Shown here in pieces: positions 1 through 32,000 of a stretch of DNA of 32,000 nt (positions are counted from its first letter, which is position 1; each line of letters begins with the position of its first letter). Source of the stretch: Promethearchaeum syntrophicum. Its GTDB lineage: Archaea > Asgardarchaeota > Lokiarchaeia > Sigyniarchaeales > Promethearchaeaceae. The position numbers were made by a program, and so were the translations under genes. The notes beneath the pieces are model-generated. The model did not search any database and had not been told where the DNA came from. It saw only the letters and a list, made by a program, of their open reading frames with translations. Location: positions 720,001 through 752,000 of the forward strand of contig NZ_CP042905.2 of NCBI RefSeq assembly GCF_008000775.2. The letters are read 5' to 3'.

Positions 1-421
1 TTATTAAATAATCTGTATTTTCCATTAAAATTTTTTTCACATAATCTGAATTCGTAAAATTAGTTAATTGGATTTGTCCTATCATTATAGAATTTACAGG
101 TTCCGATCGAAATCCTCCAGATTTTCTAGCAATTCTTGCTCCATTACTTGCTGCTGCAACTACAGAAGCTTCTTCAGTAACCATTGGTATTAGATAATCT
201 ACGTCATTAATTTTAAAATTAGTTGCAATGCTAAAGGGTAAAGAATAACATCCTATTACATTTTCACTCATCATATCTAATTGTTCATCATTGAAATATC
301 CATAATTTTCTAATATCTGCCTTTCATCTTTCTCTAAATTAACCAATTTTGAGATACACGCTTGTCTTTCAAAGAAAGAAAGTTTATGAAAACCTGAAAT
401 TTTCGAATGATCCTTTTTCAT
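1..421 (-). CDS. hmgA: HMG-CoA reductase, class-II-like, 5' part only (gene runs off the left edge of the window)
   Basis: Not in the ORF track because there is no stop inside the window. Hand translation of the minus strand from ATG 421..419 gives MKKDHSKISGFHKLSFFERQACISKLVNLEKDERQILENYGYFNDEQLDMMSENVIGCYSLPFSIATNFKINDVDYLIPMVTEEASVVAAASNGARIARKSGGF... The block ENVIG..LP...A.NF.IN......PM..EE.SVVAA.S is the N-domain signature of class II HMGR. The ATG overlaps the TGA of the upstream gene (ATGA at 418-421). Confidence 0.8.
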   Translation of the reverse strand, partial: MKKDHSKISGFHKLSFFERQACISKLVNLEKDERQILENYGYFNDEQLDMMSENVIGCYSLPFSIATNFKINDVDYLIPMVTEEASVVAAASNGARIARKSGGFRSEPVNSIMIGQIQLTNFTNSDYVKKILMENTDYLI

Positions 422-1614
422 TTTACGTTCAAATTCAAATTAATAAGATCATCCATTAAAAATTTCGCTTCTGGAGATGTTTTTTCTAATAATTTGCTTG
501 GACCACCAATTTTCCCGATATTTATATCAAATTTATCATTTAAATTGACTAAATCTTCTAAAATTCTTTTAGTAAATTTGGTTCTGGTTAATAAAACCAC
601 CGAAGGTCCTGTATCTATAGAAAAAAACACAGAAATTCCTTGTTTCCTTAATTTTCGTGTTAAATGCATTATAGAGATGGTTTCTGGAGTCCACAAAATA
701 AGATTTTTGTCAGGGGATCCTGTCATAGTAATTGCATGTAATTTTAATGTATCGAATTCTGACATTTCACCTAGCTTTTCAAAATTTTCATTGATTAAAT
801 CATTATAGAAGTCTAAAATGTCTTTTTTTCTGGATTTCATCCAAGAATTATAAAACGGACTGAGGGGTGCAATTTCATGGGCTTTATCAGTTTGTATCTT
901 TGATTGAATTGAGATTGTGATTAAATCGATATCATTAATAAAAGTTTGAATTTCTTTCGTATCAAGGCGTATCCCAAAACTTACTTTTGGATCCATATTT
1001 GGATGACTCATCCACAGTCCAATTCCTCCAACACAACTACGGATGGCAGACCCGGCTAAGTAACGTGAAAAAAGACACCTTAAACTTAGATTATTTGTAA
1101 ATTTAACTTCATTATCATATAAAATAGAAATTGCCGCATGAGCTATAGATGCACCTGCTGAAGCAGAAGTTCCTATTCCTTTCCCTAATACGGTTTTACT
1201 ATTCCTTTTAATTATGTTTCGTGAAATTATTATGGCTTTGGTATTAATTTTAGAATATTTCCGAATATAGTTTAATTGATGAGATACTCGAATAAATTTT
1301 TGATCTTTAGACTCAATTTCAATTCCATTTAACATAAAACGATCCTTTTGATACTTTTTAGAGAATTTTAAATAGGTAATTGTGAAAAAAGCATCGTTAT
1401 TTAGAGAAATACTTGGAAAATTTGCTGTTCGATGATCTTTATTTGCTAATCCGTGATATTTTAGCATTCCTTGTATTGGATATGCAAGAGTAAAAGCTTC
1501 TCCTTCATTTTTTATTGCGTTTAAATTATTAGGTAAACTAGGTAATGAAATTTTGTTCTTATTAAGATATAATGCTATTTCTTCAACATCTTTTTTTAAT
1601 AACTCATTTAGCAT
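418..1614 (-). CDS. Diphosphomevalonate decarboxylase-family GHMP enzyme (MVD / phosphomevalonate decarboxylase / related; exact substrate not decidable by eye)
   Basis: 398-aa ORF. AYPIQGMLKYHGLANKD..FPSISL..FTITY matches the MVD N-terminal signature (AP.NIA.IKYWGKRD..LP.N.S.S.TL..T.T). GHMP ATP loop GKGIGTSASAGAS. SRYLAGSAIRS matches R..SGSA.RS. C-terminal FFSIDTGPSVV matches DAGPN. There is a 16-nt gap to the upstream HMGCS gene and an ATGA overlap with HMGR. Confidence 0.75.
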   Translation of the reverse strand: MLNELLKKDVEEIALYLNKNKISLPSLPNNLNAIKNEGEAFTLAYPIQGMLKYHGLANKDHRTANFPSISLNNDAFFTITYLKFSKKYQKDRFMLNGIEIESKDQKFIRVSHQLNYIRKYSKINTKAIIISRNIIKRNSKTVLGKGIGTSASAGASIAHAAISILYDNEVKFTNNLSLRCLFSRYLAGSAIRSCVGGIGLWMSHPNMDPKVSFGIRLDTKEIQTFINDIDLITISIQSKIQTDKAHEIAPLSPFYNSWMKSRKKDILDFYNDLINENFEKLGEMSEFDTLKLHAITMTGSPDKNLILWTPETISIMHLTRKLRKQGISVFFSIDTGPSVVLLTRTKFTKRILEDLVNLNDKFDINIGKIGGPSKLLEKTSPEAKFLMDDLINLNLNVK

Positions 1615-1630
1615 ATCAATCAGCTAAAAA

Positions 1631-3352
1631 TCATAAGTCAATTTGAGAAATTGATGCCATTTCTTCTATTTCAGAAGAAATCTTATTATCTACTAATTCA
1701 AGATATGGAGATGATGAAACAGAACGATAAATAGGCATCCAATTAAGCAATCCTTTTGGTGAATTTGGAGGATCTAATTTATGAGTTTTCCATCGTCTCA
1801 ATTCAAATTCCATGGTAGAACCAATAATAGGTTTGTTCTTTATCAAAATAAATCCATCCATTAAAGGAGATAGATCATTGCTATACGGTTTTATTTCTGT
1901 CAATGTCCCTGTTAAAGGGAATTCGATTAAATTAGAGCCAGAGTGTCCTTTCGGGCAATAATTCAAGCCATTATATTGGGATAGAATGCATCCTTCATTA
2001 CAATAATTCAATGAAAATGCACATTCTTTATTGCTTGAAACGATTTTTCCCCATTGTAAATTTGAAGAAATTTCATTTTCATGAAGTTTTTCATATTCTT
2101 GAACTGTAATTTGAATTTTATTATCTAAATACTCTTTTAAATTTAAGGGATTACTTAAAACCGTCTTAAAATTTGGTTGAATTTTCAATAAACCAGAAAT
2201 ACAAGTAGATCCAGATCCGTATGACCCAAAATATATTGTATCATTAACTTGTGCAAAATTTTCTACCAGATACATAAATTCTGCCCATATCGCCGAAGAA
2301 TACATATTTCCAAACAAGGCAGGAACTTGTAAAGGAGGGAGAGAAGTGTTTTTAATTTTCCGAATGATCCATTCTTCAATTTCTTTTCGTTTCTCTTTCG
2401 GAAAATTTTTAGAATCTAATTTTGATTTTATATCTTTTGATAGAAGAAAATCATTGTCTAAATCATTGAAATATGGGACTTCTTTGAATTCAATTTTCTT
2501 TTTAGAAGTTTGAGTAATTAAATCTTCAATCCTGCCAATCCATCTTTCAGCAATTAATTTTTGCATTAATTTTAATGGTAGTTTAGCATACGGTGCATGA
2601 AATAGATAATAATCCGCAGATATTTCTCCAGTTTGAGAGATTAGATCATCATACGCTTCTATTTGAAAATTTAAATATGCATCTACTGAATAGTGTGAAA
2701 AAACTTGTGCTGTTCTATCTCCTTCTGGACGGAAAAAATCATTAATATTCGCTGAAACTTTTCCAAACGTATTTGAAAAAATTGCAATTCTCGGATTTCT
2801 CGACAATATTAATGCAACGGCTCCAGCACCTTGAGTAGGTTCTCCTGGACTATATAAATCATAAATGCTGATATCTACAGCAATTACAAGTGCTTTTTTT
2901 ATTATTCCGGCTTCAATCATTGCAATTGCATTAAGAATTGCCATACTAGCGGCTGCACAAGCGTTGCTAACATCTTGTGTAAAACAGTTTTTAGATACTC
3001 CTAATAAATCTTTATAGATATTCGAGATCGATTTTACTGCATATGGATAACTTTCACTTCCTACAAAAAGCGCATCAATTTCTTTCGGATTTATATTTCC
3101 ACGTAAAATGGCATTATATCCCGCTTTTAAACCCAAAGAAATACTATCCTCACCAGCAAAAGTGTTAGGAATTCTCATTTCATTGGCCATTAATCCAAAT
3201 TTATATTTCTTAGGGTTAATTTTACGGGCATTTGCTAGTTCTTTTAAACTAAGAAATAAGTGTGGGCTGTAAAATCCTATCGAATCAATACCTATATTTG
3301 AAGAAAATAAATCGTTCCGTTCCATAGCAACTATATTCAATAAGGTTGTCAA
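1631..3352 (-). CDS. mvaS: HMG-CoA synthase with an extra C-terminal DUF35-like (Zn-ribbon + OB-fold-like) extension
   Basis: 573-aa ORF. HMGCS hallmarks are GIDSIGFYSP near the N-terminus, the catalytic-Cys region DVSNACAAAS, FHAPYAKLP and GNMYSSAIW. Residues ~440-573 lie beyond the normal end of the synthase. The track start is TTG 3352; ATG 3325 (MERNDLF...) is an equally plausible start. Confidence 0.8.
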   Translation of the reverse strand: MTTLLNIVAMERNDLFSSNIGIDSIGFYSPHLFLSLKELANARKINPKKYKFGLMANEMRIPNTFAGEDSISLGLKAGYNAILRGNINPKEIDALFVGSESYPYAVKSISNIYKDLLGVSKNCFTQDVSNACAAASMAILNAIAMIEAGIIKKALVIAVDISIYDLYSPGEPTQGAGAVALILSRNPRIAIFSNTFGKVSANINDFFRPEGDRTAQVFSHYSVDAYLNFQIEAYDDLISQTGEISADYYLFHAPYAKLPLKLMQKLIAERWIGRIEDLITQTSKKKIEFKEVPYFNDLDNDFLLSKDIKSKLDSKNFPKEKRKEIEEWIIRKIKNTSLPPLQVPALFGNMYSSAIWAEFMYLVENFAQVNDTIYFGSYGSGSTCISGLLKIQPNFKTVLSNPLNLKEYLDNKIQITVQEYEKLHENEISSNLQWGKIVSSNKECAFSLNYCNEGCILSQYNGLNYCPKGHSGSNLIEFPLTGTLTEIKPYSNDLSPLMDGFILIKNKPIIGSTMEFELRRWKTHKLDPPNSPKGLLNWMPIYRSVSSSPYLELVDNKISSEIEEMASISQIDL

Positions 3353-3462
3353 CCTTTAATAAAATATTTATGAAAAATTAATAAACTTTCATAAATGGTC
3401 CAATTGGTTAGTATTTTGAACGATGGTTAATTATTTTTCATAAAAATTCTATTGAGTTTAAA

Positions 3463-4608
3463 ATGAGCAAAATCCCCGTAGTAGATGTTAACATAGGACA
3501 AAAAGAAATTGAAGAAGTAATCAAGGTTGTTAAAAGTAAATTTCTCATAGAAGGTGAAAATACGCACCAATTTGAGGCAAAATTTGCTAAATTCACTGGA
3601 GCTAAACATGCAATAACAGTAGTAAATGGGACCTCTGCTCTTCATTTGGCATTAACTGCCCTTGGAATAGGTCCTGGTGATGAAGTGATTACAACTCCTT
3701 TCACCTTTATTGCTTCCAGTAACGCTATTACTTTTAACGGTGCTATTCCAATATTTGTTGATATCGATATTCTTACATACAATATAGATCCGGAGAAAAT
3801 TAGAGAAGCTATTACCGATAAAACTAAAGCAATTATGCCAGTTCATATATTTGGAAATCCTTCTAATATGAAAGAAATAATGGAGATAGCCAATGAACAT
3901 AATCTTTATGTAATTGAAGATTGTGCTCAAGCTCATGATGCTCGAATATCTGGAAAGCATTTAGGAACATTTGGGACTCTTGGAGTATTCTCATTTTATG
4001 GAACTAAGAATTTAGTTGGTGGGGAAGGTGGGGCTATTATATCAAATGATGAAGGATTATACGAACGAATAAAAAGTCTTAAGAATCACGGGAGAAATCC
4101 AAAGGGTGGTTACAATCATTATCAGATTGGTTACAATTATCGTATTACAGATGTAATTGCTGCAATAATGAATGTTCAAATGGATCGCGCTCATGAAATT
4201 TTAGATCGGCGTCATAGAAATGGTGATTTATATCGAAAACTACTGAATGACCAAAATGGATTAAAAATTCAAAAGATTTTACCCAATCATAGTCATTCTG
4301 ATTATATTTTCGCCCCTGTAATTACTAAAAAAGAGATTACTCCTCAAAAAGTTATATCCTATCTTAAAGAAAAAAACATCGCATCGAGAACTATTTATTC
4401 CATTTTATCATACCAACAACCATGCTATCTTAACATTTTAGATTGGATTTTTGCAAAAACAGTAAAATATCCTGATTATTCTAAAGTATCATGCCCAAAT
4501 GCAGAATATGTTTCAACACATCATTTTGAATTACCAATGGTTTCAACATTATCCGATGAGAACATCTATTATATTGTAGATTCTTTAAAATCTTTTCTTT
4601 CGGAATAG
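3463..4608 (+). CDS. DegT/DnrJ/EryC1/StrS-family PLP-dependent sugar aminotransferase
   Basis: 381-aa ORF. FE.KFA.FTGAKHAITVVNGTSALHLAL, GDEVITTPFTFIAS, IMPVHIFGNP, YVIEDCAQAH and FSFYGTKNL (PLP lysine) are the canonical motif order of this family. Confidence 0.9.
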   Translation: MSKIPVVDVNIGQKEIEEVIKVVKSKFLIEGENTHQFEAKFAKFTGAKHAITVVNGTSALHLALTALGIGPGDEVITTPFTFIASSNAITFNGAIPIFVDIDILTYNIDPEKIREAITDKTKAIMPVHIFGNPSNMKEIMEIANEHNLYVIEDCAQAHDARISGKHLGTFGTLGVFSFYGTKNLVGGEGGAIISNDEGLYERIKSLKNHGRNPKGGYNHYQIGYNYRITDVIAAIMNVQMDRAHEILDRRHRNGDLYRKLLNDQNGLKIQKILPNHSHSDYIFAPVITKKEITPQKVISYLKEKNIASRTIYSILSYQQPCYLNILDWIFAKTVKYPDYSKVSCPNAEYVSTHHFELPMVSTLSDENIYYIVDSLKSFLSE

Positions 4609-4673
4609 ATTAACGGGTTAATTTTACGGATGATGGATTATTTTCGGGTATTTTCCTGTCTTTTACTTATCTA

Positions 4674-4681
4674 TTTTTTTT
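4674..4681. terminator. Oligo-T tract between convergent genes (possible archaeal-type terminator)
   Basis: T8 run in the 128-nt spacer between the 3' ends of 3463..4608 (+) and 4737..5156 (-), with further T4-T5 runs just upstream. Oligo-T is the usual archaeal termination signal, but T runs are common in this AT-rich DNA. Confidence 0.25.
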
Positions 4682-4736
4682 ATTATAGAATTTGAGCAAG
4701 TTTTGGGTTTTAAAGGATTTATTTTAGCAATTTCCT

Positions 4737-5156
4737 TTATATTAGGTTGATTTCGATTGAATCATCTAAATTTGCTTTTATATCCTCAATATACCTCAAA
4801 ATTTCATCTTGAGAATCAAATTTTCTGGGACCAATTATATCTTTATCATTTTTCATTTTGGAGAGATCTAAAGTCGTTTCATGGTCAGTAAAAGTAGTTA
4901 GAATTTGTCTTAAACGTTCATATTGGCTTTCTTCTAATTTAGATATTTCATATCGAATATCAATATCTTCAATTTTTTTCCATTGGATGAGTCCTTTAAT
5001 TGCTTCGGTTTCAGAAAATCGCAAATAGAAAATCTTTGAAAATTTATGATTCAAATACGAGCAAATATCATTAAACCAATGAATTACAAATTCCTCATTT
5101 TGCTCACGATCAGAATATGGAGATTTTCTAGGGTTTTTACTTATTAAATTATTCAC
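4737..5156 (-). CDS. Hypothetical protein (139 aa), no recognisable domain
   Basis: Clean ORF with a GTG start, acidic/helical composition, and no overlap with a better ORF. No motif recognised. Confidence 0.5.
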   Translation of the reverse strand: MNNLISKNPRKSPYSDREQNEEFVIHWFNDICSYLNHKFSKIFYLRFSETEAIKGLIQWKKIEDIDIRYEISKLEESQYERLRQILTTFTDHETTLDLSKMKNDKDIIGPRKFDSQDEILRYIEDIKANLDDSIEINLI

Positions 5157-5518
5157 TCGATGGGATCTTGTTATTCAATTAATTCATTTTTTTCAATAAA
5201 CAAATCAAAAAATTTTTCTGTTAGAAGATCAAGCTCAAATGGGCTATAAAATTGGGATTCAATTTTGTTTTTTCCCATTTCACAAACCAACTCAAGGATC
5301 TGACAATTTAAATTTAACTTTATTAATTTTTTTCTAAGATTCTGTATTTACAAGCATTCACAAAAAAAGGATTGAATGATCCTAAATAGAAGTGAGAGAA
5401 TTCTTTAAAATCTTTTTTTTCAGAATAGATTAACCGAACATTTTTAACAATAATTAATCTAACACAAAAAGTATGTTCAAAACATTTTTCTGAAAGTAAA
5501 CCCATTGATAAAAAAAGC

Positions 5519-5671
5519 CTAATCTTCATGAGCTACTTCGTAGGCACCAAGATTAGGGCTAATCACAATAATTCTCTCTTTAATCAAATCGTGGACAACA
5601 GCTTCAACTTTTTGGAGACCTGCTTTAGGTTCTTTTATCATTTTCAATATTTGTTTTGGATGTTCTAACAT
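5519..5671 (-). CDS. Possible small protein (50 aa), below the ORF-track cutoff
   Basis: Hand translation gives MLEHPKQILKMIKEPKAGLQKVEAVVHDLIKERIIVISPNLGAYEVAHED*, with an ATG start, TAG stop and non-low-complexity sequence. It overlaps the start of track ORF 5323..5529 by 11 nt. Confidence 0.25.
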   Translation of the reverse strand: MLEHPKQILKMIKEPKAGLQKVEAVVHDLIKERIIVISPNLGAYEVAHED

Positions 5672-5736
5672 TTTATTTTCGCCTCACACAAAAGTTTATG
5701 TGTAAATCTTATAGGAAAATGCTTGAATTTAAATCT

Positions 5737-5852
5737 ATTTTCACGTATTTTCACGTAGATTAATAAAAATATGTTAGATTAATTAAATAAAAGTTAGTTT
5801 AATTAAATAGATTAAAACTGAAAGTTTGTTCAAAGCATTTTACTGAAAGTTT
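5737..5852. repeat. Cluster of short direct repeats in the intergenic region upstream of 5937..6593
   Basis: The 10-mer ATTTTCACGT is in tandem at 5737-5746 and 5747-5756. The 17-mer GTTAG(A/T)TTAATTAAATA occurs at 5773-5789 and 5793-5809 (1 mismatch, 20-nt period). The 11-mer ACTGAAAGTTT occurs at 5817-5827 and 5842-5852. Confidence 0.6.
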
Positions 5853-5936
5853 AATCAAAATTTTAAACACTATTCCAGAGCTAAAATCTATTTTAGATTG
5901 CTAAAGCATTTAAGTTTCAAAATTATAGAAAATTTG

Positions 5937-6593
5937 ATGGCAAGAATCGAGGTCTATGTAATTGTGAAAGAGGAAGGGACATGCTTAACTAAATATGATT
6001 TTTTAGGGGATACTGAAGAAACAAAAGATCAACTTGTCAGTGGATTTTTAACAGCATTAAATTCATTTGCTAAAGAAATCGGATTCCCAAAAGGTGTTAG
6101 CTTAATTCGCTCAGGAAGTTTAGAAGCAAGGTTTAGTCCAGGGAAAAATGTTTTCACAGTATTGATAATCGACTATTTCTTACCTTTAGGATTAATGGCA
6201 GAGCCTATTCTTTCTTCATTAGCAAGAGAAATTACTGAAACTTTCGAAAAAAAATTTAAAAAACCCTTAAATCAAAGTAAAAAAGGAAATATCTATAAAA
6301 CTAGCGAATTTCACGGATTTAGAGGATATATTGACGATTTATTAGATAAATATGGTCGCGAATCTCTTGAATTGTACCAGAAATTAATATTAGTTGAATG
6401 CTTATATGATAATGTTCCAGAAGACATTATTATTCCTATACTTACGAAAGTTACTAAAAAACAAGATGTTCTAAGTGAATTTAAAAAAATCCCAAAAAAA
6501 TTTCAGAAAATCGTTAAAAATGCAATTAAAAAAATTAATTACAGGTATGCTCCACTTTGGCAAATTTTCGCAATTCCAACTCTTATTTTCTAA
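5937..6593 (+). CDS. Hypothetical protein with an N-terminal roadblock/longin-like (MglB-like) sequence pattern
   Basis: The track ORF starts at TTG 5898; the first ATG at 5937 gives MARIEVYVIVKEEGTCLTKYDF....QLVSGFLTALNSFAKEIG...LIRSGSLEARF..GKNVFTVLIID. This is a beta-strand, long helix (SGFLtAlnsF..E), beta-beta pattern typical of small-GTPase partner domains. The confidence value refers to the region being coding; the fold call is weaker (~0.3). Confidence 0.55.
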   Translation: MARIEVYVIVKEEGTCLTKYDFLGDTEETKDQLVSGFLTALNSFAKEIGFPKGVSLIRSGSLEARFSPGKNVFTVLIIDYFLPLGLMAEPILSSLAREITETFEKKFKKPLNQSKKGNIYKTSEFHGFRGYIDDLLDKYGRESLELYQKLILVECLYDNVPEDIIIPILTKVTKKQDVLSEFKKIPKKFQKIVKNAIKKINYRYAPLWQIFAIPTLIF

Positions 6594-6614
6594 TTTAGGA
6601 TAGAAGCTTTATCT

Positions 6615-7034
6615 TTATTCTTTTGGTTTTCTCACATACATAAGCATCGATTCAGCATACCCTGTAATGATTTCGTTTCCTTTTTGATTTGTAATAATCG
6701 TTTCAATTTTACATTTTTTATGGGAATCAATTTTAATTATTTTCAAATGAGCGATAACTGTGTCTCCGATATAAACAGGTTTTTTAAATTCTAAATTTTG
6801 CGAAAGCCATAAATTTCCAGCACCCATTAACTTGGTTAGACCTGCAGAGATTAAGGATGCTGCAATTAATCCATGTGCAATAGGTTTTTTAAAAAAAGTG
6901 CGTTTTGCAAACTCATTATCGTGATGGATTGGATTTCGATCCCCGCTTAAATTCATAAATGTTTCAATGTCTGCTTTTGTGATTGTTTTAGATACATCAC
7001 ATTCTTTACCTAACATTCCCTCCATGGAAATCAC
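6615..7034 (-). CDS. MaoC-like (R)-specific enoyl-CoA/ACP hydratase-dehydratase (hot-dog fold)
   Basis: 139-aa ORF. NLSGDRNPIHHDNEFA matches the hydratase-2 motif [ST]GD.NP[LIV]H.{5}[AS], followed by PIAHGL. The track start is GTG 7034; ATG 7025 (MEGMLGK...) is an alternative. Confidence 0.9.
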   Translation of the reverse strand: MISMEGMLGKECDVSKTITKADIETFMNLSGDRNPIHHDNEFAKRTFFKKPIAHGLIAASLISAGLTKLMGAGNLWLSQNLEFKKPVYIGDTVIAHLKIIKIDSHKKCKIETIITNQKGNEIITGYAESMLMYVRKPKE

Positions 7035-7723
7035 TTATTATGATTTTTTTTTTTTTTATTAAGTTGAATTTCCTTTGCTTTCATCATCTTATCTAACCAT
7101 TTTCTTTTCATAACACATTTTGCGGGATTTCCTCTCCAAACTTCTTCAGCAGGAACATCTTTATCAATCAATGAGCCAGCAGAAATCACAGAATTTTTAC
7201 CAATTGTCACACCTGGAAAAATAGAACAGTTTCCTCCAACTTTACAACCATCTTCAAAGATTGGGCCTTCCATCGGAATATCCACCATCCCCATGTATCT
7301 ATCATTCATAGTACAAACATCTGGACCAATAAAGCAATCTTCTCCAATTATAACATCTGCTGTAATTAAAGCACGAGTTTGGATTATGCTGCCTTTACGA
7401 ATAATTGTATTGCATTCAACAATAGCGTTACGACCAATCATAACTTCATCTTCAATGGTACAACCTTCTCGAATTGATGCCCCATCTCCAATAAATACTC
7501 GTTTTCCGATTTTGGAACCTGCATAAATTATCGCATTAGAACAAATAATTGTTCCTTCCCCGATTTCAGTTTTGGGATATTCTTTTTCTTTGCCAGCGAA
7601 TATCGAATTAATTCCAAATATGGGTTGTTTATTGAAAACAACGTTTGGTTGCACAATAATGGATGGTTTTTCTTCAGACATATTTAAAAAAAGATGGCGG
7701 TATAAAAAAAGATTCACTAACAA
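7031..7723 (-). CDS. Left-handed beta-helix (hexapeptide-repeat) acyl/acetyltransferase, sugar N-acyltransferase type
   Basis: Consecutive [LIV]G..... hexapeptide turns (IGEGTIICSNAIIYAGSKIGKRVFIGDGASIREGCTIEDEVMIGRNAIV...IGKNSVISAGSLI) end in VWRGNPAK. The likely true start is ATG 7681 (MSEEKPSII...). The stop overlaps the MaoC start region. Confidence 0.85.
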   Translation of the reverse strand: MLVNLFLYRHLFLNMSEEKPSIIVQPNVVFNKQPIFGINSIFAGKEKEYPKTEIGEGTIICSNAIIYAGSKIGKRVFIGDGASIREGCTIEDEVMIGRNAIVECNTIIRKGSIIQTRALITADVIIGEDCFIGPDVCTMNDRYMGMVDIPMEGPIFEDGCKVGGNCSIFPGVTIGKNSVISAGSLIDKDVPAEEVWRGNPAKCVMKRKWLDKMMKAKEIQLNKKKKNHNK

Positions 7724-7769
7724 TTTTATTTTATTATAGGTTTATCTACCTACTAAGGTCAGATGATAA
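7682..7769. promoter_or_regulatory. Divergent intergenic region (putative bidirectional promoter) between the LbH/MaoC pair and the DUF354-PPTase-hydrolase operon
   Basis: 88-nt AT-rich spacer with TATA-like strings (TATTTAAAAAAA, GGTATAAAAAAAG, TTTATTTTATTATA) between two divergently transcribed gene sets. Assigned by position only. Confidence 0.3.
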
Positions 7770-8882
7770 ATGAGTTTACAAGGAAAAAAAATTTGGATAG
7801 ATGTTGAAGAGCCAAAGACGGGTATTATGTTTAAATCTCTCTTTCGAAAATTTAAGGAAGCAGGAGCAGAGTTGTTAATCACAGCACGTAATTTTGATTC
7901 AACACATAAAATAATGGATGATATAGGAATTAAATATTTAAAAGTAGGAAAACATGGAGGGGCTGATATTCAACAGAAACTTAAAACCTATATTGAACGC
8001 CTTGCGGAGCTTTTTCCAATAATAACTAAAGAAAAACCTGATTTTTTAGTAACTTTTGGTTCTGTAGAAGGTACACGGATTGCATATGGATTACAAATTC
8101 CATCTATTGGTTTTAGTGACGAACCGAGAAGTGTTCACGTATCAAAGTTATATTTTCCTTATATTGAAATGTTGATTACCCCAGATTGTATTCCAATCGA
8201 ACAATATAATGATCTTCATGCAACTAATAATAGGATCATCAGATATAATGGGATTGATGAAGTTGCTTGGTTGCGACATTATCAACCAAACCCTGACTTA
8301 TTGAAAAAATTCCATGTTGAACCCGGTAAATTCGTGTTAATGAGAAGTGAACCTACTTTTGCTTGTTATTTTGTAGATAAACTAAAACCTGAAGAAACTT
8401 TTATTGCAAAATACTTTCCAAAAATATTTGAATCTTGTCCAGATCAAACTTATTTTTTGCTAGTTCGCTCTGAAGGTCAAGAAAAATGGTTAAAGGAACA
8501 GTTGAAGGATTATCTTCCTAGTGAGAAAATTCAAATCACCCGTTATTTGCCAAATATTGTTGATTTATGTTTTTATGCATCTCTTGTTGTTAGTGGAGGA
8601 GGAACAATTGTTAGAGAGTCTGCAATGTTAGATGTTCCAAGTATTGAATATTTTCCGGGTGATTCCGCACCTCAAGAAAAATGGTTAATAAAGAATGGAT
8701 TTCCTATAGAACACATCCGTGAAAAAGAAAAAATCATATCCAGATGCATTGAAATAATTCAACGAGGGCCTACTAAAGATCGATTTACAGAATCATATAA
8801 GAACGCTATCTTAAAATTTGAAGATCCAAATCAAATCTGTTATAATTACGTTGTAGATAAACTCAATAGAGCGGAAAAATAG
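7770..8882 (+). CDS. DUF354-family protein (archaeal, GT-B / epimerase-like fold; function unknown)
   Basis: 370-aa ORF. The N-terminus KIWIDVEEPKTGIMFKSLFRKFKEAGAELLITARNFDSTHKIMDDIGIKYLKVGKHGG matches the DUF354 opening I remember (KIWIDi.hPahvhfFk.li.eL.k.GheVliTaRd.d.t..LL...g..y..iG). A GGGT-containing C-terminal half (VVSGGGTIVRESAML) is like GT-B nucleotide-sugar enzymes. Confidence 0.6.
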   Translation: MSLQGKKIWIDVEEPKTGIMFKSLFRKFKEAGAELLITARNFDSTHKIMDDIGIKYLKVGKHGGADIQQKLKTYIERLAELFPIITKEKPDFLVTFGSVEGTRIAYGLQIPSIGFSDEPRSVHVSKLYFPYIEMLITPDCIPIEQYNDLHATNNRIIRYNGIDEVAWLRHYQPNPDLLKKFHVEPGKFVLMRSEPTFACYFVDKLKPEETFIAKYFPKIFESCPDQTYFLLVRSEGQEKWLKEQLKDYLPSEKIQITRYLPNIVDLCFYASLVVSGGGTIVRESAMLDVPSIEYFPGDSAPQEKWLIKNGFPIEHIREKEKIISRCIEIIQRGPTKDRFTESYKNAILKFEDPNQICYNYVVDKLNRAEK

Positions 8883-8903
8883 AATAAAAAACCGATAGTA
8901 TTT

Positions 8904-9716
8904 GTGATAAATTTGACTATAATATTTCATCTTGAAGAGCCAATTAAGAGAATTAACTTATTTAATTCTGTTTTTCAATATTTTTCTTTAAATTTGAATG
9001 GAATTAAAATCATTTTAGGCGAATTTGCTAAAGAAAATCAGATAAAAAATGAAAAACAATTTTTGGAAAAGGAGGATTTCTGGAATAAGAGTGAGAAAAA
9101 AGAAATTAAAAATTTTTTAGAAAAAGATCAGATTTCACGTCTTCAAGAATGGGTTCTAGCAAGATCTATGATTAAATATGGTATAGGTTATATGTTTAAA
9201 GATCAAATTAAAATTCCTTTTAACAACATCACAATTGAATCAGATAAAAGAAATAAACCCAAATTAAAAATTAAATCAAAAAATATTGAGAATAAAATTA
9301 AAAAGGAATGTGAAGAAATTGTAATTTCTATATCTCATTCTAATAAAATGATATATGTAGCTCTTACTTCAAATCAAATTGGAATTGATTGTGAGGATAT
9401 ACATTTATTCTCAGAAAAATTCAGAGAAAAATTTGTTAAAAATGATGAGTTCAATCAATTAAAATCAACAATGAATATCCAAATTTCTAATTCGCGAGAC
9501 ATATTCGATACAATAATTTGGTGTATTAAAGAATCAACTTTGAAAATAATCAGGGATGCTAAATTAGCAAATATTTCTCAGGTCAAAATAGAAATTAGGG
9601 ATCAAAAAATTATTTCATCTTATCCATCAATAAATTATGAATTTGTTAATTTCATTAACATAAAAAATGATTCAATATTAGTTTTAACATTTATAGAAAA
9701 TAAGGTGGCAATTTGA
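8904..9716 (+). CDS. Sfp-type 4'-phosphopantetheinyl transferase
   Basis: 270-aa ORF with a GTG start. The PPTase motifs occur in order: RNKPKL (GKP), ISISHSNKMIYVAL (FN.SHS), IGIDCEDI (G.D.E) and WCIKESTLKI (W..KE...K). Confidence 0.75.
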   Translation: MINLTIIFHLEEPIKRINLFNSVFQYFSLNLNGIKIILGEFAKENQIKNEKQFLEKEDFWNKSEKKEIKNFLEKDQISRLQEWVLARSMIKYGIGYMFKDQIKIPFNNITIESDKRNKPKLKIKSKNIENKIKKECEEIVISISHSNKMIYVALTSNQIGIDCEDIHLFSEKFREKFVKNDEFNQLKSTMNIQISNSRDIFDTIIWCIKESTLKIIRDAKLANISQVKIEIRDQKIISSYPSINYEFVNFINIKNDSILVLTFIENKVAI

Positions 9717-10663
9717 TCCTCAAATCTCATTCAATTAAATTGAATAACGGAAATACTCTTTCGATAACAGAATACTTCACTAATGAGCCAAAAATTGAAG
9801 ATGAAATTGTTTTATTTTTAAATTCTTCCTTTTTTAATCAAGATCAATGGAGAAACGTTTTAAAATTGCTTCAATCGTTGAATTCTTCAAATAAATCCTT
9901 TAGATATTTTACATATGATTATGCTGGGATAGGAAAAAGTAATTATTCTGCAGAAAACATAAGTATTAATCAATTTATGATGGAAATTAATGCAATTGTA
10001 AATTGGCTAGGAAAGGATAAAATTCACATTTTCGGAACAAGCCTTGGTGCTTGGATTGGGCTTAATCTATGTGTTTCTAATCCAAAGATTATAAAATCTT
10101 TTGTTGGATATGGAAATTTAGCACCATATTTACCAAATTTTAAAGAACTTCGCTTGAAGAGGTTTAAATCAATAAAAACGTCATTTTCTTATATCGAATC
10201 TTTCATGGATAATTCTATTGAAAAATCAAATTGGGATGTTTTATTCCATCATTTTTACGTTCCAGTTTTCTTTCAACATTTGTTTGATTCAATTGGAAAT
10301 TCTAAATCTGTTGAAAATACAAAAAAAATATTATCAAAACTCCTATTTCCTATGGTTAAAGGAAATAAAATAGCTTTTATCCCCAAATATTATGAATATA
10401 TCATTGATACTATGATAAAAGAAGGACAATCATTATATTCACAACTTTCGAAAATTCCTAAAGATATACCGATTCTTTTTATGAATGGAAAGAAAGACTT
10501 AATTGCAGTGCCGAGTATGAGTGAAGATCTTCATAATAAAATACTTCACTCCAAATTAGTTCTTTTTGAAGATTTAGGGCATGGAAGTATCCTTCTTGGA
10601 AAAGGAAATAAAAAAATAATGGAAAAGTACATCCAATTTATTATTTACCATAATATAGAGTAA
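9713..10663 (+). CDS. Alpha/beta-fold hydrolase (candidate thioesterase/esterase of the locus)
   Basis: 316-aa ORF. Nucleophile elbow HIFGTSLGAWIG (G.S.G), a late Asp (KKDLIAV) and His (LGHGS) lie in the expected order. The TTG start overlaps the PPTase stop (TTGA). Confidence 0.7.
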   Translation: MILKSHSIKLNNGNTLSITEYFTNEPKIEDEIVLFLNSSFFNQDQWRNVLKLLQSLNSSNKSFRYFTYDYAGIGKSNYSAENISINQFMMEINAIVNWLGKDKIHIFGTSLGAWIGLNLCVSNPKIIKSFVGYGNLAPYLPNFKELRLKRFKSIKTSFSYIESFMDNSIEKSNWDVLFHHFYVPVFFQHLFDSIGNSKSVENTKKILSKLLFPMVKGNKIAFIPKYYEYIIDTMIKEGQSLYSQLSKIPKDIPILFMNGKKDLIAVPSMSEDLHNKILHSKLVLFEDLGHGSILLGKGNKKIMEKYIQFIIYHNIE

Positions 10664-11930
10664 CCCAATTTACAAGCCTTGACATGAATAGCATTCCATC
10701 CCAAGGTGAATCAAATAAGTGCATTTGCCCTAAATTAACACATCGTGAAACACCTCGAAAAGTAACTTCGTCAGCAAATTCTTCCAGCTTATTCTTATCG
10801 TCAATTGCGCATCCTATTGTTTGGATCTTTCGAGTGATTAAAGGAATTACCGCCATAATTGAATCTACTTCTTTTACAAATATTGTACGAGATTCAATTG
10901 GCTCTTCCAATTGGATTTGATCATTTGCCAATATTGTCCAATCGTTTTCAGTAGGACATATCACTTTTTTATCAAGATCTAATGCATATTGAGCACGTAT
11001 ATTGATTATTTTGGAAGTAATAAATTGATCAATATCTATTTTGGGAAATTGTTTTATTGCTCTATTAAATGCTTCTACAAGATCCTTAGTTATTTCCTCA
11101 ATATTTTTTAATCCTTTTTCAAAAAATACAACATGTGGAGAAGTACAAGCAGCTTGATCAAATAAAAAGATATCACTAACTAAAAAACGAAGATATCGAG
11201 TAAAATTTTTTGAAATTACTGCATCTTTATCAAATACAGCAAAGGAATACTTCGGACCAAAAATTATATCTTCACAATGAGCTTTTTTCGGTAATCCCGT
11301 AATGGATTTTACTGCAGAATCTCCCCCCCATACAATTCTAACGTCCGCAATTTCAGATAATTCAATATTTGCTTTAATATTAGATTTATTATAATAAATT
11401 ATGCCAACTGAAGTAAGTAGATTAGCTCCGCTTAATCCCGAATCAATAGTTGTTTCTGCAAAAACTTTTAAAAGAGCAACTATAGTTTTATGACTTTTTG
11501 GAGGTATTCTAAGAATGTTTGCATTTCCAACAAATATTGATTGAAAAAGCGAAAAAAGACCTAATGTTGGAACATTTCCAGCAATCCAATGACAAGCAAT
11601 TCCTCGAGGTTGTGCTTTAATCCGTTTTTTATCTCCTATAAAATTTTCTAAATAATCCAAATCTTTAAAGGACTTTTCAACAATTTGGATAAAATTGTTT
11701 CTTTTCAACCAACTGGATAAGAAAGCAATACCTTCAATTTTATTTACTTCGGTAGATTTGATCAAATTTTTACTGTATTCATGAAAAATATCCAAAATCT
11801 CATTTTTAGATATTTTTTTCAATAATTTAATACCTTCGTAAATGGATGGCAATAATGGAGATAATTTTTCTACTCGTTTGTATTCTGGAAAGTAGAATTT
11901 TCCATTAAAAATCGCTAAGTCTATCATCAT
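10641..11930 (-). CDS. LuxC-like acyl-CoA/acyl-ACP reductase (aldehyde-forming)
   Basis: 429-aa ORF. PRGIACHWIAGNVPTLGLFSLFQSIFVGNANILRIP and the catalytic-Cys context FLFDQAACTSPHVVF are the LuxC-family hallmarks. It has a 4-nt overlap with the upstream LuxE-like gene. Confidence 0.8.
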   Translation of the reverse strand: MMIDLAIFNGKFYFPEYKRVEKLSPLLPSIYEGIKLLKKISKNEILDIFHEYSKNLIKSTEVNKIEGIAFLSSWLKRNNFIQIVEKSFKDLDYLENFIGDKKRIKAQPRGIACHWIAGNVPTLGLFSLFQSIFVGNANILRIPPKSHKTIVALLKVFAETTIDSGLSGANLLTSVGIIYYNKSNIKANIELSEIADVRIVWGGDSAVKSITGLPKKAHCEDIIFGPKYSFAVFDKDAVISKNFTRYLRFLVSDIFLFDQAACTSPHVVFFEKGLKNIEEITKDLVEAFNRAIKQFPKIDIDQFITSKIINIRAQYALDLDKKVICPTENDWTILANDQIQLEEPIESRTIFVKEVDSIMAVIPLITRKIQTIGCAIDDKNKLEEFADEVTFRGVSRCVNLGQMHLFDSPWDGMLFMSRLVNWVTLYYGK

Positions 11931-13048
11931 TTATCTCCTCTTTTTTCGGCGAAAGTATCTCCACAACCTCGAGTTTCAGATTTTTCCACTCGGGAGCGAA
12001 ATTCAAAATATTTTCCTTTTCTTCCACAAGGACAATCATCAATTCCGATAATTTCACCGATATCTTCTGTTATAATAGCTTGACCGGGATAACTACTAGG
12101 GATTATATTAATAATTTCGATTAAACCAGGATCTCCGATTTGTTTTTCTTTCATAGAATAAATATCTCGAATAATAATATCCGCAAAATCCGGAACATGT
12201 TTGTGACCTGCTTCACAGTCTAGAAAAACAACACCCAATTGTTCCACCATACCATAAAAATCAATTATGTTTTCTGGTTTGGTTCCAAAGGTATCTGCAA
12301 CAGTCTCAGAAAAATATTGTTTTGTAACTGAATCTGCTTGTAATTTCTTCCATCCTCCGCTATGAACAAGTTTCATATTCGGAAAACTTAATTTTTTATT
12401 GACTTTTTTCATTTGATTAATAAAACGACTCCAAATTATATATGTAAAACCTGAAACAATTATCTCTTGATCTGCAAATTCTTCACAAAATGCGTTTAAC
12501 AATTTAAAATTTATAAATAATTCTCCGTCTTTTTCATCCATTACATAAACTTTTTTCCTACCAAAATTCCCTGCAATCCCTCTGATAGCAGCACCCCGAG
12601 CTGTCAAAGTTGTTGCACTTGCTTTATTTACATTTTCCGTATCTAAAATTAATGCTGGTCGACGACTTCCACCTAAGAAGTTTTTTAAAGTAGAGATTAA
12701 TGCTCGTGTTTGTCTAAACGATGTTTCTTTATTTATATAGATTTTACTCGGAATGCTATTTGTAGTTCCACTTGAGTGAAGAGTTCTTATTATTTTTTCA
12801 TCAGCACATGTTTTTAACTCAAAATTTTTAAACATTGATACCGGAATTGATGGAATCTCAGAAACGGATTCATAATCATCTGGATTTTTTCCCATAGTTA
12901 AATAAAATTTTTTTAAATTGGGTGAAAATTCCATATTATTTATGATCTGGGCTTTTAAGATAGGAAGTAGCAATTTATCTTTACTTGATTGAAGTAACTT
13001 GAATTGATCTTGAACAATTAGATCCTTTATTCTTGCTTTAATATCCAT
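11927..13048 (-). CDS. LuxE-like acyl-protein synthetase (adenylate-forming)
   Basis: 373-aa ORF. LHSSGTTNSIPSKIYI (SSGTTG..S motif), HSGGWKK and the C-terminal CPCGRKGKYFEFRSRVEKSETRGCGDT are typical of the LuxE / PaaK-like family. Confidence 0.8.
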   Translation of the reverse strand: MDIKARIKDLIVQDQFKLLQSSKDKLLLPILKAQIINNMEFSPNLKKFYLTMGKNPDDYESVSEIPSIPVSMFKNFELKTCADEKIIRTLHSSGTTNSIPSKIYINKETSFRQTRALISTLKNFLGGSRRPALILDTENVNKASATTLTARGAAIRGIAGNFGRKKVYVMDEKDGELFINFKLLNAFCEEFADQEIIVSGFTYIIWSRFINQMKKVNKKLSFPNMKLVHSGGWKKLQADSVTKQYFSETVADTFGTKPENIIDFYGMVEQLGVVFLDCEAGHKHVPDFADIIIRDIYSMKEKQIGDPGLIEIINIIPSSYPGQAIITEDIGEIIGIDDCPCGRKGKYFEFRSRVEKSETRGCGDTFAEKRGDK

Positions 13049-14109
13049 TCTATCAATCCTAGTAATTTTTCTTTTTTAAACCGAATTGGGGAGGTGGATA
13101 TCGAAGGATCTTGAAGTGCCGTTTCTGCCCATTTTTCTTTATTTAATGCTTTTAATACTGATGGATCACTATATTGCTGAAATCCAATACTATCGAATAA
13201 TTCAAGATATTGTTTGTAAATTGGTTTATCAGTTTCCTTATAATACCATAAAAGGATTGGCTTAATGAGTAGTAAAATGGATGCTGCATGGGATATTGAT
13301 ATTTGATGTTCCATAGTATGAGCTAAAGCATGACAAACACCTACATACGCATTTCCTTGAACTTTCCCTGCAAGATAACCAGCATATTGGATATCAGCAT
13401 AAGCTTTAGGATCATCATTTTTTTCTTTCAATTTATCAAAACCACTTTTCAGAAGGTTTAAACTGCTTTCTCCTATGCTTTTCAGCAAAGGGGTGTTCAT
13501 CATTGAAACAGATCCTTCAAATGCATGGGAAAAAATATCTGCACCGAATTCATATAATGATTTAATTGGCAAAGAACTTAAGAAATTCGGATCTAAGATA
13601 GCTAAATCTGGAATAAAACCATGATTTAGATATGGATGTTTATGACCTTCTTTATCATATATTACTGCCACTGCTGTAGATTCAGATCCGGTACCTGGAG
13701 TCGTTGGAATTGCAACTAATTTAACTGAATTTAAATCAAGGAACTGTTGATCATGAAAATCATCAAAATTTATTTCGGGATAAGATAAAAAAACGCGTAA
13801 TATTTTTGCTGGATCAATAACGGACCCTCCTCCAATAGCAACAATTACTTCTGGTTTATTTGAAAGATATTTATCTCGTAATTTCAAAATTTCATCTTGA
13901 TTTAAGAATTGTACAATTTCAGTTTGAACTGATTTTTCTTGTGTATATTTTTCAATTTTAGAATAATAATCTGAATTTTTAATAGGTTCTGCTATAAGTA
14001 CCAAAAATTTTGAATAATCAATACTTTTAAGGCAAGCAATTGCTCCTTTTTTATAGTAAACTTCTGGGGTGTTCCATAAACGTTTTACCATTAACTTCTT
14101 CTTTATCAT
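13027..14109 (-). CDS. Iron-containing (group III) alcohol dehydrogenase
   Basis: 360-aa ORF. VIVAIGGGSVIDPAKI (GGGS NAD motif), VAIPTTPGTGSE and the metal-His region GVCHALAHTMEH. Confidence 0.85.
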   Translation of the reverse strand: MIKKKLMVKRLWNTPEVYYKKGAIACLKSIDYSKFLVLIAEPIKNSDYYSKIEKYTQEKSVQTEIVQFLNQDEILKLRDKYLSNKPEVIVAIGGGSVIDPAKILRVFLSYPEINFDDFHDQQFLDLNSVKLVAIPTTPGTGSESTAVAVIYDKEGHKHPYLNHGFIPDLAILDPNFLSSLPIKSLYEFGADIFSHAFEGSVSMMNTPLLKSIGESSLNLLKSGFDKLKEKNDDPKAYADIQYAGYLAGKVQGNAYVGVCHALAHTMEHQISISHAASILLLIKPILLWYYKETDKPIYKQYLELFDSIGFQQYSDPSVLKALNKEKWAETALQDPSISTSPIRFKKEKLLGLIEWILKQE

Positions 14110-14110
14110 T

Positions 14111-15622
14111 TTAATTACCTTTTTTTTCTTTATGCATTTGTTTTAATTTAACTCTATCGAGTTTATTAGAATTATTCTTGGGTAATGAATTTAAAAATTC
14201 ATATTCTTTTGGAATTTTATGATTTGGAAAATGATTTTTACAATATGAAATAATCATCTTTTCTGTAAGTTTTGAATTTTCAACAAGTGAGATATATGCC
14301 TTCATTGCTTCTCCCAAAATATCATCAGATATTCCTATAATGCCGACTTCAACTACATCATCTAATTGTGTGATATAATCTTCCACTTCTTTAGGACTAA
14401 CTCGAAAGCCTCCAATCTTTAGAATATTTTTCTCGCGATCAGTTAAGAAGATGTATCCTTCTTCATCAACTGTTCCAATATCGCCAGTATAGAGTTTTCC
14501 ATTTTTAAAGGTTTTTACAGTTGTTTCTGGATCTTTCCAATATCCTAATGTAATATTATCTCCCGAAGCTACCAATTCCCCAGTTTCTCCATATTTGATT
14601 GGTTTTCCTTCTTTATTAAGTACTTCTAGAATAGTATTAGGGATTCCCTTTCCGATTGAACCCAACTTTGTATCTAAAAGATTGGGGGGAAGATATGATA
14701 GACGAGCCGTCGCTTCAGTCTGACCATACATGATGAAAATTTGAGTATTTGGTAAGATTTCTCGTAATTCCGATATGAAAGTATTAGCTAATTTTCCTCC
14801 AGCTTGCTGAATTAATCGTAAAGTGGGAAAAGTCATCTTCTTAAAAGGGGATCTTCTAAGTAAAATTTGATATGTGCTTGGCACACCTGCAAATACTGTG
14901 CATTTTTTTTCATTAATTTCTTTTAATACTTTCCCAGGAAACATGAATCTATTATTTAAAACAATCTGACCTCCAACTCTTAAATGAGTGTGAAGTAAAG
15001 ACGTTCCAAAACAATATGAAAAGGGAAGAACAACCATAACGCGATCATTTTGATTTAATTGAAGGTATTCTATAATCGAATTAGAGTTATGAATTATATT
15101 TAAATGAGATTGCATAACACCTTTCGGTATCCCTGTAGAACCTGAAGTAAAAATAATTACAGCTAATTTTGCTTTTTCATTTATAGGTTTAATTATTCCC
15201 TTTTCATTTTTTAGATCAAAAACGGTAATAGCATCTTCTAAATTATCATCTGTAAAAAGAATTTTTGTTGAAATTCCATATTTTTCAAATTTTTTTACAT
15301 ATTTCTTTTGTATGAAAAAACAAGAAACATTGCATGAATCTATAACATATTTAAAATTTTGCTCACCGAACTGATTATGCAAAGGAACTGCAACTCTTCC
15401 GCTTGCAATTATACCAAAATAAGCAGCAATAAAAAAAAGAGAATTATCTGAAACAATCATAATTTTCTCATCAAGACTTAATTGAAAATCATCTAATTTC
15501 TTACTAATTTTTAAAATAAGAGAATATAATTCAGAAAACGAATATTTTTCATCTCCTTGAAAAATTGCATATTTATTATTTAAATTCTTTGAATTTTCAA
15601 AGATATATTGTGTCAGATTCAT
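14111..15622 (-). CDS. AMP-dependent synthetase/ligase (acyl-ACP/CoA ligase)
   Basis: 503-aa ORF with adenylation core motifs IIFTSGSTGIPKGV, YGQTEA, YTGDIG, DREKNILKIGGFRVSPKEVE and a C-terminal NSNKLDR. Confidence 0.95.
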   Translation of the reverse strand: MNLTQYIFENSKNLNNKYAIFQGDEKYSFSELYSLILKISKKLDDFQLSLDEKIMIVSDNSLFFIAAYFGIIASGRVAVPLHNQFGEQNFKYVIDSCNVSCFFIQKKYVKKFEKYGISTKILFTDDNLEDAITVFDLKNEKGIIKPINEKAKLAVIIFTSGSTGIPKGVMQSHLNIIHNSNSIIEYLQLNQNDRVMVVLPFSYCFGTSLLHTHLRVGGQIVLNNRFMFPGKVLKEINEKKCTVFAGVPSTYQILLRRSPFKKMTFPTLRLIQQAGGKLANTFISELREILPNTQIFIMYGQTEATARLSYLPPNLLDTKLGSIGKGIPNTILEVLNKEGKPIKYGETGELVASGDNITLGYWKDPETTVKTFKNGKLYTGDIGTVDEEGYIFLTDREKNILKIGGFRVSPKEVEDYITQLDDVVEVGIIGISDDILGEAMKAYISLVENSKLTEKMIISYCKNHFPNHKIPKEYEFLNSLPKNNSNKLDRVKLKQMHKEKKGN

Positions 15623-15625
15623 TCT

Positions 15626-15865
15626 TCAAACTTCAATACCATGATTTTTTAAGGTTTCTTTAATTGCACCAATTGAATCCATTTCTGTTATTTCTTCAAC
15701 ATCCAATTCTAAACCAAATTTTTCTTCAAATCTTGCCATTAAATCCATGTGTGAGATTGATGTCCAACTTTCTATGTCATCAGGTGTTGCATCATCGGTT
15801 ATTTCTTCACTTTTAATGTTAAATACTTCTAATAACATATTAATTAGCTGTTCAGATTGATTCAT
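15626..15865 (-). CDS. Acyl carrier protein (polysaccharide-locus 'W-[DT]-S' type)
   Basis: 79-aa acidic ORF. IESWTSISHMDLMARFEEKFGLEL aligns with the ACP helix-2 region DSLDTVELVMALEEEF, placing the phosphopantetheine Ser at the TS position. It sits 3 nt upstream of the ligase gene. Confidence 0.8.
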   Translation of the reverse strand: MNQSEQLINMLLEVFNIKSEEITDDATPDDIESWTSISHMDLMARFEEKFGLELDVEEITEMDSIGAIKETLKNHGIEV

Positions 15866-15883
15866 ACTTTATAATACCATTCT

Positions 15884-17212
15884 TTAATTTTTAATTTTCT
15901 CTTTTATTTTTCTAATAGATCTATTAAAATATATAATAGTTATTCCGTACCAAATAATTAAAACTATAATACCTAGTATCCCACTATAAAGCCAGTTCAA
16001 TGGTTGCTTTACAATGAAAATATCAAGAATATAAACTAAAATTAGTCCAATAATCATTAATACTGTCATAATAATCGTAATTCCAAAGATCCTTGGATAT
16101 TTTTTAATAATGATGTAATATAAAACACCACCTATTGCGAAAACCGAAAAACTTAAGGCGTAATTTGGAACTTCTATTGGTAATATCCATTGAATTGCGA
16201 TTATTGCATAAATTCCAGAGATACCAGATAAAGCCATAATATTATTAACCAAATCCTTTTCCTTCAGTTTTCCATTAGCTAAAATTAAACGCGGTAATGT
16301 TAACGATGAACCATGTTCAAGCGAAGCATGGATAAAATCTTCATCATCTATGAAAATATCTTTTATTTTAACTGAATGACTTTCTTTAAATCCATGTTCT
16401 GATGCTATAACATAAAAGCTATTGAAAATATGGGGTAGCATAACTAATATCATTGCAACTTCTAAAGATCCCAATATACCAAGCATTGCAATTGCTGCAC
16501 CAATCGTTAAGGTTCCAACATCTCCTGGAAAAACTTTAGCGGGGAATCTATTAAAGAAATAAAACGCTAACCCTGCACCTAAAATAATCGCCCCAAATAA
16601 AACCCCTTCACTCGATTTTATCATAATTGCAGCAATAATCATAAAAAATGTCGCTATACTGGTAGTACCTGATCCTTCACCGTTGTAACCTTCAAGCATA
16701 TTAACTGTATTGGTAAGAATTAAAACAATGAACGGTAAGACAAAAGGATAGATAAGATTGAGTCTAAGTTGCCCTAAAATAGGTAATACTGGGCTGTTTA
16801 CACTGATCCACCCAATAATTGGAAGGTTAAAGATAAAAACGGGTAAACCTGAGATAATTAATAAAATTATTTTCTTTTTAGGAGAAAATTGTTTTCGATC
16901 GTCAATAAATCCAATCACTCCCGCAAAAATTATTGTTATTATGAACACTATCACCTCCATCCATAATTCGGAATAGAAAATTCCAATTATAATAGATCCT
17001 ATAATTAATGCAATTGCAATTCCAATCCCGCCCGACTCAGGTGTCGCCGTTCGAGATTTTTTATGGATATCATATCCGATCCATCCCTTTTTTTTAATCC
17101 ATTTTATCAAGGGAGGATATAAAAAATACGCAAATAAGAAGACAATTAAGCCTATGGAAAATATGATTATTCCATCAATCCAAGTTAAATTAAGGTCAGA
17201 GAATGTAAACAA
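15884..17212 (-). CDS. GT4-family polyprenyl/dolichyl-phosphate HexNAc-1-phosphate transferase (MraY/WecA/AglH-like), polytopic membrane protein
   Basis: 442-aa hydrophobic ORF with about 10 or more TM segments. Motifs are GFIDDRKQFSPKKK, NTVNMLEGYNGEGSG (N..DG.NGL) and VFPGDVGTLTIGAAIA. It has a TTG start and is the first gene of the ACP operon. Confidence 0.85.
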   Translation of the reverse strand: MFTFSDLNLTWIDGIIIFSIGLIVFLFAYFLYPPLIKWIKKKGWIGYDIHKKSRTATPESGGIGIAIALIIGSIIIGIFYSELWMEVIVFIITIIFAGVIGFIDDRKQFSPKKKIILLIISGLPVFIFNLPIIGWISVNSPVLPILGQLRLNLIYPFVLPFIVLILTNTVNMLEGYNGEGSGTTSIATFFMIIAAIMIKSSEGVLFGAIILGAGLAFYFFNRFPAKVFPGDVGTLTIGAAIAMLGILGSLEVAMILVMLPHIFNSFYVIASEHGFKESHSVKIKDIFIDDEDFIHASLEHGSSLTLPRLILANGKLKEKDLVNNIMALSGISGIYAIIAIQWILPIEVPNYALSFSVFAIGGVLYYIIIKKYPRIFGITIIMTVLMIIGLILVYILDIFIVKQPLNWLYSGILGIIVLIIWYGITIIYFNRSIRKIKEKIKN

Positions 17213-17396
17213 TTATATATCACTATGAGGGTTAGGTAGGTAAATGATTTGAATTTATTTATACAATTTCAATTATATTGGGAACTTTACAAATATGTTC
17301 TTTAAATTAATTTCTAAAAACTTTACCCTTTTGCCCTAAAAAGTAAATTCTTAAATAGACGTGCTTTCTAAAGGGAGATAGAAGGGGGGATACCTT

Positions 17397-17600
17397 TTGT
17401 CTAAATTATTTAAGAAAAATAAAACAAAATTTTCAAAGAAAAATAACAAATTTTCGTCGAATTCATCAAATTTCTTTAATGAAATTCAGAAAGCTATCGA
17501 ATATAGAGATGAAAAAGTATATAGGAAATTATCTATAGAGTTTTCAAAGATTTGGTTAAATAAATTTTCTAAAGATTTAAATTTGATTGAGAAAATCTAA
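17397..17600 (+). CDS. Possible small Lys-rich protein (67 aa)
   Basis: TTG start preceded by a purine-rich GAAGGGGGGATACC stretch, 2-15 nt upstream. The N-terminus is low-complexity and K-rich. The 3' end overlaps the convergent hydrolase gene by 24 nt. Support is weak. Confidence 0.25.
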   Translation: MSKLFKKNKTKFSKKNNKFSSNSSNFFNEIQKAIEYRDEKVYRKLSIEFSKIWLNKFSKDLNLIEKI

Positions 17601-18359
17601 AACTAATTTATTAAATTCTTCAGGTTTTTCCATTGGAACCGCATGATGAGAATTTTTTATAATCGCTATTTTACAATTAGGTATTTTTTTTACATATTCT
17701 TCTTTTGCTTCAACTGGCGTATAATCTCCATCAGATGCAATCACAATAGTTGGACATTTTATTTTGTGAAGTTCTTCTTCTACTGACCAATTTTTTAGAG
17801 AATTCATAGCTAATAAATAAGATTTCTTATCATTTTCTGCCCAATGGATAGCAACTTTTTTTCTTAATTCTTCTTGTGTAGGAAAAGGAAAAAGCCTTGG
17901 TGCAAGAAATTCTCCCATTTTTTTCATTCCTAAGAGTTTTACTATTAGTGTTCTTATAAAGAACTGTTTTCTTTCTCCAAATGTCTTTACAGAGAGTTTA
18001 ACTGACATGTTAACTGCAATCAAACTTTTTACAAGATCTGGATAGTTGATTGCTAATTCAAACCCAGTTGCTGTTCCCATTGAAAGACCTAAAATATTTG
18101 TATGCTTTATATTTAAAGCTTCAAGGAACATAGCAACATCATCCGCGAATCCCCGAATTGAATAAGGTCCATTAGCTTTACTCGTTTTTCCATGACCTCT
18201 AAGATCGATGGTAATGACTTTATACTGTTTAGAAAGTTGAGGAATTTGATATTCCCAATCTTGAGTACTCGAGCCCAAACCATGAATTAACAATAAAGGT
18301 TCTCCATTTCCATGAATCTCATAAAAGATATTAATATCATTTATTTTCATTGTCGGCAT
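17577..18359 (-). CDS. Alpha/beta-fold hydrolase
   Basis: 260-aa ORF. PLLLIHGLGSS (HG oxyanion), GLSMGTATG (G.S.G elbow), ASDGDY (Asp) and NSHHAVPMEKPEEF (His). Confidence 0.85.
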   Translation of the reverse strand: MPTMKINDINIFYEIHGNGEPLLLIHGLGSSTQDWEYQIPQLSKQYKVITIDLRGHGKTSKANGPYSIRGFADDVAMFLEALNIKHTNILGLSMGTATGFELAINYPDLVKSLIAVNMSVKLSVKTFGERKQFFIRTLIVKLLGMKKMGEFLAPRLFPFPTQEELRKKVAIHWAENDKKSYLLAMNSLKNWSVEEELHKIKCPTIVIASDGDYTPVEAKEEYVKKIPNCKIAIIKNSHHAVPMEKPEEFNKLVLDFLNQI

Positions 18360-18410
18360 TTTATTCTCTAAATAATTTATTGTATCTTTAGTCCTTATAA
18401 TAAAATAGGT

Positions 18411-19190
18411 ATGGTCAATTCTGATCTAATTTCACTTGAAAAATTATATGATAAATTGTATTCAAATTATGGCTCTCAAGGTTGGTGGCCATTACTTGAA
18501 TTAAAACCAAATATAAACCCTACCAACCGAGGAAGCTATACAGGTTATCATCCCGGAGATTATAAATATCCGAAAAGTGAAGAACAAATTTTTGAGATTA
18601 TAATTGGGACAATTCTTGCCCAAAGTACTTCTTGGGTGAATGCTGAAAGGGCCTTATGGAATTTGGCTCAAAATAATCTTATTTCAGAGAAGAAACTTAA
18701 TAATATTGGTTTAGAAGCGCTTTCCCAATTAATTCGTTCATCTGGATATTTCAACCAGAAAGCGAAAAAAATCCAAAATATGCTTCAATTTTTGTTGGAA
18801 AATCCAATTTCACATCTAAAAAATTCAAAAATTGGTATTCTTCGTAAAAAATTGATTAATATCAAAGGAATTGGGCCTGAAACAGCAGATTCCATTGCTC
18901 TTTATGCATTTAATAAGCCTATATTTGTTGTTGATACTTATACCAAAAGACTACTAAGCAGGATCGGTATAATTCCGCAAAAATCTAATTATGAAGATAT
19001 CCAAAACCTTTTTCATACTCAATTAAACTCTGATTCCGTAGTTTATAATGAATTTCATGCTTTAATTGTACAGCATTGCGTTTATATCTGTTCTTCAAAG
19101 CCTAAATGTTCAATATGTTTTCTAAATCGATATTGTTTGAAAAAAATTCTAATAAAATCAAAGAAGAAATCAGAGAAGAAAAAAAAATAA
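18411..19190 (+). CDS. Endonuclease III-related HhH-GPD DNA glycosylase (COG2231-like) with a C-terminal Cys cluster
   Basis: 259-aa ORF. It has the YGSQGWWP opening typical of the EndoIII-related subgroup, the helix-hairpin-helix IKGIGPETADSIALYAF, the catalytic-Asp region VVDTYTKR, and C-x5-C-x2-C-x5-C (CSSKPKCSICFLNRYC). Confidence 0.85.
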   Translation: MVNSDLISLEKLYDKLYSNYGSQGWWPLLELKPNINPTNRGSYTGYHPGDYKYPKSEEQIFEIIIGTILAQSTSWVNAERALWNLAQNNLISEKKLNNIGLEALSQLIRSSGYFNQKAKKIQNMLQFLLENPISHLKNSKIGILRKKLINIKGIGPETADSIALYAFNKPIFVVDTYTKRLLSRIGIIPQKSNYEDIQNLFHTQLNSDSVVYNEFHALIVQHCVYICSSKPKCSICFLNRYCLKKILIKSKKKSEKKKK

Positions 19191-19216
19191 AAATTCAATT
19201 GCATTACTAAAAAGAA

Positions 19217-19927
19217 TTATTTTGCTTCATCAACAACGGGATTACGGAGAATTCCAATATTTTCAATTTCAACCTCAACAATATCACCATGCTTTATTCG
19301 AGCCACTCCTTTAGGAGTCCCCGTCGAAATTATATCACCTGGAATTAAAGTGAAATTTTTTGAAACAAATGAGATTATATCAGGAATTGAGAAAATCATA
19401 TGCTTTGTATTTGAATCTTGCATTATTTCTCCATTAACTCGGCCTTGAATCCTTAAATTTTGTGGATCACCAATATCTTCGGTTAAAACTACTTGTGGTC
19501 CAATTGGACCAAAAGTATCAAAGGATTTTCCGCGAAACCAACCAGATCTGTCTCCTGTTTGTATATTTCGCTGACTAACATCATTAAAGCATGTAAATCC
19601 ATAAATATGATTCATCGCTTTTTCATTTTCTACATTTTTACATTTATCCCTAATTATTATAGCTAATTCTGCTTCATAATCAGTTCTTTTATCATCAAAA
19701 CCGTATTCTGATACAAATTTCGGAATAACTATAGTTTCTCCTGATTCAATTAATACATTCGGTGTTTTAGGGAACAATACAGGTTCTTTTGGAGGTTCAA
19801 GAGTTCGGCCTTGAACCTTAACTGAATGGCTTTCCGCAATGTGTTCCCGATAATTCAAACCAAGTGCAATTATTTTACTTGGATTAATATCCATAAATTT
19901 ATTTGATCCAAAAATTGGTAGTTTCAT
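19217..19927 (-). CDS. Fumarylacetoacetate hydrolase (FAH)-family enzyme (2-keto-4-pentenoate hydratase / oxaloacetate decarboxylase-like)
   Basis: 236-aa ORF. KIIALGLNYREH, YEAELAIII, FTCFNDVSQR, RGKSFDTFGPIGP and PGDIISTGTPKGV are in the canonical FAH order. Confidence 0.9.
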   Translation of the reverse strand: MKLPIFGSNKFMDINPSKIIALGLNYREHIAESHSVKVQGRTLEPPKEPVLFPKTPNVLIESGETIVIPKFVSEYGFDDKRTDYEAELAIIIRDKCKNVENEKAMNHIYGFTCFNDVSQRNIQTGDRSGWFRGKSFDTFGPIGPQVVLTEDIGDPQNLRIQGRVNGEIMQDSNTKHMIFSIPDIISFVSKNFTLIPGDIISTGTPKGVARIKHGDIVEVEIENIGILRNPVVDEAK

Positions 19928-20160
19928 TATAATATCAATAGAAAAACCAATTTTAAATCATTACAAAATATTATTTTTTTTTACAATTGCAAATATTATT
20001 AGAAAAAAACAAATTTTTTTTATAACTTATACAATAAATAGAAATAATAACTAATTTAATATGTGAAATTTCAAATTTCATGTTTCTATTAAATAATTAT
20101 ACGATTTAAAAATTGTAAAACTACACGCACGCATGAATTTCAAATGAGAAGATAACTAAT

Positions 20161-21114
20161 ATGACGAAAAAATACGTTTACAAAATTCTTGTGGCAGGAC
20201 AAGGTGGTGTTGGTAAAACTACACTACTTACAAGAATTGTTACTGGAAAATTCGTTCAAAATACTGCTATGACTATTGGCGTGGAGTTTCATCTTTTAAA
20301 TTTAGCCCTAGGAAACGAAAATGAAAAAGTTAACACCGTTATCCAATTATGGGATTTCGGAGGGCAAGAAAGATTTCGTTTTATGTTAGATTCATATGTT
20401 GCTGGTGCACGAGGTGCACTATTGTTATACGATATGACAAGACTTCGAACTTTGGATGGTTTGGATGAATGGGTTAACATTGTGAGAACTCATGATAAAA
20501 ATCTTCCAATTCTTTTTGTAGGAACTAAATTAGATCGCGTTGAAGATATTACTGTAAGTGATGATTACGCAAAAGAATTCTTAGAACCACTCAATATGTT
20601 TGATCATATGAAAATTTCAAGCAAGGATGGAACAGGCGTTGAACAAGCATTCAAGAAAATAACTAGGAAAGTGCTAGAAATTAACGGTGTTTATGTTCCT
20701 CCAGAAGCAGAGGTTGAACCTCAAGATCTTGAAAAAATGCTCGGAAATGAACCATCAACAATTCCAACTCCCGTTAGCGAACCATCAACAATTCCAACTC
20801 CCGTTAGTGAACCACCAACAATTCCAACTCCCGTTAGCGAACCATCAACAATTCCAACTCCCGTTAGTGAACCACCAACAATTCCAACTCCCGTTAGCGA
20901 ACCACCAACATTTCCAACTCCCGTTAGCGAACCACTAACAATCCCGACTCCAGTTAGTGAACCACCAACAATTCCTGCTCCAATAAGCGAACCTCCAATT
21001 ATTCCAGCACCTGATAGTGAAACTACTCCTGTTGAGGAAACTGAAGAAAAAAAGAAGCCCAAAAAGGATCCTGAAGAAGATCTTTATTCCTATTTTACTA
21101 AATCCTCAAGTTAG
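20161..21114 (+). CDS. Rab/Ras-like small GTPase with a C-terminal Pro/Thr/Ser-rich decapeptide-repeat tail
   Basis: 317-aa ORF. G1 is VAGQGGVGKTT, the switch-I Thr is in MTIGVEF, G3 is LWDFGGQERF, G4 is VGTKLD and G5 is ISSKDG. Residues ~195-290 are 9 copies of EP[SP]TIPTPVS, followed by an E/K-rich tail. There is no CAAX or TM segment. Confidence 0.9.
   Translation: MTKKYVYKILVAGQGGVGKTTLLTRIVTGKFVQNTAMTIGVEFHLLNLALGNENEKVNTVIQLWDFGGQERFRFMLDSYVAGARGALLLYDMTRLRTLDGLDEWVNIVRTHDKNLPILFVGTKLDRVEDITVSDDYAKEFLEPLNMFDHMKISSKDGTGVEQAFKKITRKVLEINGVYVPPEAEVEPQDLEKMLGNEPSTIPTPVSEPSTIPTPVSEPPTIPTPVSEPSTIPTPVSEPPTIPTPVSEPPTFPTPVSEPLTIPTPVSEPPTIPAPISEPPIIPAPDSETTPVEETEEKKKPKKDPEEDLYSYFTKSSS
20749..21020 (+). 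repeat. 30-nt in-frame tandem repeat (about 9 copies) encoding EP(S/P)TIPTPVS
   Basis: The unit GAACCATCAACAATTCCAACTCCCGTTAGC has a 30-nt period. Positions 20761-20820 and 20821-20880 are an exact 60-nt duplication, and the copies diverge toward the 3' end. Confidence 0.95.
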
Positions 21115-21126
21115 AGCGAATGCAGA

Positions 21127-21564
21127 GTGTCTTTACCAGCTAAATCTCAAATTTTAATTTTTTTAGATGCAAATTTTATTTTAACACCTTCAACTTTAAA
21201 TGTCGATATTTATAAAGAATTGAAAATAAATTTTCCTAATACATACAAATTGGTTGTTCTTTCTGCTATTTTTACTGAATTAGAAGAAAAAATAAAGAAA
21301 TATCCACGGAAAACTAAATTGAAACAAGAGTATCAATTATGCCGTGCGATTTTGGAACGACAAACATATACCCTAATTCAATGTGAACGACAACATCCTG
21401 GTAAGTTAGTTGATGATTTGTTGTTAGAATTTGCTTTAAATTCCTCTAAAAAAGGTAATAATGTTTATATTGCAACTAATGATAAAGAATTACGTAAAAA
21501 ATGTAGAGATAAAAAAATTAAAGTAATTTTTGTGCGGCAAAACAAATTTTTAGAGATTGAATAA
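21127..21564 (+). CDS. PIN-domain nuclease, Fcf1/Utp24-like
   Basis: 145-aa ORF with a GTG start 12 nt after the GTPase stop. The four acidic PIN positions are in order: FLDANF, FTELEE, VDDLLL and IATNDKELRKKCRDKKIKVIFVR (VATND.eLr...r..gi.vi..r is the Fcf1-type ending). Confidence 0.7.
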   Translation: MSLPAKSQILIFLDANFILTPSTLNVDIYKELKINFPNTYKLVVLSAIFTELEEKIKKYPRKTKLKQEYQLCRAILERQTYTLIQCERQHPGKLVDDLLLEFALNSSKKGNNVYIATNDKELRKKCRDKKIKVIFVRQNKFLEIE

Positions 21565-21720
21565 GATTTGAAGTCTATTCAAGATAACCAAAATAAAATT
21601 AAAAGAGAATCCTAAAATGAAAATAATCAACTCACAATTCGAATCCAAATGGTGAAAAGTTGGTGCTAGAGAATAAGAACAAGGAGATACAACCATCGTT
21701 ATCTCAAAAAAATTAAATAA

Positions 21721-23892
21721 TTATTTCTGGGCTGGGTGTTTAAATTTTATTAATAAAACAACAGCAACTCCAACAATCGAGAGAAATGGGGCGCCGATGT
21801 AAAGCCCTATAAGCCATGGACTTTCGGGATCTGTTTCATCCAATGGATTGGTTCCATCCCTAACTTCATCCCCGTCACTATAACCATCCCCGTCCGTGTC
21901 GGGATTAAGGGGATCTGTAACGTAGTTGTCAACTTCGTAACCATCAATAAGCCCATCCTCATCCGTATCTCTATTGAACGGATCCGTATGAAATTCAATT
22001 TCTCTTCCGTCGTTTAGTCTGTCATCATCGCAATCAGAGTCATTTGGATCGGTTTCGTAAACATATATTTCTTCGTAGTCGCTCAATCCATCTTCATCAG
22101 TGTCGCGTTCTGTGGGATCGGTATGAAATGTGAAAATTTCTTCATAATCACTTAATATGTCGTAGTCGCTATCTATTTTATTGGGATTCGTGAAATAGAC
22201 GAAAATTTCATCCCGATCATTTACACCATCATCATCGCTATCTGCTTTATTGGGATTTGTTCCGTGCGTGTATTCTTCCAAATTAGTCAAATTGTCGTTA
22301 TCGGGATCTCCATCGGTATTATTGGTGTAGAGGGGATCGAATAAATAAATGAGTTCCCAGCCATCAGGCAAGAGGTCGCCATCGCAGTCCCAATTATTCG
22401 GATCACACCCGTGTATCAATTCCTGCCCATCAATAAGAAGATCATCATCGGAGTCGTTATTGTTCGGATCGGTATCATAAAAATATATTTCATCATAATC
22501 ATTTAACCCGTCTTCGTCAGTGTCGTTATTATTGGGATTCGTAAAATATACGAAAATTTCATCTCCGTCAATTAATGCATCATTATCGGTGTCGTTGTTG
22601 GTTGGATTGCATCCGTATAATATTTCATCATAATCATTTAACCCATCTTCGTCCGTGTCACTGCTCGTAGGATCAGAATGATGAATGTTAATTTCATCCC
22701 AATCCCCTAAGAAATCCCAATCTGTGTCCCAATAATTCGGATTTGTACCGTGCGTTTGTTCTTCTAAATTGGTCAAATTGTCGTTATCGGGATCTTCAAT
22801 TGCGTCCTCGGGTTGTAGTGGGTTTAGATCGTTATCAATTTCCCAAAGGTCGAACATTAAATCACCATCCGTGTCGTTAGTGTTCGGGTTTGTGTGATAA
22901 TTATTTATTTCGACACGATCATTAATTCCATCCCCGTCCGTGTCGGGATTAAGTGGGTCAGTATTGTAATCAAACACTTCTGCGCCGTCCGTCAGCCAAT
23001 CACCATCGCTATCTAGATCATTTGGATCTGTGTTGTAGATATTGATTTCATCTCCGTCAATTAATGCATCATTATCGGTGTCGTTATTATTGGGATTCGT
23101 AAAATATACGAAAATTTCATCTCCGTCAATTAATGCATCATTATCGGTGTCGTTATTATCGGGGTTTGTTCCGTTCGTGTATTCATCATAGTTAATTAGA
23201 TTATCGTTGTCAGGATCTTCGTATCTATCGAATTGCAAGGGATCGAGATTATATTGAACTTCCCAACCATCTCGCATCCAATCATCATCACTGTCCCAGT
23301 CTCTTGGATATGTAGAATATAAGAATATTTCATCCCAATCATACAACCAATCGGAATCCGTGTCGTTATTATGAGGATTGGTATTGTATATTAAAACTTC
23401 TTCTTCATCGTTTAACCCATCATCATCACTATCTGGATCATTGGGATCTGTGTTGTGGATATTATTTTCATCCCAATCATTTAACCCATCATCATCACTA
23501 TCTGGATCATTGGGATCTGTGTTATGTGTTACTTCATCACCATCAATTAAACCATCACCATCCGTGTCGTTATTGCAGGGATTTGTGAAATAGGTCTTGA
23601 TTTCATCTCCGTCTAATAACCCATCCTCATCGGTGTCGTTATTATGTGGATTGGTATCGTACGTATATTCCTCCAGATTTATTAAATTATCATTCTCAAT
23701 ATCATCGTTGGCATTCGCTTGTAGGGGGTCAAGATTGTATTGAACCTCCCAACCATCAGGCATGAGGTCATCATCACTATCCCAATCATTTGGATCTGTA
23801 TTGTGAATATTGATTTCATCGTAATCTGAAAGCCTATCATCATCACCATCACCATCATAAATAATTTGCAGACCTTCAGAACCCGAAGCCAA
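21721..23892 (-). CDS. Asp-rich thrombospondin-type-3-like Ca-binding repeat surface protein with a C-terminal TM anchor; apparently 5'-truncated
   Basis: 723-aa ORF made of dozens of D.D.DG..D.DE / N.D[TS]D.D units (NDTDGDGLIDGDE, DPDSDDDGLND) interspersed with PDGWE.QYNLDPL modules. The C-terminal hydrophobic helix GAPFLSIVGVAVVLLI is followed by KFKHPAQK. It has a TTG start and no signal peptide, and the frame stays open 28 codons upstream to 23976. Confidence 0.75.
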   Translation of the reverse strand: MASGSEGLQIIYDGDGDDDRLSDYDEINIHNTDPNDWDSDDDLMPDGWEVQYNLDPLQANANDDIENDNLINLEEYTYDTNPHNNDTDEDGLLDGDEIKTYFTNPCNNDTDGDGLIDGDEVTHNTDPNDPDSDDDGLNDWDENNIHNTDPNDPDSDDDGLNDEEEVLIYNTNPHNNDTDSDWLYDWDEIFLYSTYPRDWDSDDDWMRDGWEVQYNLDPLQFDRYEDPDNDNLINYDEYTNGTNPDNNDTDNDALIDGDEIFVYFTNPNNNDTDNDALIDGDEINIYNTDPNDLDSDGDWLTDGAEVFDYNTDPLNPDTDGDGINDRVEINNYHTNPNTNDTDGDLMFDLWEIDNDLNPLQPEDAIEDPDNDNLTNLEEQTHGTNPNYWDTDWDFLGDWDEINIHHSDPTSSDTDEDGLNDYDEILYGCNPTNNDTDNDALIDGDEIFVYFTNPNNNDTDEDGLNDYDEIYFYDTDPNNNDSDDDLLIDGQELIHGCDPNNWDCDGDLLPDGWELIYLFDPLYTNNTDGDPDNDNLTNLEEYTHGTNPNKADSDDDGVNDRDEIFVYFTNPNKIDSDYDILSDYEEIFTFHTDPTERDTDEDGLSDYEEIYVYETDPNDSDCDDDRLNDGREIEFHTDPFNRDTDEDGLIDGYEVDNYVTDPLNPDTDGDGYSDGDEVRDGTNPLDETDPESPWLIGLYIGAPFLSIVGVAVVLLIKFKHPAQK

Positions 23893-24009
23893 AAAGATAT
23901 AATTTCCACTGAGAAAAATTCCCCGAGGGTTCCCTCCATTATAAATCTGATCTTTATTAAAGTAAAAAAACCGCTTTTATATCCCAAAAAATGAAAGAAT
24001 CTCGTTATT

Positions 24010-24363
24010 TTATTCTATAATTTCAAAAAGGACTTTCGAACCTGATGAATTTACTATTTTGATTTTATCTTGTTTAATTAAATATCCAAAACACGCAAAA
24101 GTCTCACGATATGGTAATCCAAATATTTCTTCAATTTCACTTCGATCATCAAAATTTATATAATTCTCATCAAAAACTTGTAATTCATTAAGAATATCAC
24201 TTATTTTTTTTAAAATTTGGTTAGCACCATCTTCAGAAATTATAATTGGACTTAATATTAAACTGTCTTTATTTTTCCGAAAATTAAATTTTATTTCATT
24301 AGATTTTAAAAATATATTTTCATTCTTTAACAATTTTTGATAAGAAGAGTTAATACTTTCCAA
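24010..24363 (-). CDS. Hypothetical small protein (117 aa from TTG; frame open for 41 more codons upstream)
   Basis: Last gene of the three-gene cassette, with no recognisable motif. The reading frame is open from 24486, overlapping the end of the upstream gene. Confidence 0.5.
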   Translation of the reverse strand: MESINSSYQKLLKNENIFLKSNEIKFNFRKNKDSLILSPIIISEDGANQILKKISDILNELQVFDENYINFDDRSEIEEIFGLPYRETFACFGYLIKQDKIKIVNSSGSKVLFEIIE

Positions 24364-24443
24364 AATTTGTTTGGAATTTCTAAGAGTATGGTTAATAACT
24401 ATTGCAATTTCTTCAATATTATCCTCTGGTCGATTATGTGCAT

Positions 24444-25901
24444 CTAAATGGCCATTCGATAAGATATATTCTTTCCAAATAATATCCTAAATGATTGATT
24501 TTGATGAATTTCAGGATGTCGATGAGCTATTGCATTTCGGTTATCTACATTAAGGTCGGAATATAATTCTTTAAATTTTCCGTCATTTAAAGTATCACAA
24601 AATTCAAAGATTTTGCTCTCTGGGATATGATGATGGGGAGATGATGGATTGAAAATTTCATATAAGGGTTGTAGCAATTTTTTATAGGTAAGATAATAAT
24701 TGGCCAAATAGATTGTGCGAAAAGCTGCGTTCATGATAAAATCTGGTTTTGGTTTTGATATTCCATTATAAGTTTGAAACATGATACAACTGTCAGTTAT
24801 TAAAGAATACAGATGTAATTTATCGCTCTCTCTTATTTGATTCCAATTATTATGGATTTTTTGAAAATCTATTGTAATTCCTTTTATTTTACTAAGATCT
24901 TGATAAATAGGGTGTTTCATCAGATTAGTTTTGGAATAGATATCTTGCATTTGGCTAAATTGATTCGTAAATTCAGATTTCATATTTCGAGTAAAATCAT
25001 CTTTATCATATTCTTGAAGATATAATAGGATAAGGCAATTCACCAATATGTTTATATTTCTACAAAGATCAATACATTCTTTTATAGATAATGTTTTAGG
25101 ATGCTCTTGATTTTCAATTTTTCTAAGGAATACAAATTCTTCCTTAATATAATCATAATAATACCATTGATGTGCCAATAACGTTCTAAAATAAGGTTTT
25201 ATAATCGTGTGTTGATATTTATTTATCAATTTCGTATCATCCTGAAAGAAAAAATGAATTTTCTTAGAATATGAATCAATTTTTTTTTTCAACAAATCAG
25301 GTATTAGAGGATCGATGAAATATTGAATTATTAATTCAAAATCATGTATATAGCTGTCAATTGCAATACTCCATTCAATCTTAATGAGATTATTATGCTT
25401 CTGGATTAAATTTAATGGATTATTCATCACACGTAGAAATGAATCACTTAGTGTTTTTTCCCAATAGGGGTATTTTTTTGAGATTTCTTTACGTTTTAGC
25501 ATAAATGGGCTTAATTTTTGTTGATTACTTAAAAATTGTTTAAATTTTGTTGCATAAAATGAACTTGATTCAAAATCAGGTAATTGGGACATAACATAAT
25601 TTGCAAATGGAAAATTAGGATTATTTAACACCATTTTTTTCATTTCTTTTTGCCTTTGGGGTATAATTTTATTTATTTGATAGTGCATATATATACGGGA
25701 AAAATTAGGAACAAATCCAAACTTTTGACTTTTTATTGGATCTGAAAAGATCTCAAATGAAAAACCTATTTGTGGATAAAATGTAAAGTAATTATGTTGG
25801 ACAATTTTATATAGGTTAGGGAGTGTATCTAGCAAAATTTTAGATAACATCTTAACTTGCTGGATCTCATTCGGAGTTAAGGGGATTTTCTTTTTTCCCA
25901 T
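24444..25901 (-). CDS. Hypothetical protein (485 aa) with a C-terminal HEPN-type R-x4-H motif (candidate RNase)
   Basis: ATG start. The C-terminus is ...FKELYSDLNVDNRNAIAHRHPEIHQNQSF.... The RNAIAH motif (24522-24539) is an RN...H motif ~25 residues from the end, the position of the last HEPN helix. The rest of the protein is not recognised. Confidence 0.6.
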   Translation of the reverse strand: MGKKKIPLTPNEIQQVKMLSKILLDTLPNLYKIVQHNYFTFYPQIGFSFEIFSDPIKSQKFGFVPNFSRIYMHYQINKIIPQRQKEMKKMVLNNPNFPFANYVMSQLPDFESSSFYATKFKQFLSNQQKLSPFMLKRKEISKKYPYWEKTLSDSFLRVMNNPLNLIQKHNNLIKIEWSIAIDSYIHDFELIIQYFIDPLIPDLLKKKIDSYSKKIHFFFQDDTKLINKYQHTIIKPYFRTLLAHQWYYYDYIKEEFVFLRKIENQEHPKTLSIKECIDLCRNINILVNCLILLYLQEYDKDDFTRNMKSEFTNQFSQMQDIYSKTNLMKHPIYQDLSKIKGITIDFQKIHNNWNQIRESDKLHLYSLITDSCIMFQTYNGISKPKPDFIMNAAFRTIYLANYYLTYKKLLQPLYEIFNPSSPHHHIPESKIFEFCDTLNDGKFKELYSDLNVDNRNAIAHRHPEIHQNQSFRILFGKNISYRMAI

Positions 25902-25984
25902 AATATTAATGATAAACTCTGCAATATATAATTTATGAAGGATAGAGAAATTACATCTTAATTATTTGGAGCTCTGGGATGTTT

Positions 25985-27850
25985 TCATGAAGAATTGTTT
26001 TCATTAAGTGTGTTTGAATCACCTTTATAGGTTATAGATCCATTTTCTTCCTGAATAATAGTCCATTCGGTGACATCATTAAGTGGAATATGGTGCCTCT
26101 TTTTAGGTGGAGGATTTTCTATTTCAAGCTTTTTTCTTTCAATAGCTCCCCTTTCAAGAGCTTCTTTGTTCTCTTTATCGATTCTGGCTATATTACAATC
26201 CCAACAAATTGAAGATTTCTCCTTATGATAATGAGATTTACAAAAAGAACATAATTTCTTATAATTGCTGAAATATCCAAAGCATCTCTTGCATAGAAAC
26301 AACGGATATGTTAAAATAGCGGACATTTTAAAATCTCTTCTTAGATAGAACTGTGGTTCTTTGATGATATTATGATGTGATCCACACCATTTGCACTCGG
26401 ATTGATTTGGATTTAATGGAAGACAATTCGAATTGAATAAATCACAATGGATGAATTTTGGTTTTGGAAATGGGCTTTGAAAATTTACCTTATCAATAAT
26501 CTGAAATAATCTATCATCTGGAATAATTATTATAGAGGAAGAAGTTTTTTTTTGGGTTATTGGTGAGAAGTAGTATTTCTTAAAATAAAATCCTCCATCT
26601 TCTTTCAATTCGAAAATGGGATGGTTTATTTTAAATTTTCCTTGCTTTAAGTGAAACTGGGAGATATTACAATTTAAATTTTTATTAAAATGGGTGCAAT
26701 CTCGACATGACAGTAATTGAAAATCGGTTCTTGTCTGTGTTCTAATCATTGATTTAATCATTTTTAATTGATTATCAACCAAACTTTCTATTAAGATATA
26801 ATTATTCAACTCTATTTTGTGTCTATGTTTATACACCCAAATATGGGCGTAAAGTTTAGGGTGATTGTAATGAAAAAAATGACCAAAATCACGATAGTGT
26901 ATAAGTTTAAGATAGTGAATACTCTCCCAAATCACTATTGGAGTTATATTTGCATGCATATATTCTTCAAGATCTGGTTTTTCAAAGTAGGTGTAAATAA
27001 TAATAAAAGCATATTTTTTGTTATTTTTGGACTTCCACAATAAATCGGGTATTGATTGGGTAAAGATAAGGGGGTATTCTTCAATATCAACCACAGAGAA
27101 CTTTTCTGATTGCTGAGTAGATAATAGAAGATTATTAAGAAATTGAAAAATGGGTGTTTTTTTTAATGGGAATAAGATCTGTTCTTGGGCTGTTTTTTTG
27201 GGATTGATAATATGTTCGTATAACTGCTCCTTAGAAGTCAATTCTAGATCTCTGCGACCTCTGGGGATCGAAATACTTTCCATAAGCTTTGGTTTAGGAT
27301 TCAATTTCAGATAATACACCTGATGAATGCATGGGGGGATCCACACAGCAAATTCATCTAATTTAGTTGAATTTTTGATAAAACTTTTACTAAATTCTCC
27401 GCTTCGATCTTCATAGTGAAATATCCATAACGGAATTAGATGATAATTTTTATAACACTGATTTCTTCTCTGAATCTCTTTATTAGGTATTCTAGAATGT
27501 TGTACTTCAATTGCATATTTTATCCCTGAATATTCCCAAAGTAAATCTGGTCGTACACCTTCAAATCCATATACCTCTATATTTTTTTCTGGAATTTGAA
27601 GTAATTCTTGTATATACTTCTTCATAGCCAGATGTTCTTGAGTTTCCCTTTCATATTTTTCCATACATTCAGGATTTTGGACTTTGTGTGCGAAATGAGG
27701 GATCTTTTTTTCACCTTTTCGTAATATCATTTCGCGATGTTTACAATCCGGATTTCGACATAAATATTTTTGAGTGAGTCCTAATTTGCTTGCATGGGGT
27801 AGGCTTTTAGAGGCTTCCACGATTTTCCCATTTAGTTCAGCAGTAAGCAA
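25985..27850 (-). CDS. CoiA-like PD-(D/E)xK nuclease-domain protein with a degenerate second core and a C-terminal Zn-ribbon array (621 aa)
   Basis: The N-terminal 145 aa align motif by motif with competence protein CoiA: LCRNPDC...LRKGEKKIPHFAHK....C, ETQEHLAMKKYI, VRPDLL and YAIEVQHSRI....RR..Y....IPLWIF. Residues 382-552 contain CRDC, CKWC, CKRC, CSFC and CWDC. The TTG start gives MLTAELNGKIV, like CoiA N-termini. Confidence 0.75.
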   Translation of the reverse strand: MLTAELNGKIVEASKSLPHASKLGLTQKYLCRNPDCKHREMILRKGEKKIPHFAHKVQNPECMEKYERETQEHLAMKKYIQELLQIPEKNIEVYGFEGVRPDLLWEYSGIKYAIEVQHSRIPNKEIQRRNQCYKNYHLIPLWIFHYEDRSGEFSKSFIKNSTKLDEFAVWIPPCIHQVYYLKLNPKPKLMESISIPRGRRDLELTSKEQLYEHIINPKKTAQEQILFPLKKTPIFQFLNNLLLSTQQSEKFSVVDIEEYPLIFTQSIPDLLWKSKNNKKYAFIIIYTYFEKPDLEEYMHANITPIVIWESIHYLKLIHYRDFGHFFHYNHPKLYAHIWVYKHRHKIELNNYILIESLVDNQLKMIKSMIRTQTRTDFQLLSCRDCTHFNKNLNCNISQFHLKQGKFKINHPIFELKEDGGFYFKKYYFSPITQKKTSSSIIIIPDDRLFQIIDKVNFQSPFPKPKFIHCDLFNSNCLPLNPNQSECKWCGSHHNIIKEPQFYLRRDFKMSAILTYPLFLCKRCFGYFSNYKKLCSFCKSHYHKEKSSICWDCNIARIDKENKEALERGAIERKKLEIENPPPKKRHHIPLNDVTEWTIIQEENGSITYKGDSNTLNENNSS

Positions 27851-27966
27851 TTTTTTTCCTTCCTTTATCTAATTCATTTTCTTCTTTTTCTTCGCCATAA
27901 ATCAATCATCTTCAATTAATTTAAAATTACTGTCAATTCTAATCCAAAATTATACCTTGTTAAAAC

Positions 27967-28245
27967 TTATATTTTCATCCTCCGCTGAATTCGATACAGA
28001 TCCGTTTCCAGCTTCTCCAGAATTTTTTGCTGTTCGATCAATGCAAACAAAAAAAGGGATTCCGAAATAAACATTCGAGCAGATAGTGATCCAGCATCGC
28101 TGTGCATTCGTGCATAAAGCATAATATTATCAAAATATTGCCGATATGCTGGTTTTAATCCTTCTCGATACAGTTTCCAACTCCCAATCTCTTTTTCCAG
28201 CGCGTATCGGTAGGAGGGTATTGTTCTTCCTATAGTTTCTTTCTT
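27967..28245 (-). pseudogene. Start-less gene remnant (92 codons open; only 51 from the first ATG), visibly GC-richer than its surroundings
   Basis: Hand translation gives KKETIGRTIPSYRYALEKEIGSWKLYREGLKPAYRQYFDNIMLYARMHSDAGSLSARMFISESLFLFALIEQQKILEKLETDLYRIQRRMKI*. The sequence is protein-like and non-low-complexity. There is no ATG/GTG/TTG before codon 42 (ATG 28122). Confidence 0.4.
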
Positions 28246-28448
28246 TCAAGATTTGTTTTTGAATCATGAATGGTAGTGAATTTATTTGAAGCTTCAAATA
28301 GTGACTTCTCCCACAAAAAAATATACTTTGTCTTTACACGAAAATTTGAATATGTAAACTATAAAAGTGTGGAAATTCATAATGATTATTGACTTACTTT
28401 ATCAAAACGTGAAAAAAATATGACAAAAAAAAATGGAGGCATGAATCA

Positions 28449-29534
28449 GTGAAACTCATAAAAAAAATATTATTATTTTTATCGATAGTAGGTTCAGTTA
28501 TATTGATTGCTGGAGCAAGTGGTCTTCTTAACCGTAATTTCAACATTATCGGGCAGCTCAGTGATGATTTATTTGGGAATGATGTCTACATTTCGGAGTC
28601 ATATGCTTACGTGGCAGACTATGGTAATGGATTGGCAATAATTGATATTTCCGTTCCCACAACTCCCTTAAAAGTAGCACAAATAGATGATGATATTGGA
28701 TACGCATATGGAATTTATGTCTTGGGTTCCTATGCTTATGTAGCAGATGGTGATGATGGCTTAGAGATTATTGACATTTCAGACCCATTCAATCCAATAG
28801 AAGTGGGACATTTCTATGATGGTAGTGGATTCGCATGGGATGTTTACGTGAGGGGTGATTATGCATATATAGCAGAGTGGATTGATGGATTGGAGATAAT
28901 TGACATTTCAGATCCAGTCAATCCAGTAGAAGTGGGGCAAATCGATGATTACAGTGAAGGTGCATTCGGAGTTTATGTTTCAGGATCGTATGCTTTTCTA
29001 GCAGAGAACGATTATGGTTTAGAGATAATTGACATTTCAGATCCAGTCAATCCAGTTGAAGTGGGGCATTTCTATGATGGTAGTGGATATGCATACGACG
29101 TTTTTGTTTCAGGTTCATATGCTTATGTAGCAGATGCGACTAATGGTTTAGAGATAATTGACATTTCAGATCCAGTCAATCCAGTTGAAGTGGGGCACTT
29201 CTATGATGGTAGTGGAACAGCACGAGGAGTTTTTGTTTCAGGTTCATATGCTTATTTGGCGGATGATGAAGATGGGTTGGAGATTATTGACGTTTCCATT
29301 CCAACTGCTCCCGTAGAAGTGAAACAATTCCAAGATGATAACTTTGCAAAGGATGTTTTTGTTTCAGGTTCATATGCTTACGTGGCGAATGGTCGCTATG
29401 GATTGGAAATCATCGAGCCTTGGAGTTTAAAAGAAAAAAATTCAAATATTATACTTTGGAGTGTTATTGGCTTTTTATCCATTCTGGTTCTGGTAAATAT
29501 TCGATATATTATCAAAGAAATCATTTCACACTGA
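28449..29534 (+). CDS. LVIVD-repeat seven-bladed beta-propeller surface protein with an N-terminal signal/anchor and a C-terminal TM helix
   Basis: 361-aa ORF. The GTG start is 9 nt after GGAGG. The N-terminus is MKLIKKILLFLSIVGSVILIAGASG. There are seven copies of the ~43-aa unit ..G.A.(D/G)V(Y/F)VSGSYAYVAD...GLEIIDISDP.NP.EVG. The C-terminal helix is ILWSVIGFLSILVLV. Confidence 0.9.
   Translation: MKLIKKILLFLSIVGSVILIAGASGLLNRNFNIIGQLSDDLFGNDVYISESYAYVADYGNGLAIIDISVPTTPLKVAQIDDDIGYAYGIYVLGSYAYVADGDDGLEIIDISDPFNPIEVGHFYDGSGFAWDVYVRGDYAYIAEWIDGLEIIDISDPVNPVEVGQIDDYSEGAFGVYVSGSYAFLAENDYGLEIIDISDPVNPVEVGHFYDGSGYAYDVFVSGSYAYVADATNGLEIIDISDPVNPVEVGHFYDGSGTARGVFVSGSYAYLADDEDGLEIIDVSIPTAPVEVKQFQDDNFAKDVFVSGSYAYVANGRYGLEIIEPWSLKEKNSNIILWSVIGFLSILVLVNIRYIIKEIISH
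28887..29216 (+). repeat. Near-identical 129-nt in-frame repeats inside the LVIVD gene
   Basis: GG(A/T)TT(G/A)GAGATAATTGACATTTCAGATCCAGTCAATCCAGT.GAAGTGGGGCA recurs at 28887, 29016 and 29145. The last two copies match over ~72 nt with 1 mismatch. Confidence 0.85.
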
Positions 29535-29684
29535 GCTGATACAAATATAACTCTTTCTAATCCTTTTTTCATAATTATGATTTTAAATATCTAGATTGTT
29601 ACTCTCTTGTAGATTCTAATGAATATTCAAAAATTTAGATCCGAAATGAAAACATGGTATTAATTCTAGAGGTCGGCAGCCATC

Positions 29685-30329
29685 ATGCAAGTAAACAATA
29701 AAATCTATTATCATATCCAACGAAAAGATCCGAATCAGCCGTATTGGAACATTGGTGAGGTGTTAACGGGTCCTGCTGGACCTAAGAATTATTTTATTGA
29801 GAGTGTGTTAAATCAAGAATATTCCCGATATGCCGGAGAAGGCTTATATTGGGATTCTGATATACTCAGTCATTATGCTGCGGTCCAAATGGGGTTTGAA
29901 ACTAAATTCTCAAAAATGGATAATTCATATTTTAATCCTGAAGGCATACTTCGAATGAGTTATACGATGATCAATCATTATCTTCGAGTTTTACGAGAAT
30001 TAATCTTTGAAACCGTTCGAGAGAAAAGTTTTCCTCATCTCATCTCAAGATGGGGATGTATTTGGCTAATTCCGTCGAAAAAAGGTATCGGATTCTGGAT
30101 TAAAAAACTTGGAATTGCAGATTTAAGTCAATGTAGGATATATAAAGTAAAATGCACGGGAGAAATACATCGAGGACATGAGAAGCATTTACAGGTAGAA
30201 TCCATGTCAGTTCCGAATTTTGAAGAAAATGCGATAAAATATTGGACTGGCGGGGGAAAAGACTCATCATATAATGATGAGGTAATTTTCTGGGGAAACG
30301 TAGAATTCATTGAAATTATCGATTATTAG
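29685..30329 (+). CDS. Hypothetical protein (214 aa), no confidently recognised domain
   Basis: ATG start and a complex, Trp/Tyr-rich sequence (…LRELIFETVREKSFPHLISRWGCIWLIPS…). Only a short antisense shadow ORF overlaps it. Confidence 0.6.
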   Translation: MQVNNKIYYHIQRKDPNQPYWNIGEVLTGPAGPKNYFIESVLNQEYSRYAGEGLYWDSDILSHYAAVQMGFETKFSKMDNSYFNPEGILRMSYTMINHYLRVLRELIFETVREKSFPHLISRWGCIWLIPSKKGIGFWIKKLGIADLSQCRIYKVKCTGEIHRGHEKHLQVESMSVPNFEENAIKYWTGGGKDSSYNDEVIFWGNVEFIEIIDY

Positions 30330-30516
30330 AATTCATTCATCAGTTGGAATATTCTTATAGGAAACATTTGTTTTGTTAATTTCCACAAAATGCTAAATAA
30401 AAATGGAAAAAAGAATTGCTTAGATTGATTTTTTTTAGAAATTAGATTGTTGAATTATTATTAAATAAATAAGGAATTATCTTAAATTTATATATGGAGA
30501 ATGTCTAGAAATTCTT

Positions 30517-31209
30517 GTGGTATTTGATCAAACGAAAGATTTCTTTCAAAGATATTATCTTCAATATTGGATAACCAAAGCAGAAAGCTTATATTATCAA
30601 TTGAACAATATAAAAAAATTTTCAACTTTCTTCGATGAAAATGAATATTTCAAAGAAGCTGAATCACCCGAAAAACCATTACAAAATATGATTACTTTCG
30701 ATTTACATTTCCTAAAATTTCAAATAATAGAGGCACTCTTTAGCTTGATTTTTGCTTTAGAAACCTCAAATGAAGAAGAAATATGGTTTAATTTATCTAT
30801 TCCTAATGAGATTTCAAAAAGAAATTTCAAACTGTATGATCGAATTGCTTCTTTTAAATCTAAAGGAGAATTATTCACATATTTAAGAAAAGAAAATTGT
30901 ATTCAGGATCAACAAATAGAATTTTGGAAGGTGTTATTCTTTCAAAATGAAAATGAAATTCAAGAAGAAAAAAAGGTATTCGAGAATATTTTACGAATTT
31001 TATGGTCTTTTAGGAACCAATTTAAAGACAGAGGTGATTACAACGCATTCAAACATGGTTTAAGGTGTATGGGATCTTCTATATACTTATCTTGGGCAAA
31101 GGAAGAACAATATGGAATTCCACCTCCAAACTTTAAAGAAAAGTTACAACCTTTGGGATATGCTGAAAACGTGATAACATTTTTTAAAAGGAACTCACAG
31201 ATTATATAA
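30517..31209 (+). CDS. Hypothetical helical protein (230 aa), no recognised domain
   Basis: GTG start and helical-looking composition. The ORF ends 22-30 nt after a T6A4 homopolymer pair, where the +1 frame opens and continues to the window end. Confidence 0.55.
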   Translation: MVFDQTKDFFQRYYLQYWITKAESLYYQLNNIKKFSTFFDENEYFKEAESPEKPLQNMITFDLHFLKFQIIEALFSLIFALETSNEEEIWFNLSIPNEISKRNFKLYDRIASFKSKGELFTYLRKENCIQDQQIEFWKVLFFQNENEIQEEKKVFENILRILWSFRNQFKDRGDYNAFKHGLRCMGSSIYLSWAKEEQYGIPPPNFKEKLQPLGYAENVITFFKRNSQII

Positions 31210-31267
31210 TGATCTGGGTATTAAAATACCTCAGACAAAAGATGTGCTTGGAAACACGGTATATTTA

Positions 31268-32000
31268 ATGAAAGATGACGAAATCGAATTAAAAATGACT
31301 GCACATGTTGGAATTCTGCGGTTATTAATACCCCAGAAATTTAGTACATTACCTTGGTCTCAAGAATTATATGCTGGAGAAATGGGTTTTAGTACACAAT
31401 GGATGATGAAATTCGGATTCGCTCTTCCTAAGCAATCTCCCACAATACATGAACAAGTGATTTCGAGTAAAATTAATCATGAAATAAAGGTTAGATGGGC
31501 AGAAGATACGATGGTTGGTACTATCCAGACCGTAACAATGGCTCAGAGAATGTTCAAAGGATTTGCCGGAAGTGAGACATTTATAGATATTCTAGAAAAT
31601 TTCTTTAAGAAATCTCAGATCGGTAAGATGGAACAATTCCTTACTCGTCATTCCAGATTCGATAAGGTTTTGAAAACATTAGAAGTATTAAAAAAAGCAA
31701 GTGATTTATTTGAGGGTGATTTTATCGAAGATATAGTGAAAGAGATGTTCTATATTTCTCATTTGCGTAAATATAAATTTCAAAACAAAAATGCTGAAAT
31801 TTGGTTTAAAGATAACTGGAGACTTTTAGTAACCGATGAAAGCATCCGAAATAGTTTTATTTCTTTGGTTTATAATTCATTAGAAATATGGGAGAAAGAA
31901 AACCATAACACAATATATGGATTTTTCAGACAAGGGGGCGGTAGGAGGAGTCTCACCAAGAATTCGTTTATATATACATTTTCTACCAATATGAGGAAAA
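31268..32000 (+). CDS. Hypothetical protein, 5' part (runs off the right edge); may be the continuation of 30517..31209 after a frameshift
   Basis: Not in the ORF track because there is no stop. The frame is open from 31178 to 32000; the first ATG is at 31268 (MKDDEIELKMTAHVGILRLLIPQKF...) and a GTG is at 31244. There are 244 or more codons without a stop in ~70% A+T DNA. Confidence 0.6.
   Translation, partial: MKDDEIELKMTAHVGILRLLIPQKFSTLPWSQELYAGEMGFSTQWMMKFGFALPKQSPTIHEQVISSKINHEIKVRWAEDTMVGTIQTVTMAQRMFKGFAGSETFIDILENFFKKSQIGKMEQFLTRHSRFDKVLKTLEVLKKASDLFEGDFIEDIVKEMFYISHLRKYKFQNKNAEIWFKDNWRLLVTDESIRNSFISLVYNSLEIWEKENHNTIYGFFRQGGGRRSLTKNSFIYTFSTNMRK

Follow-up and report, generated by a model that had tools for sequence, protein, structure and literature searches.

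The O1 antigen of Vibrio cholerae requires wbeL, wbeM and wbeN, and its tetronate is said to come from malate. The wbeK-L-M-N-O (rfbKLMNO) tetronate cassette comprises an ACP, an AMP-ligase, an iron-type alcohol dehydrogenase (Fe-ADH), LuxE and LuxC enzymes and a hexapeptide acyltransferase, and is adjoined by a sugar aminotransferase. RfbK and RfbO are presumably the ACP and the acetyltransferase; a cassette of Cerasicoccus (L088) served as a proxy for them. In the flagellin glycosylation islands of Aeromonas group II and Enterobacteriaceae, ACP-FabG-ligase-LuxE-LuxC cassettes were interpreted by the authors as 'fatty acid synthesis' genes. The Campylobacter PglF/PglE/PglD/PglC route makes the N-glycan linking sugar di-N-acetylbacillosamine. 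GnnA/GnnB with LpxA/LpxD carry out an acyl-ACP-dependent N-acylation of UDP-GlcNAc3N by LbH enzymes, and in the butirosin BtrI/BtrH system 4-amino-2-hydroxybutyrate is borne on an ACP.

Ca. Prometheoarchaeum syntrophicum MK-D1 is the first Asgard archaeon in culture. In published glycoproteomics of MK-D1, the N-glycans shared a linking sugar of 304.127 Da (C12H20N2O7), whose identity was left unassigned and for whose mass the authors proposed 'HexNAc + Thr'. Here we describe a carrier-protein locus in a 32,000-nt window of the MK-D1 genome, which neither of the two publications on this sugar took into account. In the literature that we searched, no archaeal pathway with this carrier-protein chemistry was found, in agreement with the sequence-only reading of this DNA.

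Results

Layout of the locus

Recomputed ORFs reproduced the coordinates, strands, junctions and convergent overlap of the sequence-only reading, and the Pfam domain calls given below with a bit score, including LuxC, LuxE and ACP, all lay above their gathering thresholds. On the minus strand, genes for GT4, ACP, ligase, Fe-ADH, LuxE and LuxC follow each other in this order with junctions of +18, +3, +1, -22 and -4 nt, the last of which is an ATGA start/stop overlap visible in the sequence. A TATAAATA box (17256-17263, minus strand), read from the sequence 44-51 nt upstream of the TTG start of GT4, is a candidate archaeal promoter of the GT4-to-LuxC operon. LuxC converges with a plus-strand alpha/beta-hydrolase (ABH) gene with a 3' overlap of 23 nt; the plus-strand trio DUF354, PPTase and ABH is joined by a gap of +21 and then an overlap of -4 nt, and the minus-strand LbH and MaoC genes overlap by 4 nt. 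A conserved 231-aa protein (5898-6593, plus strand) had no Pfam match and travels with the locus in Lokiarchaeales; in the Lokiarchaeum ossiferum locus, a homologue (score 241) separates the PPTase from a hydrolase. The gene arrangement is not due to chance, because the same gene set is present in L. ossiferum in a different order and the core is found in 80 loci elsewhere. In both MK-D1 and L. ossiferum, the locus is flanked by HMG-CoA synthase-like and mevalonate decarboxylase-like genes.

The carrier protein and its loading and priming

The 79-aa ACP (15626-15865, minus strand; PP-binding, 30.8 bits) contains the motif W34-x-S36-x-x-H39, conserved at 95% or more in 60 module ACPs; the W-x-S signature noticed earlier is thus real, and phosphopantetheine is predicted to be attached at Ser36. 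Identity to the Cerasicoccus ACP was 25% (E 2e-11). The adenylate-forming ligase (14111-15622, minus strand; AMP-binding, 233.6 bits, and AMP-binding_C) would charge the ACP with a carboxylic acid other than an amino acid. Among the solved structures, oxalate-, malonate- and succinylbenzoate-CoA ligases are some of its nearest relatives, with thin margins, and its top NCBIfam matches carry the names of fatty-acid-CoA ligases. In amino-acid-activating enzymes such as NRPS and DltA, an Asp of the A4 motif binds the alpha-amino group. This Asp was absent from the equivalent motif, LPF[S/Y/F]YC[Y/F]G, in 69 homologues, and the score of the ligase on the amino-acid adenylation domain model was below threshold (198 bits, cutoff 317).

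The Sfp-type PPTase (8904-9716, plus strand; ACPS, 31.5 bits, cutoff 25, with a weak AASDHPPT_N match) has conserved motifs G160-x-D162-x-E164 and W206..E210..K214, and is predicted to be dedicated to the ACP of the locus. A PPTase gene adjoins the core in 19 of the 22 archaeal loci, against 0/48 in bacteria. A housekeeping ACP synthase is not known from most archaea, so that the locus would bring its own PPTase. As for the ABH (9713-10663, plus strand; Abhydrolase_1, 53.9 bits), whose L. ossiferum orthologue (score 343) is beside LuxC and the PPTase, we infer that it either edits the acyl-ACP as a thioesterase or serves the ACP as an acyl transferase.

Reducing and hydrating enzymes

LuxE and LuxC families are known best from fatty-acid reduction (PMC9157457). 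By analogy with the family mechanism described there, the LuxE-type acyl-protein synthetase (11927-13048, minus strand; LuxE, 188.4 bits) is predicted to activate a free carboxylate with ATP and hold the acyl group on Cys362; its motifs RGC362GDTF and SSGTT were conserved at 95% or more in 63 homologues. The LuxC-type thioester reductase (10641-11930, minus strand; LuxC, 250.9 bits), 100% identical to an nr entry of Ca. Prometheoarchaeum syntrophicum, is predicted to yield an aldehyde with the invariant Cys262 as the catalytic residue. Both proteins were far under the NCBIfam equivalog cutoffs (LuxC 109 vs 750, LuxE 72.9 vs 550).

The Fe-ADH (13027-14109, minus strand; Fe-ADH, 102 bits, and ADH_Fe_C), predicted to convert the aldehyde to an alcohol, was 27% identical (E 2e-28) to the WbeM-sized Fe-ADH of Cerasicoccus. 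Fe-ADH::LuxE fusions occur in two other Asgard lineages (L007 and L008) and ligase::LuxE fusions in the protein database, and together with LuxE::LuxC fusions they indicate that the four enzymes belong to one pathway. The MaoC-type (R)-hydratase/dehydratase (6615-7034, minus strand; MaoC_dehydratas, 78.5 bits) has the conserved catalytic pair D32/H37; it was present in 8/11 Asgard loci, and in Lokiarchaeum, Hel- and Thorarchaeota the ACP gene follows it immediately.

Sugar-side and glycan-initiation genes

The DegT/PseC/LegC-type PLP aminotransferase (3463-4608, plus strand; DegT_DnrJ_EryC1, 391.2 bits) is predicted to supply the sugar amine. Its best NCBIfam matches were the LegC family (279.9 bits) and PseC (265.4 bits), both under cutoff, it is most like C4 aminotransferases of 6-deoxy pathways, and the L. 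ossiferum locus has an orthologue (score 596). The window encodes neither a sugar 4,6-dehydratase nor a C3/C4 oxidoreductase that could supply its keto-sugar. The LbH acyltransferase (7031-7723, minus strand; Hexapep, 89.5 bits) probably starts at the ATG at 7681 inside this ORF, as had been proposed, and is predicted to move the acyl group from acyl-ACP to the sugar amine. Its best NCBIfam match was the NeuD/PglB/VioB sugar acetyltransferase family, under cutoff; PDB relatives included QdtC, WlbB, PerB, VioB and also DapD, and the top one, by the narrowest margin, was a DapD-type amino-acid N-acetyltransferase. An LbH gene was near the core in 15/22 archaeal loci.

GT4 (15884-17212, minus strand; Glycos_transf_4, 99.9 bits), the first gene of the operon, aligned with human DPAGT1 from the N-terminus (E 1e-12) and was 45% identical to a GT4 that, in a different Asgard genome, adjoins ribophorin I and Sec61-beta. 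As judged from these alignments, it is an Asgard Alg7/DPAGT1-type initiator, a polyprenol/dolichol-phosphate HexNAc-1-P transferase of the Alg7/AglH/DPAGT1-MraY family. The DUF354 protein (7770-8882, plus strand; DUF354, 140.9 bits; GT-B fold) gave an AlphaFold2 model (pLDDT 91.3) whose best Foldseek PDB match was UDP-2,3-diacetamido-2,3-dideoxy-glucuronate 2-epimerase (8sxw, E 7e-15), with WecB/MnaA also among the top matches; the modeled fold resembles a nucleotide-sugar 2-epimerase. Both GT4 and DUF354 belong to the general N-glycosylation genes of Asgards: elsewhere in the group they lie beside ribophorin I and Sec61-beta at sites without the acyl module, and DUF354 there also neighbors a GT1 enzyme. 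Their adjacency to the module in MK-D1 could therefore be historical rather than functional.

Comparison with described systems

The bacterial Cerasicoccus cassette encodes an ACP of 76 aa, a ligase of 470, an Fe-ADH of 374, a LuxE::LuxC fusion of 829 and a hexapeptide transferase of 186, and is flanked by a PglD-like LbH, a DegT and phosphoglycosyl transferases. Its gene sizes equal those published for V. cholerae WbeL/M/N, and it is homologous and collinear with the five core genes ACP-ligase-FeADH-LuxE-LuxC of the window. The likeness to rfbKLMNO claimed in the sequence-only reading is thus borne out for the WbeL/M/N sizes and the core order, while its RfbK and RfbO part is presumptive.

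The MK-D1 locus shares with the V. cholerae O1 cassette all the enzyme classes named above, the sugar aminotransferase and the order of the core, and the chemistry from malate to a 2,4-dihydroxybutanoyl amide on an amino sugar suits its enzyme set; the malate origin of tetronate also fits a locus with two adenylating enzymes. In contrast, LuxE and LuxC, which WbeN combines in one protein, have separate genes in MK-D1. The Asgard locus further contains MaoC, an Sfp-type PPTase of its own and the ABH, and its acceptor is probably an amino sugar derived from UDP-HexNAc and destined for dolichol-linked N-glycans, instead of the GDP-perosamine of the O-antigen. Identities, compared via the Cerasicoccus proxy, were just 25-36%. 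The flagellin islands also hold the four-gene core inside glycan-modification loci, and share their FabG-type SDR with non-Asgard archaeal loci, whereas Asgards have Fe-ADH and MaoC instead; in these islands, unlike MK-D1, nonulosonic-acid O-glycans on flagellin are decorated.

In Campylobacter, as proposed here, a DegT-family aminotransferase and an LbH N-acyltransferase produce a diamino sugar that a phosphoglycosyl transferase puts first, protein-linked, in the N-glycan. The donor there is acetyl-CoA rather than the acyl-ACP predicted in MK-D1, the transferase is of PglC type rather than Alg7/WecA type, and the window has no PglF-like dehydratase and its LbH no PglD_N domain. With LuxCDE of luminous bacteria, the locus shares LuxE adenylation with a C-terminal Cys, the LuxC Cys thioester reductase and the catalytic cysteines, but it lacks LuxD and LuxAB, additionally encodes a ligase, an ACP, an ADH and sugar enzymes, and its substrate is probably a short dicarboxylate. 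The GnnA/GnnB-LpxA/LpxD and butirosin systems are precedents for the transfer of an ACP-borne acyl group to an amino-sugar amine, although their acyl-building enzyme families, acyl groups and glycoconjugates are different.

Proposed pathway and the 304-Da linking sugar

We consider it fairly probable that the locus is a self-sufficient carrier-protein pathway that puts a short hydroxylated acyl group on an amino sugar and directs this sugar into N-glycan assembly. We infer which acid is loaded, which acceptor it reaches and in what order the steps run, as follows. The PPTase would first turn apo-ACP into holo-ACP at Ser36. The AMP-ligase would then adenylate a small non-amino dicarboxylic acid, most likely C4 such as malate or fumarate, and join one carboxyl to the ACP; that the locus has two adenylating enzymes but a single ACP implies an acid with two carboxyls. 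In the third step, LuxE would adenylate the remaining free carboxyl, hold it on Cys362 and pass it to Cys262 of LuxC, which would reduce it to the aldehyde with NAD(P)H, a transfer and reduction whose mechanism is established for the Lux family. In the fourth, the Fe-ADH would reduce the aldehyde to the alcohol, giving omega-hydroxyacyl-ACP, which would be dihydroxybutanoyl-ACP in the case of malate. In the fifth and most speculative step, MaoC may hydrate or dehydrate an enoyl-ACP intermediate, converting, for instance, a fumaryl into a malyl group. DegT would form an amino-deoxy HexNAc nucleotide sugar, with the amine freed instead by a PIG-L deacetylase in other lineages, and LbH would transfer the acyl group from the ACP to this amine. 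Finally, the epimerase-like DUF354 protein would tailor the nucleotide sugar, and the Alg7-type GT4 would transfer the sugar-1-phosphate to dolichol phosphate, by which it would become the N-glycan linking sugar.

The predicted product, HexNAc with an extra N-(dihydroxybutanoyl) amino group, is C12H20N2O7 with a mass of 304.1271 Da, and the formula of the 304.127-Da sugar is exactly that of an N-acetyl, N'-(dihydroxybutanoyl) diamino-hexose. The amino sugar acylated by this locus is probably the 304-Da N-glycan anchor of MK-D1. Isomers with the same formula are HexNAc+Thr, MeHexNAc+Ser, a homoseryl ester and a trihydroxybutanoylated 6-deoxy diamino sugar. A 6-deoxy sugar with a dihydroxybutanoyl group would be 288.13 Da; the likeness of DegT to 6-deoxy C4 aminotransferases predicts this mass and counts against the match to the 304.13 Da observed.

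Distribution of the module and alternative explanations

In 80 related loci fetched from other genomes, the ACP-ligase-LuxE-LuxC core was present in all 80; gene contexts were counted in 22 archaeal and 48 bacterial loci. The module is not particular to MK-D1: it occurs in other Asgards, in methanogens and in DPANN archaea. To the core, Asgards add Fe-ADH, MaoC, LbH acyltransferase and Sfp-type PPTase, and the Asgard module is apparently old and vertically inherited. The neighboring enzymes that generate a sugar amine vary by lineage: Lokiarchaeales and Nanohaloarchaea have DegT, L007 and Thor have PIG-L, and Thor L012 has PseB-like and PseC-like genes. Nanohaloarchaeal L059 has a single run DegT-ACP-ligase-LuxE::LuxC-SDR-LbH-AcpS with a GT4 gene close by. 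In non-Asgard archaeal loci, a FabG-type SDR that passes the FabG equivalog cutoff was found in 11/13.

Sugar or glycan genes were near the core in 17/22 archaeal loci (within 9 kb) versus 6/48 bacterial loci. The closest non-Asgard relatives by identity are from Clostridium, in sigma54-regulated, non-sugar contexts that include an HpaB/AbfD-family gene, so that a link to sugars is not inherent in the four-gene core. Such contexts, 42/48 in bacteria with a sigma54 activator in 40/48 and an HpaB/AbfD-family gene in 34/48 as typical neighbors, favor the explanation that the acyl module and the glycosylation genes adjoin each other without a shared function. The acid would then be reduced to make a small-molecule alcohol or aldehyde, to supply a cofactor precursor, in a catabolic step or for a similar purpose, and LbH would acylate a non-sugar. 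The Clostridium aestuarii core beside CoA-transferases, aldehyde dehydrogenase and Fe-ADH, the GT4-DUF354 pair in Asgards at sites without the module, the Helarchaeota loci with no recognizable sugar gene within 10 kb and the DapD-type matches of LbH point the same way. However, LbH, PPTase and amine-generating sugar enzymes accompany the core in unrelated archaeal lineages, the bacterial fused-type cassettes examined were in glycan loci in 3/3 cases, GT4 and ACP of MK-D1 share a strand and are separated by 18 nt, and the gene set stays together despite the rearrangement between MK-D1 and L. ossiferum. We regard this explanation as unlikely.

Quite improbable, in our judgment, is a Dlt-like aminoacyl-carrier pathway, in which the ligase would charge the carrier protein with aspartate (or threonine), LuxE/LuxC/Fe-ADH would produce homoseryl from aspartyl, and an ester on HexNAc would account for the 'HexNAc + Thr' mass. 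A homoseryl or threonyl ester of HexNAc is likewise C12H20N2O7, conversion of aspartate to homoserine needs reduction of the distal carboxyl to an alcohol, and the ligase does give a sub-threshold match to the amino-acid adenylation model. The amino-binding Asp is, however, missing in 69/69 module ligases, DegT and PIG-L would be left with no role, and aminoacyl esters on sugars are labile, while an amide-linked hydroxyacyl group on an amino sugar has a direct precedent in V. cholerae O1. A LuxCDE-like fatty-acid reductase supplying fatty aldehydes or alcohols for ether or wax-type lipids, for which the chief known role of the LuxC and LuxE families, the names of the ligase matches and the position beside mevalonate genes would speak, is very improbable, because LuxC and LuxE score far under the equivalog cutoffs, LuxD, luciferase, ketosynthase and other chain-building genes are missing from the locus, two adenylating enzymes are more than a fatty-acid route would need, the mevalonate neighbors are limited to two Lokiarchaeales genomes, and the recurrent partners in other genomes are sugar genes.

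The MK-D1 locus, with its probable carrier-protein sugar acylation, is an archaeal variant of a known bacterial kind, and it turns the identity of the linking sugar into a testable question.

Gene organization of the locus

All open reading frames named in the earlier sequence-only reading were found at their positions, and each of its domain calls scored above Pfam's own threshold in profile searches. On the minus strand, the genes for a HexNAc-1-P transferase of the Alg7/DPAGT1 type (GT4), an acyl carrier protein (ACP), a ligase, an Fe-ADH, LuxE and LuxC follow one another with junctions of +18, +3, +1, -22 and -4 nt, as that reading had described. The ACP, AMP-ligase, Fe-ADH, LuxE and LuxC matches were all above the Pfam threshold and lay contiguously on this strand, and the LuxE/LuxC junction was read in the sequence as an ATGA overlap. 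A TATAAATA box was located 44-51 nt 5ʹ of the GT4 start. The plus-strand run DUF354-PPTase-hydrolase and LuxC converge with a 23-nt overlap, also as first noticed. The genes for the left-handed beta-helix (hexapeptide) acyltransferase (LbH; 7031-7723) and MaoC overlap by 4 nt, and the PLP sugar aminotransferase gene DegT occupies 3463-4608. The LuxC of the window was 100% identical to an nr entry named "Acyl-CoA reductase (LuxC)" from Candidatus Prometheoarchaeum syntrophicum, of which the deposited protein starts one residue later.

The G+C content of the window is about 30%. Scans of the window with Rfam and tRNA models gave no match, and permissive Pfam scans of its orphan ORFs returned noise only. 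Between DegT and a conserved unknown gene lies a 1.3-kb region (4609-5897, G+C about 0.27), in which the sole orphan ORF encodes 139 aa (4737-5156, minus strand) and no Rfam or tRNA match was obtained. The next ORF (5898-6593, plus strand) encodes a 231-aa protein without family match, which is kept within the Lokiarchaeum ossiferum locus (L006, 13079-13822).

At 418-3352 on the minus strand are genes resembling those for mevalonate decarboxylase and HMG-CoA synthase. The HMG-CoA-synthase-like gene (1631-3352, 573 aa) goes with the mevalonate genes, and its product is extended at the C-terminus by about 140 aa that include a Cys-rich segment resembling a zinc ribbon. Both genes are continued in L. 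ossiferum by HMG-CoA reductase, GHMP kinase and an amino-acid-kinase-family gene, so that in either genome the locus borders on a mevalonate operon.

Elsewhere in the window, the plus-strand region 20161-21564 encodes a Ras/Roc-family small GTPase of 317 aa, whose C-terminus is extended by about 140 aa of low complexity, and, 12 nt further on, a PIN_9-domain protein. A protein of 723 aa (21721-23892, minus strand), which contains nine repeats of the bacterial TSP3 (thrombospondin type 3) kind, coincides with the sole part of the window with raised G+C (0.37-0.40 versus about 0.30). A 621-aa protein with CoiA-like nuclease domains (25985-27850, minus strand) and a 361-aa protein with seven LVIVD repeats (28449-29534, plus strand) were also found, and ORFs without family match among these neighbours include 24010-24363, 24444-25901 and 30517-31209.

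Comparison with bacterial cassettes

The sequence-only reading had regarded the locus as an archaeal counterpart of the Vibrio cholerae O1 rfbKLMNO (wbeK-O) tetronate cassette. The ACP, ligase, Fe-ADH, LuxE and LuxC of a WbeKLMNO-type cassette are all present and adjacent in the window, which also contains a hexapeptide acyltransferase (LbH) and a sugar aminotransferase (DegT), both kept in L. ossiferum as well. In V. cholerae, wbeL (VC0249) encodes 471 aa and is needed for the O1 antigen, mutations in wbeM and wbeN confer resistance to O1-dependent phage, and the literature states that "tetronate is synthesized from malate". The comparison was made with a cassette of Cerasicoccus arenae (L088), which stands in for V. 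cholerae through the published gene sizes, the aligned proteins being those of Cerasicoccus. Its order is ACP (76 aa), ligase (470 aa), Fe-ADH (374 aa), a LuxE::LuxC fusion (829 aa) and a hexapeptide transferase (186 aa), and it is surrounded by a PglD-like LbH, DegT, a UDP-sugar dehydrogenase and two phosphoglycosyl transferases. Identity of the window proteins to those of L088 was 25% for ACP (E 2e-11), 25% for the ligase (E 9e-57), 27% for Fe-ADH (E 2e-28), 36% for LuxE (E 2e-63) and 34% for LuxC (E 1e-70). By homology and by the same core order, the proposed likeness to the tetronate cassette thus held against this proxy. Two more bacterial cassettes of the fused type were found in glycan loci, one with a PglD-like LbH and Polysacc_synt_2 and the other with NeuB, and an ACP-FabG-ligase-LuxE-LuxC cassette is known from flagellin glycosylation islands.

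The locus differs from the PglFEDC bacillosamine pathway in that a UDP-GlcNAc 4,6-dehydratase was not found in the window. Among related Asgard loci, a Thor locus (L012) has a PseB-like 4,6-dehydratase, and two others (L009 and L010) have a 4,6-dehydratase-like gene. To our knowledge, no member of this cassette type, whether for V. cholerae O1 tetronate or in the flagellin glycosylation islands, has been characterised biochemically.

LuxC and LuxE scored 109 and 72.9 against NCBIfam equivalog cutoffs of 750 and 550, respectively. Scores this far below the equivalogs indicate members of the LuxC and LuxE families that are not the fatty-acid reductase of luminous bacteria, and neither LuxD acyl-transferase nor LuxAB luciferase domains were found among the window ORFs, so the LuxCDE reading was rejected.

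Taken together, these results confirm the finding and both support and extend its interpretation: the locus is an archaeal variant of the WbeKLMNO-type and glycosylation-island cassettes, which is old in Asgards, widespread among them and equipped with its own means of cofactor loading.

Predicted carrier-protein chemistry

Residues expected for carrier-protein chemistry were conserved across the respective families: W34-x-S36-x-x-H39 of ACP, Cys362 in RGCGDTF together with the SSGTT loop of LuxE, Cys262 of LuxC, and D32 and H37 of MaoC. The PPTase (270 aa) scored 31.5 for ACPS against a cutoff of 25, its N-terminal half gave a weak match (21.3 against a cutoff of 27), and its G160/D162/E164 and W206/E210/K214 motifs were conserved in 12 homologues. 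With the Sfp type defined by an ACPS score over the cutoff, a size of roughly 230-270 aa and the motifs G-x-D-x-E and W/F-x-x-K-E-x-x-x-K, the protein is predicted from its sequence to be an Sfp-type (group II) PPTase. When the locus was examined for a type II fatty-acid or polyketide synthase, ketosynthase and malonyl transferase were not found in it.

In the Lux system, the free acid is adenylated by LuxE, transferred to its C-terminal cysteine and then to the LuxC cysteine, and reduced. The ligase and LuxE of the locus both activate carboxyls with a single carrier between them, which implies a substrate with two carboxyls. One carboxyl of a dicarboxylic acid would be tied to ACP, and the other would be converted to an aldehyde and then to an alcohol by Fe-ADH. 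This two-carboxyl logic is that of the malate-to-tetronate line in the V. cholerae literature. Natural fusions support one shared route: Fe-ADH::LuxE occurs in two lineages of Asgards, LuxE::LuxC in Nanohaloarchaea as well as in many bacteria, and ligase::LuxE in other genomes in the protein database search. The solved relatives of the ligase include oxalate-, malonate- and succinylbenzoate-CoA ligases, with thin margins. In amino-acid-activating enzymes, the A4 Asp binds the substrate amino group; the A4-equivalent motif of the ligase was without this Asp in 69 of 69 homologues, as called by position rather than by alignment to a reference A-domain.

The list of LuxE-family proteins also included metallo-beta-lactamase::LuxE::LuxC fusions of 954 aa, from Lentihominibacter among others, and ligase::LuxE fusions of about 860-935 aa, from Glaciecola among others, and one LuxE::LuxC cluster of 758 aa had 1,596 near-identical members, which were metagenomic and probably from gut.

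Distribution and descent of the module

LuxC homologues with 50-90% identity in the nr search came from Lokiarchaeia and from Sigyn-, Hermod-, Hel-, Hod-, Thor- and Sif-archaeal assemblies. A scan with one genome per species recovered 80 loci, which span Asgards, Methanoregula and other Methanomicrobiales, Methanomassiliicoccaceae, several DPANN lineages, many Clostridium and scattered other bacteria, and ACP, ligase, LuxE and LuxC were all found wherever the contig permitted. Clades were compared using loci of at least 12 kb, with sugar/glycan genes counted within 9 kb; co-occurrence counts are approximate because genes in the fetched loci were called by a simple longest-ORF procedure. The nine Asgard loci typically carried the module-type Fe-ADH, MaoC (7/9), LbH (5/9) and the Sfp-type PPTase, which was adjacent in 7/9, and a sugar/glycan gene was nearby in 6/9; in Helarchaeota loci, no sugar genes were found nearby. 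The 13 loci of other archaea typically carried a FabG-type SDR (11/13, above the FabG equivalog cutoff), LbH (10/13), GT1, 4,6-dehydratase, WecB and a split transketolase, with an adjacent AcpS-type PPTase in 12/13 and a sugar/glycan gene in 11/13. Among the 48 bacterial loci, mostly of Clostridium, there were a sigma54 activator in 40, an HpaB/AbfD-family gene in 34, a sugar/glycan gene in 6 and an adjacent PPTase in none.

A PPTase therefore adjoined the core in 19 of 22 archaeal loci versus 0 of 48 bacterial ones, indicating that the dedicated PPTase is an archaeal trait. This agrees with published statements that nearly all archaea lack ACP and ACP synthase, and gives substance to the word "self-contained" used of the locus in the sequence-only reading.

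In the Clostridium loci (L005/L015-L058), the core lies 3ʹ of a PAS/sigma54 activator and is followed by NifU-like, AF_0334-like and HpaB/AbfD-family genes; in C. aestuarii, two CoA-transferases, an Asp-Al_Ex transporter, an aldehyde dehydrogenase and an Fe-ADH also follow the core. By analogy, this context resembles succinate/4-hydroxybutyrate (organic-acid) metabolism and hints at a C4-dicarboxylate as the substrate of the core.

In a neighbour-joining tree of concatenated ligase, LuxE and LuxC (46 taxa, 1273 columns, 100 bootstraps, midpoint root), Asgards without Heimdall were grouped in 88/100 replicates and with Heimdall in 53/100, while Clostridium and the methanogens were each grouped in 100/100. 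Within Asgards, Loki, Hermod and Sigyn fell together and were followed by Thor, Hel and Heimdall, an order similar to that of the organismal tree. By this simple method, the module in Asgards is read as old and mainly vertical. Bacterial-to-archaeal transfer, which the sequence-only reading had raised, was rejected on this neighbour-joining tree as a recent import into MK-D1: against it stand the 88/100 grouping and the pairing of Asgards with Clostridium in 1/100.

MK-D1 and L. ossiferum share a set of 15 genes (GT4, DUF354, LbH, MaoC, ACP, ligase, Fe-ADH, LuxE, LuxC, hydrolase, PPTase, the conserved unknown, DegT, HMGS-like and MVD-like) in differing orders and orientations. That the set stays clustered despite rearrangement argues for selection on proximity.

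Sugar and N-glycosylation genes

LbH was nearest to nucleotide-sugar N-acyltransferases (the NeuD/PglB/VioB family; QdtC, WlbB, PerB, VioB) and scored equally well against a DapD-type enzyme. DegT was nearest to LegC/PseC-type aminotransferases, under their cutoffs, and the dehydratase or oxidoreductase that must precede it was not found in the window. Elsewhere, the module adjoins sugar-amine enzymes, namely PIG-L deacetylases (L007 and Thor loci) and PseB-like and PseC-like genes (Thor, L012). In a nanohaloarchaeal locus (L059), DegT-ACP-ligase-LuxE::LuxC-SDR-LbH-AcpS form a single run with a GT4 gene nearby.

GT4 scored 99.9 for Pfam Glycos_transf_4 and aligned from its N-terminus with residues 1-290 of human DPAGT1 (E 1e-12), with MraY on a par. 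It was 45% identical to the GT4 of another Promethearchaeota locus (L087), which adjoins ribophorin I and Sec61-beta. This match and the DPAGT1 alignment mark GT4 as a predicted starter of N-glycan assembly of the Alg7/AglH type.

DUF354 was at least 56% identical across 120 Asgard homologues, and no PDB relative was found for it at the sequence level. Its structural model (pLDDT 91.3) was nearest to UDP-2,3-diacetamido-2,3-dideoxy-glucuronate 2-epimerase and WecB/MnaA (Foldseek E 7e-15, TM 0.65-0.70), at just 12-18% identity and in the Pfam family DUF354, not Epimerase_2. The closest predicted fold is thus that of a nucleotide-sugar 2-epimerase, which parallels the WecB genes adjoining the module in methanogens and DPANN; DUF354 may instead be a glycosyltransferase. 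A literature search on DUF354 matched unrelated DUF354x names only.

In other Asgards, related GT4 genes neighbour ribophorin I, Sec61-beta, DUF354 and a GT1 enzyme. Because GT4 and DUF354 cluster there with oligosaccharyltransferase genes, both are taken as general N-glycosylation genes. In Lokiarchaeales, the acyl module has ended up next to these two genes or in between; in MK-D1, 18 nt separate it from GT4, and both are encoded on one strand. In a Hodarchaeota locus (L086, 3012-10297) and in L087 (2956-10229), a long Alg7-like GT4, Trm112, ribophorin I (Ost1), Sec61-beta, MazG, DUF354 and GT1 are clustered in what looks like a compact N-glycosylation/translocon neighbourhood. The MK-D1 glycoproteome paper reported Ost1 to be absent from MK-D1.

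The 304.127 Da linking sugar

Glycoproteomics of MK-D1 described three N-glycans of 801.30, 909.30 and 1212.40 Da, each starting with a sugar of 304.127 Da. Its authors tentatively proposed HexNAc plus threonine or methyl-HexNAc plus serine (theoretical 304.127051), and a 2026 re-analysis (NovoGlyco; bioRxiv 10.64898/2026.04.15.718822) described the same residue as "likely" Ser-/Thr-modified HexNAc. Acyl groups, carrier proteins, aminotransferases and AglH were not mentioned in the first glycoproteomics paper.

The mass corresponds to C12H20N2O7. We computed that a diamino-dideoxy-hexose residue (160.0848) with an acetyl (42.0106) and a dihydroxybutanoyl group (102.0317) gives 304.1271 and the same formula. 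Subtracting HexNAc leaves C4H7NO2 (4 C, 1 N, 2 O), which is the addition expected from DegT and a malate-derived, tetronate-like acyl group. The linking sugar is installed by the initiating transferase, and GT4, the predicted initiating transferase of the window, is co-operonic with ACP. The locus is plausibly responsible for the N-glycan linking sugar of Prometheoarchaeum.

The link from predicted product to sugar is a match of elemental formula, which isomers share. One of these is 2,4-diamino-2,4,6-trideoxyhexose bearing an acetyl and a trihydroxybutanoyl group, a sugar that would go well with the PseC/LegC-like DegT. Others are HexNAc that carries a homoseryl or threonyl ester, and HexN acylated by an N-acetyl-C4 amino-hydroxy acid. 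In its full form our reading is a tentative one, to which we give somewhat less than an even chance: the locus would make the 304.127 Da sugar as a diamino sugar derived from HexNAc, and the acyl group on the second nitrogen, built on an archaeal ACP, would be a dihydroxybutanoyl (tetronate-like) group from malate or an isomeric polyhydroxy-C4 group, with vertical descent through most Asgards and variants in methanogens and DPANN. For the other MK-D1 glycan residues (303.10 and 311.08 Da), two decimals fit too many formulas.

Aeromonas piscicola AH-3, which has an ACP-FabG-ligase-LuxE-LuxC cassette, carries a 376.14 Da pseudaminic-acid derivative and an unassigned 102 Da moiety (PMC7874193). 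Replacing one acetyl of Pse5Ac7Ac by dihydroxybutanoyl gives 376.148, and C4H6O3 is 102.032; by this formula arithmetic, the AH-3 masses are suggestive of a dihydroxybutanoyl group.

NovoGlyco observed only a +18 satellite for the MK-D1 glycans, not the +17/-84 typical of N-linked HexNAc, and called them O-linked; the original study placed them on N-X-S/T sequons. Such unusual fragmentation could stem from an atypical linking sugar.

Implications

Reading the substrate as a dicarboxylate, of which ACP holds one carboxyl and LuxE/LuxC with a dehydrogenase reduce the second, offers a single hypothesis for the bacterial cassettes; both the natural fusions and the variants seen in archaea speak for it. 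ACP with its own PPTase is widespread in Asgards, methanogens and DPANN, where the pair would be part of a glycan-decoration module. For MK-D1, the first cultured Asgard archaeon, the locus offers a concrete structure for the linking sugar of its N-glycans. If the reading is true, it would be the first known carrier-protein-dependent step in archaeal N-glycosylation, and ACP and PPTase genes of Asgards would signal glycan chemistry, not fatty-acid synthesis of the bacterial type, which is of relevance to anyone reading such genes as evidence on the "lipid divide".

Follow-up and report, generated by a model that had tools for sequence, protein, structure and literature searches.

A CoiA-family nuclease gene and a truncated Rx4H-domain gene in Promethearchaeum syntrophicum MK-D1 as probable independent modules of a variable, defence-island-like hotspot

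The locus described here raises the question of whether three neighboring genes of an Asgard archaeon, Promethearchaeum syntrophicum MK-D1, form a single defence system or were placed next to each other by recombination. The window (the 32,000-nucleotide stretch of DNA that was analysed) contains three co-directional ORFs on the minus strand, ORF1, ORF2, and ORF3, situated between genes for surface proteins. A preliminary description of the locus, based on the sequence, read them as one cassette acquired as an island, with a CoiA-like component that senses or cuts DNA, an RNase effector of the HEPN type, and a small modulator or antitoxin. The three frames (621, 485, and 117 aa) are present as described, and the same three genes were also found in an independent Logan assembly of DRR199588. 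Neither PADLOC nor NCBIfam recognized ORF1, ORF2, or ORF3. The genes of the region are as follows.

21721..23976, minus strand: TSP3-repeat surface protein, 5'-truncated, with a frame that opens inside an LVIVD repeat
24010..24363, minus strand: ORF3 (DSAG12_01238), an ORFan
24444..25901, minus strand: ORF2 (DSAG12_01239), 3'-truncated member of a rare family of ~650-aa proteins with two homologous Rx4H domains
25985..27850, minus strand: ORF1, CoiA-family nuclease (NCBI name 'competence protein CoiA')
27967..28248, minus strand: start-less 92-codon open frame of no recognisable family
28449..29534, plus strand: surface protein with LVIVD repeats and with hydrophobic segments at both termini

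The spacers between ORF1 and ORF2 (83 bp) and between ORF2 and ORF3 (80 bp) may be compatible with read-through co-transcription, and the GC contents of ORF1, ORF2, and ORF3 are 0.314, 0.271, and 0.218, respectively, compared with 0.30 for positions 1-21000 of the window. The flanks also agreed with the preliminary description, in that the TSP3 gene is decapitated at the junction, its frame opening at 23976 with neither a start codon nor a signal peptide, and the GC-richer frame at the other end (GC 0.387, compared with 0.23-0.26 on either side) is probably a gene remnant.

ORF2 belongs to a family for which 22 representatives, mostly of 590-660 aa, were found among 1.84 billion proteins. Each of its two homologous domains contains an Rx4H motif.

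25170..25187, minus strand: first Rx4H motif of ORF2, R239-T-L-L-A-H244
24522..24539, minus strand: second Rx4H motif of ORF2, R455-N-A-I-A-H460

The second motif, which had been noticed as an R-N-x3-H motif of the HEPN type, proved to be strictly conserved: R455 and H460 do not vary among 20 family members, in which N456 and A459 reach a conservation of at least 90%; the first, R239-x4-H244, is mostly conserved in the family. A polar residue follows R in both. The motif had been placed near the C-terminus, where the catalytic helix of a HEPN domain would sit. RNAIAH indeed lies 25 residues before the stop codon (residues 455-460), compared with ~190 residues from the end in the family, but this nearness is an artefact of the truncation of ORF2, the MK-D1 copy lacking the C-terminal ~170 aa of the family. 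A comparison with hhalign aligned the two domains to each other over 107 columns with the Rx4H motifs superposed (probability 77%, E 2e-5). The AlphaFold model of ORF2 is all-alpha (pLDDT 79.3, pTM 0.77); in it the first motif is followed by a beta-hairpin, and the family alignment suggests that a hairpin also follows the second. The dN/dS ratio for ORF2 and its full-length relatives (0.32-0.34) is similar to that between two full-length copies (0.39) and thus gives no sign of decay, so that the truncated protein may still function.

A HEPN fold for the Rx4H domains is plausible. The R-N-x3-H motif with a polar residue after R is a published HEPN hallmark, as is the placement predicted for it, on a short helix followed by a loop or hairpin and then a long helix, and both the domain dyad and the defence-island contexts described below have been published for HEPN proteins (PMC3710099). 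ORF2 resembles HEPN-dyad RNases (the Swt1 dyad as well as two-HEPN effectors such as Cas13) in that a single polypeptide carries two Rx4H motifs in homologous alpha-helical domains, and its family is similar to the single-gene HEPN Abi proteins (Abi2/AbiD/AbiF) in appearing to stand alone in defence-island contexts. The predicted hairpins recall that of Csx1, which directly follows the Rx4-6H motif (PMC3710099), whereas ORF2 has no CARF domain, CRISPR-Cas neighbourhood, or sequence similarity to Csx1. The family also differs from HEPN RNases in its extra N-terminal helical region and in the absence of a CRISPR or guide-RNA context. Searches for the fold gave no confirmation, and ORF2 is distinguished from all HEPN families by the lack of detectable sequence or Foldseek similarity to them: Pfam HEPN models did not match any of 20 family members or 17 isolated second domains, PDB profile searches with the whole family or with the second domain alone yielded no match, and Foldseek returned nothing better than E 0.15, and no HEPN structure, from PDB or BFVD. 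These results favor an alternative in which the family does not comprise HEPN RNases but has a novel alpha-helical fold, with the R/H pairs serving ligand binding or other catalysis. Sequence searches are known to miss HEPN families, however, and with the hallmarks set against it we consider this alternative possible but rather unlikely.

The nuclease assignment of ORF1 was upheld. A TTG start codon is supported by conservation of M1, L2, and A4 at the N-terminus, and the protein comprises the following regions.

27677..27775, minus strand: CoiA N-terminal zinc finger (C31, C36, H52, H55), ORF1 residues 26-58 (PF25164)
27407..27646, minus strand: apparently active PD-ExQ nuclease core (D102, E115, Q117), ORF1 residues 69-148 (PF06054)
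26921..27058, minus strand: degenerate second nuclease core, ORF1 residues ~265-310, detected with hhalign
26195..26707, minus strand: cysteine-rich region, ORF1 residues 382-552, with conserved CxxC pairs

Both Pfam domains of CoiA scored above their cut-offs, CoiA_N with 31.7 bits (E 1.1e-7; cut-off 26.3) and CoiA_nuc with 51.2 bits (E 2.1e-13; cut-off 20.3), the latter match spanning only positions 1-83 of the 158 in the profile. C31, C36, H52, H55, C62, H73, K77, D102, E115, and Q117 are invariant in 12 ORF1 homologues; a PD-EXQ variant of the nuclease core has been described (PMC1189080). The second, inactivated core that had been proposed was also detected by profile-profile comparison, residues 98-146 aligning with residues ~265-310 over 45 columns (hhalign probability 87%, E 4e-6), and it retains PD but has I-I-I in place of ExQ. 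With regard to the proposed zinc ribbons, all five CxxC pairs (CRDC, CKWC, CKRC, CSFC, and CWDC) as well as C469 and H542 are kept in 5 of 5 ORF1-like proteins, and C394 is kept in the four full-length ones. This pattern predicts about three Zn sites; a match to TackOD1 in the region is weak (E 0.023). The sequence comparisons thus support the identification of ORF1 as a CoiA-family PD-(D/E)xK nuclease in which the catalytic triad is intact and is accompanied by a degenerate duplicate core and zinc-binding Cys motifs.

Bacterial CoiA (PF25164 plus PF06054; S. pneumoniae, B. subtilis) has the same zinc finger and PD-ExQ core as ORF1, where the catalytic residues D, E, and Q are accompanied by the upstream H/K helix and by the conserved R. 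CoiA, which in natural transformation belongs to the competence regulon and acts with RadA/DprA, has been reported as restricted to Bacillota, however, whereas ORF1 is archaeal, and it is about 380-430 aa in length compared with 621 aa for ORF1. In place of the C-terminal CoiA domains PF25166 and PF25169, which are present in the bacterial matches P0008, P0010, and P0011 and absent from ORF1 and P0001-P0005, ORF1 has the dead duplicate core and the zinc-ribbon array. Competence genes were absent from the window, no link to such genes emerged in the related loci, and the homologues of ORF1 occupy variable, defence-like neighbourhoods. Given that CoiA was shown to be a structure-specific resolvase that acts on D-loops in homologous recombination of incoming DNA (bioRxiv 10.1101/2024.02.06.579203), the shared zinc finger and core might point to ORF1 as an archaeal recombination or repair nuclease that acts like CoiA rather than as a conflict gene. 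Arguing against such a role, in addition to the missing bacterial domains, are the scarcity of full-length ORF1 homologues and their different context in each genome, the identity of only 61% between ORF1 and its counterpart P0003 in a sister MAG (compared with 87% between ORF2 and the copy in the same MAG), the candidate defence genes that adjoin ORF1 homologues in relatives, and the short CoiA-like nucleases present on 31 viral contigs. We therefore regard this role as improbable.

With regard to how the three genes came to be adjacent, comparison with related loci showed DNA similarity limited to single-gene blocks.

25902..25994, minus strand: conserved 5' part of the ORF2 block, with 92-94% identity to relatives lacking an upstream CoiA gene
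24444..24449, minus strand: 3' breakpoint of the ORF2 block, where similarity to relatives ends
25995..29573, no strand assigned: MK-D1-specific segment of 3.58 kb containing ORF1, the gene remnant, and the LVIVD gene
29574..30356, plus strand: DUF2441 block (gene 29685-30329)

The ORF1 block consists of the gene only (window 26013-27868, compared with loci L003 and L004). The ORF2 block (24443-25994, 92-94% identity in relatives) includes, within its 5' region, a TATA-like, A/T-rich element located about 25-35 nt before the ORF2 ATG. The ORF1 frame ends inside this block, with its last two codons and its stop codon, yet in L001/L044 and L007 the block is not preceded by a CoiA gene; the putative recombination joint is at the ORF1 stop codon. 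At the 3' breakpoint, MK-D1 reads GCC-ATT-TAG and relatives read GCC-TTA-GAG, with the two extra bases (AT) in MK-D1 giving rise to the stop codon. The MK-D1-specific segment lies between the ORF2 and DUF2441 blocks, and the content of this junction amounts to about 0 bp in L007, 942 bp in L044, and 3579 bp in MK-D1.

The region resembles defence-island hotspots in its precise block boundaries, in its cargo, which at the same junctions may be absent or may consist of two small ORFs, of Gabija, or of a CoiA-like gene, and in being bracketed in three related genomes by paralogues of DUF2441, a member of the Pfam ADP-ribosyltransferase clan. It differs from them in that the surroundings of the MK-D1 segment showed no integrase, att sites, or terminal repeats, and the exchange has the appearance of recombination, homologous or illegitimate, with truncated genes left behind. 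In comparison with close relatives, the region is variable. With regard to acquisition as an island, a variable region bounded by truncated genes was confirmed, but joint acquisition of the three genes was contradicted by the single-gene blocks.

ORF3 sits where the C-terminal domain of the ORF2 family was lost, and its frame remains open upstream to about 24486. A search of 5.8 billion proteins returned only the self-match, tblastn detected no match in any of the related loci, and the frame is not homologous to the C-terminal domain of the ORF2 family. Having no homologues, ORF3 does not qualify as the conserved modulator or antitoxin that had been proposed.

Full-length ORF1 homologues were found in four other contexts and the ORF2 family in at least five distinct contexts, in none of which do relatives of the two stand side by side. 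No ORF2 or ORF3 relative is present in the four loci of full-length ORF1 homologues or in the related locus L006, and no CoiA-like gene in any ORF2-family locus; with only a handful of loci per family, the numbers behind this lack of co-occurrence are small. The ORF1 and ORF2 relatives of the sister MAG (GCA_030613185.1) are on different contigs (188 and 72). Each family separately does have defence genes as neighbors elsewhere, including Gabija, type I R-M, and PADLOC candidates, consistent with the earlier suggestion of defence islands. ORF2-family genes are found near GajA and GajB (Gabija), type I hsdRSM, PDC-S15/FRG, and PDC-S54, and ORF1 homologues near a DrmC-like PLD protein with PDC-S14 and near DUF4365.

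The proximity of ORF1 to ORF2 and the persistence of purifying selection on ORF2 could also be accounted for by a new, MK-D1-specific unit of two genes, in which the ORF1 nuclease and the shortened ORF2 protein cooperate after rearrangement, the nuclease, for example, regulating or being regulated by a now sensor-less RNase. A PLD-like nuclease with an N-terminal CxxC is encoded directly upstream of the ORF2-family gene in L008, in keeping with such a pairing, but it is unrelated to CoiA, no nuclease gene is present upstream in the other ORF2-family loci with an examinable upstream flank, and the MK-D1 arrangement is a single occurrence, all of which renders cooperation of this kind very unlikely. 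The three-gene cassette of the preliminary description, for which the co-directional ORFs with short spacers, the nuclease domain and Rx4H motif, the truncated flanking genes, and the GC values would speak, is already contradicted by the absence of the trio from every other locus and, with a joint at the ORF1 stop codon, an ORF2 that is truncated and has its own conserved upstream region in genomes without ORF1, and an ORFan as its third member, is scarcely tenable.

We conclude that the region is probably a piece, scrambled by recombination, of a variable hotspot that resembles a defence island, with independent single-gene modules, rather than one system, the modules having been juxtaposed by an accident of insertion in the MK-D1 chromosome. 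ORF1, with its CoiA-type zinc finger and intact PD-ExQ site, would be a stand-alone DNA endonuclease that probably acts by itself to cleave branched or foreign DNA, and its dead core and C-terminal zinc-ribbon array may serve in substrate recognition or oligomerisation. ORF3 would be an orphan coding sequence joined at the breakpoint, not a conserved partner, and would represent a piece of some other gene or else the tail of a chimeric ORF2 that the 2-bp shift has split. The two Rx4H domains of the ORF2 protein most likely combine into an intramolecular, HEPN-like composite RNase site of the abortive-infection type, which the C-terminal helical domain of the family probably controls; having lost that domain, the MK-D1 protein is probably inactive or deregulated. 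On the basis of gene neighbourhood only, the ORF1 and ORF2 families are best interpreted as candidate defence genes that are independent of each other and stand alone within a recombination hotspot.

The window comes from Promethearchaeum syntrophicum MK-D1. Metabolic enzymes and enzymes of glycan or lipid modification are encoded over its first 21.5 kb, and the content shifts from 21.7 kb on, where the following genes are arranged in order:

21721–23976, minus strand: gene for a TSP3-repeat surface protein, 5' end missing
24010–24363, minus strand: ORF3 (locus tag DSAG12_01238)
24444–25901, minus strand: ORF2 (locus tag DSAG12_01239), 485 amino acids, Rx4H-motif protein
25985–27850, minus strand: ORF1, 621 amino acids, CoiA family
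27967–28248, minus strand: start-less open frame of 92 codons, GC content of 0.387 versus 0.23–0.26 on either side
next in order: gene for an LVIVD-repeat surface protein
29685–30329, plus strand: DUF2441 gene
30517–31209, plus strand: ORF of 230 amino acids, just 3' of the DUF2441 gene

The three minus-strand ORFs are present as stated in the preliminary description, and they are also found in the independent Logan assembly of run DRR199588, including the 485–amino acid ORF2. An NCBI protein named 'competence protein CoiA' matches ORF1 at 100% identity. The truncation ("decapitation") proposed for the adjacent TSP3 gene was borne out: its open frame begins at 23976, partway through an LVIVD repeat, without a start codon or signal peptide, and the fragment at its beginning shows 52% identity to the repeats of the neighboring LVIVD gene (E = 3e-8). 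Given that the frame starts within an LVIVD repeat, its ancestor is suggested to have encoded an LVIVD-TSP3 fusion. The 92-codon frame matched no family in searches that included Pfam, and it is probably the remnant of a gene brought in with a 3.58-kb insert. The 230–amino acid ORF contains an R-x7-H stretch (RGDYNAFKHG) and has no match in Pfam, PADLOC, or NCBIfam.

Elsewhere in the window, a bacterial-type acyl-activation set (phosphopantetheinyl transferase, LuxC acyl-CoA reductase, LuxE acyl-protein synthetase, AMP-binding enzyme, Fe-ADH, and MaoC dehydratase) is mixed with sugar-modification genes (DegT aminotransferase, hexapeptide transferase, DUF354, and GT4) at positions 3463–17212, and these genes may constitute an acylated surface-glycan pathway, which in an archaeon would be unusual. 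A Ras/Roc-type small GTPase with a PTPVSEP-repeat array at its COOH-terminus (20161–21114, plus strand) is directly followed by a PIN_9 domain protein (21127–21564, plus strand). Scanning the entire window for Rfam families and tRNAs yielded nothing.

The preliminary description had proposed that ORF1, ORF2, and ORF3 form a three-gene defence cassette. No conserved co-occurrence of the three genes was found in any ORF1- or ORF2-family locus examined, and the cassette is thereby refuted on the preliminary description's own terms. The neighbors of ORF1 homologues differ in every related locus from other genomes or contigs: an HTH protein, a DrmC-like PLD protein, and PDC-S14/DUF4357 in L003; DUF4365 and a 320–amino acid protein in L004; LRR proteins in L005; and small genes of no known family in L006, with no relative of ORF2 or ORF3 in any of the four. 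Likewise, no CoiA-like gene is present in the ORF2-family loci L001/L044 (a single locus), L007, L002, L009, L008, L042, and L043. The MAG GCA_030613185.1 has relatives of both ORF1 and ORF2, on separate contigs. ORF3, which had been taken for a small modulator or antitoxin, matched only itself among 5.8 billion proteins, and that role was not upheld. All-against-all blastp detected no consistent neighbor common to all loci, the overlaps being an HNH-repeat-like protein in L001 and L009 and LRR proteins in L004 and L005. DUF2441 is missing from L002, L008, L009, L042, and L043, which rules out a conserved partnership with the ORF2 family. The trio fails as a three-gene system and should therefore not be listed among new defence systems.

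Instead, ORF1, ORF2, and ORF3 were joined by insertion and truncation in a hotspot resembling a defence island. DNA similarity to relatives is limited to single-gene blocks: the ORF1 block (26013–27868) shows 74–76% identity to L003 and L004, the ORF2 block (24443–25994) 92–94% identity to L001/L044 and L007, and the DUF2441 block (29574–30356) 86–90% identity in L007 and L044. The ORF2 block includes ~90 bp of conserved upstream sequence with an A/T-rich, TATA-like element ~25–35 nt before the ATG, so that ORF2 probably brings its own promoter. Within this block, TTCTTCATGAAAA provides the last two codons and stop codon of ORF1 in MK-D1, and no CoiA gene lies upstream of the TTCTTCATGAAAA-bearing block in relatives. 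Because the ORF2 block supplies the end of ORF1 in this manner, the ORF1/ORF2 boundary is a recombination joint rather than an ancestral operon junction.

In L007 the ORF2 block and the DUF2441 block are ~0 bp apart, and in L044 they are separated by 942 bp containing two small ORFs. The corresponding segment of MK-D1 measures 3579 bp and contains the LVIVD gene, the 92-codon remnant, and ORF1. L007 carries a second DUF2441 copy 114 bp 3' of the ORF2 homologue (copies at 2666–3319 and 5762–6412), and in L044 (copies at 8154–8807 and 21944–22052) ~9.9 kb separate the ORF2 homologue from the second copy, with three genes without family, GajA, GajB, and a UDG-like gene as cargo. Given that both spacing and cargo vary between the DUF2441 copies, the locus is thus a variable-cargo hotspot bracketed by DUF2441 paralogues. 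The copies, which lie in related Promethearchaeum genomes, show ~80–85% amino acid identity to that of the window, with dN/dS of 0.22–0.28. Pfam places DUF2441 in its ADP-ribosyltransferase clan (PMC7955679), and the paralogues may either anchor recombination or be toxin-like genes in their own right. When the surroundings of the MK-D1 segment were searched for terminal repeats and att-like sites, only the TSP3 and LVIVD coding repeats and short chance matches were returned. The three genes between the ORF2 homologue and the Gabija pair (L044 12407–16663, equivalent to L001 3516–7772) encode proteins of 424, 501, and 432 amino acids with no match in Pfam or PADLOC; the last shares a repeat (29% identity, E = 8e-16) with a 168–amino acid protein encoded 5' of the L009 ORF2-family gene.

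Judged from its sequence, ORF2 is a truncated member of a rare family with two Rx4H motifs. An exhaustive HMMER search of 1.84 billion proteins yielded only 22 representatives, mostly of 590–660 amino acids, so far seen only in low-GC contigs (several from Promethearchaeota, the rest without a taxon); GC content of all examined loci was 27–35%. Neither ORF2 nor ORF3 matched Pfam, PADLOC and NCBIfam scans of ORF1, ORF2, ORF3, and two neighbors gave nothing, and a scan of viral contigs found no member of the ORF2 family. The RNAIAH motif had been placed ~25 residues before the COOH-terminus; it does occupy residues 455–460, and the protein ends 25 residues later, but relatives continue for ~170 residues past the MK-D1 stop. 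At this stop, GCC-ATT-TAG in MK-D1 corresponds to GCC-TTA-GAG in relatives, and similarity ends there. An assembly error was ruled out, since the independent Logan assembly carries the same 485–amino acid gene. Deletion of the two extra bases of MK-D1 would join ORF2 and ORF3 in a frame of 629 amino acids. The idea that ORF3 is a divergent version of the family's COOH-terminal domain was nevertheless rejected (hmmsearch, 4 bits; hhalign probability, 0.1%), and unrelated sequence has therefore taken the place of that domain in ORF2. The dN/dS of the retained part (0.32–0.34) is similar to that between two full-length relatives (0.39), so the remaining gene is not obviously decaying.

Among 20 members, R455 and H460 are invariant, N456 and A459 are nearly so, and conservation is also high, though not complete, in the first motif, R239-x4-H244 (consensus RSxLAHQxYY). 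The two motif regions align with each other with the motifs superposed (77% probability, E = 2e-5, 107 columns). An AlphaFold model of ORF2 based on an alignment of 3 sequences had a pLDDT of 42.7, too low to use, and that based on 20 sequences (pLDDT 79.3, pTM 0.77) was all-alpha, with each Rx4H motif on a short helix. The first motif precedes a beta-hairpin, after which comes a long helix; the second is followed in the model by short helices only, and a hairpin there is suggested by the alignment of longer family members. Published HEPN hallmarks include a polar residue after R, a hairpin directly after the motif in Csx1, and a dyad of HEPN domains in Swt1 (PMC3710099), and the predicted arrangement of motifs, hairpin, and putative internal dyad in the ORF2 family matches them. 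Foldseek searches of PDB and BFVD found no meaningful neighbor of the model, and profile searches of PDB with the whole family or the second domain alone were negative.

ORF1 is predicted from its sequence to be a CoiA-family endonuclease that is intact, specific to Asgard archaea, and new in its architecture. The CoiA-type PD-(D/E)xK core noted in the preliminary description was confirmed, with CoiA_N (residues 26–58) and CoiA_nuc (residues 69–148) both above the curated Pfam cut-offs. C31, C36, H52, H55, C62, H73, K77, D102, E115, and Q117 are invariant in an alignment of ORF1 and 11 homologues, and these residues fit the PD-EXQ active-site variant reported for CoiA (PMC1189080). The suspected second, inactivated core also found support, in that the active-core profile aligns with residues ~265–310 (87% probability, E = 4e-6), with PD kept and ExQ gone. 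In the COOH-terminal region, all five CxxC pairs, together with C469 and H542, are kept in five of five ORF1-like proteins, and C394 in four of four full-length ones; Pfam gave only a sub-threshold TackOD1 match for the middle region and COOH-terminus.

Full-length homologues (61–63% and 43% identity) were found only on three Promethearchaeota MAG contigs, and a shorter relative on one metagenome contig. In bacteria, CoiA is a D-loop resolvase that is structure-specific and reportedly restricted to Bacillota (bioRxiv 10.1101/2024.02.06.579203; PMC3424549). Short CoiA-like nucleases (236–333 amino acids) are encoded on 31 IMG/VR contigs, matching ORF1 within residues ~2–270 (most within ~30–150), and competence is therefore not the only setting of the module of zinc finger and PD-ExQ core. 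Two such viral-contig proteins with both elements are encoded at L011 7908–8618 and L018 1492–2493 (236 and 333 amino acids, respectively).

On the evidence of their neighborhoods, the ORF1 and ORF2 families are each reasonable stand-alone candidates for a conflict function. ORF2-family genes lie near Gabija (GajA, E = 9e-52; GajB, E = 1.5e-69), a type I R-M operon, PDC-S15/FRG, and PDC-S54 (E = 2.6e-82), and ORF1 homologues have PDC-S14 (E = 1.9e-83), a DrmC-like PLD protein, and DUF4365 in their vicinity. The type I HsdR beside the ORF2-family protein P0014 (L002 3979–8037; 1352 amino acids) has an R-N-K-A-A-H motif in a COOH-terminal extension, which is possibly a fused HEPN-like module. 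L008 offers the one further example of a nuclease ahead of an ORF2-family gene (3233–5173): the gene directly upstream (1829–2995) encodes a 388–amino acid protein with NH2-terminal CxxC motifs, an HxK PLD-like motif, and a weak RE_NgoFVII match (E = 0.012).

A joint reading, which we offer tentatively and consider somewhat doubtful, is that the ORF2 family represents an undescribed tandem-HEPN RNase acting as a single-gene abortive-infection effector, and the Asgard CoiA-like protein a new stand-alone archaeal defence nuclease. The former would have an intramolecular composite site, as in Cas13 but without CRISPR, would be controlled by a COOH-terminal helical sensor domain, and would reside in the DUF2441-bracketed defence hotspot; the latter would combine an active core, a dead core, and zinc ribbons and derive from the bacterial D-loop resolvase fold.

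The locus shows island remodelling through blocks the size of single genes, exact junctions, and truncated remnants. A rare family with two Rx4H motifs and no match in Pfam, PADLOC, or NCBIfam is found repeatedly next to Gabija, type I R-M, and PADLOC candidate genes. The CoiA nuclease fold, known until now only from descriptions of a competence factor of Bacillota, is present here in a cultured Asgard archaeon, and its new archaeal architecture together with the short viral versions widens the likely roles of the CoiA family beyond transformation.
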